Below are positions 1 to 64,000 of a stretch of 64,000 nucleotides of DNA, in pieces. The stretch comes from an uncultured Chloroflexia bacterium. Lineage in GTDB: Bacteria; Chloroflexota; Limnocylindria; QHBO01. Each line of letters begins with the position of its first letter. The stretch's first letter is position 1. The translations under genes were made by a program, and so were the position numbers. Location of the stretch: the NCBI GenBank assembly GCA_963787025.1, contig CAWBBG010000015.1, forward strand, positions 32,990-96,989. Reading direction: 5' to 3'. The notes under the pieces are model-generated. The model was not told the DNA's origin. It saw only the letters and a program-made list of their open reading frames with translations, and did no database searches.

Positions 1-495
1 GCGATGGACGCGGGCGCGAGCACGGGCACCTTGTAGTCGCCGTGACCGTGGCCCTTCACCGCCTGGAAGTAGTCGCTCTGGGACGGGCCGATGCTCCCCA
101 GCCCGGGTCCGCCGCGCATGACGTTGACCAGGACCACGGGTGTCTCGGACCCGGCCATGTAGCTCATCGCCTCGGCCATCAGGCTGATCCCCGGGCTCGA
201 GCTGAGAGACCATCACCCGCGCGCCGGTGGCGGCGGCGCCGAGCGCCATGTTGATGGCACCCAGCTCGGATTCGGCCTGGACGAAGACGCGACCCAGCTC
301 GGGCATCCGCCGAGCCATCCACTCCAGCAGCTCGGCCTGCGGCGTGATGGGATAGCCGAAGTACGCGTCACAGCCGGCCTGGATTGCCGCCTCTGCGATC
401 GCCTCGTTGCCCTTCATGAGGACCCGGGCGCGCGGATCGCGGCCGGCGGCGTGCGGGCTGCTGCCGTTGCGGGACGGACGGACCGTGGCGGTCAT
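1..495 (-). pseudogene. 2-oxoacid:ferredoxin oxidoreductase alpha subunit (KorA/PorA-like), N-terminal part; continues beyond the window start; apparent 1-nt frameshift near 205-212
   Basis: Minus-strand translation from ATG at 495 gives [65 protein letters not shown]. The conserved continuation [57 protein letters not shown] is in a different frame. ATGA start/stop overlap with the upstream ferredoxin gene at 492-495. Confidence 0.7.
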
Positions 496-770
496 CTGCG
501 CGCCTCCTTTCGCGGTGCGGCGTAGACGGTAAAGACCGCGTCTGGGCAGATCCGGGCGCAGAACGCGCAGCTGGTGCAGGCGCCGGCATCGGTCAGCCGG
601 ATGGGGTGGTAGCCCAGGACGTTGACCATCGACTCGTCGAGCGACAGGCAGTCCTTGGGGCAGGCGCCGATGCAGAGCTCGCAGCCCTTGCATCGGTCGG
701 TGGCGATATCGAGCGGCGACCAGCTGGTTCGCCGCACATCGGTGGGAGCGCTCGGGGTGTTCACCGTCAT
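492..770 (-). CDS. 4Fe-4S dicluster ferredoxin (delta-type subunit of 2-oxoacid:ferredoxin oxidoreductase)
   Basis: Two CxxCxxCxxxCP motifs ([24 protein letters not shown]). Start taken at the internal ATG (MTVNTPS). Translationally coupled to the alpha subunit gene. Confidence 0.8.
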
Positions 771-1023
771 ACGTGGCTCTCCAGTGACGATCGCAGCGCC
801 GATCCGGGGCCGGACCGGCCCTCCCAGCGTCGGAGGCCTCCGGGCGTCGGACAAGGGCCGAACGGCCCGCGCTTGGCAGTGCACCCGGAGGTACCTGGCG
901 GTCGAAAGTCACCACCCGTAGGTCACCCCTCCGCACGGGACCACAGCGCTACTGACTGCATGCCCGTGGCGCCGTACGGTGTATCCGTCACCCGTAGAGG
1001 GAGCCGTTCCGCCGGAGCGTCCC

Positions 1024-2016
1024 ATGTCAGAACCGCTGCTGCATCGAGCCTCTTCCCGGCGCCCAATCGCGCGCGCCATGTCCCTCGCGGGCGTCACCCT
1101 GCTTACCGCCGCACTCCTGGCCTGGACGCCCGGGCTGGCCGCCGGCTGGAACCAGAGCGGCGCCGAGGCGACCCTCTGGCAGCTCATGAACGGCGACCGC
1201 GTGAACAACGGGGTCAAGCCCATCCAGCAGAACGCCACCCTCGTGACCCTTGCCCGATGGCGGAGCAAGGACATGATCGTGAACGACTACTTCAGCCACA
1301 ACATTCCGGCCTGCAACGGGTGCCTGGTCTTCCATTACTACGACACCAATGGCCTGTCGTACTCGTGGGCCGGCGAGAACATCGGCTGGAACTCCGGCTA
1401 TGCGGATGCCGATTCGCCGGTCGCCATCAACACCTCCTTCATGAACTCGACGGAGCACCGGGACAACATCCTCAACCCGGTCTGGACCCACGGCGGCATC
1501 GGCGCATACGGCGCGGACAGCGTCGTGTGGCAGGGAAAGCTGCGCAGCCCGCGCATGTACACCGAGCTCTTCATGCAGGCCAAGTCATCGGCTCCGGCAC
1601 CGACCCCCAAGCCGACGCCGGTCCCGACCCCGAAGCCGACACCGAAGCCGACCCCGAAGCCGACCCCGAAGCCGACACCGAAGCCGACCCCTCGCCCCAC
1701 CGCGCCGCCGGCCGTGCAGGTCACCCCGGCGCCGGCCAGCGCAGCTCCCACGAGCACCCCGTCGGCAACCCCGTCGGCAACCCCGTCGATGACACCGACG
1801 GCCAGTCCGGCCGTTCCGCTCGCTGCCGCCACGGTGACGTGCGCAGGCGATGAATGGCAGACGTCGGCCTCCTGGGTCCCGCGCGATCCGTATGCGCGCT
1901 GCCCGTTGGGCGCGACGGTGGTGGCCACGCAGTACCGCATCGACGCCGCGCCGCCGGCCAGCCACGGGTTCTTCGACACGGTTGTCGGGAATCTGCTCGG
2001 GTTCTTCCTGGGCTGA
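1024..2016 (+). CDS. secreted CAP/SCP (PR-1/YkwD-like) domain protein with Pro/Thr-rich linker and Cys-containing C-terminal region
   Basis: ORF 979..2016. GGAG lies 9 nt before ATG 1024. Signal-like SLAGVTLLTAALLAWTPGLAAG. CAP-type motifs SHNIP, GENIGWN, HRDNILNP. Long (TPKP)n linker. Confidence 0.7.
   Translation: MSEPLLHRASSRRPIARAMSLAGVTLLTAALLAWTPGLAAGWNQSGAEATLWQLMNGDRVNNGVKPIQQNATLVTLARWRSKDMIVNDYFSHNIPACNGCLVFHYYDTNGLSYSWAGENIGWNSGYADADSPVAINTSFMNSTEHRDNILNPVWTHGGIGAYGADSVVWQGKLRSPRMYTELFMQAKSSAPAPTPKPTPVPTPKPTPKPTPKPTPKPTPKPTPRPTAPPAVQVTPAPASAAPTSTPSATPSATPSMTPTASPAVPLAAATVTCAGDEWQTSASWVPRDPYARCPLGATVVATQYRIDAAPPASHGFFDTVVGNLLGFFLG
1600..1700 (+). repeat. in-frame tandem ~12-nt repeat (CCGAAGCCGACN) encoding a (TPKP)n linker
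   Basis: Direct reading of 1601-1700. Peptide PTPKPTPVPTPKPTPKPTPKPTPKPTPKPTPRPT. Confidence 0.85.
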
Positions 2017-2103
2017 GCGAGCTTCCGGCGCACCCGCGCCGGCACGGCAGGGCCGGATGCGCCCCGCACACGTCCCACGGATGGCTCGGCTATCCTGTGC
2101 GCG

Positions 2104-2850
2104 ATGTCGCTGATCCTCGAGGCCCGCGACCTCGTGAAGCGCTACCGGATGGGCGCTCGCGAGGTCGATGCGCTGCGCGGCGTCTCCCTTTCCGTCGCCA
2201 AGGGCGAGTTCGTGGCGATCATGGGCGCTTCCGGGTCCGGCAAGTCCACGATGCTCCACCTGTTGGGCGGTCTCGACCTGCCCACCAGCGGGGAGGTGGT
2301 GATCGACGGCGTGAACCTCACCGGACTCAGCGAGGAGCAGCGGACCCTCACCCGCCGGGCGAAGACCGGGTTCGTCTTCCAGTACTTCAACCTGATCCCG
2401 CTTCTCTCGGTCAGAGAGAACGTGGCCCTGCCGTTCCTCATTGCCGGGGACGCGGTGGCGGCCCACCGCGCGCGTGTCGACGAGCTGCTTGAGCTGGTCG
2501 GCCTCAGCACCAAGGCGGACAACAGCCCGGACCAGCTGTCTGCCGGCGAGCAGCAGCGAGTTGCCCTGGCACGGGCGCTGGCAACCGAACCCGCCCTGAT
2601 CCTCGCGGACGAGCCGACCGGCAACCTCGACTACACGACCGGGACCGAGATCCTGGACCTGCTCTGGGACTCGAGCCAACGCCTGGGCCAGACCATCGTC
2701 CTCGTGACCCATGACGCGCGAGCGGCGGCCTATGCCGATCGGGTGCTCGTGGTCCGGGACGGCCAGATGCTCGACGAGATCGCACTCGGTCGGCGCGCCG
2801 ACCATGCAGCTGCCCCGCTCATCCGACGCCTCGCCGAGCTGGGGCTGTGA
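2104..2850 (+). CDS. ABC transporter ATP-binding protein (MacB/LolD/FtsE-like)
   Basis: Walker [10 protein letters not shown], signature LSAGEQQR, Walker [14 protein letters not shown]-loop VTHD. Confidence 0.9.
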
Positions 2851-2865
2851 CGTCACCGTGAGCGC

Positions 2866-5421
2866 ATGCGCCTGAACAATCTCGCCTGGCGCGGGCTCGC
2901 CGCCCGGCCGCTGCGTACGGCGCTCACGACGCTGGGCATCGCCCTGGGCGTCGCAATCGTCGCTGCCACCCTGGTGGCCAACCAGGCGTCCACGGACGCA
3001 GTGCGACGCGCGGCGACGGAGCTCTTCGGTCGCGCGGATCTTCGCGTCCGTGCGTTCTCGGAGACCGGGCTCACGGCCCGCGCGGTGACGACAATGCGGG
3101 GGCTCCCGGGCGTGGCCGCCGCCGCCGCGGTCAGCGAACGGCGCCTGCAGCTGACCACCCTTCCCGGGCCGGACGAACAGGTCTTCAGCGGCATGCTCGT
3201 CATCGGCATCGATCCGGCGAACGATCGCGCCGTCCGCGACCCGCACCTCGTCTCGGGGACCTTCCTCGGTGGGGACGCCGCGAACCAGGTGCTGCTCAAT
3301 GCCCACTGGGCGTCCGATCACCACCTCGGAATCGGCGACCAGCTGTTGCTCTCCGGGGCCCAGGGTAGTGCGGCGCCTCTCACCATCGTGGGACTTCTGG
3401 ACGACGTCGGGTTCGGCGCGCTGGGTTCCGGTGCCGTGGCGGTCATGCCCCGCGGGACCATCGAGGATCAGCTGGCCGGTGACAAGAGCAGCATCGTCGC
3501 CGCGCCGGTCACCTCGGTGGATCTCGTGGTGGAACCCGGTCAGCTGGCGACCGTGCAGGCCGGCCTCGACCGCTCGCTCGATGAGCCGTTCGTGGTGGAG
3601 ACGGTGGCGACCGCGACCGCGCAGCTCCAGCGGGCGCAGGAAGGCTTCGCCGGGATCGCCTTCTTCTTCGGGCTTGTGGCACTCGCCGTTGGCGGGTTCC
3701 TGGCGGCGAACACGATGAGCATGACGCTGCGTGAGCGGAGCCGCGAGATCGGCCTCTTGCGCGCGGCGGGGACCACGGCCCGCCAGATCGTGGGGATCTT
3801 CGGACGCCAGGCGCTTGCGCTGGGCCTCGCGGGCTCGGTGCTGGGCATTCTGCTGGGGATCGCCGTGGCGGCGGGGATGATCGGCTTCCTTCGCAGCACA
3901 CGCTCGGTCCTCATCGACGGGCTGCCGTTGAACCCACTCTCCCTGCTCCTGGCCCTTGGCGTTGGCCTGCTGGTCACGACCACCGCCGCGGGGGTGCCGG
4001 CACTCCTCGCCGCACGCGTCGGTCCGCTCGACGCGCTGCGACCGTCGCGGCAGCCCGGCGGCGGCCTCCGAGATCGGCTCAGATGGCTCCTGGTGCTGGA
4101 GGTGGTCCTCCTCCTCGTGGGCCTGGCGACGTACCCGCTGGCCCGGGGCAGTGCCTCGCTGCCGGCGGTCCTGCTGGCGGTGGCGGCCCTGGTGGCGGGC
4201 GCGGCCGTCGTATCGCTGGCGGTCGATCCCATCGGCCGCGTCGTAGGGCGTCCGTTCCAGTGGTTCTTCGGAGCCGAGGCGCTCCTCGGGCGAGCGAACC
4301 TGGGGCGCGACCGGGCCCGGAGCGGCCTGACCGTTGGCGCGCTCCTCATTGGCCTGGCGGCCGTGGTGGCCCTGGGAACAGTGACGGAGACGGCCCGCGG
4401 GACGGCACAGCGCTGGGTCGACTCCATCCTGCCGGGTGGCTACGGCATCCGGCTGGGCATCGCAGTCGGCGCCGCAGATATCGGCGACACGCTGAACGCG
4501 ACGGAAGGCCTGCGTGTCGCGACGCCCATCGTGGAGTTCCCAGCGATCGAGGTGAACGGCTCTCAGCGGACTGAGGCCGCGGCCGCCGGCATCGACCCGG
4601 CTGTGTATGCCGAGACCGGCGCGCTGATCTTCACCGATGGCGACCGGACGCAGGCCTTCGCCGCTCTCAACGAGGGTGGCGCCGTGCTTGTGCCGGCAGC
4701 CGTCGCGGCCCGCGACGGGCTCACGGTCGGGGACAGCATCGCGCTGGGGCTGCCCGGGGAGAACCCCACGCCGTTCCGGGTGGCCGGGGTGATCGCCTAC
4801 TCCGTCCCGTCGGCGAGTGGCGACGGCGATCTCCTCGTCAGCCTGGCGGACGCGAAAAGCGTGTTCAACGCCACCGATGCATCCCTGTGGGCGCTGGCGC
4901 CGAAGCCGGGCTTCGACGCCGCCGCCTTCCGTACCGCCGTGGCGAACACGGCCGCTGATCTCGCCGCGCAGCCCATCACCGCCGCCAACCTGGCGGGCGA
5001 TCTGGCGCGGTCGCTGGACCGGCTGGTCGGCCTCTTCGACGCCCTCGCCTTCATGTCCGTGCTCATCGCGGCGCTCGGGATCGTGAACACGCTCTCCGTG
5101 AGTGTCGTGGAACGGGTGCGCGAGATCGCGATCCTGCGCTCGCTCGGCATGACGGTGCGCCAGGTCCAGGCCATGGTCGTGGCCGAGGCAGCGATCATGG
5201 GGACGATCGGCGGCATCGCCGCGGCCGGGGTGGGACTGCTGGTTGCCTGGGCCCTCGTCTCGGTGGGTGCCGTCTCCGACTTCGGCGGCATCGCCGTTCC
5301 GTGGCTGCTGCTGGTGATCGTGGTGCTGCTGGGGACCGGCGTTGCCGCCCTGGCGGGGATATACCCGGCCCGACTCGCCGCTCGGCTGCCCATCGTCGGC
5401 AGCCTGCGGCACTTCGAATAA
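2866..5421 (+). CDS. ABC transporter permease, FtsX/MacB-type with two FtsX domains (851 aa)
   Basis: Follows the ATPase by 15 nt. Repeated motif E(R)xREIGxLRAxGxTxRQ (ERSREIGLLRAAGTTARQI and ERVREIAILRSLGMTVRQV). Multiple TM stretches. Confidence 0.85.
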   Translation: MRLNNLAWRGLAARPLRTALTTLGIALGVAIVAATLVANQASTDAVRRAATELFGRADLRVRAFSETGLTARAVTTMRGLPGVAAAAAVSERRLQLTTLPGPDEQVFSGMLVIGIDPANDRAVRDPHLVSGTFLGGDAANQVLLNAHWASDHHLGIGDQLLLSGAQGSAAPLTIVGLLDDVGFGALGSGAVAVMPRGTIEDQLAGDKSSIVAAPVTSVDLVVEPGQLATVQAGLDRSLDEPFVVETVATATAQLQRAQEGFAGIAFFFGLVALAVGGFLAANTMSMTLRERSREIGLLRAAGTTARQIVGIFGRQALALGLAGSVLGILLGIAVAAGMIGFLRSTRSVLIDGLPLNPLSLLLALGVGLLVTTTAAGVPALLAARVGPLDALRPSRQPGGGLRDRLRWLLVLEVVLLLVGLATYPLARGSASLPAVLLAVAALVAGAAVVSLAVDPIGRVVGRPFQWFFGAEALLGRANLGRDRARSGLTVGALLIGLAAVVALGTVTETARGTAQRWVDSILPGGYGIRLGIAVGAADIGDTLNATEGLRVATPIVEFPAIEVNGSQRTEAAAAGIDPAVYAETGALIFTDGDRTQAFAALNEGGAVLVPAAVAARDGLTVGDSIALGLPGENPTPFRVAGVIAYSVPSASGDGDLLVSLADAKSVFNATDASLWALAPKPGFDAAAFRTAVANTAADLAAQPITAANLAGDLARSLDRLVGLFDALAFMSVLIAALGIVNTLSVSVVERVREIAILRSLGMTVRQVQAMVVAEAAIMGTIGGIAAAGVGLLVAWALVSVGAVSDFGGIAVPWLLLVIVVLLGTGVAALAGIYPARLAARLPIVGSLRHFE

Positions 5422-5444
5422 TCGTTACGGAGACAGACACGCGC

Positions 5445-5873
5445 ATGACCACCGGACTGCGACCCGCGACCATCGGGCGGACCTTCATCGGGCGACTTCC
5501 CACGGACAGCGACCTTGTCGGCCAGATCGAGCGCTTCTGCGCCGAGGCCCACGTTGAGGCTGCCTGGGTCAACGCGGTGGGAGCCGTCCAGCATCTCGAG
5601 TACGCCTTCTACAACCAGGAGACGCTCCGCTACCAGGAGCTGCGCTCCGATCTCCACCACGAGATGGCCGGGTTCGTGGGGAACGTGTCGCTGCGCGACG
5701 GCAGACCGATGCTGCACGCCCATGCTAGCTTCGGCGACGACCAGGGCGCAACCGTGACCGGCCACATCCGCACCGGGACTGTGGTCTGGATGGTCGAGGT
5801 CGAGATCCGCGAGCTGACCGATGTCTCCCTGGTCCGTGAGCACGACGAGCGTACCGGGCTGGCCCTCTGGTAA
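5445..5873 (+). CDS. PPC (DUF296) domain protein
   Basis: Internal ATG of ORF 5301..5873. Sequence GRLPTDSDLVGQIERFCAEAHV..HLEYAFYNQE..LHAHASFGDDQGATVTGHI is typical of the PPC/DUF296 fold. Confidence 0.65.
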   Translation: MTTGLRPATIGRTFIGRLPTDSDLVGQIERFCAEAHVEAAWVNAVGAVQHLEYAFYNQETLRYQELRSDLHHEMAGFVGNVSLRDGRPMLHAHASFGDDQGATVTGHIRTGTVVWMVEVEIRELTDVSLVREHDERTGLALW

Positions 5874-5902
5874 CGGCCCGGCACGGTGTGACGTCCATCG
5901 CA

Positions 5903-5918
5903 CCAGGTGCGAACCTGG
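5903..5918 (+). terminator. weak hairpin CCAGGT-GCGA-ACCTGG downstream of the PPC gene (no U tract)
   Basis: Read directly. 6-bp stem with GNRA-like loop. Confidence 0.2.
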
Positions 5919-5957
5919 AAGCTGACGACCGTATCGGCATCTCCTCCGGCCTTGCCT

Positions 5958-6128
5958 CGCTGTGGCAGCGCTGTGCAACAATGCGTCGTCTGGTTTTCCG
6001 CTCTGTTTGAGCGTGAAGCGCGCGCCCGTAGCTCAGCGGACAGAGCGGATGGCTTCGGACCAGAAACCCGATTGCGGTGTGCCTCTCCTCGTGGGATGCC
6101 GAGCATTTCGGCCGAGTTATCCGCTGTG
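5958..6128 (+). repeat. att-like repeat copy A: upstream leader, tRNA-Arg 5' half (6022-6062) and 66-nt arm (6063-6128)
   Basis: GCGCCCGTAGCTCAGCGGACAGAGCGGATGGCTTCGGACCA followed by GAAACCCGATTGCGGTGTGCC..CATTTCGGCCGAGTTATCCGCTGTG. Confidence 0.9.
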
Positions 6129-6175
6129 TTTGCCCTCGATCTCACCCTCCGTCCCCAGGCAGCCCCAGCGCGGGG

Positions 6176-7273
6176 TCACTGGAGGGAGGAAACGATCTCG
6201 CCTGCAGCCGAGGTCTCGAGGAGACGCGAGCCAAGCAGATAGACTCGGGCCCGCCGGTCTCCAGACCCGATGAGCCAGCCGCCCGCCACGGCACGGGCCA
6301 AGTCTCTGGTCGTGCTCTGCGGGCTGCGACCAGTAAGCGCGATGTAGTCCGATGCGCGCAGGTGGCGATTGACCCAGGCGAACGCCAGGCCATCGATCAT
6401 CGACGCCGGGAGGGCGCCCTCGGAGATGGCTCGCCGGATGGCGATCATGATTTCGCCGAGCCCGCGGATCCGCGCTAGGACGAAATCGGCCGAGTTCAGA
6501 AGCGAAGTCAGGAAGTACGAGACGAACGGGGTAGCGTCATACCCAGGCTCGTACGAACGACCAACTGCCGTGCGAATCGCGGCAAAGTATGCGGTCCGGT
6601 CGAGATCCAGCTGGGCATCAAGGGAGACCAAGCCGTCGAGGCCAAAGTCATGGCGGATGAGGATGAACCGCGACACGGCGCGTGCCGTCCGGCCATTGCC
6701 GTCGTTGAATGGGTGGATTGCGACCAGCTCGAGATGGGCGAGAGCCGCCGCCACCAACGGACCGTGTCGCGTCGGAGCCGATGTCAGCCATTGGGAGTAT
6801 TCGCGCATCAGAGACGGGACATCCCCCGACGGTGGCGTGCTGAAGATGGTCCCCCCAGCGTCGTCGATAACGCGGTTTTCGCCACGTCGGTATTCGCCGG
6901 GTGTCAGGAGGGGACTCTGACCCCATAGCACGCGCCGATGAATCTCCCGAATGAAGCCTTCATCGGGTCCAATCGCTGGCTTGGCTGCGAGTTCATCGAC
7001 GAGGGCAAGGGCCTCCCGGGTCCCGATAACCTCGCGGGCCTCTCGATCGTTCAGCCGGCGTCGTTCACCGCCGGCGAGCAGAGCTTCAACTTCCACGTCG
7101 GAGAGGGTGTTGCCCTCGATTCGCGTCGTTCCGTGGATGGTCCGTACCCAGGCTCGGTTGCGAAGCCAGCTGGCGTGAGTAGGGTCGATCGGCAGGTTGC
7201 GGAACAGCCAGCGGCGCTGATCCAGGTCCTCAAGGATCCGCCTGAGGCCACGTGAACGGAGCCGATACCGCAT
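6176..7273 (-). CDS. Fic family protein (Fic motif HPFNDGNGRTAR) with N-terminal TxxxEG inhibitory-type motif and C-terminal winged-helix-like region
   Basis: ORF 6176..7381. Start placed at ATG 7273 (MRYRL), preceded by GGGAGGAG. Motifs HGTTRIEGNTL and HPFNDGNGRTAR. Confidence 0.85.
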   Translation of the reverse strand: MRYRLRSRGLRRILEDLDQRRWLFRNLPIDPTHASWLRNRAWVRTIHGTTRIEGNTLSDVEVEALLAGGERRRLNDREAREVIGTREALALVDELAAKPAIGPDEGFIREIHRRVLWGQSPLLTPGEYRRGENRVIDDAGGTIFSTPPSGDVPSLMREYSQWLTSAPTRHGPLVAAALAHLELVAIHPFNDGNGRTARAVSRFILIRHDFGLDGLVSLDAQLDLDRTAYFAAIRTAVGRSYEPGYDATPFVSYFLTSLLNSADFVLARIRGLGEIMIAIRRAISEGALPASMIDGLAFAWVNRHLRASDYIALTGRSPQSTTRDLARAVAGGWLIGSGDRRARVYLLGSRLLETSAAGEIVSSLQ

Positions 7274-7283
7274 GCGCTCCTCC

Positions 7284-7307
7284 CGGTAATTGCGGATATT
7301 ATTACCG
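7284..7307. promoter_or_regulatory. inverted repeat CGGTAAT-N10-ATTACCG in the AT-richer region upstream of Fic-1
   Basis: Read directly. Lies 11-34 nt upstream of the proposed start at 7273. Confidence 0.3.
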
Positions 7308-7370
7308 CCCACGGTAGTATTCGCAACCTTTACAGCGTTACGTTCAGACGAGACCATCCCGCTCCTCGAG

Positions 7371-7531
7371 CGCTGTGGCACAATGCGTCGTCTGGTTTTC
7401 CGCTCTGTTTGAGCGTGAAGCGCGCGCCCGTAGCTCAGCGGACAGAGCGGATGGCTTCGGACCAGAAACCCGGCCGCGGTGTGCCCACCCTCCTGCAGCG
7501 CCGACCATTTCGCGCCGAGTTATCCGCTGTG
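7371..7531 (+). repeat. att-like repeat copy B (tRNA 5' half 7424-7464, arm 7465-7531)
   Basis: Same leader and the same 41 nt as copy A. Arm variant GAAACCCGGCCGCGGTGTGCCCACCC..CCATTTCGCGCCGAGTTATCCGCTGTG. Confidence 0.9.
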
Positions 7532-7538
7532 TCCCCCG

Positions 7539-7955
7539 TCAGTCCGGGAGGAGGAGCAGGGCGTCGACATGGCGCGGTCGGAGGACACCGAAATGGCGAT
7601 GGTCGAGCGTCGCCAGCTTCGGCTCATTCAGGCGCTCGACGACTGTCAGCACAGCCGCGTCGACATAGCCAATGTCGGCATCGGCGTACCGGTCGCACAG
7701 CTCGGCGATCCGACGATGATCGTCCGCGCTTAGGTTCACGAGCCCGTACGCTCCGCTCTCGATGTCCGCGAGCAACGCGACGAGCACGCCTGGGTGAAGG
7801 CTGCGATGGATGAGGTAGTCCACTTCGACGAGCACGGGAGCCGGGATCAGGAGCGGCTCCTCGCTGCTCTCGATCAGGTGCCGACAGCGAGAATGATCGT
7901 CATCACTGCGGTCGAGGGAGGCGTACAGGGGACCGGTATCGAGGATCAGCGCCAC
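7539..7955 (-). CDS. vapC: PIN-domain toxin VapC
   Basis: GTG start overlaps the vapB end. Acidic PIN residues in LDTGP, VEVDY, IGYVDAAV and TLDHRHF. Confidence 0.85.
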   Translation of the reverse strand: MALILDTGPLYASLDRSDDDHSRCRHLIESSEEPLLIPAPVLVEVDYLIHRSLHPGVLVALLADIESGAYGLVNLSADDHRRIAELCDRYADADIGYVDAAVLTVVERLNEPKLATLDHRHFGVLRPRHVDALLLLPD

Positions 7956-8170
7956 GTGCGCGGCTCAGCCAGCTCGTCGGCCGAGCGGCGAGCGATATCG
8001 GCCTTCCCCGACGCACCCGAGCCGATGCTGCGCGGACGCGGCCGGGCAGTCGCCAGCTTCTCGTCGATGGCCTCGCGCACGATGGTGGCCATCGAGACGC
8101 CGCGTTCGGCGGCGAGCCGTCTCAGCCTTCCCCGGAGTTCGGGTGGAAGGGTAAGGGTGGTGCGCTCCAT
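7946..8170 (-). CDS. vapB: ribbon-helix-helix (CopG/VapB-type) antitoxin
   Basis: MERTTLTLPPELRGRLRRLAAERGVSMATIVREAIDEKL is a typical RHH N-terminus. 10-nt overlap with vapC. Confidence 0.8.
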   Translation of the reverse strand: MERTTLTLPPELRGRLRRLAAERGVSMATIVREAIDEKLATARPRPRSIGSGASGKADIARRSADELAEPRTWR

Positions 8171-8193
8171 GGTGCAATGATAGCAGACGATGC

Positions 8194-8210
8194 ATCACCG
8201 TACTGGTGAT
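8194..8210. promoter_or_regulatory. inverted repeat ATCACC-N5-GGTGAT upstream of vapB (candidate operator)
   Basis: Read directly. Lies 24 nt upstream of the vapB ATG. Confidence 0.35.
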
Positions 8211-8224
8211 CTGGCAGACCATAT

Positions 8225-8396
8225 CGCTGTGCGAGCGCTGTGCAACAATGCCTCGTCTGGTTTTCCGCTCGGTTTGAGCGTGAAGCGCGCGCCCGTAGCT
8301 CAGCGGACAGAGCGGATGGCTTCGGACCAGAAACCCGATTGCGGTGTGCCTCTCCTCGTGGGACGCGGAGCATTTCGGGCCGAGTTATCCGCTGTG
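8225..8396 (+). repeat. att-like repeat copy C (tRNA 5' half 8289-8329, arm 8330-8396)
   Basis: Near-identical to copy A. Confidence 0.9.
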
Positions 8397-8441
8397 TCTG
8401 CCACCTGTAGGAGCCTCCCGCGCGCGGGCCCGCCAAGCGCT

Positions 8442-9503
8442 CTAGATGGCGCGCCGGCCGCGACGGCGGCTTCGCCGGTAGGCGAGGACATCGCGCTTCG
8501 TCGAGTACCAGCGACCGTTCTGGTGAGTCGCGCGGAGTCGGCCCGACTGCGCGGCTCTGCGCAGGGCCAGCGGGCTGAGGTCCCGCTCAGCCAGGGCTGA
8601 CAACGGCAGCAGCCGATGCGGGCCGGCGAGGGCCGGCAACAGGAAGCGGTCCAGCCCGTCCTTGACTGCGCGCGCCACGAGCTCCGCGAGGGACCCGCTG
8701 TTACCGCGATCGGCCCGGCGGAGTGCGGCCAGGTACTTCGCGCGGTCCCGCTTGTAGATCAGGGCGGGCGCGTAGCCTCGCCGCACGAGGAGCAGGTTGA
8801 GGGCGAGGCGACCTGCACGCCCATTCCCATCGCGGAACGGATGGATCTGCTCGAAGCGAGCATGGAGCGTAGCCAGGTGCTCCATGAGGTGCTGTCCGCT
8901 GCGGGGTGCCGCATTCGCGTCCCGGATCCAGTCGCTCATGAGCGCGTGGACGTCGGTGAATGGTGGTGGCTTCATCCCGCCGGCAAAGGCGCCGATGTCG
9001 TGCAGGCGGAATGACCCTGGCCCTTCCCCGGCGATGAGCTGTTCAGGAGGCTTCACTTTCCATACCGCCTCGACCAGGGTTCGGTGGATCTGTCGCAGCT
9101 CGGTCAGCGTGATGTGGTCGCTGGGTACCCAGGCCACCGCCTTAGTTGCCTGCTCGTATACCCATTCAGCGGCTTCTGCATAGCCCTGGACCTCGAGATA
9201 CTGCGCGAGCTCTTCATCCCCGACTGCACGTCCTTCTTCGAGCAAGACCCGGACTTGTTTGAGCAGCAGGGTGTTGCCCTCGATCGCGGTAGAGTTGTGC
9301 GCCTCCTCGTACCAGATGCCCGTCCAGATATCGCGTGCCTCAAACGGTGCGGGCAGCCCGCCGATGCGGCGCATCTCCTCGATCTCGCGATCGACGGCGT
9401 CGAAGATGGCGGTGCGCGAGGGGCGGCCGCGCTGCGGCATCTCAATCGGCATGAGTTCGGTACATACCTCGCCGGATAATTGGACCGTACCGAATTCTAG
9501 CAC
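8442..9503 (-). CDS. Fic family protein (Fic motif HPFRDGNGRAGR) with N-terminal SxxxEG motif; start uncertain (9440-9503)
   Basis: ORF 8442..9503 (GTG). Motifs HNSTAIEGNTL and HPFRDGNGRAGR. Divergent from Fic-1 outside the motifs. Confidence 0.85.
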   Translation of the reverse strand: MLEFGTVQLSGEVCTELMPIEMPQRGRPSRTAIFDAVDREIEEMRRIGGLPAPFEARDIWTGIWYEEAHNSTAIEGNTLLLKQVRVLLEEGRAVGDEELAQYLEVQGYAEAAEWVYEQATKAVAWVPSDHITLTELRQIHRTLVEAVWKVKPPEQLIAGEGPGSFRLHDIGAFAGGMKPPPFTDVHALMSDWIRDANAAPRSGQHLMEHLATLHARFEQIHPFRDGNGRAGRLALNLLLVRRGYAPALIYKRDRAKYLAALRRADRGNSGSLAELVARAVKDGLDRFLLPALAGPHRLLPLSALAERDLSPLALRRAAQSGRLRATHQNGRWYSTKRDVLAYRRSRRRGRRAI

Positions 9504-9549
9504 GTGCTTCGGTACGATGACCTCACAAGAAACCCACCGTACCGAATTC
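9456..9549. promoter_or_regulatory. array of four GTACCGAA/TTCGGTAC motif copies at the 5' end of, and upstream of, Fic-2
   Basis: TTCGGTAC 9456-9463, CGTACCGAATTC 9486-9497, TTCGGTACG 9508-9516, CGTACCGAATTC 9538-9549. The central spacer contains GCACGTGC. Confidence 0.35.
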
Positions 9550-9596
9550 CTTCCCGCTGGCCGAACTGTGAGCTAGATCTGACCCCCAGACCATCC

Positions 9597-9768
9597 CGCT
9601 GTCCGAGCGCTGTGGCAGAATGGCTCGCGTGGTCTTCCGCTCGCTTTGAGCGTGAAGCGCGCGCCCGTAGCTCAGCGGACAGAGCGGGTGGCTTCGGACC
9701 AGAAACCCCGCCGCGGTGTGCCTCTCCTCGTGGGACGTCGACCATTTCGGACTGAGTTATCCGTTGTC
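9597..9768 (+). repeat. att-like repeat copy D (tRNA 5' half 9661-9701 with the A-to-G variant, arm 9702-9768)
   Basis: More diverged leader (GGTCTTCCGCTCGCTTTGAGCGTGAA). The tRNA half reads GAGCGGGTGG. Confidence 0.85.
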
Positions 9769-10264
9769 AACTGGATCCGGCCTACGCCGTCTTTGCGGGG
9801 ACCACCATCGCGTTCGCGGGCGCCCCCGGCCTTGACTCCACGTCTGGCTGGGCCGGTTCACCGGAGGCGACAAAGCCGGAATGTCAGTTCGCCTCCGAGG
9901 CCGACCATCGCTCGTGTCTGTGCCACGCCGCAGTCGCCGAAACCACGGTGAAGTTCCAGCCCGCCGTGGCGCGGCAGCAGGGCGCGAGCTGCGATACGCC
10001 GCGATGGTGCGGCGTAGAGGGCGAACTCTGGTGCGTCGAGCCGCGCCGCTTTCGGTCGGCTCCGGGTTGGCATCGGTGAGGCGGCAGAGCGAAGCTGAAC
10101 CCGTTGCCGGAACCGCCGCGCTCTCACCTCCGGCGAAAGAGGACATTCGGCTCTTGCGGCGTGCGCGAGCACGTCGTACACCGGTGCCCAGACCTTCGGG
10201 AGAAGCCACAGCGGCCCCAGGCCAAAGGCACTGAATCCGCCAGGAAGGCGGGGAGGGGGGGATC

Positions 10265-11581
10265 GTGTCTCGCTTCGTCAAGGCGTTCACCATGGCGGTT
10301 GTTGCGCTGCTTGTGGCTTCGCCAATCCGCGCCGGCGACGGCACGTCCGCAGACACCACGGTTTCGGATGAGTTGCTATCGGCGGCAGTCGGGATGAGAC
10401 AGGCGTTCGGCTTGTCGGCGGATGCCGACTACGTGCGTACTCTCATGGCATCCTCGGGCGATGTGGGGACCCTAGTCTGGGGATTCCCACTCACAGCCGA
10501 GGAGATGCAGAGCCTGGACTTGCAGGGTCGGACCGCCTTCCAGGTGAATTCGCAGGCGGTCCAGGAGTACGCGAGCTCGTTGCCGGGGTTTGGCGGGGCA
10601 TATTTCGACCAAGTCGAAGGAGGCCAGCTTGTCCTCCAATTCACCGCACTGACGGCCGCCGACATGGCGCGCATCTCGCAGCTCGCCGCGACCGACGGCC
10701 CGACGACACGCGTTGAGATCGTGCGCTACTCCTTCGCGGCGCTGCAAGCTGCGATGTCCGCCGCCCAATCCGTGATCCAGGCCGTCGCCCCGTCGATTGA
10801 ACTGGAAAGCGTCGGCATTCGTGAGCCGGAGAATGGGCTGGCCGCCAAGGTCCTTGGATCGGCAGTTTCGATGAGCCAGCTGGAGTCCGCGGTGGCCGCA
10901 CAGCTCAGCGTCCCGATCAGGATCGAGGTTGCCTCAGGTCCACTCGTGCCGGGCTCATGCTCTTCCCGCGATGGGCTCTGCCAGCCCGAGAGGGGAGGGG
11001 TCTGGGCAGGAACGACGGTCGAGGGATGCACCTTCGGTTTCGTGGTCGTCAACGGTTCCGATAAGCAGTTCGTTACTGCGGGCCATTGCGGGAGTGCCTC
11101 TGCTTGGTATCAGCCCTATCCGCACGTTCACCTGCTTGGCTCGCTGCAATCGCAACTCTATCCAGGCACGCACATCGACATGGAGCGCGTCCAACTCCCT
11201 GACACCGATGCATCTAGGTACATCTTTGGCGAAGGCTCGACGTTGATCTACGGCAAGCGGATTCCGTCAACCGGCGCGCTCGTCTACGGATCCTTGGGCC
11301 ACTCCAACGCCGTCCGCTCAGGGACGGTGTACGCGGCCTACGGCAGCTACTACGTGAATGGCTACCAGCTAAACGGGGCAAACGTACATAACCTTGTGAC
11401 TCAAGGCGGTGACAGCGGGTCCCCCCTGTATTACCGCGAGAGTGTCCTCCCGTCTGGATACCAGCTCTATGCGACTGCGACGTACAGCGCTGGCCAAAGC
11501 GGTGGTGGAGAGGCCGACAGGTGGTGGGCGCGAGTCAACGATGCGCTGCTCCAATGGTCAGGTTGGGACATCTACCATTAG
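10265..11581 (+). CDS. secreted S1-family serine protease (alpha-lytic protease/streptogrisin-like) with long pro-region
   Basis: GTG start after a G-rich RBS. Signal-like MAVVALLVASPIRA. Catalytic motifs TAGHCG and GGDSGSPLYY. Confidence 0.85.
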   Translation: MSRFVKAFTMAVVALLVASPIRAGDGTSADTTVSDELLSAAVGMRQAFGLSADADYVRTLMASSGDVGTLVWGFPLTAEEMQSLDLQGRTAFQVNSQAVQEYASSLPGFGGAYFDQVEGGQLVLQFTALTAADMARISQLAATDGPTTRVEIVRYSFAALQAAMSAAQSVIQAVAPSIELESVGIREPENGLAAKVLGSAVSMSQLESAVAAQLSVPIRIEVASGPLVPGSCSSRDGLCQPERGGVWAGTTVEGCTFGFVVVNGSDKQFVTAGHCGSASAWYQPYPHVHLLGSLQSQLYPGTHIDMERVQLPDTDASRYIFGEGSTLIYGKRIPSTGALVYGSLGHSNAVRSGTVYAAYGSYYVNGYQLNGANVHNLVTQGGDSGSPLYYRESVLPSGYQLYATATYSAGQSGGGEADRWWARVNDALLQWSGWDIYH

Positions 11582-11652
11582 TGATCGCCTCTGGAGTTTC
11601 GAGAATGCCGCGTGAGTCCCTGCCTGGCGCGGGCCGAAAGGAATCCAGCGGA

Positions 11653-12102
11653 ATGATGACCCTACGACAGCTACGCATCGCCGCATGTGCGACGCTGATC
11701 GCCACCAACCTCGCTGCATGTAGCACTGCGTCACCCACCCCGCAGCCTGCCCCTGCCCGGTCCCCCGCGCCACTCCCGTCCGGCGCCACTGCTCTGACCC
11801 TGCCCACCGCGGCGCCGGAGGCCGTCATTCCGGTGCACTGGGCCTGCCCGGGGAACACGGTTCAGCCCTCAAAGGTCGTCCGCCACGGAGAGGCCGTGGT
11901 CTTCATCCTCCAGACCACCGGCCAACCCATCGACCTCGTGTGGCCGCGCGGCTTCTCCGCGCGACTTCTGAACGACAGGGCCGAGGTGGTGGCTCCGGAC
12001 GGAACGGTCGTGCTCCGGGAGGGAGACGTCTTCTCCGACATCATCAGTGGCGTGCCGGACATCTGCGAGGTGAAGGGCGTGGGCTACCCGCCAGCGTCGT
12101 AG
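11653..12102 (+). CDS. lipoprotein (lipobox LAAC), paralogue of the 15478-15918 lipoprotein
   Basis: MMTLRQLRIAACATLIATNLAAC. Shared motif LVWPRGFSA..VVAPDGTVVLREGDVF, compared with LVIWPAGSDYA..VLLPGGQVISEGDPL in the paralogue. Confidence 0.6.
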   Translation: MMTLRQLRIAACATLIATNLAACSTASPTPQPAPARSPAPLPSGATALTLPTAAPEAVIPVHWACPGNTVQPSKVVRHGEAVVFILQTTGQPIDLVWPRGFSARLLNDRAEVVAPDGTVVLREGDVFSDIISGVPDICEVKGVGYPPAS

Positions 12103-12459
12103 CGGGGCCCTGGCCGATGCCGGATACCCGCCGACCAAACATGCCAGGGTGGCGGGCCTGGCAGGTGATGGAGAGCAAAGCCCGCACCCAAATTCCACCA
12201 CGTCGCGTGAGGAGCGGAGAACCTGTTAGCGGTCGGCCTCGAGTAGCAGCAGCGAAAACGCGATTCCGCCGCTGAAGCCCGAAGGCGCGTCGTCGAACGT
12301 CGGGTCCTCGCGACGCTAGCTCCTCCTCCGCGTCAGCCTGACGTGCACCAAGACGTACACACTTTCCATTGCTTTTTGCATCCGTGGCGGCGTAGCGTCT
12401 ACACATGCCCTGGACCTCTCGTAAACCAACCGCAAACGCCGCAGCCCACCTGAGAGACC

Positions 12460-12996
12460 TCACTGCCCTGGCTCGGCCAGAATGCCCTGGTTGGGCCCAC
12501 GGCTGACTGCCCTGTCACATGAGGCGAGCGGTCCCTCGCAGGCGGCCAGGATGCGGCGCAGCTCGTCATCGGTCAGGATCGGTGGCGCGTGCTCGGGCAC
12601 CTTCGGCTTGTGCATGCGGGCCATGGGGTTGTCGCCCAGCTCAGCCTCGTCGACCAGCCACACAAAGAACGGGCGGATCCCCGAGCGATTGGCCGCGGTG
12701 GCCCGCGTCCAGTGCGCCAGCTGGTCCTCCATGAACGATTCGAGGTGTTCGCGGCGAATGGCGGCCACATCGGTCGGCATGCCACGCGCCTCGAGGAATT
12801 CAGCCAGCCTGCCGAGCGAGGCGAGATAGGTGCGCTGGGTGGCGAGTGAGAGGTTCTCGGCGCGCAGATGCCGCGCGAAGCTCGCCACGTTGGCGCCGAG
12901 GTCGCCGCGGGGTACCATGACCGGACTGGAGGGGGCTGACTGCATCCTGAGACGGCTCTGACGGGTTTCCGAAGACGCGTCGAATTTTCCGCTCAT
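12460..12996 (-). pseudogene. truncated tyrosine integrase (N-terminal SAM-like domain only)
   Basis: The first ~155 aa are identical to the integrase at 23863-24858, up to ILAACEGP. The sequence then becomes unrelated and stops. No catalytic R..HxxR..Y region. Confidence 0.85.
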
Positions 12997-13091
12997 AGCG
13001 CTGTAGTCAATGCCGAATCTGGTTTTCCGCTCTCTTTGAGCGTGAAACGCGCGCCCGTAGCTCAGCGGACAGAGCGGGTGGCTTCGGACCA
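12533..13091 (+). repeat. 559-bp direct repeat, copy 1 (partner 24395-24953), one mismatch (13078 G vs 24940 A)
   Basis: Base-by-base comparison of the two stretches. Identical sub-ORFs appear in the track (12573..12785 and 24435..24647). Confidence 0.9.
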
Positions 13092-13158
13092 GAAACCCGA
13101 CTGCGGTGTGCTCGCCCTCGTGAAGCGGCGACCATTTCGCGCCGAGTTATCCGCTGTC
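12999..13158 (+). repeat. att-like repeat copy E (tRNA 5' half 13051-13091 with the G variant, arm 13092-13158)
   Basis: Leader identical to that of the intact tRNA copy. Arm GAAACCCGACTGCGGTGTGCTCGCC..CCATTTCGCGCCGAGTTATCCGCTGTC. Confidence 0.9.
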
Positions 13159-13282
13159 CCGTCAGCCAGCCCAGGGTGCCAAGGTACGGCAAGGGCTCGG
13201 CTCGCAAGTACCGCCCGAGAACTCCGCGGCTGCCATTTATGACCACTTCCCCGACTTCCCTCGCCCGCCCCTGATTACGGAG

Positions 13283-13453
13283 ATGAAAGGGCCGGTGCGA
13301 GTTGTGGCATTCTCTGGACCGCGAGACGGTGTGCCCCTCCTGGTCGCTCCCGGCGCCACTGCACCTCCCATGGTGAACGTGGTCTGTGTTGTTGATCCGA
13401 ACGGGGAGGAGTGGTACTTCACAGACGTCCCGCTCGATTCTTACCGACCATAG
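13283..13453 (+). CDS. small hypothetical protein (56 aa)
   Basis: ATG preceded by GGAG. MKGPVRVVAFSGPRDGVPLLVAPG..VVCVVDPNGEEWYFTDVPL. Not in the track because it is shorter than 60 aa. Confidence 0.3.
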   Translation: MKGPVRVVAFSGPRDGVPLLVAPGATAPPMVNVVCVVDPNGEEWYFTDVPLDSYRP

Positions 13454-14032
13454 CTACGGCACCATCCCAGAGATATCGACTCCGGTGAAGACGTAGGCCT
13501 CGCCGGAAACCGGAGCCCCCAGCCAGACGCAGAGATCCCGCTCCTGGCCGTTGGCCGGCATGATTGTGGACGGCGGGTGGAATCCGAGCTGAGGCTGGAT
13601 CGGCCCCTGCCATGTGTCTTGGAACACAACCACGAACGTTGGCTGACCAGCGTCCGGAAGACTGAGCCGCGCATTCGGAAAGTGCGCGGCGAAGCCAACG
13701 CCGGAAGACATTGAGAATGCAGCCAGGACGGGTTGAGTATCGCCGTAGCATTCGCTGAAGCGAGGGTCGGCAGAGTCGATTGGGTACCCAGCGCTCCCTC
13801 CGTGCGGCTGCCCCGGTCCGAGAAGTCCCAGAAGAGAATCTCGCCCAACCGCTAAGGCCATGATCAATATGGCCACCGTCACAAACGCCGTGACAGCGAA
13901 CCTTCTCCTCCGCGTACGCTCCCGATCCGGCAAATTGGCCGCAAACTGCCGAAGTGATTCGAGGGCGGCATCGTCTGGTTGGTCGACATCGTGCAGTACG
14001 TGCTCGACAAGATCCTCAAATCGCTCTGTCAT
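13454..14032 (-). CDS. putative anti-sigma factor (single TM, extracytoplasmic C-terminal domain)
   Basis: ATGA overlap with the ECF sigma gene. Central TM FAVTAFVTVAILIMALAV. Confidence 0.55.
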   Translation of the reverse strand: MTERFEDLVEHVLHDVDQPDDAALESLRQFAANLPDRERTRRRRFAVTAFVTVAILIMALAVGRDSLLGLLGPGQPHGGSAGYPIDSADPRFSECYGDTQPVLAAFSMSSGVGFAAHFPNARLSLPDAGQPTFVVVFQDTWQGPIQPQLGFHPPSTIMPANGQERDLCVWLGAPVSGEAYVFTGVDISGMVP

Positions 14033-14565
14033 CTCCGCTCCTCTGCGTCGTAGGCTGCCCTCAGCCGCTGCATTGCGCTCGAGAGTCGTGACTTGACGGT
14101 TCCTTCAGGTATGGACAGCAGATGCCCCGACGCCGCCTGGGTAAGCCCGAGGTAGTAGCGAGCAACGATGACGGCTCGGTCCTTAGTGCTCAGGGCAGAG
14201 AGAGCTCTCCGTAGAGTGCTGTGGGCTACGATTCTGTCGAGATCGACATCGGCCATGTGTATCCAAGCGTCCTCGATTGGTGCCCTCGCTCGTTTTCCCC
14301 TCGTGGCCTTCACTGCGGCCCGAGACACATGGCGAAAGAACCACGCTCGGAAGGCATCCGGCTCGCGGAGCTTTGGCAGGTCCCGCCAAGTGGACAACAG
14401 AGCATCCTGGACTGCATCCGCTGGATCGCATCGGCCAGCAGAAATGAGTCGCGCGATTGACCAGGCCTGAGCGAGGTGAGGCTCGACAAGGTCGGCAAAG
14501 GCACCGCCGTCGCCCAAGATTGAACGCCCCACCAGCGATGGCTGGTCCGACACGATGTTCTCCAC
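14029..14565 (-). CDS. ECF (sigma-70 family, group 4) RNA polymerase sigma factor
   Basis: Region 2-like DAVQDALLSTWRDLPKLREPDAFRAWFF. Region 4 HTH LSTKDRAVIVARYYLGLTQAASGHLLSIPEGTVKSRL. Many non-GC third positions. Confidence 0.8.
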   Translation of the reverse strand: MENIVSDQPSLVGRSILGDGGAFADLVEPHLAQAWSIARLISAGRCDPADAVQDALLSTWRDLPKLREPDAFRAWFFRHVSRAAVKATRGKRARAPIEDAWIHMADVDLDRIVAHSTLRRALSALSTKDRAVIVARYYLGLTQAASGHLLSIPEGTVKSRLSSAMQRLRAAYDAEERR

Positions 14566-14785
14566 GTACTTAGGTTCCTAGCAAGCGCACTTTCGTTCGG
14601 AATCCAATCGGCGTCCAGCGTCTCCGGTGCTGCCCGTGTCGCCTCAGACCAGGGATGTCCGTGTGTAATGGCCGGCTCTGAGCCCATCGAGGGTAAAGGC
14701 GAACTGCCTGCCGGCCGCCGGCCAACGCTTGATCGCCCCGGTCGACGCCGCTGCGCCGGCACCGGAGACCGAGCCGGTCGAGCCC

Positions 14786-14922
14786 GACGAGCAGCGAGCC
14801 GCGGTGGTCAACACCACCATCGAGGAGCTGGCCCGGGAGGGGGCCCGACGCATGCTGGAGCGCGCCCTGGCGGTCGAGGTCGACGAGTTCCTGGGCGGTC
14901 GCCGATACGAGCACCGCCTCTT
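14786..14922 (+). pseudogene. IS256-family transposase N-terminal fragment (remnant)
   Basis: DEQRAAVVNTTIEELAREGARRMLERALAVEVDEFLGGRRYE matches residues of the 17585-18805 transposase. The homology is lost after about 14922. Confidence 0.7.
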
Positions 14923-15477
14923 GGATGCTCCCGCGCCCACGATCAGCAACCGCACGCGTGGCTCAAGCGTGGTGGTTGTCGCCACCGTCGTGGACATCGG
15001 CTCAGCGCGCTCGGCGGTATGGCAGATTGCTTCACATTCCTTGTGGACGGCGCGCCCAAGCTGATCGTGTTCTTCCTGGGTCCCAGCCGAGCGGAGAGCG
15101 GTGCCGATGAGCCAGAGTGGAGCGGTCCAGACACCACTCGACGGTTCGCTGTCGATTCCGGCCTTCTCAACAGCGGTGACAGCAGCCACCAACTGAGAAC
15201 CAGGGCCGCCGTCCAAACCGCGCGACTGGACGCTTGGCGACACTGTCCCGCTTCCTAGGCAAACGCTGCCCATCGGCGAGTTGGGGTCCGAAACGCAGCT
15301 CGCCGACGATATGGCTGCGATCCGTCGACCGTGGCTGCGGCCATCTGACCGGCATCCATCGTCACGATCGCCTCAGCGCGAAGGCGACAGTCGTCGCCGA
15401 AGGGCCTGCAGCCAAACCACCGAAGTCAGGCGAGCACTGCTGTGCCCAACAGTCGGGATCGATGGAGACCCCGGACC

Positions 15478-15918
15478 TCAGGAACCTCGGTCGGCCGTGT
15501 CGATGACGATCACCTCAGAGGCGTTAGGCGCGCAACCGCGGATCGCATAGGCCAACGAGCTGTCCCGGTTGGCGAGCAGAGGTTCCGTCGGCGTTAACGC
15601 TCCGGTACCGACCAGCGGGTCTCCCTCGGAGATTACCTGCCCGCCGGGCAGCAGAACACCCTGCGGCCTGTCGCCCAGGTCCGCGTAGTCCGAGCCGGCG
15701 GGCCAGATGACCAGATAGGTCTCGCCATCGAGCGCGATATTCAGGCACCCGAAATCCGAGACCTCTAGCACGCCGCTGATCTCTCGGCGATCTCCAGGAT
15801 ACGTCTCTCCAGCGTGCTGCCTGGGCAGAGGCATGCCGCCCTCACCGATCCAGCATCCACTCAGGAGCAGGGCGAGCCCAGAGGCCACTATCGTGCGGCT
15901 CACGGTCAAGAACCTCAA
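15478..15918 (-). CDS. lipoprotein (lipobox LLSGC), paralogue of 11653-12102
   Basis: MRFLTVSRTIVASGLALLLSGC, plus the WP.G...EGD motif shared with the unit-4 lipoprotein. Confidence 0.65.
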   Translation of the reverse strand: MRFLTVSRTIVASGLALLLSGCWIGEGGMPLPRQHAGETYPGDRREISGVLEVSDFGCLNIALDGETYLVIWPAGSDYADLGDRPQGVLLPGGQVISEGDPLVGTGALTPTEPLLANRDSSLAYAIRGCAPNASEVIVIDTADRGS

Positions 15919-15952
15919 CCTTCGGCCCTAATGCTCGCGGGTCGCTCCGCCC

Positions 15953-16738
15953 TCAAGCTAGCCGTCGCCGGGACACAGCCAGCGCGCCCATGAATACCGC
16001 GACCGCGGCCGCACCAAGCACCGCCGGCAGAGGAAAGCCTCCGTGCGGAGACACCTCGGGCGTTGGGCCAGCCCCAGCGAGTCCGGCGTCACGATCGCCC
16101 ATCGCCCAAGCCGCTGCGAGTCGACTCAGCCGCGTCCTGAGCGCCGAGGTGTATTCCCCGACGGGAACCGGACGATCAGGAAGCTCAAGTGCCGCGCGAA
16201 ACGCCTCGTCCGCAACAGGCATCGCAACCGAGACACCTCTCGCCGAGCCCAGCACAATCGTGGCGTCCTCCGGGATGTAGACGATCCTGGCATCGGGATC
16301 GCCGACCTCGTTCAACGCATCTGACAGCAGCTGCGCCGGTATCTGGTTCAGGGCGACTGCCTCCGGTCGATTCACAGTGGAGGGCCACTGGACCGTCACG
16401 ACGATCTTGGGGGCGGAATCGATGCCAAGGATCACCCACCACAGGTCAGTGGTGACCGTGGCCATGTCGACGGTTCGACCATCTTCCTCCTGTCGGAATT
16501 GGGAGTCGAGTGCATGCAGAGGCAGGATGGTCACGGGTCGCAGCAACGGGAGGTCTTCAGCAGTGACCCCAAGGCGGTCGCCCTCGGCGGGATCCGCCTG
16601 AAGCAATGCGTCAAATCCTTGGGCGTAGGCCACGGCGACCTTGCCGATCTCATTCGTTCGATCGTCGCCGCCGGCACCCATAAGAAACGGCAGCACCAGC
16701 AGCGCCACAACGGCTGGCGTCGAGAATCGCGCACTCAT
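15953..16738 (-). CDS. hypothetical membrane-anchored protein (N- and C-terminal TM segments)
   Basis: Start at the internal ATG 16738, giving an ATGA overlap with the upstream peptidase gene stop. TM segments VVALLVLPFLMGA and AVLGAAAVAVFMGALAV. Confidence 0.5.
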   Translation of the reverse strand: MSARFSTPAVVALLVLPFLMGAGGDDRTNEIGKVAVAYAQGFDALLQADPAEGDRLGVTAEDLPLLRPVTILPLHALDSQFRQEEDGRTVDMATVTTDLWWVILGIDSAPKIVVTVQWPSTVNRPEAVALNQIPAQLLSDALNEVGDPDARIVYIPEDATIVLGSARGVSVAMPVADEAFRAALELPDRPVPVGEYTSALRTRLSRLAAAWAMGDRDAGLAGAGPTPEVSPHGGFPLPAVLGAAAVAVFMGALAVSRRRLA

Positions 16739-17349
16739 TGGTGAATCTTCCAGAGGGTGTTGGTCCACGTGAACGTTGAGTTGTTCTTGAAGTAGCTCCA
16801 CGAGTACCACACGTACGTTGCCGGGTTGGGCCAGGGATCCATCACCGAGAACTGGTCGGTGCCGCCATCGTGCCAGTAGTAGCCGCGGCCGACGAAGATA
16901 TGGCCACCTCCAGAACTCCAGCCGACCCGAATCAAGAATGGTCGACGCTGAGTCCCGATCTCACCGGTCGTCTGTGACCAACTCAGAGACCACCACTCGT
17001 GGGTCGAATCGATGGCCTTCTTGGCGTGGAGGTAGTTTCCGACGTCGGCCAGCGCCGACGGTTGGTTGCAGTTGCCAGAGCTCGGGTACTGGCAGCAGTC
17101 GGATCGGTTGAACCGATCGTTGGCCTGCTGACATTGCGTGTATGTGATGCCGAACAGGTACTGCACGACAGACTGCGTCGAAGCTGCCCAGCACCACTGG
17201 TTCTGGGTCTGGTGGACCAGCGGGACCGACAGCGAAACGCCGCCCGACGCGGCGTTTGCGGGCAGCGCCGTCACCTGCGACATGGACGCAGCGAGCAGGA
17301 ACGCCGCCGCCGCCGCCGCGCTCCTTCGCAGCCAAGAACGCTCGACCAT
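16735..17349 (-). CDS. secreted papain-like cysteine peptidase (C39/C70-like fold)
   Basis: Signal-like AAAAAFLLAASMSQVTALPANA. Q-x5-C arrangement HQTQNQWCWAAS and downstream GGGHIFVGRGYYW (candidate catalytic His). Confidence 0.6.
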   Translation of the reverse strand: MVERSWLRRSAAAAAAFLLAASMSQVTALPANAASGGVSLSVPLVHQTQNQWCWAASTQSVVQYLFGITYTQCQQANDRFNRSDCCQYPSSGNCNQPSALADVGNYLHAKKAIDSTHEWWSLSWSQTTGEIGTQRRPFLIRVGWSSGGGHIFVGRGYYWHDGGTDQFSVMDPWPNPATYVWYSWSYFKNNSTFTWTNTLWKIHQ

Positions 17350-17559
17350 TGAAGATCTCCCCCGCACCTGACGGCCTGCGGCTGGCATGAGCCGGTCAAG
17401 TAGGCGTCGTCGACACGGTCGCTTCAGGGACTGATTGGATCAAGAGCCATTCGGCCCATTCGCCCTGGCCTTCGTCGGCGGTCTCGAGCAACGGGCCCTC
17501 GATCGCCCAGTTAGTCACGGCGCGCCCGCTGGTCGGCGCTTCCAGACCGGACAACGCGC

Positions 17560-18900
17560 AGTGCGTGAACAACGGCTTGCCACATCAGGCCGCCGACACC
17601 TGTGCCGACTGCGGCACGTACACGCCGTCGACGAAGCGGGCGCCGCCGAGCAGCAGGGTCATGACCGTCAGCCCGCCGTTCAAGGGTCGCCAGGAGTGCT
17701 CGAGGCGCTGGGCGACCTTGAACACCAGGTAGAGGGCGTTCTCGCGGCGGCGCATGCGCTTGGCGACGTCGGTCCGGAGGCGCACCCCGGCGAACACCGA
17801 CTCGATCGGGTTGCTGGTGCGCAGGTGGATCCAGTGCTCGGCCGGAAAGTCGTAGAAGGTCACGAAGTCGTCCCAGTCGCGCAGCACCGTCTCGGCCGCG
17901 CTCGTCTGGCCGTGGGCCTCCAGCCAGCGCACGAGGGCGTCGCGACGCAGCTCGCACTCGGCGCGGCTCTCCGAGCTCCACGCCTCACGCAGCCGGCGCC
18001 GGGTCTCGGGCCACAGTCGTTTTGGGACCTTATCCAGCACGTTGAGAACGCGATGGTTCCAGCAGCGCTGGTGGCGGGTGGTCGGGAAGACTTCGTCGAG
18101 GGCGGCCCACAGCCCGAGCGCTCCGTCGCCGCAGGCGAGCAGCGGTGCGGCCAGGCCGCGATCCCGGAGGTCGCGCAGCACGCCGGCCCAACTGGCGGCG
18201 CTCTCGCGGTAGCCGAGCGGGCGCACGCGCCAGGCGGCGTATTCAGTCGCCCACTCGTCCTTGAGGCGCAGGATGGTCGAGCCTGACAGCGGTGCAGACT
18301 CGCCGAGCAGCTCGCGGAAGGCGGGCTCGAAGTCGCCGGAACTCAACCCCTCGAGGTAGAGCCGCGCGAAGAGTCGTTGGGTCTCGGCCGAGAGCATGCG
18401 GCGCCGCGGCAGGATCGAGCTGTGGAACGACTCCCCGTCCTCGGGCAGGTCGCGCACCCGCGGTGCGCGCACCTCAACCGGCCAAGTCCCGATCGCCACC
18501 GCTCGCGGGCGACCGTACCCATTGCGGTAGCCGTGCTCGGCGAGCAGGCGGCGCTGGTAGCGAGATCGGCCGAGGAACTCGTCGACCTCGGCGGCGAGTG
18601 CCCGTTCGAGCATGCGCCGTGCGCCCTCCCGGGCCAGCTCCTCGATGGTCGTGTTGACGACCGCGGCTGGCTGCTCGTCTGGATGCGTCGGCTCGGGCTC
18701 CTCGGACGGCTTTGATGTAGTCGCCGGCGCGATCGCGTGCTCGCCCATCTGCTGGTCCGGCGGCTGAGACGGCGCGAACGAGGTCAGGGCATGGTACGTT
18801 TCCATCGCGGCGTGCTCCTTCTGTAGCCTGAAGACCTTCGGAGGGTACGCCGCTTTCTCATGCCCGCGAGAGGACGAGGAGCGCAGCGGCGTTTACACAC
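17560..18900 (-). mobile_element. IS256-family insertion sequence (ends not confidently defined)
   Basis: The transposase gene fills the element. Only weak terminal similarity was seen around the GTGTGTAA/GTGCGTGAA motifs. Confidence 0.5.
17585..18805 (-). CDS. IS256-family (mutator-type) transposase with an apparent in-frame internal deletion of the first catalytic Asp region
   Basis: Family motifs ELAREGARRML, YRNGY, CGDGALGLWAAL, HQRCWNHRVLNVL, HLRTSNPIES. The segment normally between ..EYAAW.. and ..YRESxxSW.. is missing (YAAWRVRPLGYRESAASW). Confidence 0.8.
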   Translation of the reverse strand: METYHALTSFAPSQPPDQQMGEHAIAPATTSKPSEEPEPTHPDEQPAAVVNTTIEELAREGARRMLERALAAEVDEFLGRSRYQRRLLAEHGYRNGYGRPRAVAIGTWPVEVRAPRVRDLPEDGESFHSSILPRRRMLSAETQRLFARLYLEGLSSGDFEPAFRELLGESAPLSGSTILRLKDEWATEYAAWRVRPLGYRESAASWAGVLRDLRDRGLAAPLLACGDGALGLWAALDEVFPTTRHQRCWNHRVLNVLDKVPKRLWPETRRRLREAWSSESRAECELRRDALVRWLEAHGQTSAAETVLRDWDDFVTFYDFPAEHWIHLRTSNPIESVFAGVRLRTDVAKRMRRRENALYLVFKVAQRLEHSWRPLNGGLTVMTLLLGGARFVDGVYVPQSAQVSAA

Positions 18901-18933
18901 GCCGTGACGTTAGCTCTCCTCCTGCGCCACTTC

Positions 18934-18955
18934 AGACGTACACCTAGACGTACAC
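18934..18955 (+). promoter_or_regulatory. tandem direct repeat AGACGTACAC-CT-AGACGTACAC upstream of the 18999 ORF (candidate operator)
   Basis: Read directly. A homologous block lies at about 12338-12365 in unit 4. Confidence 0.35.
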
Positions 18956-18998
18956 ACATTCCCTTGTTTCGCCCCGGCACCCTCGATACGTTGTTCGC

Positions 18999-19319
18999 AT
19001 GCCGATACGCGTTACTCCGGCCCGTCTTCGCGATGAGCTGACCGAACTCTGTGTGCGTGCGTCCGCTGGCGAGCAGCTTGTCGCGGCGGGCGTCCACCAG
19101 GCGCCGGTCCTCATCCGCCCGGTAAGGCGGCGAGACCAGGGTGCGCGAACGAGCCTCACCGTCTTCCGGCGGCAGCTGCATCGCATCCTGCGCCAGGCTG
19201 CCCAGGAGCCGGTCATCGTCACTGGGGGCGGTGATCCTGTGCTGTGGCTGGGTCCGACGGTCGTCCCGGCTGACTTCGGTACGGGGTCGGGGGCTGGGCA
19301 CCGTCGCAGGAGGCGGTGA
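18999..19319 (+). CDS. hypothetical protein, possibly a Phd/YefM-like or Xis-like small DNA-binding protein
   Basis: MPIRVTPARLRDELTELCVRASAGEQLV..APVLIRP loosely fits the Phd/YefM N-terminal pattern. A competing antisense ORF exists (18858..19361). Confidence 0.3.
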   Translation: MPIRVTPARLRDELTELCVRASAGEQLVAAGVHQAPVLIRPVRRRDQGARTSLTVFRRQLHRILRQAAQEPVIVTGGGDPVLWLGPTVVPADFGTGSGAGHRRRRR

Positions 19320-19603
19320 TGGGACGGCGCGGGAGCGGCTCCAGCCGATCGGAGCGGGCACTGCGAGGCCGCATGGGTGCCCACCTACTGCATGCCACCC
19401 ACGATTCCCGGCGCTTGACCGAGAAGGCTCGCGCTTCGTTCATGGCGAGCTTCGAGCGGCAGGTCGATCCGGATGGCAGCTTGCCGGCTGACGAACGTCG
19501 GCGGCGGGCGGCCCATGCCCGGGCGGCCTACTTCGCCAGGCTCGCACGGCGCAGCGTGCTGGCGCGTGGGCGGCGCAAACGTCGTCGTCGCGGCAGGGGA
19601 TGA
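19316..19603 (+). CDS. hypothetical basic protein (Arg-rich C-terminus)
   Basis: Start/stop overlaps with both neighbours (GTGATG at 19316, ATGA at 19600). ..RRRRAAHARAAYFARLARRSVLARGRRKRRRRG. Confidence 0.4.
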   Translation: MMGRRGSGSSRSERALRGRMGAHLLHATHDSRRLTEKARASFMASFERQVDPDGSLPADERRRRAAHARAAYFARLARRSVLARGRRKRRRRGRG

Positions 19604-20559
19604 GCGTCACAGCTCGCCATGGCGGTTCCCGCCGTCCGAGGGCGATGGGTCCGCCAGGCATGCTGGCCTGGACGGCGTTGCCCGTCCGTGATCAGCGGCT
19701 GATCACCTGGCTGTGGGCCGGCGACGTGGTCAATGCCGAGCTGGCCGCCGTCCTCGCCTACGGCAACCTGCGCGTCGCCCAGCGCCGACTGGCGCGCCTG
19801 GTCGAGTACGGCATCCTGCGCGGCTTCTGGGCGGCGAACCGCCAGCGTCCCCGCGGCCGCTACGCCTACGCCCTGACCAAGGCGGCCCGCAAGGACGTCG
19901 AGTACCTGCTCTGGGAGCACCACCCTCCGGAGCCAGTAACCGGCCAGCTCCAGGCGCCCTCGCCGGTCATTCATCAGCTGGCCACCCATGATCTGCTGGC
20001 CGCCTTCCTGCGCGCCTCACCGCTGACCGAGGAGATCGGGCTGGCGGGCTGGGTGCCCGAACACGCCGCGGCCCTGCGCTACGACGGTGCGCTGCGGCCG
20101 GATGCCATCGCCATCGTCCGCCGCGGCGAGGTCGGCACCCTGCTGATCATCGAGCGCGACCTGGGCAGCGAACGCCACGAGATCCTGCTCGATAAGCTGC
20201 GCCGCTACAACTTCATCCACGTCCATCCGGCCGGCAGCAACCTGGGCTTCATCCTCGACAGCCGGCGCCGCGCCGTCGCGTTGCTCGTCTCGCTGCGCGC
20301 CGCTGCCCAGCGCAGCCCTGCGTGGTACGGGGAGTCCCACATCCCGTGCTGGGTGGCGGTCGGCGCTGACCTGCTGGACGACCCGTTCGGCACCCCCTGG
20401 CGCTCGCCGGATGGAGAAGAGGCGAGCGTGCTCACCATGCCGACCATCGCCGTGCCCGGCCCGCTGCCGGTCCTTTCGGTTCCGCCCTTGCTCGATGACG
20501 GCGCCGAGGGCGCCTTCGACGATCGGGCCCTGAGCGCCGCTGGCTGGCGCGGCCGCTAG
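19600..20559 (+). CDS. replication-relaxation family protein
   Basis: N-terminal wHTH-like LRVAQRRLARLVEYGILRGF. HQLATHDLLAAF..LRPDAIAIV..LIIERDLGSE is typical of the family. Confidence 0.65.
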   Translation: MSVTARHGGSRRPRAMGPPGMLAWTALPVRDQRLITWLWAGDVVNAELAAVLAYGNLRVAQRRLARLVEYGILRGFWAANRQRPRGRYAYALTKAARKDVEYLLWEHHPPEPVTGQLQAPSPVIHQLATHDLLAAFLRASPLTEEIGLAGWVPEHAAALRYDGALRPDAIAIVRRGEVGTLLIIERDLGSERHEILLDKLRRYNFIHVHPAGSNLGFILDSRRRAVALLVSLRAAAQRSPAWYGESHIPCWVAVGADLLDDPFGTPWRSPDGEEASVLTMPTIAVPGPLPVLSVPPLLDDGAEGAFDDRALSAAGWRGR

Positions 20560-20903
20560 CGAGTCCATCCTCGTCCTTACCCTGAACCCACTGGGAAGCC
20601 TGCGCCCGCTCGCACGCCTAGAAGCCCTGTCGCGCTCCGGAACGTGTCCCCGTCATGTCCGTGTGCGAGAGCCGCGACCGTGGCTCGCACAGGGGCGCGT
20701 CAATCTGGCGTGCTCAACCGCCCGCTTGCTGAACCCCGACATCTCTATAGATATGCGCCTGTGCGGTCAAGGAGGGCGCGTGAAAGCGCATGGCTTCCGC
20801 GCAGGCGGCCAGGATGTCGGCTGCCCTGTGCGTACCCGAGCGGACCATGCAGGCCGAAGCCAGCAGCCGGACGAAGGCGGTGTCACCTTGGTCCTCGCCC
20901 TAG

Positions 20904-21937
20904 TTGTCGTTCCCGCTCACGTTGTTGACAAGTTGAGAGCCCTCGTGCTCGGTATGGGGTTGTCGAAGCTCCATTCCGACGGAGGGCTCTCATGCTCCAT
21001 CGTACGGCCAAGCTGACGCCGTTCGGCCGACGGCTCCTGGTCGATCGGGTCCTGCTCGAGGGCTGGCCGGCCGCGACCGCCGCCGAGCAGCTCGGGGTCA
21101 GCCGGGCGACCGCGTACAAGTGGCTGCGGCGGTACCGAGCCGAGGGCGACGCCGGTCTCGAGGACCGCTCCGCGCGCCCGCTCCACCGGCCTCGGGCGTT
21201 GCCCGAGCGCGAGGTCCGCCGGATCCTGGTCGCCCGGAGACGGCTGCGGGTCGGGCCCCACCGTCTCGGTCCGCTCCTCGGCCATTCCCGCTCGACGGTG
21301 TACGGCGTCCTCCGCCGCCACGGCGTGAGCCGCCTGGCGCATGCCGATCGGCTGACCGGCGTCCCGGTCCGCTACGTCCGGGAGCGTCCCGGCGAGCTGA
21401 TCCACGTCGACGTCAAGCGGCTCGGGCGGGTGCCGCCCGGCGGCGGCCACCGGATGCTCGGCGAGGACGCCCGCAAGCACGTCGGGGCGGGATACGACTA
21501 CCTCCACGTCGCGATCGACGACGCGACCCGGGTGGCGTACGTCGCGGTGCGGCCGGATGAGCAGGCCGCGAGCACGGTCAGCTTCATCGAGGAGGCCGTC
21601 GCGTTCTTCGCCGGGCAGGGCGTCCGGGTCGAGCGGGTGATGACCGACAACGCCTGGACGTACACCCACTCAACCCGCCTCGCCGCCCTGTTCGCCGATC
21701 TCGGCATCCGCCATGTCCGGACCCGGCCCCGGCGTCCCCAGACCAACGGCAAGGCCGAGCGCTTCATCGGGACGATCCAGCGGGAGTGGGCGTACGCCCG
21801 CCTGTTCCGCTCGAACGACGAGCGCCTGGCGACCCTGCCCGGCTGGGTCGACGCCTACAATCGCAGGCGTCCCCACGCCGGGCTCGACGGCCGGACGCCG
21901 CTATCGGTCCTCGTCAACAAGGTCGACGAGAACGACA
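20904..21937 (+). mobile_element. IS481-family insertion sequence with imperfect ~30-bp terminal inverted repeats and a 6-bp target duplication CCTAGT
   Basis: Left end TGTCGTTCCCGCTCACGTTGTTGAC. Reverse complement of the right end TGTCGTTCTCGTCGACCTTGTTGAC. CCTAGT at 20898-20903 and at 21938-21943. Confidence 0.85.
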
Positions 21938-21942
21938 CCTAG
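20992..21942 (+). CDS. IS481-family DDE transposase
   Basis: HTH SRATAYKWLRRY. DDE region IHVDVK..MTDNAW..PQTNGKAERF. The stop codon TAG lies in the duplicated target. Confidence 0.9.
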   Translation: MLHRTAKLTPFGRRLLVDRVLLEGWPAATAAEQLGVSRATAYKWLRRYRAEGDAGLEDRSARPLHRPRALPEREVRRILVARRRLRVGPHRLGPLLGHSRSTVYGVLRRHGVSRLAHADRLTGVPVRYVRERPGELIHVDVKRLGRVPPGGGHRMLGEDARKHVGAGYDYLHVAIDDATRVAYVAVRPDEQAASTVSFIEEAVAFFAGQGVRVERVMTDNAWTYTHSTRLAALFADLGIRHVRTRPRRPQTNGKAERFIGTIQREWAYARLFRSNDERLATLPGWVDAYNRRRPHAGLDGRTPLSVLVNKVDENDT

Positions 21943-22412
21943 TGCCGGAGCAGGCCGGCACCTGCCGCCCTAGCTTTTCGACGAGGCGCAGCACCGACGA
22001 CGGCTCGTCGGGGATGGGCGGCAGGCGTCTGGGCGACGTCCGGAACTCGCGGATCTCGTCCTCCTTACCAGGCAGCGGATTCTCTGTTGGTGCTCCGGCG
22101 CGTTGTCGCCAGGGGGCTATCCGGACCTTGCCGTGGTGGGCCTGCTTGCGAGCCCCTTGTCGCCGCCGGCGTCAACGAGGCGCCGCGATCGTCATGTGCC
22201 AAGTGTGGCCTCGTGATCGAGGTGCGCGAACGGGCCCCGCCATCTTGCACGCGGCCCGACAGGCTCTCCTCGTAGAGGCGGGCGTCCTTCGTTCCCCGAG
22301 TGTTTATTACCCCGGTCGAGAGCATGCATGACGCGGGGGTCGTCCCCGACGCCCACCAGCCAACTGCAAGTCTCATCGGCGTGGATGAAATCCATTCGGC
22401 CAGCCGATGAAG

Positions 22413-22437
22413 GGCAGCCCGCCGACGGCGGGCTGCC
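22413..22437 (-). terminator. strong GC hairpin GGCAGCCCGCC-GAC-GGCGGGCTGCC about 40 nt downstream of the 22480 stop
   Basis: 11-bp perfect stem read directly. Weak T-rich tail only. Confidence 0.5.
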
Positions 22438-22479
22438 TTCTGCCGGGCATGAGTGGTGCGACGCCTTGCCGAGCGGGGC

Positions 22480-22812
22480 CTACGCGGTCGATGACCTCCG
22501 TCGCATGTTTGCCGCTGTGCTCGCGAGACCTGCCACGAGCAGGACTGCGGCACCGACCAGCCATCCGCCGAGATACGGCTCGCTACACGTGCTACACGCG
22601 GGCGGATGGATGGCGAGGAGAATGAGGCTGAGGCCGCCTATCCCCGTCAAGAGGCCCGTTCCAATGACCACGCGGTGGCGCGATACGAGCACGCCCACCA
22701 CGACTACGCCCGCCACTGCCACTCCGAGAACTCCAACTAAGAAGAAGAGCAAAGCAGCCGACGCTCCGAGGAGCGCTCCCAGTGTCCAGAATCCTGAGCG
22801 CGAGATAGTCAT
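22480..22812 (-). CDS. small hydrophobic membrane protein (about 4 TM)
   Basis: ATG 22812 overlaps the TGA of the upstream gene (ATGA). GFWTLGALLGASAALLFFLVGVLGVAVAGVVVVGVLV.. Confidence 0.55.
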   Translation of the reverse strand: MTISRSGFWTLGALLGASAALLFFLVGVLGVAVAGVVVVGVLVSRHRVVIGTGLLTGIGGLSLILLAIHPPACSTCSEPYLGGWLVGAAVLLVAGLASTAANMRRRSSTA

Positions 22813-23579
22813 GGCGACCATGTTCCATACGTCCTGTGTTCCCAGACGGGAGCACAACTGTCCACCGTGTTCGAGTCATAGCTCAGGGTCACGGTCCCAT
22901 TGCCCCGCCCGTATACGCGGTTGTAGTAATAGTACGTCCACGTCGTGGTCGGCCAGCAGAACAGGCTGTTCTTGAAGGTCGCAGTTGTGTTGCCGTAGTA
23001 GTAGGTACAGCTGAGCGAGTGGTAGATGTTGTGCGCCTCAAGCGACCAGCCCGATAGGCCGAAGTACTCAACTAGCTGCTGAGTCGAGCCGCTCAGCGCA
23101 CAGCTGCCGTCCCATTCCCAGGTAATGCGGGTGGTGTCGCCGTTCAGGGTCTTTCCAATAACGTCTTCCCACCAGTTCTTCTGATAGTACCGACTTGTAT
23201 GCGAGATCGAGTCCGGAGCGGCTGACCCGAGAGCGTCGAGGCTAAAGGTTGCGAGAGTAAGCTCTTGGGGGGAGGTGTCTGGTTGAGACGGCACGCCCTC
23301 CTCAACGAGCTTCTTGCAGTGGAGTTGGTCTATCGCAACGTCGCGAACCTCCCACCCGTCAGAAGATGGCCCGAGAGACACGTCCGTTGCATGGAAATGA
23401 CATCCATTCGGAATGCGCTCGCCGAGGACCCAGGAAAGCCGGCTGTTCTCCAGCGGCGCACGCGACCCTTGGAACCACACCAATGAATCGGCTGCACCGT
23501 TCACAGGTGCAGCCTGCGCTATGGACACCCCTCCGAGAAGTAGTGCGAACGCGAAGATACGCAGTCTCCGAATCATCAT
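22809..23579 (-). CDS. secreted hypothetical protein, Tyr/Trp/Cys-rich, no recognised domain
   Basis: GGGAGGGAG RBS before ATGATG. Signal MMIRRLRIFAFALLLGGVSIAQA. C-terminal part CTYYYGNTTATFKNSLFCWPTTTWTYYYYNRVYG. Codon usage less GC-biased than the flanks. Confidence 0.65.
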   Translation of the reverse strand: MMIRRLRIFAFALLLGGVSIAQAAPVNGAADSLVWFQGSRAPLENSRLSWVLGERIPNGCHFHATDVSLGPSSDGWEVRDVAIDQLHCKKLVEEGVPSQPDTSPQELTLATFSLDALGSAAPDSISHTSRYYQKNWWEDVIGKTLNGDTTRITWEWDGSCALSGSTQQLVEYFGLSGWSLEAHNIYHSLSCTYYYGNTTATFKNSLFCWPTTTWTYYYYNRVYGRGNGTVTLSYDSNTVDSCAPVWEHRTYGTWSP

Positions 23580-23862
23580 GCGACTCCCTCCCTGTTGCCC
23601 GCACCCGAGTTGTCCGGCGCACCCAGCTGTCAGTGACTCGGCTCCCTGCCGCGAGGCAGATGCCTCGGTACGGGCATCTACCGGTAACCCTGAGATGGCA
23701 AGAGCCAGACTGTCAAGAGTCGTTTGACCTCGCGGGCGAGACTGACCCGGCGCAGGAGCTGCCGGGCAGATCGACCACCGTCTGTCAGGGGCGGCTGCGC
23801 GCCGCCGAAGGCCAGCCGTGCGGGTAACGATCATCCGAAGGCCGATTGCGCCCGACTTCGGG

Positions 23863-24858
23863 CTACAGTCGGTCGCCGATGCCGAGCCGCCTGGCGGCCG
23901 CGATGGCGCGCTCCCGCTCGGCGCTCTTCGCGTAGCGCGACAGCATCTCGCGGCTGCGCCAGCCCGCGAGGGCCATGACCTCGCCCTCCTGCATGCCGCT
24001 CGATAGCGCCTCGTGGGCATAGGTGTGGCGGAACAGGTGGGCGTGGAGCTGTGGGACCCTCGCGGCGGCACCCCGCCGCCGGAGGACCTGGGCGATCCCG
24101 GAGTCGGTCATCCGGCCCTTCTCGCCCAGCCACAGCCAGGGCGCTTCAGCGCGCGGGTGGCGAGCGCGGAGGCGCAGGTAGCGGTCGAGCGCGCGCACGG
24201 CCTTGGCGCCGAGGTGGACGATCCGCTCGCGCCGACCCTTGCCCATGACCCGCATCAGCCCGGCGTCGAGGTCGAGGTCATTGGTCGCGGGGTCCGCTGG
24301 CGTCCAGCGCAGGTTGGCGACCTCCGACAGGCGGGCGCCGGTGGCGAGGAAGGTGCGCACCAATGCGGCATCCCGGCGATCGGCGAAGGTCGGCCCCTCG
24401 CAGGCGGCCAGGATGCGGCGCAGCTCGTCATCGGTCAGGATCGGTGGCGCGTGCTCGGGCACCTTCGGCTTGTGCATGCGGGCCATGGGGTTGTCGCCCA
24501 GCTCAGCCTCGTCGACCAGCCACACAAAGAACGGGCGGATCCCCGAGCGATTGGCCGCGGTGGCCCGCGTCCAGTGCGCCAGCTGGTCCTCCATGAACGA
24601 TTCGAGGTGTTCGCGGCGAATGGCGGCCACATCGGTCGGCATGCCACGCGCCTCGAGGAATTCAGCCAGCCTGCCGAGCGAGGCGAGATAGGTGCGCTGG
24701 GTGGCGAGTGAGAGGTTCTCGGCGCGCAGATGCCGCGCGAAGCTCGCCACGTTGGCGCCGAGGTCGCCGCGGGGTACCATGACCGGACTGGAGGGGGCTG
24801 ACTGCATCCTGAGACGGCTCTGACGGGTTTCCGAAGACGCGTCGAATTTTCCGCTCAT
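23863..24858 (-). CDS. tyrosine recombinase/integrase (XerC/D-like phage integrase family)
   Basis: Start at ATG 24858 (MSGKFDASS). The track ORF extends spuriously across the tRNA. Catalytic-type motifs ARLSEV, HLFRHTYAH, GWRSREMLSRY. Confidence 0.9.
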   Translation of the reverse strand: MSGKFDASSETRQSRLRMQSAPSSPVMVPRGDLGANVASFARHLRAENLSLATQRTYLASLGRLAEFLEARGMPTDVAAIRREHLESFMEDQLAHWTRATAANRSGIRPFFVWLVDEAELGDNPMARMHKPKVPEHAPPILTDDELRRILAACEGPTFADRRDAALVRTFLATGARLSEVANLRWTPADPATNDLDLDAGLMRVMGKGRRERIVHLGAKAVRALDRYLRLRARHPRAEAPWLWLGEKGRMTDSGIAQVLRRRGAAARVPQLHAHLFRHTYAHEALSSGMQEGEVMALAGWRSREMLSRYAKSAERERAIAAARRLGIGDRL

Positions 24859-24953
24859 AGCGCTGTAGTCAATGCCGAATCTGGTTTTCCGCTCTCTTTG
24901 AGCGTGAAACGCGCGCCCGTAGCTCAGCGGACAGAGCGGATGGCTTCGGACCA
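24395..24953 (+). repeat. 559-bp direct repeat, copy 2 (partner 12533-13091)
   Basis: See copy 1. Confidence 0.9.
24861..24912 (+). promoter_or_regulatory. conserved leader upstream of tRNA-Arg (repeat copy F, presumed to contain the tRNA promoter)
   Basis: CGCTGTAGTCAATGCCGAATCTGGTTTTCCGCTCTCTTTGAGCGTGAAACGC is conserved in all six copies from TGGT(T/C)TTCCGCTC onward. No canonical -10/-35 hexamers were recognised. Confidence 0.35.
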
Positions 24954-24988
24954 TCAGGTCGCGGGTTCGATTCCTGCCGGGCGCGCCA
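24913..24988 (+). tRNA. tRNA-Arg (anticodon UCG), CCA encoded
   Basis: Cloverleaf read by eye: acceptor GCGCCCG/CGGGCGC; D arm GCTC-AGCGGACA-GAGC; anticodon arm GATGG-CTTCGGA-CCATC; variable AGGTC; T arm GCGGG-TTCGATT-CCTGC; discriminator G; CCA. Confidence 0.95.
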
Positions 24989-25148
24989 ATGACATGACTT
25001 CGGGCAGAGCCAAGGCCGGGGGCTTGGTGGCGTGCGAACGCCAGCCGTGCGGCCCACGGTCCCTCGCACCTTGGGCCGATCGGCACGGATGAACGTGCCG
25101 CGTGCCCCTCCCGATCTCGCGGCCGTGCGCCCCACGCTCGGAAGCGTC

Positions 25149-25334
25149 ATGAACGTTCAGTCCGGGTCCACCGACCCAGCCGAGCACGCCCCGCCGTATC
25201 CGGGCATCCCGGCCATCATGGACGGCTCGGAGGCGATCGCCTCATACGACGGTGTGATCGATGTCACCGGGGCACTGACCCGCGGGCAGGGCCCGGATAC
25301 CACTGCGGCCCGCGAACTGGTGGAGACGAGGTAA
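25149..25334 (+). CDS. small hypothetical protein; its N-terminus resembles the start of 2-oxoacid/pyruvate:ferredoxin oxidoreductases
   Basis: TAATG overlap with the CBS gene start. PAIMDGSEAIASYDGVIDV. Low information. Confidence 0.25.
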   Translation: MNVQSGSTDPAEHAPPYPGIPAIMDGSEAIASYDGVIDVTGALTRGQGPDTTAARELVETR

Positions 25335-25750
25335 TGAACGTGCAGCTGGGCGCTCTTCGCGTGGCCGATCTCATGTCGATCGAACCCGTGACGGTCTTCG
25401 ACGGCGCCTCGCTCGCCGAGGCCGAGAAGCTGATGCAGCAGCGGGGCGTCACCGGGCTGCCGGTGGTCGACGCGGCCGGTCGTCTGGTCGGCGTCATCAG
25501 CCAGACCGATCTCCTGCGAGCCCACGTGGTCGATGATCACTGGGCACGCTGGCCGGGCCTCGCGGTTCGCCACCTGATGACATCCCCCGCGCTCACGATC
25601 GAGGCCGATGCTCCCATCGCGGAGGCGGCGGCCATCATGGAGCGCCACCACGTGCATCGCCTGGTCGTCGAGACCGCCGGCCGTCCCACGGGTGTCCTGT
25701 CCACCATGGACCTCGTGCGCGCGCTGGTCGACGGCGAGGAGCTTCGTTGA
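25334..25750 (+). CDS. CBS domain pair protein
   Basis: Two CBS repeats (VADLMSIEPVTV..GVTGLPVVD and VRHLMTSPALTI..HVHRLVVE). Confidence 0.8.
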   Translation: MNVQLGALRVADLMSIEPVTVFDGASLAEAEKLMQQRGVTGLPVVDAAGRLVGVISQTDLLRAHVVDDHWARWPGLAVRHLMTSPALTIEADAPIAEAAAIMERHHVHRLVVETAGRPTGVLSTMDLVRALVDGEELR

Positions 25751-25804
25751 TCCCAGGCGAACTGGCATAGCCTCCAGGAGCTCGCCGGACTACGCTGAGC
25801 GCGC

Positions 25805-26926
25805 ATGAACGGGGCTAGCTCGTCCGACCTTGCGCGATGGCGCGCCAACCTCCAGGGGGAGGTCGACGGTGCTGCCGTGTACCGGGGCATGGCCGCCGGT
25901 TGCGACGACGAGCGGCTGCGCGAGCTGTACAGCCGGCTCGCCGAGACCGAGGAGCGGCACGGCGCGCTGTGGCGTGAGCAGATCCTGAACGCGGTGGGTT
26001 CCGTCGAGGTCGCGCCATCGTGGCGGGCGCGGGTGCTGGCAGAGATCGCCCGACGCTTCGGGCCGGGCCTGGTGGCATCCACCATGGCCAGCCAGGAAGC
26101 CGCCTCGCGCGGGATGTACGACGACCAGCCTGAGGCCGCCGGCACCAGCCTTCCCGGCGACGAGCGCTCGCATGCGCGCATCCTGCGAGAGGTCTCCCGC
26201 GGCATGGAGGGCGGTTCACTGGCCCGCTTCGAGGGTCGCCACCGGGCTATCGGCGGCAACGCGTTGCGCGCCGCAGTGCTGGGAGCCAACGACGGGCTGG
26301 TGAGCAACTTCAGCCTGGTGATGGGCGTCGCCGGAGCGGACAGCTCCGGCAAGGCCATCCTGATTGCCGGCTTTGCCGGCCTGCTGGCCGGAGCGCTGTC
26401 CATGGCGCTGGGGGAGTGGCTGAGCGTCCAGAGCGCCCGCGAGCTGTACGCCAACCAGATCCGGATCGAGGCAAACGAGATCGCGGAGATTCCCGAGGAG
26501 GAAGAAGAGGAGCTGCGCCTCATCTACGAGGCGAAAGGCCTGGAGCCCGATGCGGCCCGCCAGCTTGCCCACCGGATCATGACCGGCGACCGGGCATCCG
26601 CCCTCGACACGCTCTCTCGCGAGGAGCTGGGCATCGACCCCGATGAGCTGGGCGGGTCCGCGTGGGTCGCCGCAGGCACATCGTTCGTGCTCTTCAGCCT
26701 GGGTGCCCTGGTCCCCCTCCTGCCATTCCTCTTCCTGCACGGAACCGCGGGGATCGCCGTCTCCGCGACGCTGGCCGGCGTCGCGCTCTTCGCGGTCGGT
26801 GCCGCGATCACGATCGTGACGGGTCAGTCGGCGTTGCGCTCCGGGGCGCGTCAGGTCGCCTTCGGCCTGGCCGCGGCGGCCGTGACGTTCGGCATCGGCT
26901 CGCTCATCGGCAAGGTCATCGCCTAG
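25805..26926 (+). CDS. VIT1/CCC1 family iron/manganese transporter with N-terminal ferritin-like (erythrin) domain
   Basis: N-terminal EVDGAAVYRGMA..ETEERHGALW. VIT core GANDGLVSNFSLVMGVAGA and C-terminal TM segments. Confidence 0.75.
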   Translation: MNGASSSDLARWRANLQGEVDGAAVYRGMAAGCDDERLRELYSRLAETEERHGALWREQILNAVGSVEVAPSWRARVLAEIARRFGPGLVASTMASQEAASRGMYDDQPEAAGTSLPGDERSHARILREVSRGMEGGSLARFEGRHRAIGGNALRAAVLGANDGLVSNFSLVMGVAGADSSGKAILIAGFAGLLAGALSMALGEWLSVQSARELYANQIRIEANEIAEIPEEEEEELRLIYEAKGLEPDAARQLAHRIMTGDRASALDTLSREELGIDPDELGGSAWVAAGTSFVLFSLGALVPLLPFLFLHGTAGIAVSATLAGVALFAVGAAITIVTGQSALRSGARQVAFGLAAAAVTFGIGSLIGKVIA

Positions 26927-26983
26927 CGCGGACGGGAGCCGGGCCCACCGGCGTGCCATGGTGTCATGGGGGAGAATGCATCC

Positions 26984-29374
26984 ATGACCACGACCGCCAC
27001 CTCGGCCAACGGCCCACTCTCCGCGGACGAGCTGCAGCTCATCGACGCCTACTGGCGGGCGGCGAACTACCTGTCGGTCGGCCAGATCTACCTGCTCGAC
27101 AACCCGCTGCTCCGCGAGCCGCTGACCCCCGACCACATCAAGCCGCGCCTGCTCGGGCACTGGGGCACCACGCCGGGGCTGAACCTGATCTACGCGCACA
27201 TGAACCGCGTGATCCGCAACTGGGACCTCGACGCCATCTACGTGACCGGTCCTGGCCACGGAGGTCCCGGCCTCGTGGCGAACGCCTACCTGGAGGGGAC
27301 CTACACGGAGCGCTATTCGACCATCACCCGGGACGAGGAGGGGTTGCACCGGCTGTTCCGCCAGTTCAGCTTCCCGGGCGGGATTCCCAGCCACGTGGCC
27401 CCCGAGACGCCGGGATCCATCCACGAGGGCGGTGAGCTGGGTTATTCGCTGGCCCACGCCTACGGGGCTGCATTCGACAATCCGGACCTGGTGGTCTGCT
27501 GCGTGATCGGCGACGGGGAGGCGGAGACCGGGCCACTCGCCGCCAGCTGGCACGCGAACAAGTTCGTGAACCCGGCGCGGGATGGTGCCGTCCTGCCCAT
27601 CCTGCATCTGAACGGCTACAAGATCGCCAACCCGACCGTCCTGGCGCGCATCCCCGACGAGGAGCTGGTCTCGCTGCTCTCCGGCTACGGCCATCGCGTC
27701 CACGTCGTCGCCGGCGATGACCCGGCCACCGTGCACCAGCAGCTGGCCGCGACGCTCGACACGGTCGTCGACGAGATCGCAACCATCCAGAAGGCCGCGC
27801 GCACCGGCGGGCATGCCGGGAGCACCGCCGGCGATCGTCCGCGTTGGCCGATGATCGTCCTGCGCACGCCGAAGGGCTGGACCGGACCCAAGGTCGTGGA
27901 CGGTCTCCCGGTCGAGGGCACCTTCCGCGCGCACCAGGTGCCTCTCACCCAGGTGCGCACCAACCCCGAGCATCTCGCCATGCTGGAGTCATGGATGCGC
28001 AGCTACCGGCCCGAGGAGCTGTTCGACGCGAGGGGCGCCCTCGCGGAGCCACTGGCGGCCCTCCCGCCCAAGGGGCATCGCCGCATGAGCGCGAACCCGC
28101 ACGCCAACGGGGGCGAGCTGCTGGTCGACCTGCGCTTGCCGGACTTCCGCGATTACGCGGTCCCGGTTGCGAAGCCCGGCACCACGTTCACCGAGGCGAC
28201 CCGGGTGCTGGGCACCCTGCTGCGCGACGTGATCCGCGACAACCCCGACTCATTCCGCCTCTTCGGTCCCGATGAGACCGCGTCGAACCGTCTCTCCGCC
28301 GTCTTCGAGACGACCGATCGGGCCTGGGACGCGGAGATGATCCCGATCGACGACCACCTGGCCCCCGACGGGCGGGTGATGGAGGTGCTCAGCGAGCACC
28401 TCTGCCAGGGCTGGCTGGAGGGCTACCTCCTCACCGGCCGCCATGGCCTCTTCAACTGCTACGAGGCGTTCATCCACATCATCGACTCGATGTTCAACCA
28501 GCACGCCAAGTGGCTGAAGGTGACCCGCGAGATCCCCTGGCGGCGGCCCATCGCTTCGCTGAACTACCTGCTCTCGAGCCACGTCTGGCGGCAGGACCAC
28601 AACGGCTTCTCCCACCAGGATCCGGGGTTCATCGACCACGTGGTGAACAAGAAGGCGGAGGTGATCCGCGTCTACCTGCCCCCGGACGCGAACACGCTGC
28701 TTTCCGTCGCGGACCACTGCCTCCGCAGCCGGAACTACGTCAACGTCATCGTGGCCGGCAAGCAGCCCGCCCTGAACTGGCTCCCGATGGACAAGGCCAT
28801 CATCCATGCCACCCGGGGGGCGGGGATCTGGGACTTCGCGAGCACCGACCACGACGGGGAGCCCGACGTGGTGCTGGCCTGCTGCGGCGACGTCCCGACC
28901 CTCGAGACCCTCGCGGCCGCGGATCTGCTGCGCCAGCGCCTTCCCGACCTGGCGGTCCGCGTCGTGAACGTGGTTGACCTCATGCGGCTCCAGCCGGAGC
29001 GCGAGCATCCGCACGGGATGAGCGACGCGGAATTCGATGCGCTCTTCACCAAGGACCGGCCGGTGATCTTCGCCCACCACGGCTACCCCTGGCTGATCCA
29101 TCGGCTCACCTACCGGCGGGCCAACCACGACAACATCCACGTGCGGGGCTTCAAGGAGGAGGGGACCACCACCACGCCGTTCGACATGGTCATGCTCAAC
29201 GACCTCGACCGCTTCCACCTGGTGATGGACGTCATCGACCGTGTCCCGGGGCTTGCCTCGCGGGCCGGGCACATCCGCCAGGAGATGAGCGACCGACGGC
29301 TCGAAGCGCGGCAGTACACCCGCGAGCACGGCGAGGACATGCCGGAGATCCGCGACTGGACCTGGCCGCACTGA
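26984..29374 (+). CDS. xfp: phosphoketolase (xylulose-5-P/fructose-6-P phosphoketolase)
   Basis: About 796 aa. [49 protein letters not shown]. Confidence 0.9.
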
Positions 29375-29394
29375 GCGGCGTGGCGCGCGCACCG

Positions 29395-30498
29395 ATGCGG
29401 ATCCTGGTCGTCAACGCCGGCTCAAGCAGCCTGAAGCTGCGCCTGATCGACGCGGACGACCGCGTCGCGGGGAGCGTGGACCTGCCCGCACCCGGCGGCC
29501 TGGCGTCCCGGGACCGCGTCTCGGCGGCCATCGACTCGCTCGGCGCGGTCGACGCCGTGGGCCATCGCATCGTCCATGGCGGCGTGGAGTTCCGGGACGC
29601 GGTGCGCCTCGACCCCCGCGTCGTCGAGCGCCTGCGTGCCCTCACGGACCTGGCGCCGCTGCACCAGCCGAAGGCGCTCGCGGCGCTCGACGCGGTCGGG
29701 GAGGTGCTGCCGCACATCCCGGCGTTCGCCTGCTTCGACACCGCATTTCACGCCACCCTGCCCGCGGCCGCCGCCACGTACGCCATTCCCCGCGAGTGGC
29801 GCCGCCGCTGGCCGCTGCGCCGGTTTGGCTTCCATGGCCTCTCGCATGCCTACGCATCGCGGCGCGCAGCCGAGCTGCTCGGGCGGCCGGTGGAGGAGCT
29901 GCGGATCGTCACCTGCCACCTCGGAGCGGGAGCCTCGCTCGCCGCCGTGGCCGGGGGCCGCTCCGTGGAGACGACCATGGGCTTCACACCGCTGGAGGGG
30001 CTGGTCATGGCGACCCGTTCGGGCACGGTCGATCCCGGCCTGGTCCTCTGGCTCCAGGAGCACGTCGGCACCCCGCCGGCCGAGCTGGCCGCGACACTCG
30101 AGGGACGCTCCGGCTTGCTGGGCCTGGCGGGAACGTCCGACATGCGGTCGGTGCTGGCGGCCGAGGCCGCCGGTGACGAGGAGGCTCATCTCGCGGCGGA
30201 GGTCTACCTGCATCGGCTCCGCGCAGGCATCGCATCCATGGCCGCGGCCATGGATGGGCTCGAGGTGCTCGTCTTCACCGGCGGGGTGGGGGAGCACGCA
30301 CCGGAGATCCGGTCGCGCGCCACGACCGGGCTGGGCTTCCTGGGCGTACAGATCGACGGGCAGCGAAACGCCGCGACCGAGCCGCAGGACCGTGAGCTGA
30401 CCGGGGCGGACGCCACGGTCCGGAGCCTTGTCGTCGCGGCACGCGAGGATCTCGAGATCACCCGCCAGGTGCGGGCGCTGCTCGCCCAGGGCACCTGA
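29395..30498 (+). CDS. ackA: acetate kinase
   Basis: MRILVVNAGSSSLKLRL, HRIVHGG, FDTAFH, FHGLSH, GGVGEH. Start at ATG 29395 (the track uses GTG 29380). Confidence 0.9.
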   Translation: MRILVVNAGSSSLKLRLIDADDRVAGSVDLPAPGGLASRDRVSAAIDSLGAVDAVGHRIVHGGVEFRDAVRLDPRVVERLRALTDLAPLHQPKALAALDAVGEVLPHIPAFACFDTAFHATLPAAAATYAIPREWRRRWPLRRFGFHGLSHAYASRRAAELLGRPVEELRIVTCHLGAGASLAAVAGGRSVETTMGFTPLEGLVMATRSGTVDPGLVLWLQEHVGTPPAELAATLEGRSGLLGLAGTSDMRSVLAAEAAGDEEAHLAAEVYLHRLRAGIASMAAAMDGLEVLVFTGGVGEHAPEIRSRATTGLGFLGVQIDGQRNAATEPQDRELTGADATVRSLVVAAREDLEITRQVRALLAQGT

Positions 30499-30663
30499 GG
30501 CGCCCCGGCCGGCAGCGCCGCAGCCGGCGATGGTGTCCGCAGCGTGGCGGTCGGAGCCCGAAGTGGCACGGGTCGAGTGGACCCATCGATGGGGCATCTC
30601 GGCCCGCCCAACTCGGCCGTTCAGCACGTATGCGCACCTGCGAATAGATGCGATGGTTGAGCC

Positions 30664-31026
30664 ATGGACGCGATCTACGAACTGCAGGCCGAGGTCCTCA
30701 AGACGCTCGCCAACCCGCGTCGCCTGGAAATCGTCCATCGGCTGGCCGAAGGACCGCACGAGGTCGGACGGCTCGCCACGGAGATGGGCATTGCACAGCC
30801 CAACCTGAGCCAGCACCTTGCACTGATGCGCACCGCCGGGATCGTCGAAGGCGACCGGGTGGGGCGCGAGGTGCGCTATCGGCTCACAGATACCGCCATC
30901 GTGGCCGCCTGCGGTCTCATGCGCGGAGTGCTCGAGCGACGCTTGCAGCGGCTCGCCGACCTGTATCAGCTCGACACGAACGACCGCCCTGCACGGCCGC
31001 GTGTCGTCGAAGGAAACGGCCGCTGA
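30664..31026 (+). CDS. ArsR/SmtB family transcriptional regulator
   Basis: LKTLANPRRLEIVHRLAEGPHEVGRLATEMGIAQPNLSQHLALMRTAGIV. Confidence 0.85.
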   Translation: MDAIYELQAEVLKTLANPRRLEIVHRLAEGPHEVGRLATEMGIAQPNLSQHLALMRTAGIVEGDRVGREVRYRLTDTAIVAACGLMRGVLERRLQRLADLYQLDTNDRPARPRVVEGNGR

Positions 31027-31052
31027 CGCGGCCCTACGAGGTATCTGTACCG

Positions 31053-31466
31053 ATGGACGAGCCTCTCGCCATCACGCTCTTCTCCGGCACCGACGACAAG
31101 CTCACCGCGGCAGCCGTGCTGGTCGCCGGGGCGGCGGCCATCGGACGGCCGGTGCACATCTTCCTCCAGTACTGGGCCCTCGACGCCTTCCGCTTCAACG
31201 CTGCGGAGCGGGCGCTCACGCTTGCACCGGAGGCTGGTGAGGCGGGTCGCGCCGCGGTCGAGGCGCTGGCCGCAGCCGGACAGGCAGGCTGGCGCGAGAC
31301 CCTGGCCCAGGCCAAGGAGATCGGCCAGGTCGACATCCAGGCCTGCTCGCTGTCGATGGACCTCCTGCATCTCACTCCCGACGACCTCGATCCCCTCGTG
31401 GACGGCGTGGAGGGCGTCACCGCCTTCTGGCTCGCCGCCTCCGAGGGCCAGGTCGTCTTCATCTGA
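31053..31466 (+). CDS. DsrE/DsrF-like sulfur-relay family protein
   Basis: LAITLFSGTDDKLTAAAVLVAGAAAIGRPVHIFLQYWAL..IQACSLSMDLL. Intact. Confidence 0.6.
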   Translation: MDEPLAITLFSGTDDKLTAAAVLVAGAAAIGRPVHIFLQYWALDAFRFNAAERALTLAPEAGEAGRAAVEALAAAGQAGWRETLAQAKEIGQVDIQACSLSMDLLHLTPDDLDPLVDGVEGVTAFWLAASEGQVVFI

Positions 31467-31487
31467 GAGCGAAAGGATCCGCGTGAC

Positions 31488-31721
31488 ATGACCTGGAGAT
31501 CACCCAGCACCTAGACGCGCGAGACCTCTCCTGCCCGATGCCGATCGTGAAGACCGCCGTGGCGATCAAGGGGCTCGCCTCGGGCCAGCTGCTGGAGGTC
31601 CTGGCGACCGACCCGGGCTCGACGAAGGACTTCGCCGCCTGGAGCCAAGACGACCGGCAACGAGCTCGTCGAGCAGACGGCCGAGGACGGCGTCTACCGC
31701 TTCGTCCTCCGCAAGAAGTGA
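31488..31721 (+). pseudogene. TusA/SirA-like sulfurtransferase, apparent frameshifts (near 31495 and 31646)
   Basis: LDARDLSCPMPIVKTAVAIKGLASGQLLEVLATDPGSTKDFAAWS, then KTTGNELVEQTAEDGVYRFVLRKK* in another frame. The ATG at 31488 is out of frame with the CPxP core. Confidence 0.7.
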
Positions 31722-31733
31722 AGGACCCACCCA

Positions 31734-32317
31734 ATGACCGTTACGACCAAGCCTGACGCGGTCGATGAGCTGCTGACGACGAGTCGCTCATCGCCGCGAC
31801 CGCCACCGAGCCTGCCAGCGAGGCAGAGGCTCCCAAGAAGACGAACTCGATCATCCTCATCGCCGAGAGCGGTGACCTGGAGAAGACCTGGGCCACCACG
31901 ATCCTGGCCTCGACCGCCGCCGCGTCGGGCATGGAGGTCTCGCATCTTCTTCACCTTCTGGGGCTTCATGGCCCTCGTGAAGCCGGAGAAGCGGACCTTC
32001 GGCGAGAACTGGATGCAGAAGATGATGTCGGTCATGAATCGACCCGGCATCGATCACCTCAAGCTCATCCGCATGAACTTCATGGGCATGGGCCCCTGGA
32101 TGATGGGCAAGCTCGCCAAGCAGTACGGCGTTGCCAAGCCCGGCGAGCTGCTCGAGATGGCCATGGCCATGGGCGTGAAGTTCCTGCCCTGCCAGATGAG
32201 CATGGACATGTTCGGCCTCAAGCGCGAGGACCTGATCGACGGGCATCGACGAGCCGGTGGGCGCGGCGACCGTGCTCGGCCATGATCGCCGACGGAACCC
32301 CGGCCCTCTTCATCTGA
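31734..32317 (+). pseudogene. DsrE-like/peroxiredoxin-like sulfur module protein, about four apparent frameshifts
   Basis: Segments MTVTTKPDAVDELL, DDESLIAATATEPASEAEAPKKTNSIILIAESGDLEKTWATTILASTAAASGMEV, RIFFTFWGFMALVKPEK..LKREDLIDG, IDEPVGAATVLG and MIADGTPALFI* lie in alternating frames. Confidence 0.7.
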
Positions 32318-32337
32318 CCCCGAAAGGACGGACCGAC

Positions 32338-32592
32338 ATGCTCGAGAGAATCTCGAGCGTCTCCATCACCCGCACCATCGACGCTCGCGGCAGCTACTGC
32401 CCGGGCCCGCTGATGGAGCTGATCCGCGCGATCCGCGAGGGAGCCGTGGGCGACGTCATCGCCGTCCTCTCGTCGGACTCAGGGTCGCAAGATCGATATC
32501 CCCAAGTGGGTCGAGAAGGCCGGGCCATCGCCTGGTCGGCATCACGACCGCGCGACGGCTACGACGAGATCGTCGTCGAGAAGCTGCGCTGA
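32338..32592 (+). pseudogene. second TusA/SirA-like protein, three closely spaced apparent frameshifts (about 32488, 32524, 32550)
   Basis: IDARGSYCPGPLMELIRAIREGAVGDVIAVLSSDSGS, KIDIPKWVEKAG, HRLVGITTA and RDGYDEIVVEKLR* occupy three frames and return to the first. Confidence 0.7.
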
Positions 32593-32606
32593 GGAGGCGC
32601 ACGCCC

Positions 32607-33766
32607 ATGCAGCGCATCGTGATTGTCGGCGGCGGGGTCGGCGGCACGCTGATCGCGAACCTGCTCGCCCGGGAGCTGGGCCGGCAGATCGACCGCGGCG
32701 AGGTCAACATGACCGTGGTCGACCGGAGGGCGAGCACGTCTACCAGCCCGGGTTCATGTACATCGCCATGGGGAACCAGAAGCCGGAGGGCCTGGTCCGT
32801 TCCGAGCGCGCGCTGCTCGACAAGCGGGTCCACCTCGAGGTGGGCGAGGTAACCCGTATCGACGACTGAAGGTCAGCTCGTGGAGCTGGCCGGCGGGAGC
32901 GGGTCGAGTACGACCAGCTGGTCCTGGCCAGCGGGTCGCGCATCGTTCCGGAGCTGGTCCCCGGGCTCGCCGAGGAGGCGCATCACTTCTACGGCGCCGA
33001 GGCGGCGCAGCGCTGCGCGACGCCCTCGACGCGTTCACCGGTGGGAAGATCGTGATCGGGATCGCGGGCATGCCCTACAAGTGCCCGCCGGCACCGCTGG
33101 AGGTCTCGTTCCTGATCGAGTCGGAGCTCCGCGAGCGCGGGCTGCGCGAGAAGAGCGAGATCCACTTCTGCTCGCCCATCGGTCGTGCGTTCACCATCGA
33201 GAGCGTGAGCGAGATGGCCACCCCCATCCTCGCCGAGAAGGGCATCGAGCTGCACACCTTCTTCAACGTCGAGTCCATCGACCGCGAGGCGAAGAAGGTG
33301 ATCAGCCTCGAGGGCGAGGAGCTGCCGTACGACCTGCTGATCCTGGTGCCGCCGCACCGCGGCGCGCAGTTCCTGATCGACTCGGGGCTGGCGCCGGCGC
33401 CCGGCGGCTGGCTCCCGACCGACAAGCACACCCTCGAGGTCGGTGGTCGAGCCCAACGTCCACGCCCTGGGCGACGCCACCGATCTGCCGCTCTCGAAGG
33501 CCGGATCGACCGCGCACTTCGAGGCGCCCATCGTGGCGGAGCGCATCGCCGCGGCCATCACCGGCCGCGAGCCGGCACGAGCAAGAAGGGCCGACTACAC
33601 CGGGAAGGTGATGTGCTTCTTCGAGGTGGGCGACGGCAAGGGAACGCTGCTCCAGTTCGACTACGACCATCCACCCAAGCCGCCGACGCCGAATCGGCTC
33701 TGGCACCTGGGCAAGATCGTCTTCAACAAGACGTATTGGCACACGGTTCCGAAGGGGCGCGTCTGA
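32607..33766 (+). pseudogene. sulfide:quinone oxidoreductase-like FAD-dependent oxidoreductase, at least five apparent frameshifts
   Basis: MQRIVIVGGGVGGTLIANLLAREL (Rossmann). Then EGEHVYQPGFMYIAMGNQKPEGL.., EGQLVELAGGSG, VEYDQLVLASGSRIVPE.., GKIVIGIAGMPYKCPPAPLEVSFL..DKHTLEV and VEPNVHALGDATDLPLSKAGSTAHFEA..YWHTVPKGRV* are distributed over all three frames. Confidence 0.75.
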
Positions 33767-33875
33767 CCAACCAGCCGTCGCCGCAGCGGCGACGGACCTC
33801 GGCGCCATCCTCGACGCCCGTGTCGCCCGGCCTGCAGGGTCGTGGTCGGCGCGGGCGTCGCCCGTGGTCGCGGGA

Positions 33876-34882
33876 TCAGCGATGGTCCGGGAGCAGGACG
33901 GCGGCGCCGGCACCGATCCGGCCGGACTCGAGGTCGGCGAGCGCCGTTGACGCCCGGTCGAGCGGGTACGCCGTCGGGTTCGTGGCGATCCCGATCTCGC
34001 CGGCGATCTGCAGGAACTCGCGGGCGTCGGCCCGGGTGACGTTGGCGACCGACACGATGCCCCGCTCCCACCACAGGTCGTCGTAGTCGAAGGCGGGGAT
34101 GCCGTCGAGGTGAATGGCGTTGATGGCCACGCGTTGCGCCACGGTCGAGCGCCCGCAGTGCGTCGAGCACCACGGATCCAACCGGGGCGAAGGTCACCGC
34201 CGCGTCGAGCGGCACCGGTGGGCGCTCGCCGGAGTCGCCGGCCCAGACGGCTCCCATGGCCAGGGCCCGGCGGCGGTCCTCCGCTGAGCGGCTCACCGCA
34301 TAGACCTCGCAGTCCCAGTGGCGCGCGACCTGGATGGCGAGCGAGGCGGACGCACCGAAGCCGTACAGGCCCAGGCGGCCTCCCGGACGGATGCCCGACC
34401 GCCGGAGCGCCCGGTAGCCGATCACCCCGCCGCAGAGCAGCGGAGCCAGCGCGACGGGATCGCCGGTGGGCAGGCGCGCCGCAAAGTCGGCCCGCAGCAC
34501 CATCTGCTCCGCGTAGCCGCCGTCGGTGTCCCAGCCGGTGAACCGCGCGTTGGGGCACAGGTTCTCGCGTCCACTCTCGCAGTAGCCGCACCGCCCGCAG
34601 GACTCCGCGAGCCAGAACGCGCCGGCGACGTCGCCCTCCACCCAACCGTCCACGCCGGGGCCGACGGCGACCACCTGTCCCACGACCTGGTGGCCGGGAA
34701 TCACCGGGAGGCGCCGCGCCGGCAGGTCGCCGCGCACCAGCTGCAGATCGGTCCGGCAGCAGGCGCAGGCCAGGACCGAGATCACGATCTCGCCGTGACC
34801 CGGCTCCGGCGTCGGGACGGGCAGCCGCCTCGACGGGCGGCTCGCCCTGGGCGGCGGGGTGGGTGAGGATCTGGGCTTGCAT
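33876..34882 (-). pseudogene. zinc-type alcohol dehydrogenase family protein, two apparent frameshifts (about 34826 and 34132)
   Basis: MQAQILTHPAAQGEPPVEA, LPVPTPEPGHGEIVISVLACACCRTDLQL..PGHQVVG..CGRCGYCESGRENLC..LLCGGVIGYRAL..LDALRALDRG and VAINAIHLDGIPAFDYDDLWWERGIVS..GAAVLLPDHR* lie in different frames. Confidence 0.75.
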
Positions 34883-34899
34883 GGGTGCCTCCGCGCGCT

Positions 34900-36947
34900 C
34901 TACGGCTGGCGGCGAGTGGGCAGGTGGTACGGGACGTCGGCCACGATCGTGTTGTGGCGCGCAAAGAGCCGCAGCTTCAGCCGCAGGGCGGTCTGGTTGT
35001 GCAGGAAGTTCTCCCACCAATGGCGAGGGACGAATTCGGAGAGGACCACCAGGATCGGTCGGGTGGGGTCCTGCTTCTGAGAGTGCGTCCATGTAGGCGA
35101 GCAGGGGACCGATGAGCGCCCGGTACGGCGACTCGACCACGACGAGCTCGGTCGCCCCCGCCCACGCTGGCCAGCGCTCGCGGAGGGCGGCGGCGGTCGC
35201 GGGATCGTTCGTGACGTGCACGGCGGTCGGATGGTCCGAGATGGAGTTTGCGAAGGCGATTGCCTGGCGTGCCGGGCGGTCGAGGCGGGCGATGGGCACG
35301 ATCACGATCGGCTCGGTCGCCACCTCGCGGCCATCCGGGATTCGATCGAGCTCGAGGGCATCGCCGATCCCGCGGTAGTGGTGGCGGATGCCGAGCATGA
35401 TCGTGATCAGGATCGGGGCCATCACGATGACGAGCCAGGCTCCCGAGAGGAACTTCGTGGAAGCCACGATCAGGGCGATCACGCCGGTCGTGGCGGCGCC
35501 CAGGCCGTTGATCAGCAGGCCACGGCGCCAGCCGGGGTCGCGGCGCCGCCACCATCGGACCACCATCCCGCTCTGGGACAGGGTGAAGGCCACGAAGACC
35601 CCGAGCGTGTAGAGCGGAATGAGCGCGGTGACGCTGGCCTGGAACACGATGAGCAGCAGGGTCGCCAGGCCCGAGAGGGCAACGATGCCGGTGGTGAACG
35701 CGAGGCGCTCCCCTCGGAAGCCGAACTGGCGCGGCATGAACCCGTCGCGGGCGAGGAACGAGGCGAGGCGCGGGAAGTCCGCGAAGCTCGTGTTCGCGGC
35801 CAGGGCCAGGATCAGGGTCGTCGCCACCTGGAGCACGACGAGGTACGGACCGTCTCCCATCACCTGGCGGGTGATGAGCGAGAGGACCGTGCTGTGCTCC
35901 GATGGATCCGGCACGACGTGGATATAGCTGCCCAGGAAGCTGATCCCCACGAAGAGGCTGCCGAAGATGATCGCGGCCCAGGTGAGCGTGGTTCGCGCGT
36001 TCCGCCACTCCGGCGACTTGAAGGCCGGCACGCCGTCGGAGATAGCTTCGACACCGGTGAGGGCCGCCGCGCCGGAGCTGAACGCGCGAAGGACGAGGAA
36101 GAGCGTGAGGACCGACGTCGCCTCCTCCGCCTTGAGCCAGCCCGCCGGGGCCACGAACGTCCCCAGGTCGCCCAGGACGAAGGCGCGGAAGAGTCCCCAT
36201 CCGATGAGGCCCACGATGGTGGCGATGTACAGGTACGTGGGCGCCATGAAGATGCGTGCCGGACTCGCGGATCCCGCGCAGGTTGCCGAGCATGAGGAGC
36301 GCGACGATGCCGATGGCGATCAGGACCCGATCCGGAAACAGCGAGGGCGCGATGGAGGTGATGGCCGCGACCCCTGCGGAGACCGACACCGCCACCGTCA
36401 GGACGTAGTCGATGAGGAGCGCCGAGGCGGCCACCAGTCCCGAGACGGCCCCCAGGTTGTCGCTCGCCACGATGTAGCTCGAGGCGCCCTCGGGATAGGC
36501 CTTGATCGTCTGCCGGTAGCTGGTTGCGACGATGGCCAGGATGGCCGCGATGACCAGCGTGATGGGCATGACCAGGCTGAAGCTGGTGATCCCGGCCAGC
36601 ACCAGGATCCGCATCATCTCCTCGGTGGCGTATGCGGAGGAGCTGATGTTGTCGGAGCTGAAGATGGCGAGCGCCTTGAGCTTGGTCAGTCGCTCGGTGT
36701 GCTCGCGGTGCGTCGAGATCGGTCGGCCGATGAGTGCGGTCCGCAGGCCGCGCGCGATCCGGCTCGGCAGGCCGGCACGCTGGAGGAAGGTCCGCTCGGT
36801 CGCGATCAGGCCGCCGTCGCCGCGCTCGAACTCCTCTTCGAAGGGCCGAACGATGCGGACGTAGGTATCGCCGGGGCGTGCGCCGCGACGCCGCTCGCGG
36901 ACCTCCAGGAGCGGGTCGATCGGTCGCGGGGGATCGGTGTCAGTCAC
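34900..36947 (-). pseudogene. APC-superfamily permease (about 680 aa type with cytoplasmic C-terminal domain), two apparent frameshifts (about 36255 and 35074)
   Basis: N-terminal part in ORF 34977..36947, up to LRGIRESG. Core in ORF 33302..36247 (MAPTYLYIATIVG..). The C-terminal end ILVVLSEFVPRHWWENFLHNQTALRLKLRLF..YHLPTRRQP* is in a third frame. Confidence 0.7.
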
Positions 36948-36953
36948 GAATGC

Positions 36954-39060
36954 TCATCGAGGACGAGGCGCGGGATCCGTCCCGCCTCCCGGAGGGAGGT
37001 GGTAGGGGATGTCCGCGACGATCGTGTTGCGACGGAAGAAGAGACGAAGCTTCAGACGCAGGGTCGTCTGGTTGTGCAGGAGATTCTCCCACCAGCGGCG
37101 CGGCACGACCTCGGAAAGTACCACCAGGACCGGTCGATCGGGATCCTGGCGGTCCAGGGCGTCGAGATAGGAGAGGAGCGGGCCCACCAGCGCGCGGTAT
37201 GGCGACTCGACGACCACCAGGCGGGTCTTGCCCGCCCAGTCCGGCCAGCGGGCTCGCAGCTCGGCCGCGTCCTCCGGATCGTTGGTGATGTGGACCGCCA
37301 CCGCGTCGTCGGAGATGGAGTTGGCGAAGGCGATGGCCTGCCGCGCCGGGGCGTCAAGGCGGGCGATGGGCACCACCACGGTCGGCGCGACGGCCACCTC
37401 GGCTCCCTCTGCGATCTTCGCCACCGTCACGGAGCGCTGCAGGTGCTGGTAGTGACGCCGGATGCTCATGAGCAGGGCCATGAGCAACGGGACCAGGATC
37501 ACCACCACCCAGGCGCCAGCGGTGAAGTTGCTGACGCCAACCACCATGGCCACCACCGCGGTGGTGGCCGCCCCCAGGCCGTTGATGGCCATGCCGCGGC
37601 GCCACCCGGGCTCGTGGCGGCGGTACCAGCGGATGAACATGCCGCCCTGCGAGAGGGTGAAGGCGATGAACACGCCCAGCGTGTACAGGGGGATCAGGCC
37701 GCTGACGCTCGCGTCGAAGAGCCAGAGGAGAAAGATCGCCATGGCCGCCAGGGCCACGATCCCGGTGGTGAACGCCAGCCGCTCCCCGCGGAAGGCGAAC
37801 TGGCGCGGCATGAAGCCGTCGCGTGCCAGGAACGAGGAGAGGCGCGGGAAGTCGGCGAAGCTCGTGTTGGCCGCGAGCGCCAGCAACAGCGCGGTGGAGA
37901 CCTGCGCCAGGATCAGGACGGGACCGTCCCCGGCGAGGTGCCGGACCAGCTGGCTCAGCACCGTGACCTCCTCGTTGGGGTCGGGGATGATGCCGATCTT
38001 CGTCACCAGGAAGGCGATCCCCACGAACAGGACGGCGAAGATCGAGGTCGCCCAGGTCAGGGTCGTCCGCGCGTTCCGCCATTCCGGTGCCTGGAAGGCC
38101 GGCACCCCGTCGGAGATGGCTTCCACTCCGGTGAGCGCCACGGCGCCCTGGGAGAAGGCACGCAGGATGACGAAGAGCCCCAGGGCGCTGCCACTGGAGG
38201 CGAAGGTCGCCTCCCAGGCTGCCGGCGGAACGTACGTCGGCAGGTCGCCGGAGACCACGCGCCACAGGCCGTAGACGATGAGGGACAGCATCACCGCCCA
38301 GGTACAGGTAGGTGGGCGCCATGAAGATCGACCCTGACTCGCGGATGCCCCGCAGGTTCCCGACCGTCAGCAGCGCCACGAAGCCAATGGTCAGCTCCAC
38401 CTTGATCGGGAAGAGCGACGGCATGATCGAGGTCATCGCCGCCACACCTGCGGAGATGGAGACGGCGACGGTGACGACGTACCCGATGAGGAGGGCCGCC
38501 GCGGCCAGCACGCCCAAACGGTCGCCCAGGTTGTCGCTGGCCACGATGTAGCTGCTGGCGCCCTTGGGGTAGGCGCGGATCGTCTGGCGGTACGACGCGG
38601 TGACGATGGCCAGCATCAGGACGATCAGGCCGGCCAGGGGGAGGGTCAGGCTCAGGGCGCCCACGCTGGCGTAGGCGATCACCCGCATGATCTCCTCGGG
38701 ACCGTAGGCGGACGAGCTGATGTTGTCCGAGCTGAAGATGGCGAGCGCCTTGAGCTTGGTCAGTCGCTCGGTGTGCTCGTGCCTGGAGCTGATCGGCCGG
38801 CCGATCAGGACGGTGCGGATGGCGCGCAGCGTGGCGGTCCAGCCCGTGCGGCCCAGCACCGTCCGCTCGGACGCGACGAGGTGGCCTTCCTCCCCGCGCC
38901 CGAACTCGTCCTCGAACGGGCGCACGATCTTCACCCTGCGGTCGCCGGGCCGCTTCCCCAGGTGTGTCTCGCGCACCTCGAGGAAGGGATCCACCTTTCG
39001 GGAGCCCTCCCCATTCGGGCGTTCGGAATTCGGGCGTTCGTTGTTCTTGCGGGCGGTCAT
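36954..39060 (-). pseudogene. APC-superfamily permease, tandem paralogue of 34900-36947, one apparent frameshift (about 38295)
   Basis: ORF 37354..39060 (..LRGIRESGSIFMAPTYLYLG) continues in ORF 36954..38294 (VMLSLIVYGLW..VLVVLSEVVPRRWWENLLHNQTTLRLKLRLF..). Confidence 0.7.
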
Positions 39061-39258
39061 GCGGTCGCCTATTACAGCACGACGGGCCGGACCACGATTC
39101 GCTCACGCGGCGGACGCGCCGTTGCCCCGCGCTTTGGCGCCGCGCTCGGGCTCAGTGCTGCCCGGGGGTTCCTCGGGCCGCGCAGATGCGCTGTTCGGTC
39201 GTGCGACGCCCACGCTCGAACTCCTTGACCAGGCCGACCGCCTCGATCGCCGGGGCGG

Positions 39259-40575
39259 TCACGTCGACTCGACCATGCGGTCCGGGATGCCCCAGGCGAT
39301 ACCCGCCACGGTCGCCGCCACCATGATCGCGCCGGCGACGGCGAACATGGCCGAGATGGCACCGAAGTCGATGGTCGCGCCGGCGAGGGCCAGCGATACC
39401 GGGGCCAGGCTGACGGAACCGAAGGACACCAGGCTCATGACCCGCCCGAGCATGGGCCCGGGTACGCGGCCCTGGATCCAGGCGATGACCCGGACATTGA
39501 TGAAGCCGATCCCGACGCCCATGGTGACCAGGATCAGCAGGGTGGAGAGCATGCTGGGAGCCACCCCGATGCCCGCGAGGCCCACGCCCATGGCCAGGGA
39601 GACCCCCATGGTGACCCAGCCCAGGTTCGGAACGTGCCGGATCGAGCCGGCCATCACGGCGCCCAGCAGGGCGCCTGCGCCCCAGGACGAGAGGAGGATG
39701 CCGAAGTCGGCCGATCCGCCGAAGCGGTTGTCGGCGATCCAGGCGATCCCCACGTTGACCGGTCCGGTGAAGGCGAAGTTGAACGCTGCGATGAGCACCA
39801 GGAGCGAGCGGATCGCGGGATCCCGCCAGGCATAGGCGACGCCCTCACCGATGGTCGTCAGCAGCGAGGGCCCCTCGTCCGTGACGCCGGGGTCCGTGAC
39901 GGGTGCGGCTTGTCGGCGACCGCCGCGGACGGCCACCAGCACCGTGGCCGCCACGGCGAACGAGATCGCGTCCACGGCGAAGGCCGGTCCGGTCTGCACC
40001 GCCGCGATGACGAGGCCGGCGAGGGCCGGTCCGATGAGACCGGTCAGCTGCTGGGTGCCCTGCATCAGCGCGTTCGCGGCGGGCAGGTGCGTCTCGGAGA
40101 CCAGCATCGGCACAATCGTGTTGAGCGCTGGATAGAAGAAGGCGTCCACCAGGCCGAAGATGGCGGCCAGGACGTAGAGATGCCATAGCTGAGCGTTGCC
40201 GCTGATAACGAGCGCGGCAAGGACGCCGACCACGACGGCGCGGATGGCGTTCGAGGTCAGCATCAGGTTGCGCGGGGAGAACCGATCGCTGAGAGCGCCG
40301 CCGAGCAGCATGAAGACCGCGCGGGGGATGGCCGCTGTCATCAGGACGGTGCCCAGAGCTAGGCCCGACCCGGTCAGCTGGAGCGCCAGCCACGCGAGCG
40401 CCACGAAGTGGAACTGGTCGCCCAGGAGCGAGACGGTCTCTCCGGAGAAGATGAGGCGGAAGTCGCGGGTGCGGAGCGGCCGCACCAGCCTTGGGCCCGA
40501 TTCGTCGCGCTGGGTGCTTGCGGATGTCGCGCGGTTCTTGGCCTCCGCCGGGGAGGTCGCGGTCTCTGCCTGCAT
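39259..40575 (-). CDS. MFS transporter
   Basis: Start at ATG 40575 (MQAET), which avoids overlap with the upstream stop at 40580. FRLIFSGETVSLLGDQFHFVALAWL, GGALSDRFSPR. About 12 TM segments. Confidence 0.8.
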   Translation of the reverse strand: MQAETATSPAEAKNRATSASTQRDESGPRLVRPLRTRDFRLIFSGETVSLLGDQFHFVALAWLALQLTGSGLALGTVLMTAAIPRAVFMLLGGALSDRFSPRNLMLTSNAIRAVVVGVLAALVISGNAQLWHLYVLAAIFGLVDAFFYPALNTIVPMLVSETHLPAANALMQGTQQLTGLIGPALAGLVIAAVQTGPAFAVDAISFAVAATVLVAVRGGRRQAAPVTDPGVTDEGPSLLTTIGEGVAYAWRDPAIRSLLVLIAAFNFAFTGPVNVGIAWIADNRFGGSADFGILLSSWGAGALLGAVMAGSIRHVPNLGWVTMGVSLAMGVGLAGIGVAPSMLSTLLILVTMGVGIGFINVRVIAWIQGRVPGPMLGRVMSLVSFGSVSLAPVSLALAGATIDFGAISAMFAVAGAIMVAATVAGIAWGIPDRMVEST

Positions 40576-40579
40576 CTCG

Positions 40580-41011
40580 TCACTCCACTGTGATGAGGAC
40601 GCCGTCGCCGTCCTCGTCTTCAACGTCGACGATGGGACCCCTCACGTGGGCCGCGATCGCCTGGCGAATCTGGTCGCCCCGGTCCGAGGTGATCCCCGGG
40701 ACCATGCGCAAGGCCATGTCGGCGAAGGCGATGGGGATGCGCATGTTCACGACCTGTCTGCCGTGCTCGAGAACGCGGATCCGCATCTGGCGGCCCTCGC
40801 CGCCGGCCGCAGCAGCGCTCGCCGCCTCGCGGTGCTCCGCAGACGCCGGTTCGTCAGCGTGGCCGTGCTCCGGGTGGCCGCCCGGCTGGAGACCGGATGG
40901 GGTGCTGCCATCCGGAGCACGGCTGAGGGCCTCGATGATCGGGGCAGCCTCCTCGGGGGAGAGCGTGCCGTCCGAGACGAGGCGAAGAATGGTCGAGAGT
41001 TCGTCACGCAT
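40580..41011 (-). CDS. SHOCT-like/LiaX-N-like small protein (third gene of the DUF2089 operon)
   Basis: MRDELSTILRLVSDGTLSPEEAAPIIEAL. 8-nt overlap with the upstream gene. Confidence 0.5.
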   Translation of the reverse strand: MRDELSTILRLVSDGTLSPEEAAPIIEALSRAPDGSTPSGLQPGGHPEHGHADEPASAEHREAASAAAAGGEGRQMRIRVLEHGRQVVNMRIPIAFADMALRMVPGITSDRGDQIRQAIAAHVRGPIVDVEDEDGDGVLITVE

Positions 41012-41990
41012 TGCCCTGTCCTCCGCCGAGGCGGCGGGCCGCCTCGTCCACGTCGATCTCACCGCGTTCCAGCGCGCGCAGGATCTGCATCGAGTCTTCC
41101 TCGCTCGCCTGGACCGCGGGCTTCGCGGGTGGTGGTGCGGTCGCGGGCCGCGGTTCGAGCCGCCTGGGCCGTCGGACGACGACGTCACCCGACATGGAGC
41201 TGAAGACGAACCGCGGGGTACCGTCGCCGATGATGGCGCGTCGCCGATCGCTGCTGCCCTCGAGCCGATGGTCGACTTCGACATGGATGTCGCTCGAGAT
41301 CCCACGGAGCTCGATGGTGGCGCCGCCCAGCAGGCCGATGGCGAGATCGCCGCTCACCGATTCCGCCTGGAAGTGGCCCGTGCGGTCCAGTGCCGCCTCG
41401 AGCTCCATATCGCCGCTCACCGTGTTCAGATACGCCTCGCGCAGGAGCGGCGTGATCACCGAGAGGTCGCCCGATACGGTCTGGCCGCGAAGCGAGAGCG
41501 GCTCCGGGGCCCGCAGACTCGCGTCGCCGGAGACCGTGGTCACGTGGGCGCTGCCGCCGAGGTCGGTGGCATAGATGTCGCCGGAAACCATCGTGTATCG
41601 CTGCGCTCCGCGAAGTCCCTCGACCACGAGGTCTCCAGAAACGCCCTCGATCCGCACCTCCGCGTCGCGCGGCGCGGACCCCTCCACCGAAAGGCCGGTA
41701 TGGCCGCGACCGGAGACGAGCCGTCGGATGGCGGATCCCAGATCACCGCGCCCGCTGACGTCGGCAATCTCGACGAAGCCGTCACCCTCGGTGACCTGCA
41801 GGCGAGCGGCCGCGAAGGCGCTGTCGGCCTCCTCCTCGGACCCCGCACGGATCTCGAAGGTCGCACGCAGACGGACCTCGTCGCCGCCGGCGGCACGCAG
41901 GCGCACGTCGGCATCGGTCACCCGCAGGTGCAGGCGCCCCGTGGCACCAACACGGTGGATGATCTCCTGCTGTCGGATGAACGTGGGCAT
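41004..41990 (-). CDS. DUF4097-type (putative adhesin/LiaG-like) beta-repeat protein with C-terminal SHOCT-like tail
   Basis: Reiterated xVSGDhxh motifs (VSGDLVV, VSGDIYA, VSGDASL, VSGDLSV, VSGDMEL, VSGDLAI, MSGDVVV). Tail ILRALERGEIDVDEAARRL. Confidence 0.65.
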   Translation of the reverse strand: MPTFIRQQEIIHRVGATGRLHLRVTDADVRLRAAGGDEVRLRATFEIRAGSEEEADSAFAAARLQVTEGDGFVEIADVSGRGDLGSAIRRLVSGRGHTGLSVEGSAPRDAEVRIEGVSGDLVVEGLRGAQRYTMVSGDIYATDLGGSAHVTTVSGDASLRAPEPLSLRGQTVSGDLSVITPLLREAYLNTVSGDMELEAALDRTGHFQAESVSGDLAIGLLGGATIELRGISSDIHVEVDHRLEGSSDRRRAIIGDGTPRFVFSSMSGDVVVRRPRRLEPRPATAPPPAKPAVQASEEDSMQILRALERGEIDVDEAARRLGGGQGNA

Positions 41991-41994
41991 GGTC

Positions 41995-42444
41995 TCAGCT
42001 CCTACCGAGATTTCGCAGCTCGGCGGCCGCCTCATCGGCGGACAGCTCCTTGTTCTTCAGGCGTTCGAGGATGGCGCGGCGCTCCGCGGCGAGCGGATCC
42101 TCGGTCGGCGCGGTCTCTGCAGGCTCGACGTCGGCCACGGTGGCGCGCTCGTCATCAGGATCGACGACCCCATCGCCTTCCGCCAGGCCAATGGTGCGCA
42201 GCAGCGCCTCGAGGCGGTTGCGCACGGTGGGGTAGGAGATCCCCAGCTCGCGCTCCATCTCCTTGAGGTTGCCGCGGGAGCGCAGGAAGCTCTCGAGGAA
42301 GGAGAGCTGCTCGCGGCCCAGCCGGCCGAAGCGGCCGACGCCGAAGTCACCCTCCAGCGCCGTCCCGCAGCTGCGGCAGTGGAGCCGGGCGATGGTGAGC
42401 TCTCCCTGGCAGACGGGGCAGGTCGAGATGACATCGTGTGCCAT
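41995..42444 (-). CDS. DUF2089-type protein (N-terminal zinc ribbon plus HTH)
   Basis: CPVCQGEL..CRSCG. LSFLESFLRSRGNLKEMERELGISYPTVRNRLEALL. C-terminal LKNKELSADEAAAELRNL. Confidence 0.7.
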   Translation of the reverse strand: MAHDVISTCPVCQGELTIARLHCRSCGTALEGDFGVGRFGRLGREQLSFLESFLRSRGNLKEMERELGISYPTVRNRLEALLRTIGLAEGDGVVDPDDERATVADVEPAETAPTEDPLAAERRAILERLKNKELSADEAAAELRNLGRS

Positions 42445-42590
42445 CAGCGTGCGCTCCCGCTCCGGTTGGTGCGGCGGCCAGCCAGCTGGAACACGCGCTT
42501 CGTGCCCCGCGCGGCCACGGCCTGGTGGCGTGCCTGGCGCAGCCGATCCTCGGCGGCCATCTGTGCGTAGTGCAGGCGATAATCCAGCAT
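42444..42590 (-). CDS. small ORF (48 aa) leading the DUF2089 operon
   Basis: GGAG lies 7 nt upstream of ATG 42590. The TGA overlaps the ATG of the next gene (ATGA). MLDYRLHYAQMAAEDRLRQARHQAVAARGTKRVFQLAGRR.. Not in the track because it is shorter than 60 aa. Confidence 0.4.
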   Translation of the reverse strand: MLDYRLHYAQMAAEDRLRQARHQAVAARGTKRVFQLAGRRTNRSGSAR

Positions 42591-42604
42591 TGGTGAGCTC
42601 CTTG

Positions 42605-42622
42605 TCGAGAATAGGTTCTCGA
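42605..42622. promoter_or_regulatory. perfect inverted repeat TCGAGAA-TAGG-TTCTCGA in the AT-rich divergent intergenic region
   Basis: Read directly. Lies 15 nt upstream of the small ORF start. Confidence 0.4.
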
Positions 42623-42806
42623 GTGCTGCTTTATTGATGTGCTGACGGCATTCTAGTTATTCGGCGGGTTGGTGTCAAGGACCACATTGTAAAATTAGTA
42701 ATGGCACTTGCTAAATCGTAATATGCGAGTGGACGTTGCTTACCCGCGTGGCCATCTGCGTCGCTTTGGCGATGCCGGCACCGGTGCGCTAGGATCGCCG
42801 TGCGCC

Positions 42807-43280
42807 ATGACCCAACAGTTCCTTCCATACGCGCCGGAGCGCGACATCTATCGGCTCCTGGGGGTGGATCCCGCGGCGGGCGACGAGGAGCTGATGGAGG
42901 CGTGGCGGCGCCTGGCCCGCACGTTCCATCCGGACCGCAACATGTCGACGCGCTCGCACGAGGAGATGCAGGTCGTCAACGCCCTGCGCGAGCTCATCGC
43001 GAACCCGGAGGCGCGTGCCCGCTACGATCGCGAGCGATCACGATGGATGGCGGCCCGGGTGCGCAGGCCGCGCGGCGTCGTCCCGGGCGCCTCTGCTCCC
43101 TCCGCACAGGGGCGGCCGCGGTCCACGGTCGAGCGAGTCGCCTTTGCCGTGGGCGCCGGGGTTCGCGCCTTCGCCATCGAGCTGACCCCCGCGCGATGTC
43201 CGCAGTGCGCAGCGGCGGTCGGACGCCGCGATGAACGATGCGGTGTCTGTGGCAGCGCGCTTCTCGGGCGGATAGGGTGA
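42807..43280 (+). CDS. J-domain (DnaJ-like) protein with C-terminal zinc-ribbon-like CxxC..CxxC
   Basis: DIYRLLGVDPAAGDEELMEAWRRLARTFHPDRN (HPD motif). CPQCAAAV..CGVCGS. Confidence 0.75.
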   Translation: MTQQFLPYAPERDIYRLLGVDPAAGDEELMEAWRRLARTFHPDRNMSTRSHEEMQVVNALRELIANPEARARYDRERSRWMAARVRRPRGVVPGASAPSAQGRPRSTVERVAFAVGAGVRAFAIELTPARCPQCAAAVGRRDERCGVCGSALLGRIG

Positions 43281-43289
43281 GCGGCCGGC

Positions 43290-45956
43290 CTAGGCGAACT
43301 GCGGGTTCACGCGCTCCGGGTCGATGCCCAGGTCGGCCAGCGCCTGGACGAGCTCGGGACGATCCGCCTGGCCGGTGAGGCACAGGCCGTGGAGCGATGC
43401 GTAGGCGATGTGCTCGGGCGAGACCTCGAAGTGCGTGCGGAGCGCCTCTCGCGTGTCGCTGCGACCGAAGCCGTCGGTCCCGAGGATGGTGTAGGGCGGG
43501 TCGATCCAGCGCGAGACCATGTCGGGGACCGCCTTGAGGTAGTCCGTTGCGGCGACCACGGGTCCCGGCGCACCGGCCAGGGCCTGGGTAACGTACGGAA
43601 CCCGGGGTTCCGCGTCAGGGTGGAGCCGATTCCAGCGCTCGACGTCGAGCGCGTCGACTCGCAGCTGCTGGAAGCTCGTCGCACTCCACACATCGGCTGC
43701 GACGTTGCGCGCAGCGAGGAGCTCCTGGGCCCGGAGGGCCTGGTGGAGGATGGAGCCCGAGGCCAGGATCTGGACGCGGCGTCCCTCGACCTGGGCGGCC
43801 CGGTAGCGGTACAACCCGCGAAGGATGCCCTCGTCGACACCATCGGGCTTTGCCGGCTGCACCCAGTTCTCGTTGTAGATGGTCAGGTAGTAGAAGACAT
43901 CCTCGCCGTCGACGAACATCCTCCGGATCCCCTCGCGGACGACCACCGCGAGCTCGTACGCGAAGGCCGGATCGTAGGCACGGATGTTGGGCAGCACCGA
44001 GGCGAGCAGGTGCGAGTGACCGTCGTCGTGCTGGAGGCCCTCGCCATGCAGCGTGGTACGCCCGGCTGTGGCGCCCATCAGGAATCCGCGGCCGCGCGAA
44101 TCGCCAAAGGCCCACATCTGGTCCCCGGTGCGCTGGAAGCCGAACATCGAGTAGAACGTGTAGAAGGGGATCATCGGCTCGCCGTGGACCGCGTAGCTGG
44201 TGCCCGCCGCGGTGAAGGAGGCGGTGGCGCCGGCCTCGGTGATGCCCTCCTCCAGGATCTGCCCGTCGGTGGCCTCGACGTAGCTCAGCAGGAGCTCCTT
44301 GTCGACCGGCGTGTAGCGCTGACCCAGGGCCGAGTAGATGCCCACCTCCTTGAAGAGCGGGTCCATGCCGAAGGTGCGCGCCTCGTCGGGGATGATGGGC
44401 ACGATGCGGCGGCCGATCCCCGGATCACGGACCAGGTTTCGAATCAGGCGACTGAAGGCCATGGTCGTGCTCGCGGGCCTGTCGGATCCGCTGAAGAGCT
44501 CGTCAAAGGTGGACGGCTGGACCTCCGGCAGCGCCACGGCGTGAACCGTCCGCTCGGGGAGGAAGCCGCCAAGGGCCCGCCGGCGCTCCAGCATGTACTG
44601 GATCTCGGGCGAGTCCGGGCCCGGGTTGTAGTAGGGCGCCTCCTTGAGGGCCTCGTCGGGGATCGGGAGCTCGAGACGGTCGCGGAAGATCTTCAGCTCC
44701 GCCTCCGTCAGCTTCTTGGCCTGGTGGGTGACGTTCCGTCCCTCGATGCCGGGACCCAGCGTCCAGCCCTTCACCGTCTTGGCCAGGATGACGGTCGGCG
44801 TCCCGCTGTGGTTCACCGCTGCCGAGTAGGCCGCGAACAGCTTGCGATAGTCATGGCCACCACGACGCAGCTTGGGAAGCTCCTCGTCGGAGAGGTGCTC
44901 GACCATCGTCCTGAGGCGCGCGTCGGGGCCGAAGAAGTGCTCGCGGATGTAGGCGCCATCGGCGATCGACAGGCGCTGGAAGTCGCCATCGAGCGTCTCG
45001 TTCATCTTGTTGACCAGGATGCCGTCGACGTCGCGGGCGAGCAGGTCGTCCCATTCGCGACCCCAGATGACCTTGATCACGTTCCAGCCCGCGCCGCGGT
45101 AGATGGCCTCAAGCTCCTGGATGATCTTGCCGTTGCCGCGGACCGGGCCGTCGAGACGCTGCAGGTTGCAGTTCACCACGAAGGTCAGGTTGTCGAGGCC
45201 GTCCCGGGCTGCGAGCGAGAGGCCTGCGAGCGCCTCCGGCTCGTCCATCTCGCCGTCGCCCAGGAACGCCCAGACCCGCTGGTTGGCGGTGTCCTTGATC
45301 CCGCGCGCGTGCAGATATCGGTTGAATCGCGCCTGGTAGATGGCGCTGAGCGGGCCGATGCCCATGCTGACGGTGGGGAACTGCCAGAAGCTGGGCATGG
45401 TGCGCGGGTGCGGGTACGAGGAGAGGCCGCCCGGCCACAGCGCCTCGCGGCGGAAGTGCTCGAGCTGGTCCTCGCCGATGCGTCCCTCGAGGAATGCGCG
45501 CGCGTAGATCCCCGGAGCGGCATGGCCCTGGAAGAACACGAGATCGCCGTCCGGACCGCCGCGGAAGAAGTGGTTGAAGCCCACCTCGTAGAGGCTGGCG
45601 GCGCTGGCGTAGGTTGACAGGTGGCCGCCGATGCCCTCGAAGCGGGTGTTGGCGCGGAGAACCATGGCCAGCGCGTTCCACCGGATCATGCGCCGCACGC
45701 GGTGCTCGATCTCCTCGTCGCCGGGGAAGTACGGCTCCTGCTCGGGGCTGATGGTGTTGATGTAGCGCGTCTGCACCAGCGGCGGGAGGCCGACCTGGAG
45801 CATGCGGGCGCGTTTCAGGAGCTTGAAGATGATGAAGCGCGCGCGCTCCGGCCCCGCTTGCTGGACCACCGCGTCGAGCGAGTCGATCCACTCCTGGGTC
45901 TCGGTGGGATCGATGTCGGGGAGCTGCTGCTTGAACTGGTCGAAAATCTCATGCAC
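43290..45956 (-). CDS. aceE: pyruvate dehydrogenase E1 component, homodimeric AceE type (888 aa)
   Basis: GTG start at 45956 (VHEIFDQFKQQLPDIDPTETQEWIDSL). GGHLSTYASAASLYEVGFNHFF, GDGEMDEPE, length typical of AceE. The track ORF is extended upstream spuriously. Confidence 0.9.
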   Translation of the reverse strand: MHEIFDQFKQQLPDIDPTETQEWIDSLDAVVQQAGPERARFIIFKLLKRARMLQVGLPPLVQTRYINTISPEQEPYFPGDEEIEHRVRRMIRWNALAMVLRANTRFEGIGGHLSTYASAASLYEVGFNHFFRGGPDGDLVFFQGHAAPGIYARAFLEGRIGEDQLEHFRREALWPGGLSSYPHPRTMPSFWQFPTVSMGIGPLSAIYQARFNRYLHARGIKDTANQRVWAFLGDGEMDEPEALAGLSLAARDGLDNLTFVVNCNLQRLDGPVRGNGKIIQELEAIYRGAGWNVIKVIWGREWDDLLARDVDGILVNKMNETLDGDFQRLSIADGAYIREHFFGPDARLRTMVEHLSDEELPKLRRGGHDYRKLFAAYSAAVNHSGTPTVILAKTVKGWTLGPGIEGRNVTHQAKKLTEAELKIFRDRLELPIPDEALKEAPYYNPGPDSPEIQYMLERRRALGGFLPERTVHAVALPEVQPSTFDELFSGSDRPASTTMAFSRLIRNLVRDPGIGRRIVPIIPDEARTFGMDPLFKEVGIYSALGQRYTPVDKELLLSYVEATDGQILEEGITEAGATASFTAAGTSYAVHGEPMIPFYTFYSMFGFQRTGDQMWAFGDSRGRGFLMGATAGRTTLHGEGLQHDDGHSHLLASVLPNIRAYDPAFAYELAVVVREGIRRMFVDGEDVFYYLTIYNENWVQPAKPDGVDEGILRGLYRYRAAQVEGRRVQILASGSILHQALRAQELLAARNVAADVWSATSFQQLRVDALDVERWNRLHPDAEPRVPYVTQALAGAPGPVVAATDYLKAVPDMVSRWIDPPYTILGTDGFGRSDTREALRTHFEVSPEHIAYASLHGLCLTGQADRPELVQALADLGIDPERVNPQFA

Positions 45957-46064
45957 GGTCCGTATGGTAGCCGTCCGGCAAAGGTCCCGGGTCCACCGGT
46001 CCAGGCCGTTGACGTCCGCCACAACGCGACGCGGCCGACGGGAGCCGCTAGACTCACCACCGCC

Positions 46065-46439
46065 ATGTCCCGTGCTGAACGTCGCGCCTACCAGCGCATG
46101 ACCAAGAAGCAGGATCCGTATGCGGCGCCGCCCGTGGCGGGTGCTGCGAAGGCACGCATGGAGCGGCAGCGAGCACGGCGCGCCGTGATACAGCAGTCCG
46201 CCGACCCGGGCCGCCTGCTCACCCGGCGCGCGGCCTGGTACGCCTTCGGCGGCGCGTTTGCGGTCTTCGTGCTGGGGCTCTCGGTGGCGTGGAACAACGG
46301 GGCGCAGACTGCGGTGCTCATCGGCGCCGCGGCAGGGGCCGGATGGCTCGTGCTCACGCTGGGGTTCGCATGGTGGCGGCGGAGGGCACGGCTCGCCGCG
46401 CTGGCCGGCCGCGGCGGAGACGCTCCCGGCCGGCGCTGA
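46065..46439 (+). CDS. hypothetical membrane protein (2 TM) with basic N-terminus
   Basis: MSRAERRAYQRMTKKQDPY..AWYAFGGAFAVFVLGLSVAW..VLIGAAAGAGWLVLTLGFAWW. Confidence 0.45.
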   Translation: MSRAERRAYQRMTKKQDPYAAPPVAGAAKARMERQRARRAVIQQSADPGRLLTRRAAWYAFGGAFAVFVLGLSVAWNNGAQTAVLIGAAAGAGWLVLTLGFAWWRRRARLAALAGRGGDAPGRR

Positions 46440-46485
46440 CACCGCGGAACGTCACAGGCGGGGGAGAAGGAGACGGTTCACGTCG

Positions 46486-46776
46486 ATGGCTGAGGCGACC
46501 GTAGAAGTCCGCAACCCGTCCGGCCTGCACGCCCGACCGGCGGCCACCTTTGTCAGGGCCGCCGCGGGGTTCAAGTCCGACGTGCGGATCACGAACATCA
46601 CCCGCAACCCGGAGAAGACCGGTAGCGCGAAGAGCGTCCTGGGCGTCCTCGGCCTGGCGGTGGTCCAGGGTCACACCATCCACATCGTCGCCGACGGCGA
46701 GGACGCGGATGCCGCGGTGAGCGCACTGGCCGAGATGGTGCGGTCCGGCCTCGGGGAATCGGTCGAGCGGACATGA
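46486..46776 (+). CDS. ptsH: PTS phosphocarrier protein HPr
   Basis: VRNPSGLHARPAATFV (His-15 context), SAKSVLGVLGL (Ser-46 context). GGAGAAGGAG RBS. Confidence 0.9.
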   Translation: MAEATVEVRNPSGLHARPAATFVRAAAGFKSDVRITNITRNPEKTGSAKSVLGVLGLAVVQGHTIHIVADGEDADAAVSALAEMVRSGLGESVERT

Positions 46777-48467
46777 GCGGGACCGCGCTGCGCGGCGTGC
46801 CCGCCGCGCCGGGCGTGGCCATCGCCCCTCCCTGGCGACCGCCCGAGCCGGTGGTCCATGCCAAAGGCGGACCGCTCCTGGGACTGGCCGAGTCCGCCGA
46901 GCGGGCCGCGGCGGAGCTTGCCGCCCTCTCCGAACGCCTGCAGGGCGTGGGGCGGGCGGAAGAGGCTGAGATCTTCGATGCGCAGGCGATGATGGCCCAG
47001 GATCCCGAGCTCCTCGATGCGGCCGCCGCGCTGGAGGCCCAGGGAACCGCGGCGGATGCCGCGGTCCTTGCCGCCGGGGATCAGGCAGCGTCCGTGCTGG
47101 CGGCCATCGACGACGAGCTGCTCGCGGCGCGCGCCGCCGACGTTCGCGACGTCGCCGCGCGCATTGCGCGGATCATGCGCGGTGAGGCGCCGCCCCGGCT
47201 CGACACTCGCTCGATCGCGGTGGCGGTCGACCTTCCACCGTCGGTGACGGCAGAGCTCGACCCCGCGCTCCTGGCCGGGATCGCGCTGGAGGCCGGCTCG
47301 CGCACTGCGCATGCCGCCATCCTCGCGCGGGCGCTGGAGATTCCGGCGGTGGTCGGGGCGGCCGGCCTGCTGGCCGCCGTCGACGGTGCGCGCGAGCTCG
47401 CGGTCGACGGCGACCGCGGCGAGGTCTTCTGTGATCCGGACGCCACGCAACGAACGGAGATTGACCTGCGCGCTGCGGCGGCCGCGGAGCGGCGCGCCGC
47501 GGACGTGGCCCTGCGCGATCTGCCCCTGGCCACCGCGGACGGGCACCGGGTCATGCTGGCGGCGAACATCGGGGGTCCGGAGGAGTCGGCGCGGGCCATC
47601 GACGCCGGCGCGGAGGGGGTGGGCCTGTTCCGCACCGAGTTCATGTTCATGGGCCGGGTCAGCGCCCCGGACGAGGCGACGCAGGCCGCGGCCTACGCGG
47701 CCGTACTCGATGCGTTCGGCGATCGGCCGGTGGTCATCCGGCTCATCGACCTGGGTGGTGACAAGGGGTTGCCCTACCTGCCGCTCCCGCCAGAAGAGAA
47801 TCCGTTCCTCGGGGTGCGTGCCCTGCGCCTGGCCAATGCGGGGCACACCGACCTGATCGTCACCCAGCTCCGCGCGATCCTCACCGCCGGGGAGAAAACC
47901 GGCCGGGTACCGTGGATCATGGCGCCCATGGTCGCCGACCTCGAGGACGTCCACCGCCTCCACGAGCTGGCCGCCATGGCGGCCTTCGGCCGTGACCTGA
48001 GCGTCAAGCCCAAGGTCGGAATCATGGTCGAGATCCCATCGGTGGCGCTCATCGCCGACCTGGTCGCGCCGGAGGTGGCCTTCTTCAGCATCGGCACCAA
48101 CGACCTCACCCAGTACCTGCTCGCTGCGGATCGCACGAACCCTGCGCTGGCGGATCGCCAGGATCCGATGCATCCCGCCGTGCTGCGCACCATCCGCCAG
48201 GTCGTGGAGGGTGGGCGCGCGCATGGCATCCCGGTCGCCGTCTGCGGCGAGATGGCCGGCGATCCGTCGGGCGCCATGGCGCTGGCCGGCCTGGGCATCG
48301 ACGAGCTGTCCATGGACGCCGGCGCCTTCGGCGGGGTCAAGCGGGCGGTCGCCTCGGCCACTCGCGAGCAGCTCGCAGACGCCGTGCAGCGTGCCATGGG
48401 TGTGGAGCGCGCGGCCGATGCGCGTGCGATCTTCGATGAGCTCCGGGGAGCCGTGCCCGCTACTTGA
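46773..48467 (+). CDS. ptsI: PEP-protein phosphotransferase (PTS Enzyme I)
   Basis: GSRTAHAAILARALEIPAVVG (phospho-His region), GLFRTEFMF, FFSIGTNDLTQY. ATGA overlap with ptsH. Confidence 0.9.
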   Translation: MSGTALRGVPAAPGVAIAPPWRPPEPVVHAKGGPLLGLAESAERAAAELAALSERLQGVGRAEEAEIFDAQAMMAQDPELLDAAAALEAQGTAADAAVLAAGDQAASVLAAIDDELLAARAADVRDVAARIARIMRGEAPPRLDTRSIAVAVDLPPSVTAELDPALLAGIALEAGSRTAHAAILARALEIPAVVGAAGLLAAVDGARELAVDGDRGEVFCDPDATQRTEIDLRAAAAAERRAADVALRDLPLATADGHRVMLAANIGGPEESARAIDAGAEGVGLFRTEFMFMGRVSAPDEATQAAAYAAVLDAFGDRPVVIRLIDLGGDKGLPYLPLPPEENPFLGVRALRLANAGHTDLIVTQLRAILTAGEKTGRVPWIMAPMVADLEDVHRLHELAAMAAFGRDLSVKPKVGIMVEIPSVALIADLVAPEVAFFSIGTNDLTQYLLAADRTNPALADRQDPMHPAVLRTIRQVVEGGRAHGIPVAVCGEMAGDPSGAMALAGLGIDELSMDAGAFGGVKRAVASATREQLADAVQRAMGVERAADARAIFDELRGAVPAT

Positions 48468-49284
48468 TCAGCTTGCGCTGCATCTGGCGCGTGGCGATCC
48501 ACATCGCCAGGGCGAAGAAGCCCAGCAGGTAGGCCAGGTCCCACGCCTGCTGCCAACCCAGGATCCCGGTCGCCAGCCCACGGATCAGGCTGATCGAGTG
48601 GTAGAGGGGCGTGGCCTGCATGAAGACCTGGATGAAGGCCGGATAGACCGAGATGGGGAAGAAGGTCCCCGAGAAGAGGAACATCGGCTGCACGATCAGG
48701 CCCATGGGGATGTCGAAGTCCTGCACGGTGCGCAGGAACGAGGTGCCCGCCAGCCCTGCGGCGCTGAAGGCCGCGGAGACGAGGAGCGCGGCGGGCAGGG
48801 TCAGGACCACCCACGGCGAGAGCACCAGGCCGCTGACCGCCATGATCACCAGCATCGCGACCGAGTAGAGGACGGCCCGCATCAGCGCCCACAGCATCTC
48901 CCCGACGGCGATCTCGCCGATCCCCATGGGCGTGGCCAGGATCCCGTCGTAGGTCTTGGCGTAGTTGAGCTTGAAGAAGACGTTGAAGATGGTCTCCATC
49001 ACCGCGCCGTTCATGGCTGCCGTGGCCAGGAGGGCGGGCGCCACGTATGCCGCATACGAGACGAAACGGCCATCGGCCAGCTCCACCCCGGCGATGAAGC
49101 CGCCGACGCCGAGCCCGATGCCGACCAGGTACAGGACCGGCTCGAAGATGCCGGAGACGATCACGATCCACTGGTGGCGGTAGACCATGATGTTGCGCTC
49201 GACCAGGCGCCGGGCGCGCCAGATCTGGCCCAGGGCGGATGCCATTGGCCCGGGTGCGCGATCGATGCGTGCCTGAACGGCCAT
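48460..49284 (-). CDS. ABC-2 type transporter permease (DrrC/NodJ-like)
   Basis: Start at ATG 49284, 2 nt after the upstream stop. Six hydrophobic segments. Confidence 0.75.
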   Translation of the reverse strand: MAVQARIDRAPGPMASALGQIWRARRLVERNIMVYRHQWIVIVSGIFEPVLYLVGIGLGVGGFIAGVELADGRFVSYAAYVAPALLATAAMNGAVMETIFNVFFKLNYAKTYDGILATPMGIGEIAVGEMLWALMRAVLYSVAMLVIMAVSGLVLSPWVVLTLPAALLVSAAFSAAGLAGTSFLRTVQDFDIPMGLIVQPMFLFSGTFFPISVYPAFIQVFMQATPLYHSISLIRGLATGILGWQQAWDLAYLLGFFALAMWIATRQMQRKLIK

Positions 49285-49286
49285 GC

Positions 49287-50072
49287 TCAGACCGCCAACC
49301 GTCGATAGAAGCTCATGTCCGCCAGCCACAGGCCGATGGCCGCGAAGGCGACCAGGTAGAGCAGGTGCCACGGGGCGGTCGCCAGGTCGAGCCGGTCAAG
49401 GACCAGCCCGCGGATCAGCTCCACGCCGTGGTACAGCGGTGTGGCCCAGGCGATCACCTGGACCGGCCCGGAGATGGCGCTCAATGGGAAGAACGTTCCG
49501 GACAGGAAGAAGAGCGGGTTGATCACGAACCGGAAGAGCCAGGTGAACCCGGTGTCGTTGCGCTTCTGGCGCGCGGTGAAGGCCATGATGCAGCTGGAGA
49601 AGCCGAACCCGGTGAGGACGGCGACCGGGATGGCAAGGATGGCCAACGGCGTCCGGGCGATCCCGAAGATGGTCAGGACGATCATGAACACGCAGGCCAG
49701 GGTGAGCACGCGGAAGCTGATCCAGGAGAGCTCACCGAGCAGCAGATGACGGGTCCGCAGGGGCGTGGCCAGCATGGCCTCGTAGTTCCGGCCCCACATG
49801 ATCTTGTTCATGATCGGGTAGGTCGACTCGAAGGTCGATGTCTGCATGGCCATGGCGGCCAGCAGCCCGGGACCCAGGAACGCGGTGTAGCTGACGCCCC
49901 CGAGCGCCTGCGTCGAGTTGGCGCCGATGAGCTGGCTCAGGCCCAGGCCCATCGCAGTCAGGAACATGAACGGCTGCAGGAAGCCGAAGAACATGCTCCG
50001 GTGCCACACGCGCTTGTAGACGAGGAAGTTGCGCTGGAAGACGTGGAGGGTGGGTCGGGCGAGCGCGGTCAT
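49287..50072 (-). CDS. ABC-2 type transporter permease (DrrB/NodJ-like)
   Basis: ATGA overlap with the ATPase stop. Paralogous to 48460-49284. Confidence 0.8.
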   Translation of the reverse strand: MTALARPTLHVFQRNFLVYKRVWHRSMFFGFLQPFMFLTAMGLGLSQLIGANSTQALGGVSYTAFLGPGLLAAMAMQTSTFESTYPIMNKIMWGRNYEAMLATPLRTRHLLLGELSWISFRVLTLACVFMIVLTIFGIARTPLAILAIPVAVLTGFGFSSCIMAFTARQKRNDTGFTWLFRFVINPLFFLSGTFFPLSAISGPVQVIAWATPLYHGVELIRGLVLDRLDLATAPWHLLYLVAFAAIGLWLADMSFYRRLAV

Positions 50073-51006
50073 TCGACCAGGGTGCGGCCCGTGAGCCGCA
50101 GGAAGACGTCCTCGAGGGTCGATCGGCGAACAAGCGCGCTCTCCACGGCGATCTCGCGGCGATGGACCTCGTCGAGCGAGCGTTCGCCGTCATCGGTGTA
50201 GAGGAGGAGCCGGTCCGGCAGGTGCTCCACGCGGTCGGCCAGGCCGTCCAGCCGCCCGTCGAGCGAGTCGCGGTCCTCATCGGGCAGGCGCAGCTCAAGC
50301 ACCTCGCGGGTGCTGTAGTGGTCGATCAGCTCGCGGGGGAGCCCTCGGCCACGATCTTCGCCTTGTCCATCACCACCAGCCGATCGCAGAGCTGCTCCGC
50401 CTCGTCCATGTAGTGGGTGGTGATGATCAGCGTGGCGCCGCGTCGCTTCAGCTGGTAGAGCCGCTCCCAGAGCAGATGGCGCGCCTGCGGATCGAGCCCG
50501 GTGGTCGGCTCGTCGAGGATGATCAGGTCCGGCTCGTTGATGAGGGCGCGGGCGATGGTGAGCCGCCGCTTCATCCCTCCCGAAAGCGGCTCGACCTGGT
50601 CGGTCGCACGTTCTGCAAGCTGCACGAACTCGAGGAGCTCGTCGGCGCGGCGACGCGCGACGTCGCGCGGGATGTCGAAATAGCGCGCGTACATCTCCAG
50701 GTTCTCGCGGACGGTGAGCTCCTGGTCGAGGTTGTCGATCTGGGGCACGACGCCCAGGCGGGCCTTGATCTGTCGCGCCTGGGTGCGAGGATCCATGCCG
50801 ATCACGCTCAGCTCGCCATCCGTGACGGGCGACGAGCACGCGATCATCCGCATGGTGGAGGTCTTACCCGCGCCGTTGGGGCCAAGGAAGCCGAAGGCCC
50901 TGCCGGGGTGCACGTCGAAGTCGATGGCATCCACCGCGGTGAAGCCACCGAAGCGCTTGGTCAGGTTTCGGGCGTGAACGAGCGCCTCACCGGAGATCGT
51001 GGGCAT
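50069..51006 (-). pseudogene. ABC transporter ATP-binding protein (DrrA/NodI-like) with an apparent frameshift in a 5-nt homopolymer (50335-50339)
   Basis: ORF 50326..51006 has GPNGAGKTST, LSGGMKRRL, LIILDEPTTGLD and ends ..KIVAEGSPAS*. The expected C-terminus (R)ELIDHYSTREVLELRLP..LEDVFLRLTGRTLVE* is in the 50069..50839 frame. Confidence 0.8.
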
Positions 51007-51116
51007 GGACGCATGATTCTACCGAGGCCTGACGAACCCCGTCAGGTTGGGGTCGAGCACCCGCCCGGCGGTGATCCGTCCGATGACGCCCCGTCGTATG
51101 CACCGACGAGGTTGGT

Positions 51117-51145
51117 TTGACGCTGCCGCGACCCTGATCAATACT
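51117..51145 (+). promoter_or_regulatory. sigma-70-like promoter candidate TTGACG-N17-AATACT
   Basis: Read directly. Lies about 70 nt upstream of the GTG at 51213. Confidence 0.3.
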
Positions 51146-51212
51146 TGCGCTGCACCAGTAGCACGTAATCGCGACGGATCCGCGGCACGCGGACCGGGAA
51201 GGAGCGGGACCA

Positions 51213-52100
51213 GTGGACGTGGCGGTCGTAGGTGCCACCGGCTTCATCGGACGTCACCTGGTGGCGCACCTGCTCGACGCGGGGCACACGGTTCGCGCCC
51301 TTTCGCGGGACGGCAGGCGCCTGCCGGGTTGGCCGGACGGGCCCGTGCGAACGGCAGAGGTGGACGTCGAGAGCGGGACGGGGCTGGAGCCGGCGCTCAC
51401 CGGCGCCGATGCGCTGGTGCACCTGGTGGCGATTCCGCGCGAGCAGGGCGGCCGACGCTTCGCGGACACCAACGTCCGTGGCGTGCAGCGGGTCGTGGAT
51501 GCCGCGCGGGCGGCAAAGGTCCGGCGCTTCGTCCATCTCTCCGTGCTTGGCGCGGTCGATGACCCGTCGCTCGCCTACCTTCGCAGCAAGTGGCTCGGGG
51601 AGCAGATCGTTCGCTCCTCGGGGCTCGAGTGGGTGATCCTGCGGCCGTCGCTGATCTTCGGGGAGGGCGACGGCTTCTTCGCCCTGATCCGGACCACGCT
51701 GACCTGGTGGTCGCCGGGGGTGGTGGCCATCCCGGGCGACGGAACCGCGCGGTTCCAGCCGCTCTCCGTGGATGATCTCGCGCTTGCCATCGAGCACTCG
51801 ATCTCCGAGCCCGAGCGCGCCGGGAATCTGTACGAGATAGGCGGCCCGGACTACCTGACCTACCGCCAGATCGTGGACGCCGTCATGCGGGTAACCGGTA
51901 AGCGCCGGGTCAAGCTCAACATGCCCATCCCGCTCATCAGTGCCCTGACCGCGGTGACGGACCGGATCCTGCCCATCTTCCCGGTCAGCCACGACCAGGT
52001 CGGCTCCCTGCGCACGAACAACTACACCGAGCTCGACGCCTTCGAGCGCGCGTTCGGTGTGGCGCCCAGGCCCTTCGACATCGGCTACCTCGGTCGCTGA
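51213..52100 (+). CDS. NAD(P)H-binding atypical SDR (NmrA/NDUFA9-like epimerase family)
   Basis: VAVVGATGFIGRHLVAHLL Rossmann motif. GTG start after GGGAAGGAG. Confidence 0.75.
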   Translation: MDVAVVGATGFIGRHLVAHLLDAGHTVRALSRDGRRLPGWPDGPVRTAEVDVESGTGLEPALTGADALVHLVAIPREQGGRRFADTNVRGVQRVVDAARAAKVRRFVHLSVLGAVDDPSLAYLRSKWLGEQIVRSSGLEWVILRPSLIFGEGDGFFALIRTTLTWWSPGVVAIPGDGTARFQPLSVDDLALAIEHSISEPERAGNLYEIGGPDYLTYRQIVDAVMRVTGKRRVKLNMPIPLISALTAVTDRILPIFPVSHDQVGSLRTNNYTELDAFERAFGVAPRPFDIGYLGR

Positions 52101-52204
52101 GGGGGTCCGGTCCGAAGTTCGGGACCTGCGGAGGCCGCGGGGACCGAACGGATCACGGGAATGGGGCCGGACGGCCCTCCCCCGATGCGGTCCTCCCGAC
52201 AACT

Positions 52205-53380
52205 ATGCCGCGCATGGTAGACGTGGCCGATGCAATCGTGATCGGGGCTGGCGTCCACGGCGCCAGCCTCGCCTTTCACCTGGCCGAGCGAGGGCTTCGA
52301 CCGGTCGTCCTCGAGGCGACAACCATTGCGGCCGGCGCGACGGGGCGCTCGTCCGGCATGGTGCGCATGCACTACGACGTGGAGTCCGACGCGAGGCTGG
52401 CCTGGCAGTCGCACAGCTACTTCCGCTCGTGGTCGGACCGGGTTGGCGGCGACGCCGGCTTTGTCCGCACCGGGTTCCTGCAGCTCGTGCCGGAGGAGGA
52501 GCAGGAGGCCCTGCGCGCCAACGTCTCGATGCTCTCCCGGGTTGGGATTCCGAACGAGCTGATCGAGGCCGACGTCCTGGCCGATTTGCTGCCGGGGGTG
52601 GCCATGGACGGCTTCACCATCGCCGCCTGGGAGCCGGAGTCGGGGTATGCGGATCCCACGGCGACCACCTCGACGCTGCTTGCCGCCGCCGTGGCGAATG
52701 GCGCGCGGGTCGTCCAGCGGGCGCCGGTCACGGCGATCCGCGTCGAGGGCGACCGGGTGGTGGGCGTCGAAACGCCGCGCGGCGCATGGGACGCGGCGAT
52801 CGTGGTGAACGCGGCGGGAGCCTGGGCGGGGCGGATCGCCGCCATGGCGGGCCTGACCCTGCCGCTCGAGGTCTGGCGACATGACGTGGCCTACGTCCGC
52901 CGCCCGGACGACGTCGAGGCGCATCCGGCCATGATCGACTTCGCGAACGCCTTCTACGTCCGCCCTGAGGGGTCGCACCTCACGCTCATCGGCCTCGAGG
53001 ACGGGAACGAGTTCGGTCACGATCCGGATCGCCCTGTTGACGCTGCGGCTCCGGGGTTCCTCGAGCGAGCCGCCGAGCGGCTCTGCCTGCGCCTGCCGGC
53101 ATTCGTCAACGCGGGGCTGCACAGCGCGCACTCAGGACAGGACGGGATCACCCCGGACCAGCATCCGATCATCGGTCCGGCCGGGCCGGAGGGCTTCTAT
53201 CTCGACTGCGGCTTCTCGGGCACCGGCTTCAAGATCGCACCCGCGGTCGGCTGCAACCTCGCGGAGCTGATCATCGACGGTGAGGCAGCGACGGTCGACC
53301 TGGACCCCTACCGGTTCGCGCGTTTCGCCGAGGACGACCCGATCCACGGGGAGCACCCGTACGCGCCCGTCTGGCGCTGA
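52205..53380 (+). CDS. FAD-dependent oxidoreductase (DAO family: sarcosine/glycine/D-amino-acid oxidase-like)
   Basis: DAIVIGAGVHGASLAFHLAERG, and C-terminal GFSGTGFKIAPAVG. Confidence 0.8.
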   Translation: MPRMVDVADAIVIGAGVHGASLAFHLAERGLRPVVLEATTIAAGATGRSSGMVRMHYDVESDARLAWQSHSYFRSWSDRVGGDAGFVRTGFLQLVPEEEQEALRANVSMLSRVGIPNELIEADVLADLLPGVAMDGFTIAAWEPESGYADPTATTSTLLAAAVANGARVVQRAPVTAIRVEGDRVVGVETPRGAWDAAIVVNAAGAWAGRIAAMAGLTLPLEVWRHDVAYVRRPDDVEAHPAMIDFANAFYVRPEGSHLTLIGLEDGNEFGHDPDRPVDAAAPGFLERAAERLCLRLPAFVNAGLHSAHSGQDGITPDQHPIIGPAGPEGFYLDCGFSGTGFKIAPAVGCNLAELIIDGEAATVDLDPYRFARFAEDDPIHGEHPYAPVWR

Positions 53381-53383
53381 GCC

Positions 53384-53734
53384 CTACGCGTCGTTCGAGA
53401 CGGAGCGCCGCGACGCCTTCCTGACGGCGGTGGCGCGCGCCTGCTCCATCAGCCGCTCCGGATCGATGCCGAAGCGCTGAAGGACCCACCAGTCGAGCCG
53501 ATCCGCGCCCGCAGCGGTGAGGAGCGCGCCGAACCAGAAGGCAAGCCGCGGCCCGCGCCCCAGCACGCTGCACGCGATCCCGGACACGAGCGCGGCGACC
53601 AGCGATCCGGAGACGTTGATTGGTCCCTCGGCGTGCTCGGCGGCGCCCAGCCGTCGCTCGACGACCGTGACGCCGGCGCGCACGGTGCCGCCGAGGCCGC
53701 TGCCGAAGAGCGCAGCGACGATCCTGATGATCAT
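53384..53734 (-). CDS. hypothetical small membrane protein
   Basis: ATG 53734 overlaps the upstream TGA (ATGA). Hydrophobic segments IIRIVAALFGSGLGG and LVAALVSGIACSVL. Confidence 0.4.
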   Translation of the reverse strand: MIIRIVAALFGSGLGGTVRAGVTVVERRLGAAEHAEGPINVSGSLVAALVSGIACSVLGRGPRLAFWFGALLTAAGADRLDWWVLQRFGIDPERLMEQARATAVRKASRRSVSNDA

Positions 53735-54442
53735 GATCCTGCCTCCCATGTCTCGCCCGGCTCCAGCTCGACGACGCGCGCGGTGGTCAGCGTGGCCAGC
53801 TGCGCCGGCGTCCCAGCCAGGATCGGGAAGGTGCCGTAGTGGATGGGGACCACGGTCTGCACGCCGGTCAGCTCCACCGCCCGAGCGGCACCCTCCGGGC
53901 CCATGGTGTAGTGCCCCCCGATGGGGAACACGCCGATGCTCGGCTCCCAGCTCCGGTAGAGCGCCATGTCCCCGAAGACGTCGGTGTCGCCGGAGTGGTA
54001 GACGCGGGTGCCGTCCTCGAACTCGATCAGCCAGCCCCAGCAGCCCACCTCGCGCGTCACGTCAGGGCCGTTGCCGGTGATGGTCACCCCGCCGGTGTGA
54101 TCGGCGTGGACCATGGTGAGCCTGATGCCGGCGGCCTCGACGGTCCCGCCGTGGTTCATGCCGATGGCGTCCACCCCGCGCGACGCCAGGTAGATCTGGA
54201 GCTCGTGGCTTGCGACGACCGTCGCGCCCCCGCTGGCGAGCTCCACGACATCGGCTGCGTCGTTGCCCACGTGGTCGAAGTGCCCGTGCGTGGGAGCCAC
54301 GAGATCGACCTGCTCGGCGGTGCGGTAGGCGTCCGCGTACGTTGGGCGCCCCCGTCCATCGGTCAACCCAGAGCCACCTGTTGCCGGGCGATCGGTACAG
54401 GACCCCGCCGTGGCCGAGCCGGGTGATGCGCAGGCTGGACAT
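53731..54442 (-). pseudogene. metal-dependent hydrolase (UPF0173/MBL fold) with an apparent frameshift near 54342
   Basis: MSSLRITRLGHGGVLYRSPGNRWLWVDRWTGAP in the ORF 54062..54442 frame. TYADAYRTAEQVDLVAPTHGHFDHVGN..HSGDT..PIHYGTFP in the ORF 53731..54366 frame. Confidence 0.75.
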
Positions 54443-54500
54443 GCCTCAGTCTCCTTTCCCGTTGCCGGACCATCGTAGCCCCATGCGTGGGACGGGGCAC

Positions 54501-55190
54501 CTACCCGGGGATGAGCAGCCTGCCGGCCTGGGCGATGCGCCGCATCCAGGGGAGCTCGCGCTCCAGGGTGGTCTCCGGGCCGTGGCCGGGCAGGACGCGC
54601 GTGGCCGGTGGGATCGCGGCAGCCAGGCGTCGAAGGCTCTCCACCATGGCCGCGTCGTCGCCGCCGGGAAGATCCGTGCGGCCGTAGCTGCCGGCGAACA
54701 GGGTGTCCCCGGAGAGGAGCAGCCCGTGGCGCTCCTCGAGGAGGCAGATGGATCCCTCGGTGTGGCCCGGAGTGTGGAGCACGGTGAAGACGAGATCGCC
54801 GACGGTCAGCTGGTCGCCCTCGCGGAGTGCGCGATCCATGCTGCTTGGCTCCACGCTGAACCCGTAGTTGTTCTGCCCCGCAAGCCGGTACGCGTCATCG
54901 GGGTGGATCCCGATGGGCGCCCCGGACGCGCGCCGCAGCGGGGCGTTGTCGAAGACGTGGTCGATGTGTCCGTGGCTGTTGCCGATCAGGTGCAGGCTCA
55001 GCCCGTTGGCGGCCGCTCGCTGGACGAGCGGTTCGGCGGCTCCCATCCCCGGGTCGAGTACAAGCGCATCGGACGAGCGGCCGTCCCAGACCAGGTAGGC
55101 ATTGGTGGCCCAGGGCCCGAAGACGCCGGTCTCGATGCGCGGCCGGTGCGCAGGACCCCCGGTGCCGCGCTCGACGACCGGGTCGCTCAC
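54501..55190 (-). CDS. MBL-fold metallo-hydrolase (glyoxalase II-like)
   Basis: GTG 55190 overlaps the lipB stop (GTGA). HGHIDHV, HTPGHTEGS, GDTLF, GHG motifs. Confidence 0.8.
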   Translation of the reverse strand: MSDPVVERGTGGPAHRPRIETGVFGPWATNAYLVWDGRSSDALVLDPGMGAAEPLVQRAAANGLSLHLIGNSHGHIDHVFDNAPLRRASGAPIGIHPDDAYRLAGQNNYGFSVEPSSMDRALREGDQLTVGDLVFTVLHTPGHTEGSICLLEERHGLLLSGDTLFAGSYGRTDLPGGDDAAMVESLRRLAAAIPPATRVLPGHGPETTLERELPWMRRIAQAGRLLIPG

Positions 55191-55990
55191 TGTTCGCTGG
55201 CTCCTGCGGGACCGGCCACCCCCGGCCGGCCCTCCACGAGCTGCAGGCCAAGCGCGGCGGCGAGCTCGGAGGCCAGCGCGGCCTCGACCTCCTCCATGGC
55301 GACCGGGTGCCCCAGCTCGCGCTGCAGGCTCGTCACGCCCTTGCCGCGAATGCCACACGGGATCATCTCGTCGAACCAGCGCAGATCCGTGTTCACGTTC
55401 AGGGCCAGTCCGTGGGTGGTGACCCCACGGCGCACGCGGACGCCGATGGCGGCAAGCTTGCGCTCCGCATCGACCCAGACGCCCGCGAGGCCATCCACCC
55501 GACCTGCGCCGACCCCGAAGCGCGCCGCGGAGGCGATGATCGCCGCCTCGAGGGTGCGGACATAGCGGCGCAGGTCCAGCGGGTCGGCCAGCTCCACGAT
55601 CGGATAGGCGACCAGCTGGCCCGGACCATGGAAGGTGATGTCGCCGCCCCGGTCGATGCGCAGGTATGCCGCACCCAGCTCGCGAAGCCGGTCCGGGCCG
55701 GCCAGCAGGTTGGACTCGTCTCCGCCGCGGCCGATGGTGTACACGGGGAAGTGCTCCAGAAGAAGCAGGCGGTCGCCGCTCCGCCGCTCACGCCGCTGCT
55801 GCGCCAGCTCGTCCTGCAGCTCCCAGGTGGGCTCGTAGGCGACGGTGCCCAGCCGCTCCACGGTGAGAAGGCCGCCATGGGCGGCGAGGAGCGGGCGCTC
55901 GGTGCTGGCGGGAGTGAACGGCGCATCGCGCGGCGGGCGACGCAGGCGCGGGGGTGCGGCTGCGTCTGCCGGGCGGCTCGGAGATGTCAC
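55187..55990 (-). CDS. lipB: octanoyltransferase LipB
   Basis: LLLLEHFPVYTIGRGG, RGGDITFHGPGQLVAYPI, KLAAIGVRVRRGVTTHGLALNV. Confidence 0.9.
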   Translation of the reverse strand: MTSPSRPADAAAPPRLRRPPRDAPFTPASTERPLLAAHGGLLTVERLGTVAYEPTWELQDELAQQRRERRSGDRLLLLEHFPVYTIGRGGDESNLLAGPDRLRELGAAYLRIDRGGDITFHGPGQLVAYPIVELADPLDLRRYVRTLEAAIIASAARFGVGAGRVDGLAGVWVDAERKLAAIGVRVRRGVTTHGLALNVNTDLRWFDEMIPCGIRGKGVTSLQRELGHPVAMEEVEAALASELAAALGLQLVEGRPGVAGPAGASEQ

Positions 55991-56011
55991 GCATCGACGG
56001 GCGGTCGCCGC

Positions 56012-57091
56012 TCAGACGGCGACGGCTCCCGTGGACGCGAGGCTGCCGGGGACCTGCTCTGCGGCGTGGTAGCTGGAGCGCACCAGCGGTCCGGACTGGA
56101 CGTGGCGGAAGCCCATCTCCAGCCCGATGCGTCGCAGGGCCACGAACTCGGCCGGCGTGTAGTACTTCACCAACGGCAGGTGCTGGCGGCTGGGGCGCAG
56201 ATACTGGCCGATGGTCAGCACATCGATATCGGCCTCCCGGAGCAGCCGCATGGCGTCGATGACCTCGTCCCACGCCTCGCCCAGGCCCAGCATGATCCCG
56301 GTCTTGGTGACCATGGCGTCGAAGCCGATCTCCCGCGCGAGGGCGCGGCCGGTGGTGAGCACCTCCACGCTCCGATCCCAGCGCGCCCGACGGCGGACGG
56401 GCCGCTGCAGGCGAGGAACCGTCTCCACGTTGTGCCCCAGGATTTCCGGCTGCGCCTCGACCACGGCGCGGATGTCCGCGGGGCGCCCGTTGAGGTCGCT
56501 GATGAGCACCTCGATGCTGGTCCCGGAATTGACGTGGCGGATCGCGCGGATCGTCTCGGCCATCAGGCCGGCGCCGCCGTCGGGCAGGTCGTCGCGGGCG
56601 ACCATGGTCACCACCACGTGGCGCAGGTGCATGCCGCGCGTTGCCTCCGCGACCCGCTGCGGCTCCTCGAGATCGGTGGTCGGGGGCCGACCGGTGTCGA
56701 TGGCACAGAAGCCGCAGTTCCGGGTGCAGACCGATCCACCGATCATGAAGGTGGCGGTGCCCAGCGCCCAGCACTCACCGATGTTCGGGCAGTGTGCCTC
56801 CTCGCAGACGGTGTTCAGGGCCTCCGCGCGGACGAGCTGCCGCACGCCGGCGAAGGTCTCCCCGGCCCCGATGCGCACCTTGAGCCATTCGGGCCGGCGG
56901 CCTCCGGGACCGGCGTTCTCCGGGATAGGGTCGCCAGGCGCCAGGAGCCCGCCGTCGACGAGCGGACCGCCCGGATACATGATCTCGGACGGCGCCACGT
57001 GGCCGTGCCGGGCAGCGGATGCGCTGTCGCCGACCACGGAGAGCTCGCCGAGCGCGGTGAAATCGCGAGGAGCAGCCGGATCGGGGGACAT
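56012..57091 (-). CDS. lipA: lipoyl synthase LipA
   Basis: CEEAHCPNIGEC and CTRNCGFC cluster motifs, and the radical-SAM core. Confidence 0.9.
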   Translation of the reverse strand: MSPDPAAPRDFTALGELSVVGDSASAARHGHVAPSEIMYPGGPLVDGGLLAPGDPIPENAGPGGRRPEWLKVRIGAGETFAGVRQLVRAEALNTVCEEAHCPNIGECWALGTATFMIGGSVCTRNCGFCAIDTGRPPTTDLEEPQRVAEATRGMHLRHVVVTMVARDDLPDGGAGLMAETIRAIRHVNSGTSIEVLISDLNGRPADIRAVVEAQPEILGHNVETVPRLQRPVRRRARWDRSVEVLTTGRALAREIGFDAMVTKTGIMLGLGEAWDEVIDAMRLLREADIDVLTIGQYLRPSRQHLPLVKYYTPAEFVALRRIGLEMGFRHVQSGPLVRSSYHAAEQVPGSLASTGAVAV

Positions 57092-57140
57092 GCCGCCAGT
57101 CTAGCGAAGGCCGCCCGTCAGCGCAGCCGCGCCGCCAACC

Positions 57141-58106
57141 TCAGTCGTCCTCGCCCGGAGCCGATGGACCGGGATCGGTCGACCCGTATGCCGGGACGTC
57201 CGCGCTCGATGTGAGGTCGTCCACGGTGCCGATGGGTTCGTCCTCGAGGGCGCTGTACACCTCCCAGCTCGCGCGCTTGCGCGCCGGGGGCGGTGGGGCG
57301 GCGGCTGGCGGTTGTTCCTCTGCTCGTCGCCGCGACGTCAGGATGGCGATCCCCGCCACGCCTGCGATGACGAACAGCCCAAGCAGCACGGAGAGCAGGA
57401 GCGGTCCGGTGCGGTCATCGGTGCTGGTGCCCGCGGCCGTTCCGGTCGGCGATGGGGAGCGGCTGCCGGCGGATGCGGCCAGGCCGGGGCTCGCCGTTCC
57501 CACCGGCGCGATGGATCCGCCGACTCCCACGGGTGAGGCGACGGCGGTCGACCCGGGGCTGCCGGACGCGGCGACGCTGGACGTCGCCCGCGGGGTGGTC
57601 GCCGGGACCGGCGTGGAGGTCGGGATCGGTGTCGGCCGCGGCGTGGGGGTCGGGGCGGTCGTGGGCTTGGGTGTCGGCGTCGGGACCGGCGTCCGGACCG
57701 GGATGACGGCCAGGGAGCCGGCGGCCAGCGTCTCGGTCGTGCCGGCAACTGCGAAGGTGACCGCCCAGGTGTCGACGGGGATGCCGGTGGTCTGGAAACG
57801 CCAGGTCGTGGTGCCGCCGCGCCCGGTGTAGACGGTCATGTCGTAGACGATCGTCTTGGCTCCGGCGCCCGCGAGCTGAACCTGGACCGTGACGTTCGCG
57901 TTCCCGGTCGTGGACACGGAGAAGGTCACGACGTCGCCCGCGCTGGCCGTCCGTGGCGACACCTGCGGGTTCGAGAGCGAGGTCGCCGCCTGGGCGGCGA
58001 CGGGGATGAGCAGGAGCGCCGAGAGCGCAGCGAGCAGCGGCAGCGGGCCACCCAGGCGCGCACGTCGTTGCCCACCCCTGTCGTTGGCTGGCGCACGCTG
58101 ACCCAA
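57141..58106 (-). CDS. membrane-anchored secreted protein with Ig-like N-domain, Pro/Thr-rich linker, C-terminal TM and acidic tail
   Basis: TTG 58106 preceded by GGAGG. Signal LPLLAALSALLLIPVAAQA. PVPTPTPKPTTAPTPTPRPTPIPTSTP. TM LLLSVLLGLFVIAGVAGIAIL. Confidence 0.55.
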   Translation of the reverse strand: MGQRAPANDRGGQRRARLGGPLPLLAALSALLLIPVAAQAATSLSNPQVSPRTASAGDVVTFSVSTTGNANVTVQVQLAGAGAKTIVYDMTVYTGRGGTTTWRFQTTGIPVDTWAVTFAVAGTTETLAAGSLAVIPVRTPVPTPTPKPTTAPTPTPRPTPIPTSTPVPATTPRATSSVAASGSPGSTAVASPVGVGGSIAPVGTASPGLAASAGSRSPSPTGTAAGTSTDDRTGPLLLSVLLGLFVIAGVAGIAILTSRRRAEEQPPAAAPPPPARKRASWEVYSALEDEPIGTVDDLTSSADVPAYGSTDPGPSAPGEDD

Positions 58107-58169
58107 TTTGACCTCCGTGGTGACGAGGGGCGCCGCATCGCGGCCGCGGTCCGCGCCACAATACTGACC

Positions 58170-58943
58170 ATGGCTCCATCGGTCACGTCCCTCGTGGACG
58201 AGATCGTCGCCCTCCTCGCCTCGGCCGGTACACCGGGACGGGCGGAGCAGGAGCGGCGATACCTCAAGAGCGACCTGTACTTCCTGGGCGCGTCCCACCA
58301 GGAGACGGGTCGAATAGCACGGTCCGTTGCCCGCCGCGAGCATCTCGACCGGGGCGCCACCGTGGCACTCGCGGGGGCGCTGTGGGGCCCGCCGGTCTTC
58401 GAGCGCCGGGCGGCTGCGGCCACGATCCTCGAGGTTGGGGCAGCCTCGCTGACGCCAGACGACCTGCCGCTCCTTGAGCGTCTTCTCCGTGAGTCGGGGA
58501 CCTGGGCGCTGGTCGACGACCTCGCGGCCAGCGTCGTGGGCGAGATCGCCTCAAGCCACCCAGATGCCGTGCGACCGGTCCTCGACCGGTGGGCCGCCGA
58601 CGGCGACTTCTGGATCAGGCGCGCGTCACTGCTCGCCGAGCTGCTCCCGCTCAAGCGCGGCGCTCCGCTCGACCCGTTCGCGCTCCGGGCGGACGCCATG
58701 CTGGAGGAGCGCGAGTTCTTCATTCGCAAGGCCATCGGCTGGGTCCTGCGCGAGGTGGGGAAGCGGCGGCCGGATGAGGTCGTCGGCTGGCTGGCGTCAC
58801 GCGCGACCCGGGCCAGCGGCGTGACCATGCGGGAGGCAGTCAAGTACCTTCCCGACGCCGACGCGGCACGCCTGATGCAGACCTATACGGCGTCGCGGAG
58901 GCGCGGCGCAGGACAGAAGGGCGGCACGCGCGAGCGACGGTGA
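58170..58943 (+). CDS. DNA alkylation repair enzyme (AlkD-like HEAT-repeat family)
   Basis: Start at the internal ATG 58170. ERRYLKSDLYFLGA, FWIRRASLL, FFIRKAIGWVLRE. Confidence 0.7.
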   Translation: MAPSVTSLVDEIVALLASAGTPGRAEQERRYLKSDLYFLGASHQETGRIARSVARREHLDRGATVALAGALWGPPVFERRAAAATILEVGAASLTPDDLPLLERLLRESGTWALVDDLAASVVGEIASSHPDAVRPVLDRWAADGDFWIRRASLLAELLPLKRGAPLDPFALRADAMLEEREFFIRKAIGWVLREVGKRRPDEVVGWLASRATRASGVTMREAVKYLPDADAARLMQTYTASRRRGAGQKGGTRERR

Positions 58944-58949
58944 GAACGC

Positions 58950-59708
58950 TCAGCCGGCGGGCGGGCCCACGTACTCGTCGAACTCCCGGACAAGCCTGAA
59001 TCCCATGCGCTCGTAGATCGGTCGTCCCATGTCGCTCGCCTGGAGCACGGCCAACGTCCAGCCGGGATCCGCGTCGCGCAGCAGGTGCCAGGTCATGGCC
59101 GTGCCGATCCCGCGGCCGCGCGCCTCGGGCGCCGTTGCGACGCTGTAGATCCCGACCGTGTCGCCGGTCCGCACAGCGAGCGACGTGGCGACAGGCTTGC
59201 CGTCCAGTGAGCCGACGAAGGCGCGGACCGACTGCTCCCCGAGGATCGAGGTTGGGTACATGACCTCGACCAGGCTGCGTGGCATCTCGAATCCTTCCTC
59301 GGTAGCCTGCCAGAAGGCATCGATGTTGCTCGAGTCGACCCGCAGGATCGCGAGCTCGGCCGGGGGGTCGGGGACCCCTCGTGGCTCGAGAGCGAAGCAG
59401 GGGAGCCGCCCGGCGGGCGCCAACCCGGCCCTTGCGGCGGCCGTCGCGAGGGTGGATGTCGAGGCGGGGACGTGGACCACGAAGGGCAGCGCGGTGGCCC
59501 GCAGCCGAGCAACCACCTCGATCATTGCGTCGCGGGTCGTCTCTGCCGATGGCCAGGCGGCGTTGAAGAAGCCCACGGGCACCCCCAGGCTGGCGACGGG
59601 AACCCCGGCCACGCGCTCGGCGAAGCCGCTGGCGGTATGACCGGCGATCAGCGCGAAGGTACCCGTGAAATTGGCGTCGTGGGCTGCCGCCTGTTCGGCC
59701 GGGGTCAT
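58950..59708 (-). CDS. GNAT family N-acetyltransferase
   Basis: C-terminal acetyl-CoA motif VATAPEARGRGIGTAMTWHLL and YERMGF. Confidence 0.75.
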   Translation of the reverse strand: MTPAEQAAAHDANFTGTFALIAGHTASGFAERVAGVPVASLGVPVGFFNAAWPSAETTRDAMIEVVARLRATALPFVVHVPASTSTLATAAARAGLAPAGRLPCFALEPRGVPDPPAELAILRVDSSNIDAFWQATEEGFEMPRSLVEVMYPTSILGEQSVRAFVGSLDGKPVATSLAVRTGDTVGIYSVATAPEARGRGIGTAMTWHLLRDADPGWTLAVLQASDMGRPIYERMGFRLVREFDEYVGPPAG

Positions 59709-59724
59709 GCGGGGATCCTCGCGG

Positions 59725-61155
59725 TCATCCGATCTGGGTGGTGATGTCCCAGCTCTCGAGGCGCTTTCGAACGTCGGCGAGGAAGTAGCCGACCTGGGCG
59801 CCGTCGAGGACCCGGTGGTCGAAGCTGCAGGTCATGTTCATCATCGGCCGGATGGCGATCACGTCGGACCCGTCCACCTCGACGACCACCGGCCGCTTGA
59901 CGATCGCCTCCATGGAGAGGATCGCAACCTCCGGTGCGTTGACGATGGGCATGGAGCTGACCGAGCCGAACCAGCCGGTGTTGTTCACGGTGAAGGTGCC
60001 GCCCTGGATCTCCTCCAGGCGCAGCTTGTTCGTCCGCGCCCGCGCCGCCAGGTCCTGGACCTGGCGGTTGACGCCGCTGATGGAGAGCTGATCCGCGTTG
60101 TGGATGACGGGGACCAGCAGCCCGTTGTCGACGGCCACCGCGATCCCGACGTTCATGGCCTGCTTGAGGATCACCCGATCCTCCGCGAACTGGCTGTTCA
60201 CCATGGGATGCTGGCGGAGCGTCTCGGTGACGGCCTTGATCACGACCGCCACGTAGCTGATGCCGATCCCCTCGCGCGCCTTGTAGGCGGCGTTGTTCGC
60301 CTCGCGCCAGCGCACGACGTTGCCCATGTCCACCTCCACCACGGTGTAGGCGTGGGGGACCGTCTGCTTGACGCGCGTCATCTTGGCGGCGATCCCCTTG
60401 CGCATCTGCGAGAGGGGGATCTCCTGGTCGCCGGCGATCGGCGCGGGGACAGGTGTCGGTGCAGGCGCCGGAGCGGCAGCGGCCGCTGCGGGGGCGAGGG
60501 CCGGTGCGGCCGGGGCAGGCTGCGCCGGTCGGGAAGGCTGCGGAACCGGGGCCGGTGCCGCGGGTGCCGACGGCTGACCGGAGCGCTGCGCCACGAAGGC
60601 GAGCACGTCGTCGCGGGTCACACGGCCGCCGCTGCCGCTGCCGGTGATCTGTGCGATGTCGAGGTCATGCTCGCGCACCAGCCGCCGAACGGCCGGCGTC
60701 ATCCGAACCGATGCGTCGGTCGCGGGCTCGCCGCTCACCGCGGCGGCCTGCTGCGCGGGTGCGGCCGGCTCGGCCGCCGATATGGTCGGCTCGGCCGCCG
60801 GTGCTGGCGGCTCGGCCATGGGGACGGGCGTCACCGTTTCGGCGGCCGCGGGTGCCGCGCCGGCAGGTGGCGCAGCCGATTCGGCCGGCGGGGCCTCGGT
60901 TGCCGCCGCGTCGCCGTCGCCGGCGTCGATCTCTGCGAGTGGCGTTCCGACCTTCACGGTCTGGCCGTCGCTGACGATGATCCTGGTGACCGTCCCCGCC
61001 ACCTCGGCGGGGACCTCCGCGTTGACCTTGTCGGTCACGACCTCGAAGAGCGGATCGTACTGCTCGACCCGATCGCCCTCCTTCACCAGCCAGCGCTCGA
61101 TCGTGCCCTCCGTGACGGACTCGCCGAGCTGCGGCATCTTGATCGTGGTTGCCAT
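59725..61155 (-). CDS. dihydrolipoamide acyltransferase (E2) of a 2-oxoacid dehydrogenase complex
   Basis: Lipoyl domain EVVTDKVNAEVPA. PSBD MTPAVRRLVREHDLDIAQITGSGSGGRVT. Catalytic DHRVLDG. Confidence 0.9.
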   Translation of the reverse strand: MATTIKMPQLGESVTEGTIERWLVKEGDRVEQYDPLFEVVTDKVNAEVPAEVAGTVTRIIVSDGQTVKVGTPLAEIDAGDGDAAATEAPPAESAAPPAGAAPAAAETVTPVPMAEPPAPAAEPTISAAEPAAPAQQAAAVSGEPATDASVRMTPAVRRLVREHDLDIAQITGSGSGGRVTRDDVLAFVAQRSGQPSAPAAPAPVPQPSRPAQPAPAAPALAPAAAAAAPAPAPTPVPAPIAGDQEIPLSQMRKGIAAKMTRVKQTVPHAYTVVEVDMGNVVRWREANNAAYKAREGIGISYVAVVIKAVTETLRQHPMVNSQFAEDRVILKQAMNVGIAVAVDNGLLVPVIHNADQLSISGVNRQVQDLAARARTNKLRLEEIQGGTFTVNNTGWFGSVSSMPIVNAPEVAILSMEAIVKRPVVVEVDGSDVIAIRPMMNMTCSFDHRVLDGAQVGYFLADVRKRLESWDITTQIG

Positions 61156-61194
61156 GTGGCTCCTTTGAGTTCTTCTCCTGCTGAGCGTACCCGA

Positions 61195-62181
61195 TCAGTA
61201 CGCCGCGAGCGTGCGCGCCGCCTCGACGATCTTCCCGGGGTCGATCATGTACCAGTCTTCCAGGCTGTGGTGGTAGGGGACGCCGGGGACCTCCGGCGCC
61301 GCGAGCCGGGTCACCGGTCCGTCGAGGTGCTCGAACCCCTCCTCGGCGATGGTGGCCGCGATCTCCGCTCCGTAGCCGCCGAAACGGTTCGCCTCATGCA
61401 CGACGAGCGCCTTCCCGGTCTTCGCGACCGAGCCCAGGACGGCGTCGACGTCGAGCGGTCGAAGGCTGCGCAGATCGATGATCTCGGCGGAGATGCCGTC
61501 CTCGCGAGCGAGCGTCTCGGCCGCCTCGAGGGCGCAGGACCGCATGTAGCCGTAGCAGAAGATCGACAGGTCCTTGCCCTCACGGGCAACCTGGGCCTTG
61601 CCGATCTCGACGATGTGGTCACCCTCGGGGACCTCCGCCTTGAAGAGGCGGTACGTCTTCTTGTGCTCGAAGAAGAGCACGGGATCGGGGTCGCGGATGG
61701 CTGCCTTGAGCAGTCCGCGCGCGTCCGCCGGGGTGCCGGGCGCAACCACCTTGAGGCCGACGGTGCTCGTGAAGTAGGCCTCGTTCGACTGCGAGTGGTA
61801 CAGGGCGCCGTGAACGCCGCCGCCATACGGCATGCGGATCACCAGCGGCATCCCGAAGGTGCCGTTCGAGCGGTAGCGCATGCGGCTGATCTCGCTGACG
61901 ATCTGGTTGAAGGCCGGATAGACGAAGTCGGCGAACTGCATCTCGGCGATGGGCCGCAGTCCGTAGACCGCGGCACCCGCCGCCGCCCCTGCGATGAGAC
62001 CCTCGGAGAGCGGCGTGTCGAGGACGCGCTTGTCCCCGTACTTCGCCCAGAGCCCCTCGGTCGCCCCGAAGACGCCACCCTTTCGTCCGACGTCCTCCCC
62101 CAGGATCATGACCCGCTCGTCGCGCTCCATCTCCTCGTCCATGGCAAGCCGGATCGCCTCGAGGATGTTCAGCTCCGCCAT
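61195..62181 (-). CDS. 2-oxoacid dehydrogenase E1 component beta subunit
   Basis: Start at ATG 62181, 2 nt after the E1 alpha stop. MAELNILEAIRLAMDEEM..DTPLSEGLIAG.. Confidence 0.9.
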   Translation of the reverse strand: MAELNILEAIRLAMDEEMERDERVMILGEDVGRKGGVFGATEGLWAKYGDKRVLDTPLSEGLIAGAAAGAAVYGLRPIAEMQFADFVYPAFNQIVSEISRMRYRSNGTFGMPLVIRMPYGGGVHGALYHSQSNEAYFTSTVGLKVVAPGTPADARGLLKAAIRDPDPVLFFEHKKTYRLFKAEVPEGDHIVEIGKAQVAREGKDLSIFCYGYMRSCALEAAETLAREDGISAEIIDLRSLRPLDVDAVLGSVAKTGKALVVHEANRFGGYGAEIAATIAEEGFEHLDGPVTRLAAPEVPGVPYHHSLEDWYMIDPGKIVEAARTLAAY

Positions 62182-62183
62182 GG

Positions 62184-63212
62184 CTAGCGACCCTCCGCGG
62201 CGTACACGTCGAGCTCCGCAGTGGCGGGATCCGGATCGGGTCGGGCCTCCGCGCGCCTGCTCGCCTCGTTGATCTCCGCCTTTACCTCGGCCCGCAGCCG
62301 CTCCTCGATCTCGTCGGTGAGGAGACCCGTCGCATGCAGCTCGGCGCCGAAGACGGTCACGGGATCCTGCCCCTTGAGCGCCTCCATCTCGGCGGGGTCC
62401 CGATAGCGGCGCTGGTCGTCGTCCGAAGAGTGGCTCGTGAGCCGGACGACCCGTGCCTCGATGAGGGTTGGTCCCTCGCCGTTGCGCGCTCGCTCGTGCG
62501 CCTCGCGTGCTGCGGCGTAGCAACCCAGCACGTCCCCGCCATCCACGGTGACGCCCGGGAACCCGTAGCCCTGGCCACGTGCCGCGACGGACTGGCCGGC
62601 GACCTGCCGGATGAGCGGGACGCTGATCGCGTAGCCGTTGTTCTCGCAGACGAAAATCACCGGCAGGTTGTGGACCCCGGCGAAGTTCATGGCCTCGTGG
62701 ATCTCGCCCTGGTTGGCGGTTCCCTCGCCGAAGTAGGTGATGGCCACGACGTCGTCGCCGCGGACCCAGGCGGCCATGGCGATGCCCACCGCGTGGAGCA
62801 CCTGGGTTCCGACCGGCGAGGAGACGCTCACGATGTTGTAGGGCGCCCCGCCATAGTGACCCGGCATCTGGCGCCCGGCCGAGCTTACGTCGTCGCCCTT
62901 GGCCAGGTGCGCGGTGATGATGTCCTCGGCGCTCATGCCGAAGGTCATGGTGGCCGCGATGGACCGATAGAAGGGCGCCATCCAGTCGTGGTTGCGGCGC
63001 ATCGGCCAGGTCACGCCCACCTGGGCCCCCTCATGGCCCTGGCCCGAGATGATGAATGCGATCTTGCCGGCCCGCTGCATCAGCCACATCCGCTCGTCGA
63101 CGGCCCTGGCCAGGAGCATCTGGCGATACATCGCCAGCACCTCCTCGTCCGAGAGCCCCAGCTGCCGATGTCGCGGTTCGGCGGCGACGTTGGCGTTGCT
63201 CACGCGTGGCAC
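62184..63212 (-). CDS. 2-oxoacid dehydrogenase E1 component alpha subunit (TPP-binding; pyruvate or branched-chain type)
   Basis: GQGHEGAQVG, YFGEGTANQGEIHEAMNFA, VCENNGYAIS. Confidence 0.9.
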   Translation of the reverse strand: MPRVSNANVAAEPRHRQLGLSDEEVLAMYRQMLLARAVDERMWLMQRAGKIAFIISGQGHEGAQVGVTWPMRRNHDWMAPFYRSIAATMTFGMSAEDIITAHLAKGDDVSSAGRQMPGHYGGAPYNIVSVSSPVGTQVLHAVGIAMAAWVRGDDVVAITYFGEGTANQGEIHEAMNFAGVHNLPVIFVCENNGYAISVPLIRQVAGQSVAARGQGYGFPGVTVDGGDVLGCYAAAREAHERARNGEGPTLIEARVVRLTSHSSDDDQRRYRDPAEMEALKGQDPVTVFGAELHATGLLTDEIEERLRAEVKAEINEASRRAEARPDPDPATAELDVYAAEGR

Positions 63213-63221
63213 CTCCGCTTT

Positions 63222-64000
63222 CTAGACGTGGATCGCCGCGCCGTCGACCGCCAGGGCCGCCTCGGCGAGCACTTCGGTGAGGGTCGGGTGGGCGTGCACG
63301 CTCATGGCGATCTCCCCGGTGGTCGCCTCGACCAGGCGGGCGAGTGTCGGCTCGGCGAGGAGGTCGCCGGCGTGCGGGCCAATGATGTGGGTACCCAGCA
63401 GCAGGCCGGTCTCGGCATCGGCGACCATCTTGGCGAAGCCGTCGACCTCGCCCACGATCGTCGCCTTGCCCAGGGCGCGGAACGGGAACGAGCCCACCTT
63501 GACCTGGCGGCCCTGCTCGGCTGCCTCCGCCTCCGTCAGGCCCACGGACGCGATCTGCGGACGGCAGAACGTGACCCGGGGCATGAGGTCCATGCGAACC
63601 GGCTCCGGGTCCAGGCCCGCGATCGTCTCGACGGCGACGACCGCCTCGTGGCTGGCGACGTGGGCCAATGCGAAGCCGGGGACCATGTCACCAATGGCGT
63701 AGAGATGAGGAACCCCGGTGCGCATCTGGCCGTCGACAATCACGTAGCCTCGTTCCATGCGCAGCCCGTCGATGCCCTCCAGGCCGATCCCCTCGGTGAG
63801 CGGCCGACGCCCGACCGCCACGAGGATCAGCTCGCTGCTGTGCTCGGTTCGCTGGCCGCCTTCGCGCGCCGCGATGGTGAAGGCCAGGCCGTCGTCGGTG
63901 CGCTTGATGGAGTCGGGATCGATGGTCGAGGCGGTGTGCGCCGTGATCCCGCGCTTGCGGAAAACGCGCGCGAGCTCCTTGCTGACGTCCGGATCCTCGA
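63222..64000 (-). CDS. lpd: dihydrolipoyl dehydrogenase (E3), C-terminal part; continues beyond the window end
   Basis: AVGRRP, YAIGD, HAHPTLTEV near the C-terminus. The reading frame is open to position 64000. Confidence 0.85.
   Translation of the reverse strand, partial: EDPDVSKELARVFRKRGITAHTASTIDPDSIKRTDDGLAFTIAAREGGQRTEHSSELILVAVGRRPLTEGIGLEGIDGLRMERGYVIVDGQMRTGVPHLYAIGDMVPGFALAHVASHEAVVAVETIAGLDPEPVRMDLMPRVTFCRPQIASVGLTEAEAAEQGRQVKVGSFPFRALGKATIVGEVDGFAKMVADAETGLLLGTHIIGPHAGDLLAEPTLARLVEATTGEIAMSVHAHPTLTEVLAEAALAVDGAAIHV

Follow-up and report, generated by a model that had tools for sequence, protein, structure and literature searches.

Probable tandem accretion of small integrative units at a single tRNA-Arg(UCG) gene in Ca. 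Limnocylindria (Chloroflexota)

The window analysed here is a 64,000-nucleotide stretch of DNA from an uncultured Chloroflexia bacterium. ARAGORN and Rfam give one tRNA in it, a functional tRNA-Arg(UCG) at 24913-24988 on the plus strand (Rfam tRNA, 66.9 bits). The leader of this gene (24859-24912, plus strand) is supplied by an element and contains the inverted repeat TTCCGCTC-tcttt-GAGCGTGAA at 24887-24908. A pattern for the first 41 nucleotides of the tRNA matches exactly at 6022, 7424, 8289, 9661, 13051 and 24913, all on the plus strand, and none is expected by chance (100 shuffles). The search thus bears out the six direct copies of the leader and tRNA nucleotides 1-41 reported in the initial annotation, which had also correctly recognised the last copy as the only complete tRNA. 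Alignment of the six copies reveals that the other five depart from the tRNA exactly after ...GGACCA, that is, after C39-C40-A41, and enter a common segment of approximately 68 nt, X, in agreement with the switch point described earlier. The five copies run on as GAAACCC...GAGTTATCCGCTGT, whereas the sixth runs on as TCAGGTCGCGGG... In the window, the inverted repeat of the leader, TTCCGCTC-N5-GAGCGTGAA, is restricted to the six copies, and the motif at the end of X occurs at the five junctions and at one unrelated position with three mismatches (52078-52093, minus strand).

The five truncated copies are members of a 183-nt direct-repeat family with identities of 76-100%, and each internal junction is a complete attP-like site of approximately 180 bp. 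Junction 1 (c1/X1, 5949-6131, plus strand, as are all five) comprises a P-arm-like leader (5949-6021), tRNA nucleotides 1-41 (6022-6062) and the X or P' arm (6063-6131). The tRNA nucleotides lie at 7424-7464 in junction 2 (c2/X2, 7351-7533), itself a complete attP-like site, at 8289-8329 in junction 3 (c3/X3, 8216-8398), at 9661-9701 in junction 4 (c4/X4, 9588-9770), where tRNA position 28 is G and not A, and at 13051-13091 in junction 5 (c5/X5, 12978-13160). Relative to c2 as the reference copy, the repeats of junctions 1, 3 and 4 are 76-88% identical and c5 is 79% identical. Additionally, a 549-bp stretch (12529-13077, plus strand) that covers the integrase N-terminus, the P arm and tRNA nucleotides 1-27 is 100% identical to 24391-24939, and the first base past this identity is tRNA position 28, which is G in c5 and A in the functional gene. 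The base at this position does not follow either flank, and it differs between c5 and c6 even though the 549 bases to the left are identical, so the exact position of the crossover is uncertain.

The junctions delimit five units. Cassette 1 (6063-7464, minus strand; 1402 bp between copy starts) lacks an integrase and consists of X1, a Fic-domain gene (6176-7381, minus strand; Pfam Fic, 5e-17), a P arm and the 5' tRNA of copy 2. Cassettes 2 and 3, also on the minus strand, encode respectively VapC with a PIN domain (7539-7955; Pfam PIN, 4e-9) plus the RHH antitoxin VapB (7946-8170; RHH_1, 1.5e-7), and a second Fic-domain protein (8442-9503; Fic, 1e-18), with all three genes on the minus strand; cassette 2 spans 7465-8329 (865 bp) and cassette 3 spans 8330-9701 (1372 bp). 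Unit 4 (9702-13091, 3390 bp) contains ORFs of no assigned family and a truncated integrase. Unit 5 (13092-24953, 11.9 kb) consists of X5, cargo, an integrase, a P arm and the 5' tRNA, and is the only unit in the window with an intact integrase. Its cargo, according to Pfam, includes a sigma-70-type factor (14029-14565), a C39-like peptidase (16735-17388) and an IS256-family transposase (17585-18805) on the minus strand, and a Replic_Relax gene (19600-20559) and an IS481-family transposase (20992-21942) on the plus strand. Pfam identifies the two Fic genes, VapBC, IS256, IS481, RepRelax and the intact and truncated integrases named in the initial annotation; of the two secreted proteases it listed, one has a peptidase-like domain (the C39-like protein), and the other, a 438-aa ORF at 10265-11581, has no family match. 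Three of these five units, like the majority at other loci, are not whole elements that have decayed but one-gene cassettes that lack an integrase. Signs of decay in the window are one truncated integrase, two inserted IS elements and the apparent loss of the original attL. The left flank contains a MacB-type ABC permease gene and a PCC-domain gene, and the right flank contains CBS, VIT1 and phosphoketolase genes.

The intact integrase (23863-24858, minus strand) is a Xer-like tyrosine recombinase with a SAM-like N-terminal domain and a Phage_integrase match of 3e-25 that covers positions 3-170 of the 172 of PF00589. The reading frame encodes 331 aa from the ATG at 24858, and homologues are called from Met18, which gives 315 aa; the start lies 54 nt from the 5' end of the tRNA, and the gene is directed away from it. 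In an alignment with XerD (1a0p), the Arg, Lys and HxxR motifs are ATGARLSE, GKGRRER and HLFRH, and the Trp and Tyr (AGW...SRY) are read off the sequence past the aligned XerD stretch. The chromosomal XerC and XerD are ruled out by NCBIfam scores of 149.5 (cutoff 335) and 136.3 (cutoff 329.6), and the protein is Xer-like in architecture only. IntI is also ruled out, with 42.5 bits against a cutoff of 265 for the integron integrase TIGR02249 and the N-terminal part alone matching. The truncated integrase (12460-12996, minus strand), which adjoins the P arm of unit 4, retains the N-terminal 178 codons and matches Phage_int_SAM_1 only, and its translation departs from that of the intact integrase past approximately residue 153. 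In six related Ca. Limnocylindria loci (L001-L004, L006 and L008), the integrase gene lies upstream of a full tRNA-Arg(tcg) in divergent orientation, and this linkage persists to 55% integrase identity; the enzyme presumably catalyses recombination at the tRNA site.

The pattern used to collect related metagenome loci requires the c/X junction, a selection that gives no occupancy frequency, and an unoccupied PCC-tRNA site is found in none of the 15 PCC-anchored loci. X is conserved in more than 50 junctions on more than 40 contigs, and the sequence past ...CCGCTGTC diverges. The functional tRNA is preceded by an element-type leader in 9 of 13 loci. The 30 fully bounded units range from 865 to 11,862 bp (median approximately 1.5 kb), four of them contain an intact integrase, and the cargo across units includes Fic, VapBC, Kelch lipoproteins, GNAT acetyltransferase and ECF sigma factors. 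The integrase and Replic_Relax backbone of unit 5 is common to L005, L006, L010 and L011. In single-element relatives (L003 and L008), one distal copy of the 5' tRNA and X is preceded by native chromosomal DNA. The DNA upstream of the copies beside the conserved PCC gene (L003, L029, L044, L046 and L048) is likewise native, mostly with a TACAAT -10 box (TTACCAT in L048). The sequence upstream of junction 1, the leftmost in the window, is element-type and not native, and homology to L048 ends approximately 17 nt past the PCC stop codon, which suggests a deletion of the true attL. The leftmost copy thus does not seem to be the original chromosomal attL, which has apparently been deleted.

The arrays themselves are variable. 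L048, a close relative, has the same flanks (79-95% identical) and a different array of three cassettes without an integrase, and the array at the conserved PCC-to-tRNA locus differs in every genome examined; an identical array with identical cargo in close relatives, which would have indicated an ancient fixed structure, is therefore not the case. The window is not the only locus of this family with several retained junction copies, since L011 and L048 have four each. Cassette 3 recurs in L011 at 95.6% identity (blastn, window positions 8232-9769) with other neighbours on both sides. The junctions of L027 and L023 are approximately 99% identical from -450 to about +47 and unrelated beyond, whereas those of L027 and L037 show no relation as far as -30 and then differ by one mismatch through +330. 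Pairs of this kind, with about 99-100% identity to one side and no relation to the other, indicate recent reshuffling.

In the proposed mechanism, the core site of a Xer-like tyrosine recombinase would be the anticodon stem-loop of the tRNA gene, in or near which the elements insert. The attachment site of the element, approximately 180 bp, has three parts: a P arm with a promoter-like -10 box and the leader with its inverted repeat; tRNA nucleotides 1-41; and the P' arm X, with the motifs GCGCTGTG, GAGCGTG and GTT(A/T)TCCGCTGT. One integration would fuse the promoter, leader and 5' 41 nt of the element to the resident 3' 35 nt, which would keep the tRNA intact, and would join the displaced resident promoter and 5' half to X. 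Upon repeated integration, older units would come to lie farther from the gene, and every internal junction would retain a complete P-O-P' site. In the functional tRNA of the window, nucleotides 1-41 have been brought in by unit 5, and nucleotides 42-76 belong to the 3' part already resident in the chromosome. Whereas the 3' half is the part usually exchanged, these elements replace the promoter and the 5' half. Two kinds of unit may be distinguished, one with an integrase and in some cases also a Replic_Relax gene, and one that is integrase-less, 0.9-3.4 kb, often with one gene or a toxin-antitoxin pair, and with both att arms kept. By analogy with cis-mobilizable elements and integron cassettes, the integrase-less units are most likely moved in trans by the integrase. 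The occurrence of identical cassettes in different arrays and the one-sided identity of junctions suggest that cassettes may be mobilised independently in this manner, presumably through circular intermediates of their own, with cleavage positions that can be placed only approximately from the junctions. Some cassettes in L022 and L036 have a native-type (TACAAT) upstream arm without the inverted repeat of the leader, so either the P-arm motifs are not universally required or those units arose otherwise.

The repeated site-specific integration at one tRNA gene that was initially proposed is supported by the integrase-tRNA linkage here and in six loci, the single-element relatives and the variable arrays, and we regard tandem accretion of small integrative units at this single tRNA-Arg(UCG) gene as a probable account of the island. 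A rather unlikely alternative is that, after one or a few true integrations, the arrays were built and reshuffled for the most part through homologous recombination and unequal crossing-over between the repeats of approximately 90-180 bp, for example after DNA uptake, which would make the integrase-less units fixed remnants rather than independently mobile cassettes. All junctions have 41 nt of near-identical tRNA and conserved arms in common, and the reassortment breakpoints lie only in a stretch of approximately 80 nt common to all units, a pattern that homologous recombination between repeats could also give. Many arrays have no nearby integrase, and the Kelch-lipoprotein units of L036 are tandem paralogues with 70-80% identity. 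However, each unit carries complete conserved P and P' arms despite unrelated cargo, X is conserved over the many junctions with unrelated sequence beyond, the same cassettes recur at 95-100% identity in other arrays, where the neighbours on both sides differ, and the origin of every c/X junction requires a site-specific event.

That the truncated copies are functional RNA genes, in which a tRNA-5'-half-plus-X RNA from a tRNA-type promoter is kept by selection as an sRNA or a decoy against anticodon nucleases (for instance the VapC encoded nearby), is very improbable. The promoter-like leader, whole D-arm and anticodon loop are kept at 88-100% identity over the junctions compared, and toxin genes are common cargo, as this explanation would have it. 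In RNAalifold analysis of 50 junctions, however, no structure is found in X, none of the 11 predicted pairs shows covariation, and only the D-stem and trivial pairs appear; of the cells of a small 4-bp palindrome in X, only 66% are paired, and Rfam matches the full tRNA alone. The conservation has a simpler explanation, in that each 5' half has to be functional as soon as it is part of the expressed gene and also provides the att core. That the repeats reflect faulty assembly, or a simple local tandem duplication of the region upstream of the tRNA, is hardly credible: repeats often cause misassembly in metagenome-derived genomes, and contigs of related loci frequently stop at the repeat (L010, L019 and L024), but the six copies can be told apart at diagnostic positions and have unrelated genes between them, and comparable arrays were assembled independently from other samples (L011, L036 and L048).

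Accretion anchored at a tRNA gene is already known, and the island is a case of it with CIME-like units. As in classical tDNA islands (Islander/TIGER; anticodon-loop 'A' sublocation, Williams 2002), a tyrosine integrase is present, integration takes place inside a tRNA gene that the element restores, a displaced gene fragment in direct orientation marks the far end, and tandem arrays occasionally form. The intact tRNA with five upstream 5' fragments in direct orientation is a configuration that Islander allows. Unlike in classical islands, the displaced fragment is the 5' part, and promoter and leader must therefore come from the element; in Islander this polarity is the rarer one (159 of 3919 islands), and only four form tandems of three or more (PMC4383910). 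Islander also needs an integrase in each island and a length of 2-200 kb, whereas cassettes 1-3 (1402, 865 and 1372 bp) have none and that of unit 4 is truncated. Most units are thus discarded by design in such pipelines, since they lack an integrase and are shorter than 2 kb. The one-tDNA tandem arrays with many retained att repeats, and units without an integration module that keep both att sites, resemble ICE/IME-CIME accretion (Streptococcus ICESt-type, Dehalococcoides ssrA islands), and cassettes 1-3, which lie within complete P-O-P' sites and encode only Fic or VapBC, have the att flanks of a CIME. In Dehalococcoides, also of the Chloroflexota, more than 12 repeats and 15 module-less islands are reported (PMC3146451). 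That system uses serine recombinases, a 20-bp repeat of the 3' end of the tmRNA gene and multi-gene islands, in contrast to the Xer-like tyrosine enzyme, the repeated 5' 41 nt and leader, the complete sites and the mostly single-gene units seen here. Prochlorococcus tycheposons (bioRxiv 10.1101/2020.12.28.424599) are similar in that tRNA genes seed islands, cargo is carried on tyrosine-recombinase elements, partial tRNAs lie between successive integrations and degenerate remnants build up; they differ in host phylum and integrase family, tandem elements are mentioned in 'a few cases', and the parts of the preprint consulted contain no description of one-gene cassettes that lack an integrase, keep complete att sites and stand in ordered arrays.

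The units also resemble the cassettes of integrons and CALINs, being small and mostly of one gene and in one orientation, and every unit has a recombination site to itself; in some arrays no integrase lies nearby, cassettes reassort between arrays, and toxin-antitoxin genes are among the cargo. Unlike in integrons, the anchor is a tRNA gene and not attI, and the integrase travels with the mobile unit and is not a fixed platform gene. Folded hairpin sites of the attC type are ruled out, as a consensus fold computed from 50 junctions contains neither a helix in X nor compensatory pairs. The pdif or Xer-dependent modules of Acinetobacter plasmids are small, often carry toxin-antitoxin or resistance genes and are bounded by Xer-type sites, 28-bp dif-like plasmid sites on which the host XerC/D acts in trans; here, the integrase is dedicated and Xer-like, and the sites, approximately 180 bp long, involve the tRNA anticodon stem-loop.

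It is conceivable, and we propose it tentatively, that Ca. Limnocylindria have a second, non-integron gene-cassette system, in which individual one-gene cassettes would be captured, excised and reshuffled by a Xer-like recombinase at the anticodon loop of tRNA-Arg(UCG), with a site of approximately 180 bp on each that also acts as promoter and 5' half of the tRNA. If so, the cassette sites would be kept intact because every insertion has to restore a functional tRNA. This uncultured soil Chloroflexota bacterium carries at tRNA-Arg a row of mostly one-gene, integrase-less cassettes that is integron-like with different machinery, and each small mobile unit carries its own promoter and the front half of a tRNA.

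The 5' 41 nt of tRNA-Arg(UCG) occur in six copies in the window, all on the plus strand (starting at 6022, 7424, 8289, 9661, 13051 and 24913), where none is expected by chance, and a common leader lies upstream of each. The single complete tRNA, identified by both ARAGORN and Rfam, is the sixth copy (24913-24988), and the five truncated copies are contained in a 183-nt direct-repeat family. The switch occurs after tRNA position 41 (...GGACCA), where the sixth copy continues into the tRNA 3' part and the other five pass into a shared non-tRNA segment, termed X (GAAACCC...GAGTTATCCGCTGT). Within the window, the inverted repeat of the leader is present only at the six copies, and the motif at the end of X is present at the five junctions and in one unrelated match with three mismatches (52078-52093). 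The arrangement described in the initial annotation is thereby confirmed, and its reading as repeated site-specific integration at one tRNA gene is supported.

The array lies between genes for a MacB-type ABC permease and a PCC-domain protein on the left and CBS, VIT1 and phosphoketolase genes on the right. Its first three units hold a Fic gene (6176-7381), a VapBC pair of the PIN/RHH type (7539-8170) and a second Fic gene, Fic2 (8442-9503). These are followed by a 3.4-kb unit that ends in a truncated integrase (12460-12996) and also has unassigned plus-strand ORFs, and by an 11.9-kb unit with a sigma factor, a C39-like peptidase, IS256- and IS481-type transposases, a Replic_Relax gene and an intact integrase (23863-24858). 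Both Fic genes, VapBC and both integrases are on the minus strand, and each starts beside a leader. The G+C content of the island is approximately 60-69%, except at 17-22 kb, across both IS elements and Replic_Relax, where it is approximately 70%, as in the flanks. A 420-aa ORF at 22809-24071 is not a gene and represents an alternative frame over the integrase 3' end. Outside the island, two adjacent segments of approximately 2 kb (34918-36919 and 36994-38996) both match one region of the related loci L003 and L007 at 72-77% identity and look like a tandem gene duplication. Additionally, long ORFs on opposite strands (46671-48224, minus; 46773-48467, plus) overlap almost completely, with coding-like GC3 in both.

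The integrase is a 'simple' tyrosine recombinase of 315-331 aa with a SAM-like N-domain and without an arm-binding domain. XerC and XerD are its best named relatives, yet the scores are far below the respective cutoffs; the Arg, Lys and HxxR catalytic motifs are visible in the alignment with XerD, and the profile scores show that the enzyme is not of the integron type. The start codon is 54 nt from the tRNA 5' end, and transcription is directed away from the tRNA. A scan with one genome per species reveals nine related loci, mostly from Ca. Limnocylindria MAGs, and in six of the nine the integrase is divergently placed beside a full tRNA-Arg(tcg), as in the window, at identities down to 55%. 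The best match to the window integrase in the collection searched is 94% identical, and the CBS protein of the window is itself absent from that collection; an affiliation of the window with Ca. Limnocylindria is suggested by its relatives. As far as these collections show, the Xer-like family appears to be confined to Limnocylindria-type Chloroflexota.

An exact-pattern scan of metagenome contigs yields 36 contigs with a tRNA/X junction; approximately 60 junctions are comparable when the MAG loci are included. X is conserved in all of these as GAAACCCC-(G/T)GAGCGCTGTG-N4-5-GAGCGTGG-~20 nt-CGRGTT(A/T)TCCGCTGTC, and similarity between junctions ends past this consensus. Three classes of arm precede the tRNA part: a native class with a TACAAT box approximately 12 nt upstream, found at copies adjoining the PCC gene; element class 'A', with GAGCGCTGTG...CAATG... 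followed by the leader inverted repeat; and element class 'B', with GGTAGGATGTC... followed by the same inverted repeat. In 9 of 13 loci, the leader of the functional tRNA is of an element type. Three motifs (GAGCGCTGTG, GAGCGTG and TTTTCCGCT) recur on either side of the tRNA part without a change of orientation and are putative protein-binding sites. A sigma-70 consensus scan gives no match at the leaders; candidate -10-like boxes (TACAAT, TAGGAT and CACAAT) were read by eye from the junction alignment. In three more distant relatives, whose fetched loci contain no full tRNA gene, 19 nt of the tRNA 5' end are present as a fragment approximately 6.5 kb from the PCC gene and directly upstream of an AbiEii/AbiEi pair (L055:14928-14946, L056:13861-13879 and L057:11748-11766); this fragment may be a relic of an old junction.

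Two other identities of the array were considered. The first is that the junctions are RNA genes; Rfam at E<=1 detects nothing but the real tRNA, RNAalifold on 50 junctions finds no supported helix in X, and a hand-picked 4-bp palindrome in X displays only weak two-haplotype covariation, on which grounds this explanation is rejected. A phage or plasmid origin is likewise rejected: the viral contigs of IMG/VR contain neither the junction pattern nor a relative of the integrase, plasmid matches to the integrase reach approximately 30% identity at best, and PHROGs returns only the integrase and a marginal nicking-Rep match for Replic_Relax.

The direction of integration is indicated by L003 and L008, in which a single distal copy of the tRNA 5' part joined to X lies 2.6 kb and 8.7 kb away, respectively, with upstream sequence that differs from the element leader. 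Since the integrase sits beside the full tRNA and these distal copies lack the element leader, the element brings the leader together with the 5' 41 nt of the tRNA, and upon insertion the resident promoter and 5' half become joined to X at the far end. Most islands have the opposite polarity: in the Islander database, the fragment is a 3' one in 3760 islands and a 5' one in 159 (PMC4383910). In two loci, a 16-17-nt sequence from the very 3' terminus of tRNA-Arg (CCTGCCGGGCGCGCCA) recurs downstream of the full gene, at a distance of 1.7 kb in L048 (15844-15859), where it encloses a Meth_synt_2-like gene without an integrase, and of 0.8 kb in L022 (8043-8059); the window contains no copy of this 3' end. 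Judging from these copies, the same tRNA-Arg also seems to be a target of classical 3'-end insertion.

Thirty units are bounded on both sides and range from 865 to 11,862 bp, with a median of approximately 1.5 kb. Only four of them, in L003, L008, L011 and the window (its fifth unit), contain an intact integrase, and the smallest such element (L003, 2.6 kb) consists of X, a Kelch gene, the integrase and the P arm, i.e., the leader side. The cargo includes Fic proteins, VapBC and PHD-like toxin-antitoxin pairs, a GNAT acetyltransferase, a PhzF-like protein, ECF sigma/anti-sigma pairs, a PD40 propeller, an SH3-domain protein and a 1022-aa cyclase-STAND-TPR protein. The most common cargo is a lipoprotein of approximately 400 aa with about six Kelch repeats (L003:8674-9978 in oriented coordinates, and in L015, L024, L028, L036 and L041), copies of which are 70-80% identical and sometimes occur two or three in tandem. 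The Kelch domain of this lipoprotein also forms the C-terminal end of an anti-sigma-like protein in L022.

According to the initial annotation, an array with identical cargo in close relatives at every level of divergence would argue against mobile accretion; the relatives instead carry other arrays. In L048, a 218-kb contig with flanks 79-95% identical to those of the window (left, MacB and PCC; right, CBS and VIT1), four copies enclose three cassettes, which hold a 160-aa ORF, a PHD-like pair and a Fic gene with 78% identity to Fic2, and the array has no integrase. The first copy in L048 is preceded by native DNA and is itself decaying. The original attL of the window seems to have been deleted, because homology to L048 stops approximately 17 nt past the PCC stop codon and the first window copy has an element-type arm. 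The Fic2 cassette recurs in L011 at 95.6% identity with other units on both sides. The right end of L010 and the left end of L011 (ERZ25039483) share a Replic_Relax fragment and three small ORFs where they overlap; the two contigs are probably from one genome, in which a tandem of two integrase elements is accompanied by a Fic and a toxin-antitoxin cassette, an array that would be as complex as that of the window. No unoccupied site is found among 15 loci from five PCC homologues: closer relatives carry arrays, and in the distant ones the sequence fetched, which reaches up to 8 kb past the PCC gene, lacks a full tRNA gene.

L027 matches L023 at approximately 99% identity between -450 and about +47, counted from the tRNA start, and is unrelated to it past that point; with L037, by contrast, it is unrelated as far as -30 and essentially identical thence to +330. 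These one-sided identities indicate that exchange is recent and lies within the shared leader/tRNA core. We infer that the integrase-less cassettes would move as individual circles; a more novel reading is that a tRNA-anchored cassette system may work in trans. The repeats could equally have been reshuffled by homologous recombination, which is a serious alternative. The exchange is placed, approximately, in the anticodon stem-loop, by analogy with the 'anticodon-loop' class and because junction-gene identity ends at position 41 and the only good inverted repeat is the anticodon stem (GATGG/CCATC around a 7-nt loop). A perfect 549-bp repeat (12529-13077 and 24391-24939) covers the integrase N-terminus, the leader and tRNA nt 1-27, and the base immediately after it is the A/G difference at position 28, which is linked to neither flank across loci. 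Position 28 may lie inside the exchanged heteroduplex region, or conversion or selection may act on it in the copy that is expressed. Several functional tRNAs have a G28-U42 wobble; its reading as a recombination footprint was dropped, and it may be native, because G28 is likewise found in the attL copies beside the PCC gene of those loci.

Accretion at tRNA genes with integrase-less, att-flanked units is already known, for example from CIMEs (cis-mobilizable elements) in streptococci. Other examples are tycheposon-seeded islands and the ssrA islands of Dehalococcoides, in which the repeats number more than a dozen and 15 islands are module-less (PMC3146451). The present array differs from these in its 5' polarity with promoter replacement, its Xer-like integrase family, the complete sites of approximately 180 bp at every junction and the predominance of one-gene cassettes, which fall under the 2-kb and integrase filters of Islander and TIGER. 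The outcome is similar to that of an integron, but the integrase is not IntI-type and X has no covariation-supported fold. The Islander and TIGER finders need an integrase per island and drop islands <2 kb (PMC4383910 for Islander), and such arrays are invisible to them because of these two settings. This is a blind spot of surveys, yet the DNA pattern alone retrieved the 36 metagenome contigs, and several MAGs have the integrase beside the same tRNA.

The 315-331-aa recombinase and its site of approximately 180 bp are compact parts that could serve as a tool for site-specific insertion. The 5'-side polarity implies that a working tRNA promoter and 5' half are needed in every mobile unit, which is a testable selective constraint on the conservation of the att sites. 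If the integrase-less units do move by themselves, the arrays would represent an independently evolved cassette-capture system in an abundant uncultured soil lineage, with toxin-antitoxin pairs, Fic proteins, ECF sigma factors and surface lipoproteins as its cargo.

What the first reader, a model, noticed from the sequence alone, without database searches (positions are those of the whole stretch)
6063..9701. Three integrase-less single-cargo units (Fic, VapBC, Fic) between att-like repeats: cassette-array-like organisation
Units 1-3 (6063-7464, 7465-8329, 8330-9701) are only about 0.9-1.4 kb.
- Each has the same layout: arm, one intact toxin gene or toxin-antitoxin pair on the minus strand with its own AT-richer promoter region, then the leader and tRNA 5' half.
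- None encodes a recombinase.
- In units 4 and 5 the position next to the leader is occupied by the integrase gene. In units 1-3 a Fic or vapBC gene occupies it.

Intact ORFs and intact repeat ends on both sides argue against random decay. The layout resembles integrase-less cis-mobilisable elements. It also loosely resembles an integron-type cassette array stabilised by toxin modules, using a tRNA half as the recombination site and the unit-5 integrase in trans. I am not aware that such a toxin mini-cassette array on tRNA 5' halves has been described as a system. This is an inference from the sequence only.
Basis: inference. Interest (0 to 1): 0.8.

Follow-up and report, generated by a model that had tools for sequence, protein, structure and literature searches.

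The report
Stacked integrase-less mini-islands at tRNA-Arg
Upstream of a tRNA-Arg gene in a soil Chloroflexota (Limnocylindria-like) genome sit five stacked insertions, three of them tiny one-gene units with complete recombination sites but no recombinase; related genomes show that such units are swapped, lost and moved between species, a small-scale version of the known stacking of genomic islands at tRNA genes.

Summary
Six direct copies of leader plus the first 41 nt of tRNA-Arg(TCG) delimit five units upstream of the intact tRNA. Units 1-3 (1402, 865 and 1372 bp) carry only Fic, VapBC and Fic.

- The same architecture occurs in about 45 other Chloroflexota/Limnocylindria loci. I counted 29 distinct complete unit families. 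25 have no integrase (863-3310 bp), and only 3 carry the Xer-like integrase.
- The U1-U2-U3 block is 99.3% identical in three other assemblies whose flanks are only 76-87% identical. It always abuts the tRNA there. The units also recombine in different orders (Ux-U3, Ux-U1-U2-U3, Ua-U1-U2-U3).
- Cargo is not toxin-specific. Elsewhere it is mostly secreted Kelch proteins and ECF sigma factors. The Fic proteins resemble the SoFic defence protein and carry an autoinhibition motif.
- The integrase is not an integron integrase.
- Integrase loss is documented: the unit 4 and L058 fragments, and a Kelch unit found with and without the integrase in sister genomes.

Best fit: cis-mobilisable, att-flanked mini-elements that accumulate by tandem accretion. 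They use the uncommon geometry in which the element supplies the promoter and the 5' half of the tRNA. This is a new variant of a known kind. Mobility is inferred, not demonstrated.

The parts
5979..6062 (+). j0: the leftmost displaced copy of leader plus tRNA-Arg 5' part (positions 1-41). This is the outer attL side of the whole array.
   Evidence: It lies downstream of the PCC-domain gene 5301-5873, the conserved chromosomal neighbour in relatives.
6063..6128 (+). 66-nt arm, the left end of unit 1. It contains the conserved motifs GCGGTGTG and GAGTTATCCGCTGT.
6176..7357 (-). Unit 1 cargo: a Fic-domain protein. Start is 7357 (393 aa, as called in relatives) or 7273 (365 aa). Core motif HPFNDGNGR and inhibitory-type motif TTRIEG. 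SoFic-like.
   Evidence: Pfam Fic E=5e-17. PADLOC SoFic E=2.6e-40 over residues 62-374. Motifs. Gene call of 393 aa in L023/L025.
7298..7326 (-). Promoter-like site (TTGCGA-17-AATAAT) upstream of Fic1. It overlaps the inverted repeat GGTAAT-N10-ATTACC at 7285-7306.
   Evidence: This is a consensus match only.
7381..7464 (+). j1: right end of unit 1 (leader plus tRNA 5' part).
7465..7531 (+). Arm, the left end of unit 2.
7539..7955 (-). Unit 2 cargo: VapC-type PIN-domain toxin (138 aa).
   Evidence: Pfam PIN E=4e-9. The identical protein is on three other contigs.
7946..8170 (-). Unit 2 cargo: ribbon-helix-helix antitoxin (74 aa). It overlaps vapC by 10 nt.
   Evidence: Pfam RHH_1 E=1.5e-7. NCBIfam RelB-like antitoxin, below cut-off.
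8246..8329 (+). j2: right end of unit 2.
8330..8396 (+). Arm, the left end of unit 3.
8442..9503 (-). Unit 3 cargo: a Fic-domain protein (353 aa) with HPFRDGNGR and STAIEG. SoFic-like. The direct repeat ACCGTACCGAATTC occurs twice around its start region (9484-9497 and 9536-9549).
9618..9701 (+). j3: right end of unit 3, and the end of the block that is 99.3% identical in L023, L024 and L025.
9702..13091 (+). Unit 4: a decayed integrase-bearing element. It holds an arm, 438-aa and 193-aa ORFs with no family match, an integrase N-terminal fragment at 12460-12996 (-), and j4 at 13008-13091.
   Evidence: Positions 12529-13090 are 99.6% identical to 24391-24952. Positions 12309-12374 resemble the sequence next to the IS256-family transposase gene in unit 5. 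Only the SAM-like domain is present.
13092..24953 (+). Unit 5: an 11.9-kb integrase-bearing element. It holds an arm, ECF sigma factor 14029-14565 (-), C39-like peptidase 16735-17388 (-), IS256-family transposase 17585-18805 (-), Replic_Relax protein 19600-20559 (+), IS481-family transposase 20992-21942 (+), the integrase, the leader and the tRNA 5' part.
   Evidence: The same int plus Replic_Relax pairing occurs in L026 and L027.
23863..24858 (-). Xer-like tyrosine integrase (331 aa from this ATG; homologues start at M17 and are about 315 aa). Its start lies 12 nt from the 84-nt repeat and is divergent from the tRNA. It is the candidate trans-acting recombinase.
   Evidence: Pfam Phage_integrase plus SAM_1. 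NCBIfam XerC 149.5 bits, below the 335 cut-off. More than 1900 homologues.
24913..24988 (+). The intact tRNA-Arg(TCG). Its promoter, leader and positions 1-41 are supplied by unit 5. Positions 42-76 are the resident 3' part.

Best explanation
The region is a tandem array of small integrative elements that target the single tRNA-Arg(TCG) gene in Limnocylindria-type Chloroflexota.

**The att site.** The family's attP is about 180 bp. It consists of a right arm (promoter-like region and leader), the first 41 nt of the tRNA, and a 66-nt left arm. The short motifs GCGCTGTGGCA, GAGCGTG and TT(T/A)TCCGCTGT recur on both sides of the tRNA part.

**Integration.**
- A Xer-like tyrosine integrase is encoded right next to the leader.
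- It recombines attP with the tRNA gene somewhere within positions 1-41. This much is shown by where identity ends. That the crossover lies in the anticodon loop is inferred.
- The element lands upstream of the tRNA and supplies the promoter, leader and 5' half of the working tRNA.
- The old 5' half is pushed outward.
- Repeated integrations stack units, with the oldest farthest from the tRNA.

**Units 1-3.** They are integrase-less members of this family (cis-mobilisable elements). Each is one cargo module (a SoFic-like Fic protein, VapBC, a SoFic-like Fic protein) between complete junctions.
- They cannot recombine on their own.
- They can be excised, alone or as blocks, by an integrase supplied by a neighbouring or incoming element such as unit 5. 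This step is inferred.
- They then travel as composites. The U1-U2-U3 block has recently entered at least four genomes in this way.
- New integrase-less units probably arise when minimal 'integrase plus one cargo' elements lose the integrase gene. This is shown for one Kelch unit and for unit 4, and inferred for units 1-3.
For: **Anatomy**
- Six tRNA-half copies and five arms in register.
- Integrase adjacent to the leader in unit 5, L026, L027, L028 and L067.
- Leftmost junctions in L009, L010, L015 and L019 keep a different, native leader directly after the PCC gene. The crossover therefore lies inside the tRNA part, and the leader is carried by the element.
- A 63%-identical integrase sits in the same geometry beside tRNA-Lys(CTT), with a homologous leader.

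**Family size**
- 15 genome loci and 32 metagenome loci carry the junction.
- 51 complete units fall into 29 families. 25 lack the integrase, 3 carry it and 1 has a fragment.

**Mobility**
- Window 5967-9701 is 99.3-99.4% identical to L023, L024 and L025. Flanks are only 76-87% identical, and the high-identity block ends exactly at the att boundaries.
- In those genomes the block abuts the intact tRNA, with older units (Ua or Ux) distal. In the window, units 4 and 5 are proximal. Both patterns fit insertion at the tRNA.
- Ux and a U3-like unit occur in other combinations (L003, L027).
- 38 distinct junctions keep the arm motifs.

**Integrase loss**
- Unit 4.
- L058.
- The L028 Kelch-plus-integrase unit (2589 bp) versus the orthologous L015 Kelch-only unit (1436 bp) in 85%-identical genomes.

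**Precedent**
- CIME/accretion model (PMC5704250).
- Dehalococcoides ssrA islands (PMC3146451).
- Islands that displace a 5' tDNA fragment exist: 159 of 3919 Islander islands (PMC4383910).
Against: - No excision product, circular form or empty site was observed. The tools cannot show activity.
- Several arrays seen end to end contain no integrase (L025, L010, and L023 apart from an unrelated serine recombinase). Mobilisation there would need an integrase from elsewhere.
- The block could have moved by homologous recombination through the conserved tRNA and leader repeats.
- The Ux and U1 arms in L020 are identical to each other but differ from the window's U1 arm. This shows gene conversion among repeats, which weakens 'intact ends' as evidence of selection for mobility.
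- The excess of integrase-less units is inflated by short contigs and 8-kb loci, which cannot hold large elements.
- Units 1-3 show no integrase remnant, so their origin by deletion is not demonstrated.
Confidence: 0.62

Rival explanations
1. Fossil array. Units 1-3 are inert leftovers of once-complete elements. The integrase family no longer acts on them. Their spread and reshuffling come only from host homologous recombination between the roughly 180-bp repeats, or through the conserved tRNA after transformation or transduction.
For: - Complete arrays without any integrase.
- Integrase decay seen directly.
- Within-genome homogenisation of arms in L020.
- Losses such as Ux-U3 versus Ux-U1-U2-U3 need only repeat-mediated deletion.
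- The tycheposon island model explicitly invokes degenerated elements accumulating beside tRNAs (10.1101/2020.12.28.424599).
Against: - The high-identity block begins and ends exactly at att boundaries, although the flanks are only 76-87% identical. Only about 95 nt and 76 nt of homology are available.
- The 66-nt arm has no obvious host function, yet it is conserved in 38 distinct junctions across distant hosts.
- 10 integrase-less families are the tRNA-proximal, most recent unit somewhere.
- tRNA halves are 87.5-100% intact throughout.
Confidence: 0.2
2. Dedicated cassette platform. Single-gene units with a full attP are the primary mobile form, as in an integron. A Xer-like integrase routinely captures, excises and reorders them individually at the tRNA-Arg site. 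Integrase-bearing elements are merely the carriers of the enzyme.
For: - 25 of 29 unit families are integrase-less and compact, with one or two genes and 50-180 nt spacers.
- The same att sites accompany very diverse cargo.
- The same unit occurs at different array positions.
- A minimal 2.6-kb integrase-plus-one-gene element exists.
- The right-end boundary is shared by unrelated units (L006/L046 versus L010).
Against: - There is no fixed integrase or attI next to the arrays.
- The integrase is not IntI-like.
- Cargo orientation is not uniform.
- Cargo appears to have its own promoters.
- Only block transfer is directly evidenced at high identity.
- Close Fic homologues (66-83% identical) sit outside any array, and no cassette-formation mechanism is apparent.
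Confidence: 0.15
3. Assembly or binning artefact: the repeats and mini-units result from mis-assembly of a repeated tRNA region.
For: Repeats do break assemblies. L026 starts 151 nt before the integrase gene, and L030 is bounded by the half at both ends.
Against: The identical U1-U2-U3 order appears inside 74-kb, 156-kb and 648-kb contigs from three separate assemblies, as well as in this window. The architecture recurs in about 45 loci from many projects.
Confidence: 0.02

Closest known systems
Cis-mobilisable elements (CIMEs) and tandem accretion with ICEs/IMEs (the ICESt1/ICESt3 paradigm in Streptococcus; reviewed in PMC5704250)
   Same: - Units are flanked by attL/attR-type sites and have no integrase or transfer genes.
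- They sit in tandem with an integrase-bearing element at a tRNA gene.
- The composite moves as one piece.
- They originate by decay of integrase-bearing elements.
   Different: - The units here are far smaller: 0.9-3.3 kb with one or two genes.
- They are numerous, with up to four or five per array.
- The recombinase is Xer-like.
- The element replaces the 5' side of the tRNA, promoter included, not the 3' end.
- Mobilisation has not been shown experimentally.
Dehalococcoides ssrA-specific genomic islands (PMC3146451)
   Same: - Host phylum is also Chloroflexota.
- Islands form tandem arrays at a single-copy tRNA-like gene and are delimited by direct repeats.
- About half the islands lack the integration module and were proposed to be CIMEs.
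- Arrays differ between strains.
   Different: [quoted passage not shown]
- Its islands are multi-gene (rdhA clusters).
- The present system uses a tyrosine recombinase, a roughly 180-bp junction with the 5' tRNA half, and single-gene units.
Tycheposon-driven genomic islands in Prochlorococcus (10.1101/2020.12.28.424599)
   Same: - Tyrosine-recombinase elements integrate at specific tRNAs.
- New arrivals push older ones into the island.
- Partial tRNAs and degenerated elements accumulate.
- Both cargo-type and capsid-type (satellite-like) members exist. Compare L067, which has a capsid gene.
   Different: - The integrase clade and hallmark genes are different.
- The remnants here keep complete att sites and are seen moving as blocks between genomes.
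Integron cassette arrays and CALINs (from general knowledge)
   Same: - Arrays of compact, mostly single-gene units are each bounded by a recombination site.
- Toxin-antitoxin cassettes are common in sedentary chromosomal integrons.
- Integrase-less arrays exist.
   Different: - There is no IntI-type integrase (42.5 bits against a cut-off of 265).
- The sites are about 180-bp tRNA-derived sequences, not folded attC hairpins.
- There is no attI/Pc platform.
- Cargo appears to have its own promoter.
- The integrase travels on some of the units.
SCCmec and pseudo-SCC composite arrays at rlmH; Acinetobacter pdif modules (from general knowledge)
   Same: - Recombinase-less modules bounded by the same short sites as recombinase-bearing ones.
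- They are stacked at one chromosomal site (SCC), or are small one- or two-gene modules that include toxin-antitoxin pairs (pdif).
   Different: - The recombinases differ: Ccr serine recombinases, or host XerC/D.
- The targets differ.
- The hosts differ.

Membership tests
Cis-mobilisable element (CIME) | Flanked by attL and attR sites of a site-specific integrative element family | tested here: met
   Each of units 1-3 has the arm on its left and leader plus tRNA half on its right. These are the same junctions as in integrase-bearing unit 5.
Cis-mobilisable element (CIME) | Encodes no integrase and no transfer or mobilisation functions | tested here: met
   Pfam finds only Fic, PIN and RHH. 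tblastn with seven integrase homologues finds nothing in units 1-3.
Cis-mobilisable element (CIME) | Derived from an integrase-bearing element by deletion | tested here: inconclusive
   Shown for unit 4, L058 and the L015/L028 Kelch unit. No integrase remnant and no integrase-bearing counterpart was found for units 1-3.
Cis-mobilisable element (CIME) | Mobilised together with a helper element after accretion | not testable with these tools
   Support is indirect only: the 99.3%-identical block lies between 76-87%-identical flanks and ends at the att boundaries.
tRNA-targeting tyrosine-integrase island (Islander definition, PMC4383910) | Intact tDNA plus a displaced tDNA fragment in the same orientation, with an integrase gene inside the interval | tested here: met
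   Met for unit 5 and for the array as a whole. Units 1-3 individually fail the integrase criterion.
tRNA-targeting tyrosine-integrase island (Islander definition, PMC4383910) | Which fragment is displaced (3' in 3760 islands, 5' in 159) | tested here: met
   This belongs to the minority 5'-fragment class. The displaced copies are tRNA positions 1-41, upstream of the gene.
Integron | IntI-type integrase | tested here: not met
   TIGR02249 integron integrase scores 42.5 bits against a cut-off of 265. The best matches are XerC and XerD.
Integron | attI/Pc platform next to intI, with promoterless cassettes in one orientation | tested here: not met
   The integrase lies inside a mobile unit and is absent from several complete arrays. 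About a third of cargo genes in other loci are on the opposite strand. A promoter-like site lies upstream of Fic1.
Integron | attC sites: imperfect palindromes recombined as folded single strands | not tested
   The junction is tRNA-derived and has no Rfam match other than the tRNA itself. The 7-nt complementarity between the arm (TCCGCTG) and the D-loop does not co-vary in hosts whose D-loop is CAGTGGA.
XerC/XerD chromosome-dimer resolvases | Equivalog-level match | tested here: not met
   XerC scores 149.5 bits against a cut-off of 335. XerD scores 136.3 against 329.6. The gene is inside an insertion that is absent from related genomes.
Type II toxin-antitoxin VapBC | PIN-domain toxin preceded by an overlapping small DNA-binding antitoxin gene | tested here: met
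   PIN (E=4e-9) and RHH (E=1.5e-7). The genes overlap at 7946-7955. Toxicity was not tested.
SoFic anti-phage defence | Full-length match to the SoFic protein family | tested here: inconclusive
   The PADLOC SoFic model gives E=2.6e-40 for Fic1 (near full length) and 7e-28 for Fic3. The NCBIfam SoFic equivalog scores only 47.9 and 30.4 bits against a cut-off of 550.

The most novel reading that the evidence does not exclude
Limnocylindria carry a tRNA-anchored gene-cassette system. Single-gene units, each with a portable attP of about 180 bp (element-borne tRNA promoter and leader, a swappable tRNA 5' half that sets target specificity, and a 66-nt arm), are individually captured, excised and reordered by a Xer-like integrase acting in trans. 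This would be functionally analogous to integrons but evolutionarily independent. In this window's lineage it would be used to assemble and spread a mini defence/addiction island (SoFic-like, VapBC, SoFic-like).
Probability: 0.2. Interest if true: 0.8.

Novelty: new variant of a known kind. Interest (0 to 1): 0.55.

Why it matters
- **An unexplored mobilome.** Limnocylindria are abundant soil and freshwater Chloroflexota known almost only from MAGs. No paper in the searchable library pairs the name with 'integrase'. This locus gives a concrete and easily searched marker, the junction GGCTTCGGACC|AGAAACCC, for a gene-exchange hotspot in that group.
- **A missed class of units.** One- or two-gene units lacking any recombinase can still keep full recombination sites and cross between genomes about 20% diverged. 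Island finders that demand one integrase per island (the Islander filter, PMC4383910) would miss them.
- **An unusual geometry.** The element brings the promoter, leader and 5' half of what is the only tRNA-Arg(TCG) gene found in this window. Each integration therefore rewires expression of a host tRNA. The 5' half must also match the host's acceptor stem. Halves in arrays always match the host tRNA variant, which may limit host range.
- **A testable question.** If single units prove to be mobilised individually, this would be an integron-like cassette logic built from a different recombinase and site.

Tried and rejected
- **Integron membership.** Rejected on the integrase model score.
- **The arm as a known RNA or a tRNA-like fold.** Rfam finds only the real tRNA in 5500-25500, even at E<=1. 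ARAGORN calls none of the five half copies. The arm/D-loop complementarity shows no covariation.
- **Integrase remnants in units 1-3.**
  - tblastn with the unit-5 integrase at E<=10 found no match.
  - tblastn with six homologues at E<=0.01 found no match.
  - blastn with integrase 5' regions found no match.
  - Only L006, L010 and L046 keep a 33-40-nt stub.
- **An integrase-bearing ancestor of the Fic units.** Fic3 homologues are very numerous (4198 at E<=1e-30). The three contexts inspected (83%, 78% and 65% identical) have no tRNA half, arm or integrase. This line was uninformative.
- **Exact look-up of the window's integrase.** The sequence is not on record, so the window's own contig could not be retrieved.
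- **A displaced tRNA-Lys half in L068.** None was found within 11 kb.
- **VIT1 cargo in L006 as a captured copy of the flanking VIT1 gene.** It is only 58% identical, so this was uninformative.
- **A tRNA upstream of the leader in L012.** The sequence looks like a tRNA 3' end, but ARAGORN calls no gene. The idea was dropped.
- **Chance matches.** Hits to the 19-mer junction in Streptomyces and other genomes outside Chloroflexota (L002, L008, L011, L013, L014, L017, L021) lack the tRNA half and were discarded.

Full report
**1. What is in the window**

The window is 69% G+C. ARAGORN finds one tRNA, tRNA-Arg(TCG), at 24913-24988. Its first 41 nt recur five more times upstream on the same strand, ending at 6062, 7464, 8329, 9701 and 13091. 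There are no mismatches apart from the one A/G position allowed in the search pattern (tRNA position 28), and no match in 100 shuffles.

- With the upstream leader, the repeat is 84 nt at 89-100% identity. With the downstream sequence it is 183 nt.
- An alignment of the six junctions shows identity to the real tRNA stopping after GGCTTCGGACCA, next to the anticodon. A shared 66-nt arm follows in the five displaced copies.
- The arm's end, GAGTTATCCGYTGT, occurs exactly five times in 64 kb.

**2. Gene content**

| Unit | Content |
|---|---|
| 1 | Fic protein |
| 2 | PIN-domain VapC with an overlapping RHH antitoxin |
| 3 | A second Fic protein (34% identical to the first over 214 residues) |
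| 4 | N-terminal integrase fragment; two ORFs with no family match |
| 5 | ECF sigma factor, C39-like peptidase, IS256- and IS481-family transposases, Replic_Relax protein, full tyrosine integrase |

- Units 1-3 have no recombinase domain and no tblastn match to the integrase.
- In unit 4, integrase residues 1-156 are 100% identical to unit 5's integrase. Its right-hand 562 nt are 99.6% identical to unit 5's right end, and the break lies next to a sequence resembling the IS256 border. Unit 4 is a decayed integrase-bearing element.
- In unit 5, the integrase start lies 12 nt from the repeat and is divergent from the tRNA.
- The integrase is Xer-like (XerC 149.5 bits, cut-off 335). It is far from integron integrases (42.5 bits, cut-off 265).
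- Both Fic proteins have the catalytic HPFx[DE]GNGR motif and an upstream [ST]xxxE[GN] motif. From published work on Fic proteins (my own knowledge), that motif marks intramolecular autoinhibition.
- Both Fic proteins also match the PADLOC SoFic defence model (E=2.6e-40 and 7e-28), but not the NCBIfam equivalog. 'Toxin' is therefore an over-reading for the Fic units. 'Defence or addiction-type cargo' is fair.

**3. Relatives**

An exact search for the junction GGCTTCGGACC|AGAAACCC in one genome per species returned 15 loci. All but one carry Chloroflexota, Chloroflexia or Candidatus Limnocylindria labels; L003 is binned as Steroidobacteraceae, probably a mis-binned contig. There were also seven chance hits, six in Streptomyces and one in an Elusimicrobia MAG. 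A degenerate junction search of metagenomes returned 32 more loci. Exact-protein look-ups gave longer contexts.

Mapping tRNA halves across all loci gave 51 complete units in 29 distinct families:
- 25 families have no integrase and measure 863-3310 bp.
- One has an integrase fragment (unit 4).
- Three carry the integrase (2589, 6799 and 11862 bp).
- Ten integrase-less families are, in at least one array, the unit next to the intact tRNA.

The excess of small units is inflated, because loci were at most 8-20 kb and many contigs are short.

Cargo outside this window's lineage is mostly secreted Kelch-repeat proteins, often paired with an ECF sigma factor. It also includes PD40 propellers, a VIT1 transporter, PhzF-like and GNAT proteins, large regulators and unknown secreted proteins. 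The architecture is general and not toxin-specific. Fic and toxin-antitoxin cargo (U1, U2, U3, Ua, Ux) is a feature of one lineage.

**4. Evidence of movement**

Window 5967-9701 (units 1-3 with their junctions) is 99.3-99.4% identical to three contigs of 74, 156 and 648 kb from separate assemblies. The chromosomal flanks of the same contigs are only 76-87% identical to the window. High identity starts at the leader of the leftmost junction and ends at the last base of the tRNA half.

Array orders observed:

| Locus | Order, distal to tRNA-proximal |
|---|---|
| L023 | Ua (Fic) - U1 - U2 - U3 - intact tRNA |
| L024, L025 | Ux (Phd-like pair) - U1 - U2 - U3 - intact tRNA |
| Window | U1 - U2 - U3 - unit 4 - unit 5 - intact tRNA |
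| L003 | Ux - intact tRNA |
| L027 | Ux (93% identical) - U3-like unit (96.4%) - 6.8-kb integrase element - a further unit |

- These patterns fit insertion at the intact tRNA, with newcomers pushing older units outward. They also fit transfer of U1-U2-U3 as a composite through the site formed by unit 3's right end and unit 1's arm.
They are not nested deletions of one large element, and unit number does vary.

**5. Anatomy of the site**

- In several hosts the leftmost junction has a different, short native leader directly after the conserved PCC-domain gene. All internal junctions carry the element-type leader. The crossover therefore lies within tRNA positions 1-41, and the leader belongs to the element. 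That it lies in the 7-nt anticodon loop, between the symmetric stem halves, is an inference from the identity boundary and from the 'anticodon-centred' class in Islander (PMC4383910).
- A 63%-identical integrase sits in the same geometry beside tRNA-Lys(CTT), with a clearly homologous leader. This suggests a modular attP: conserved arms plus an exchangeable tRNA 5' half.
- Across 38 distinct junctions, the motifs GCG(C/G)TGTG(GCA), GAGCGTG and TT(T/A)TCCGCTGT recur on both sides of the tRNA half. They are candidate protein-binding sites. This is an inference.
- Two host tRNA variants exist, differing in the acceptor stem and D-loop. Array halves always match the host variant. This is expected if the element's 5' half must pair with the resident 3' half.
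- Islands that displace a 5' tDNA fragment are a known minority: 159 against 3760 in Islander (PMC4383910).

**6. Where integrase-less units come from**

- A minimal 2589-bp element (arm, Kelch gene, integrase, leader, tRNA half) sits beside the tRNA in L028 and L029. The 85%-identical genome L015 has the orthologous Kelch unit without the integrase: about 105 unrelated nt replace about 1.2 kb.
- Unit 4 and L058 retain N-terminal integrase fragments.
- Units in L006, L046 and L010 keep about 55 nt homologous to the integrase's first codons, with nearly the same boundary. This may be either a stub or the true outer edge of the right arm.
- Integrase loss is thus a documented route. For units 1-3 themselves, no remnant and no integrase-bearing counterpart was found. 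Close Fic homologues lie in ordinary, non-array contexts.

**7. Interpretation**

The best-supported reading (confidence about 0.6) is tandem accretion of a family of tRNA-Arg-targeting integrative elements. Units 1-3 are cis-mobilisable, integrase-less members that hitch-hike as composites. This matches the published CIME/accretion model (PMC5704250). It has a close precedent in the same phylum, the Dehalococcoides ssrA islands, 16 with and 15 without an integration module (PMC3146451). It also resembles the tycheposon island model (10.1101/2020.12.28.424599).

Features specific to this case:
- the very small, single-gene size of the units;
- their abundance;
- the Xer-like recombinase;
- the 5'-half, promoter-supplying geometry.

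Rivals:
- **Inert fossil array shuffled only by homologous recombination (about 0.2).** It is favoured by integrase-free arrays and by gene conversion between arms in L020. It is disfavoured by the att-exact boundaries of the transferred block and by conservation of an arm with no host function.
- **Genuine integron-like cassette platform (about 0.15-0.2).** It is favoured by compactness, the same unit occurring at different array positions, and a shared right-end boundary. It is disfavoured by the absence of a fixed integrase platform and of any evidence for single-unit capture.
- **Assembly artefact.** Effectively excluded by four independent assemblies.

No step of recombination has been observed. 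All mobility is inferred from comparative sequence.

**8. Verdict**

'Integrase-less cis-mobilisable units' holds. 'Toxin cassette array / integron-like / undescribed as a system' is overstated.
- Novelty: a new variant of a known kind, in an almost unstudied lineage.
- Interest: moderate (0.55).

Noticed in passing
window 12309-13090 versus 18903-18969 and 24391-24952: Unit 4's right 562 nt are 99.6% identical to unit 5's right end, although the rest of the two units is unrelated. The integrase break in unit 4 lies about 150 nt from a 66-nt stretch resembling the sequence beside unit 5's IS256-family transposase gene. This suggests an IS-associated truncation, or recent recombination between the two units.
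   Followed up: partly
window 14764-14919 versus 18546-18701 (inverted, 81%); 19015-19165 versus 22093-22246 (direct, 71%): These are internal repeats in unit 5. One is an inverted copy of part of the IS256-family transposase region. The other is a diverged direct repeat bracketing the Replic_Relax gene and the IS481-family transposase. Unit 5 looks IS-riddled and possibly rearranged.
   Followed up: no
window 7285-7306 and 9484-9497 / 9536-9549: Operator-like repeats lie in the Fic start regions. GGTAAT-N10-ATTACC is upstream of Fic1 and overlaps the promoter-like site. ACCGTACCGAATTC occurs twice, 52 nt apart, one copy upstream of the listed Fic3 GTG start (9503) and one just inside the ORF. 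This may indicate autoregulation.
   Followed up: no
L068 (JADEYI010000003.1) and L069: A 63%-identical integrase sits divergently upstream of tRNA-Lys(CTT), with a leader and right arm homologous to the tRNA-Arg elements. The integrase clade seems to retarget by swapping the tRNA 5' half while keeping its arms.
   Followed up: partly
L067 (CBFDOI010000020.1), reverse-complement coordinates 3030-11098: An 8.1-kb element at tRNA-Arg(TCG) has the same 5'-half geometry. It carries the integrase, a 538-aa protein and an HK97-type capsid gene. It is a satellite-like or mini-prophage member of the family.
   Followed up: no
L023 (contig_18767), locus coordinates 6776-8254: A 492-aa serine recombinase (Resolvase domain) lies just beyond the 3' side of the same tRNA-Arg. 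The neighbouring ThiS/ThiF genes are absent from the window's flank. A second, unrelated element may use the other side of the tRNA.
   Followed up: no
L020 junctions at 4959 and 6140: The arms of Ux and U1 in this genome are identical to each other over 66 nt. They share four differences from the window's U1 arm. This indicates concerted evolution (gene conversion) among repeats within an array.
   Followed up: partly
L004, L005, L012, L022, L053; window 13454-14565: An ECF sigma factor next to a secreted or transmembrane partner (Kelch, TolB-like or unknown) recurs as a two-gene cargo module. Unit 5's left end has the same arm-ORF-sigma layout. Unit 5 may therefore have absorbed such a module.
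   Followed up: no
L024 (contig_141237), locus coordinates 10597-11779: Fic1 is split into 236-aa and 173-aa ORFs in this assembly. Several flanking genes are also fragmented relative to L025. These are probably long-read frameshift errors rather than pseudogenes.
   Followed up: no
L030 (Logan contig, 2608 nt): This contig consists of exactly one Kelch-plus-integrase unit bounded by the tRNA half at both ends. It is compatible with an excised circle or a tandem copy, but equally with a repeat-limited assembly.
   Followed up: no
window 25805-26926 and L006 1164-1892: A VIT1-family gene is a conserved chromosomal neighbour downstream of the tRNA. A 58%-identical VIT1 gene is the cargo of an integrase-less unit in L006.
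   Followed up: partly

Follow-up and report, generated by a model that had tools for sequence, protein, structure and literature searches.

The S1E-type secreted serine protease and the small lipoprotein encoded directly behind it in the window (the whole stretch of 64000 nucleotides that was analysed) form a two-gene module that is real, conserved and enriched above chance, and of this we are highly confident. We give a probability of about 0.5 to a broader explanation, in which the lipoprotein belongs to an undescribed family that includes a mobile subfamily and, within the module, would be a partner that binds the protease. The genes concerned and their surroundings are as follows:

10265 to 11581, + strand: pre-pro alpha-lytic-type (S1E) secreted serine protease, 438 aa
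11653 to 12102, + strand: lipoprotein lipo1, 149 aa, lipobox LAAC, ribosome-binding site GAAAGGA, 71 nt past the protease stop
9587 to 13165, no strand: island unit between two copies of the tRNA-Arg leader with 5′ half, carrying a truncated integrase N-terminus as well as the protease and lipo1
12460 to 12996, − strand: truncated integrase N-terminus, in which only the integrase SAM-like N-domain was matched (Pfam)
13454 to 14032, − strand: putative anti-sigma, single-pass membrane protein, coupled to the ECF sigma gene (context only)
14029 to 14565, − strand: ECF sigma factor, Pfam Sigma70_r2 and r4, in the cluster 13454 to 14565 between the lipo1 and lipo2 genes (context only)

The open reading frame of the protease was confirmed at these coordinates, as were those of the other four genes that an earlier note on this DNA had described. 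Its catalytic domain comprises residues ~250–438 and has the His/Asp/Ser order of the chymotrypsin fold, the motifs TAGHC, HIDME and GDSGSP aligning to alpha-lytic protease over residues 252–386 (E 4e-5); the best matches in a phmmer search of the PDB were alpha-lytic protease and SGPB, likewise at E 4e-5. These catalytic motifs and PDB matches, together with a long N-terminal pro-region (~220 aa), are shared with alpha-lytic protease and the streptogrisins (MEROPS S1E), but the window enzyme is very divergent and misses the curated Trypsin model: no Pfam or NCBIfam match was obtained at E ≤ 0.1, with Trypsin, Trypsin_2 and Pro_Al_protease among the models searched, and its relatives at loci L040 and L072, with matches at E 4e-3 to 6e-3, fell short of the cut-off of Pfam Trypsin. 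Homologues were present in 37 of 400 genomes of the class. To our knowledge, no partner lipoprotein has been described for the characterized alpha-lytic and streptogrisin enzymes.

The note's reading of an S1 protease followed after 71 nt by a lipoprotein was borne out by these motifs and by the lipobox of lipo1, and its division of the region into island units was likewise confirmed, in that five ~180-bp copies of the tRNA-Arg(TCG) leader plus 5′ half partition the window from 5957 to 13165. The intact tRNA-Arg lies at 24913–24988, and the unit that carries lipo1 contains a 563-bp repeat which is 99.6% identical to 24391–24953 (blastn). The source genome is that of a soil Chloroflexota.

An S1E protease lies directly upstream of a lipoprotein on the same strand at nine loci (the window, L003, L108, L107, L057, L038, L039, L052 and L072), which come from different genera and at least two families of the class, with gaps that are short or negative; at L041 the two genes are divergent and at L040 they are 1.3 kb apart. 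Within the 400-genome sample we found four co-locations of protease and lipoprotein within 2.5 kb besides the window's own, against ~0.06 expected from copy numbers and genome sizes, which is more than 50-fold above chance. Enrichment of the lipoprotein homologues near peptidases, proposed in the note as a check, was therefore seen for S1E proteases, as a minority association, and was not seen for the cysteine peptidase described below. On the family tree, the protease-linked lipoproteins occur in scattered positions, and its supported branches force at least three changes. In four of the nine pairs the protease has decayed beside an intact lipoprotein gene: just the last ~100 codons are left at L107, the gene is truncated at L039 and frameshifted at L052, and only the C-terminal half is found at L072. 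In addition, at 8 of 20 further protease loci a small gene of another kind, mostly with a lipobox, lies on the same strand within −39 to +39 nt downstream, which suggests that small lipoproteins behind proteases are a general arrangement. Such a distribution would fit a module that was ancestral in the lipo1 clade and recurs across the family, with frequent loss or decay of the protease leaving orphan lipoproteins, the window's own copy being carried by an island unit at tRNA-Arg that has itself decayed.

The module accounts for a small part of either gene family. Only 3 of the 40 best class matches of the lipoprotein family have a peptidase neighbour, in each case the protease, and more than 90% of the lipo1 superfamily has none; most members adjoin housekeeping genes (ATP synthase, murA, leuS, aminotransferase), so the family cannot be a protease partner alone. 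Reciprocally, of the 53 protease homologues in the 400 genomes, 46 have no lipoprotein of the family next to them, and the protease in general thus needs the lipoprotein for neither folding nor self-protection. In proteins encoded beside ECF sigma factors, whose genes recur next to superfamily members in other loci, the domain stands at the C-terminus, and it is fused to large, beta-propeller-like proteins as well, both of which are compatible with a general binding or sensing module. These contexts, with the many proteases that stand alone, speak for a general cell-envelope lipoprotein or binding domain that has no direct relation to the protease, secreted and envelope genes merely clustering and travelling together on islands. 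We regard this as rather unlikely, given the nine same-strand pairs in different genera, the excess of co-location over chance, the protease remnants still attached to intact lipoprotein genes and the other small lipoprotein genes that fill the same slot behind other S1E proteases.

The second lipoprotein of the window, lipo2, is encoded in a minus-strand cluster with the following features:

15478 to 15918, − strand: lipoprotein lipo2, 146 aa, TTG start, lipobox LSGC, 34 nt beyond the gene at 15953 to 16738
15953 to 16738, − strand: secreted protein of 261 aa with a signal-like N-terminal segment and a C-terminal membrane anchor, ATGA-coupled to the peptidase
16735 to 17349, − strand: secreted papain-like cysteine peptidase of Peptidase_C39_2/C70 type, putative Cys in QNQWCWAAS and His in GGGHIF
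17585 to 18805: Mutator transposase, Pfam Transposase_mut match
15382 to 18218, − strand: 2.85-kb segment with the three genes from lipo2 to the C39-like peptidase and part of the Mutator transposase, 90.7% identical in DNA to G104:C209 (blastn)

As bacterial lipoproteins we counted proteins with a signal peptide ending in a lipobox, [LVI][ASTVI][GAS]C, in a genome that encodes Lgt and LspA, the enzymes of lipoprotein maturation. Both enzymes are encoded here (Lgt reads in two frames), and lipo1 (LAAC) and lipo2 (LSGC) are both predicted lipoproteins by this definition. The earlier note took the two for paralogues. BLASTP aligned them with 28% identity over 60 aa (pairwise E 4e-5), and hhalign of the two family profiles gave 81% probability at E 1.2e-5, or 84.6% at E 6.8e-6 with a deeper profile of 91 sequences, over only 44–48 columns. 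An iterated HMM search seeded with the lipo1 family picked up a lipo2-family member at E 2.7e-4 while its profile was still free of such sequences, took in lipo2 itself later and converged at 78 hits without drift, and two proteins of genome G245 were matched by both family profiles. Taken together, these four results make the homology real at the superfamily level; this part of the claim stood, a proper alignment being available (hhalign 81–85% over ~45 columns). Judged from their sequences, lipo1 and lipo2 are probably remote homologues in one superfamily and not close paralogues. That the likeness is convergent or due to chance, a mere short beta-hairpin motif in unrelated proteins, seems distinctly improbable. 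Although the alignable stretch is just 44–60 residues, lipo2 is not found by the lipo1-family HMM on its own, and the fold searches differ, the recruitment of the entire lipo2 family without drift, the hhalign probabilities and the sequences matched by both profiles all argue against it. The AF2 models point the same way, with predicted strands in the same order around the WPxG turn, in spite of a common core of just 45–60 residues and an additional C-terminal helix and strand in lipo2. The lipo1 model (pLDDT 92) found no fold match in the PDB, with nothing below E 0.7 in Foldseek, and that of lipo2 (pLDDT 85) gave weak OB-fold matches to ExoVII, Rpb7, AspRS and RPA (E 6e-3 to 0.2, TM 0.33–0.38).

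The lipoprotein family was not recognized in the earlier note, and our searches agree: the domain has no relative in Pfam, NCBIfam or the PDB (sequence search of the PDB with both family profiles), and none of 57 lipo1 homologues has a Pfam domain. It is an undescribed, small, extracytoplasmic and beta-rich domain, possibly OB-like, with the signature [VI]-W-P-x-G-[FSWY], 10–14 residues, P-D-G-x-V-[VI]-x-x-G-D, and lipo1 (VWPRGFSA...PDG.VV.EGD) is its founding member. The family is centred on the Limnocylindria-type class of Chloroflexota, its usual form is a lipoprotein of 140–160 aa, and the lipo1 profile found ~919 cluster representatives and matches in 107 of the 400 genomes. The window genome has five or six members of the superfamily.

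With respect to function, the lipid-anchored domain would bind the secreted protease of its own module on the outside of the cytoplasmic membrane and protect the producing cell as an inhibitor or immunity protein. We predict such a role for lipo1 tentatively, by analogy with the dedicated inhibitors that are co-transcribed with other bacterial secreted proteases, namely staphopain with staphostatin, the alkaline protease AprA with AprI (Inh) and SpeB with Spi. In these pairs, too, a small beta-rich protein is encoded directly downstream on the same strand and presumably protects the producer. However, lipo1 has neither sequence nor fold similarity to these inhibitors, nor did searches of Pfam, NCBIfam, PDB profiles and Foldseek reveal any to SSI, ecotin, staphostatin, Inh/AprI, chagasin or serpin; moreover, the window partner is a lipoprotein of a monoderm-type Chloroflexota, the protease is S1E, most family members are orphans and inhibition is only predicted. 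A second comparison is with MliC, a lysozyme inhibitor lipoprotein, and RsiV, a lysozyme-binding anti-sigma factor. A small lipid-anchored beta-barrel could likewise neutralize an extracellular hydrolase here, as MliC does, and the same kind of domain stands at the extracytoplasmic end of ECF-sigma-coupled proteins, as in RsiV, but the target would be a protease and not lysozyme, there is no homology to either, and the fused proteins are taken for anti-sigma factors solely from gene order. Toxin-immunity modules (polymorphic toxins, bacteriocins and the T6SS amidase with lipoprotein immunity) also resemble this system in the small gene directly downstream, in the repeated decay of the upstream enzyme gene while the small gene is retained, in the copies on islands and IS elements and in the different partner families behind homologous enzymes. 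They differ in that the window protease shows no sign of an antibacterial role and that the family has many members in conserved parts of the core genome, where immunity genes are not typically found.

An extension of this prediction, which we consider unlikely as a whole, is that these lineage-specific lipid-anchored beta-barrels are dedicated to inhibiting, or giving immunity to, the secreted and possibly bacteriolytic S1E proteases of monoderm-type Chloroflexota, that orphans spread on islands and IS elements and protect their hosts from the proteases of neighbours, and that ECF anti-sigma factors have taken over the domain as their extracytoplasmic sensor; if so, cells would both neutralize and sense foreign proteases.

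The gene order and tight spacing of the module would also suit a membrane-tethered maturation or anchoring factor, i.e. a private foldase or docking site and not an inhibitor. Lipase-specific foldases are encoded downstream of their lipase and PrsA is a lipoprotein, and a lipid anchor puts the protein where the protease leaves the membrane. We think this quite improbable, as the protease owns its long pro-region, which in the alpha-lytic family is a folding catalyst, most proteases lack the lipoprotein, and the survival of orphan lipoproteins after decay of the protease is hard to reconcile with a dedicated foldase.

The minus-strand cluster was as the earlier note had read it, and the proteases of the two units do belong to unrelated classes, S1E as against the Peptidase_C39_2/C70 type. 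The cysteine peptidase matched Peptidase_C39_2 (PF13529, E 1.2e-6, 29.6 bits against a cut-off of 24) and Peptidase_C70 (PF12385, E 1.5e-5, 25.3 bits against 19), with Cys (QWCW) followed by His (GGGH) as in papain-like enzymes, and its TGA stop overlaps the ATG of the gene for the anchored protein. The latter matched no family in Pfam or NCBIfam, and the one homologue found is in G104. Homologues of the C39-like peptidase occur in only 6 of the 400 genomes, and lipo2 has 11 homologues and is present in 13. The pairing of the two was seen only in the window and in G104, on what is one near-identical mobile segment (blastn, tblastn); on the G104 contig, from another genus, transposase sequence lies on both sides of it.

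The functional pairing of lipoprotein and protease proposed in the note is thus partly supported, holding for the S1E module and not for lipo2 with the C39-like peptidase, whose adjacency belongs to a single segment of recent transfer and does not characterize the family. That one lipoprotein family should serve secreted peptidases of unrelated classes, whether as general partner, inhibitor or immunity protein, which is the note's claim in full, is very improbable: three superfamily members of the window genome do adjoin secreted peptidases (S1E, C39-like and S8), which has an estimated chance probability of ~2e-4 on an assumed, uncounted ~30 secreted peptidase genes, but ~11 other lipo2-family contexts and four other C39-like loci lack the pairing, the C21 S8 peptidase has no homologue in the fetched loci L001–L113 (tblastn), and among 58 neighbours of lipo1-family genes no peptidase family reaches two members. 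Elsewhere, relatives of lipo2 travel as passengers of IS1595 or belong to the chromosomal core, and the lipo2 subfamily is a separate, sparsely distributed and mobile one, carried both as an IS1595 passenger and on the Mutator-flanked segment.

Every gene named in the earlier note was present in the window, and its two peptidases do belong to unrelated classes, one being an alpha-lytic-type serine protease (S1E in MEROPS) recognized by its PDB match and the other a Peptidase_C39_2/C70 cysteine peptidase recognized by Pfam. The genes are as follows.

10265-11581, plus strand: pre-pro serine protease of 438 amino acids, TAGHC and GDSGSP in place
11653-12102, plus strand: lipoprotein lipo1, lipobox LAAC, GAAAGGA ribosome-binding site, 71 nt past the protease gene
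15478-15918, minus strand: lipoprotein lipo2, TTG start, lipobox LSGC, 34 nt past the gene for the 261-amino-acid protein
15953-16738, minus strand: 261-amino-acid protein, N-terminal signal-like segment and C-terminal anchor
16735-17349, minus strand: Peptidase_C39_2/C70-type cysteine peptidase (Pfam E 1.2e-6, exceeding the cut-off), its gene end overlapping the start of the 261-amino-acid protein (ATGA)

Alpha-lytic protease and Streptomyces griseus protease B align to the C-terminal ~190 residues of the serine protease (E 4e-5), whose sequence is too divergent to match Pfam or NCBIfam; as S1E proteases were missed by Pfam, they were detected with a local protease HMM built for this analysis. 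Key neighbours were rechecked in all six frames, the GC3-based gene calls having missed island genes and at times chosen the wrong strand. The genome (2.34 Mb in 27 contigs, the window being part of contig C15) has its relatives among Chloroflexota MAGs named Limnocylindria or Chloroflexia, and encodes both Lgt and LspA. Its Lgt gene (contig C21:90201-90993) lies in two overlapping frames, through either a frameshift or a MAG assembly error.

The island units described previously were also borne out, since partial repeats of tRNA-Arg(TCG) divide window positions 5957-13165. The leader and 5' half of this tRNA occur in five copies of ~180 bp (at ~5957, 7351, 8215, 9587 and 12989), and the small units are stacked upstream of the intact tRNA at 24913-24988. 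The start of the integrase gene is duplicated by a 563-bp repeat (99.6% identical), with the second copy within 24391-24988. The unit at 9587-12989 carries the protease and lipo1 as cargo, its integrase being reduced to an N-terminal fragment. When we searched for mobility of this cassette, the tRNA-Arg att repeats were absent from the fetched flanks of related loci. On one related metagenome contig (L107:1935-6359) the gene row runs HigB/HTH, RHH/PIN, a protease remnant with the lipoprotein, and Fic, which is the same small-cargo mix as in the window's island stack; the fetched stretch has no tRNA-Arg repeats.

The comparison of loci shows that the S1E protease and the lipoprotein form a conserved operon-like module, a protease of the same kind lying directly upstream of the lipoprotein on the same strand at nine loci, and that the lipoprotein is kept after the protease has decayed.

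Loci with an S1E protease directly upstream of the lipoprotein (L, fetched loci of relatives; G, genomes of the 400-genome class sample; identities are to the window proteins)
Window, own genome: protease intact; reference for identities
L003: protease intact; protease 47%, lipoprotein 58%
L108: protease intact; protease 59%, lipoprotein 66%
L107: last ~100 codons of protease only; protease 82%, lipoprotein 80%
L057 (G253): protease intact
L038 (G235): protease intact
L039 (G294): protease truncated past the pro-region
L052 (G006): protease split into two frames
L072 (G342): C-terminal half of protease only

At L041 (G288) the two genes are adjacent and divergent, and at L040 (G052) they lie 1.3 kb apart. 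The protease was found at 53 places in 37 of the 400 class genomes. Neighbourhood statistics for the lipoprotein's homologues gave enrichment near S1E proteases, with four co-locations within 2.5 kb in this sample, beyond the window's own, against ~0.06 expected by chance from copy numbers and genome sizes; this is, however, a minority association, as the protease accompanies just 3 of the family's 40 top-ranking matches in the class and is present at one of the 11 loci from species-representative genomes. The remaining members have unrelated housekeeping genes as neighbours, and a Pfam tally of 58 neighbours of lipo1-family genes gave, among the matches listed, housekeeping families only, each at no more than two loci. 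Two candidate peptidases picked out by their motifs, a Kelch-repeat protein (L073) and FtsH (L077), were rejected. Lipoproteins linked to a protease are dispersed over the family tree; within the lipo1 clade linked and orphan genes alternate, a pattern consistent with a linkage that was ancestral and was lost repeatedly.

At 20 further loci with protease homologues there was no superfamily member (lipo1 or lipo2 family) nearby. Eight of these have another small same-strand gene at -39 to +39 nt, and most of those genes encode a lipobox. A small lipoprotein behind the protease thus appears to be a general arrangement in which the partner can be exchanged. These other genes represent at least two other families, and the superfamily HMM misses all six of the small lipoproteins listed here, each encoded within 40 nt behind an S1E protease.

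L084:4735-5142, small lipoprotein, like that of L092 by eye, with no BLASTP match between them at E <= 0.01
L092:4518-4931, small lipoprotein
L088:2771-3364, small lipoprotein, weakly related to that of L089 (E 1e-3)
L089:3001-3465, small lipoprotein, clearly related to that of L090 (E 4e-18)
L090:4779-5225, small lipoprotein
L087:4660-5268, small lipoprotein, no BLASTP match to the other five

Lipo1 and lipo2 very probably share a remote common ancestor. BLASTP aligned 60 residues of the two at 28% identity (pairwise E 4e-5), and hhalign of the lipo1-family against the lipo2-family profile gave 81% probability (E 1.2e-5, 48 columns), rising to 84.6% (E 6.8e-6, 44 columns) with a deeper profile of 91 sequences, for which 1.84 billion representatives had been searched exhaustively. 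The lipo1-family HMM by itself misses lipo2 among the genome's own ORFs; in a manual iterated search of ~30,000 ORFs a lipo2-family protein joined in round 2 (E 2.7e-4) and lipo2 itself in round 5, with convergence at 78 proteins, and both family profiles match the same two proteins of genome G245. The AF2 monomer models are confident (pLDDT 92 for lipo1 and 85 for lipo2) and have an identical strand order around a conserved turn, namely two strands, a strand ending V-W-P-x-G and short strands with P-D-G-x-V-V-x-x-G-D, diverging beyond this core. The earlier note's homology thus stands as a remote one and not as close paralogy, since the own genome holds five or six superfamily members and lipo1 and lipo2 are no special pair among them. 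Profile and fold searches gave no known family or clear fold: no Pfam domain occurs in the 57 homologues of lipo1 or the 11 of lipo2, Pfam and NCBIfam searched with the two proteins and the PDB searched with both family profiles gave no match, and Foldseek against the PDB returned nothing for lipo1 and weak OB-fold matches alone for lipo2.

The proposed pairing of the lipo2 family with the cysteine peptidase did not hold. The family occurs in 13 of the 400 class genomes, with the peptidase alongside only in G104, a different genus, where L027:2790-5628 (contig C209) matches window positions 15382-18218 with 90.7% DNA identity over 2.85 kb. The shared segment comprises lipo2, the anchored protein, the peptidase and a Mutator-family transposase, whose sequence lies on both sides in G104 and of which the window holds an additional fragment at 14729-15064. 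This indicates that the trio was recently transferred horizontally and, being a single element, it provides no independent evidence of pairing. C39-like homologues occur in six of the 400 genomes, and the four other loci inspected had no superfamily member nearby. Among other lipo2 relatives, that of genus g6 has a conserved core context of MarR-like, aldolase-like and cytochrome genes, and a 63%-identical one sits among glycosyltransferase genes. A 69%-identical relative looks like an IS passenger gene, following an IS1595-family transposase after 49 nt on three contigs of one sample (L102:3819-5423, L103:4419-5423 and L104:433-1929). The lipo1 and lipo2 subfamilies are both shown to be mobile. 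Of the IS1595-linked copies, one adjoins RHS/YD-shell toxin genes and one CBASS genes.

A third member in the own genome (C21:220026-220457) lies 590 nt from a divergent S8 subtilase (C21:221049-223618, in two overlapping frames through a frameshift or MAG assembly error), so that three of the five or six members adjoin a peptidase, of three classes in all. No homologue of this subtilase was found in the fetched loci (L001-L113); the pattern favours a broader partner claim but is anecdotal.

The family is new and without annotation, and a literature search found no relevant description. Its lipo1 profile matches 919 cluster representatives (E <= 1e-3) among 1.84 billion and occurs in 107 of the 400 class genomes, often several times per genome. 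Most matches are proteins of ~150 amino acids, and in some the domain is the C-terminus of proteins of 400-715 amino acids. In L048:5015-6801 it ends a protein of 410 amino acids, encoded by a gene that overlaps an ECF sigma gene at the latter's end; an ECF sigma gene also adjoins members in L070, L073, L059 and L113, the domain being C-terminal in L070:3965-5864 (265 amino acids) and L059:5007-8687 (530 amino acids) and the protein short in L073:4184-5428 (183 amino acids). These arrangements are as if the domain were an extracytoplasmic anti-sigma sensor, judging by gene order; no anti-sigma Pfam domain was found in those of L048, L070, L073 and L059.

The functional pairing suggested earlier therefore survives for the serine protease, with its nine same-strand loci, and not for the cysteine peptidase, confined beyond the window to the G104 segment. 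Secreted proteases with small co-encoded partners are a known kind of system; we know of no dedicated partner proteins described for alpha-lytic-type proteases. Our tentative reading, with a probability of roughly one in three, is that the lipoprotein is an inhibitor or immunity protein, following the logic of staphostatins, AprI and lipoprotein immunity proteins. On the surface of the membrane it would bind the protease, protecting the producer, and the same protease-binding module may have been reused as a sensor on ECF-coupled proteins, for which the lysozyme pair MliC/RsiV offers an analogy of binder and ECF-linked sensor. Against this count the many core-genome orphans, the many proteases without a partner and the lack of likeness to any known inhibitor. 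That the two have no direct functional link is somewhat less probable; were the link positional only, an ordinary new lipoprotein family would remain. A foldase or anchor role for the protease, which the same gene order would also accommodate, is improbable.

The recurrent module would be the first functional handle on an unannotated domain family of ~900 clusters, from a lineage abundant in soil and uncultured. An inhibitor or immunity role of the partner would mean a new inhibitor fold and would suggest that soil Chloroflexota antagonize one another by means of proteases. The repeated protease decay with a kept lipoprotein, together with the IS-borne copies, would in that case make a clear example of orphan immunity genes.

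Two further observations concern individual members. In the own genome, C16:191402-193162 encodes a 586-amino-acid membrane-anchored protein with repeated 'SxDGxxW' motifs, BNR-like by eye, and the lipoprotein-family domain at its C-terminus; it has no Pfam match. Locus L002 (CAYVLM010000003.1, contig C3 of G173), labelled Steroidobacteraceae (Pseudomonadota), carries a 72%-identical lipo1 gene, and as the G173 genome was placed in the window genome's own Chloroflexota genus, this public label is probably wrong.
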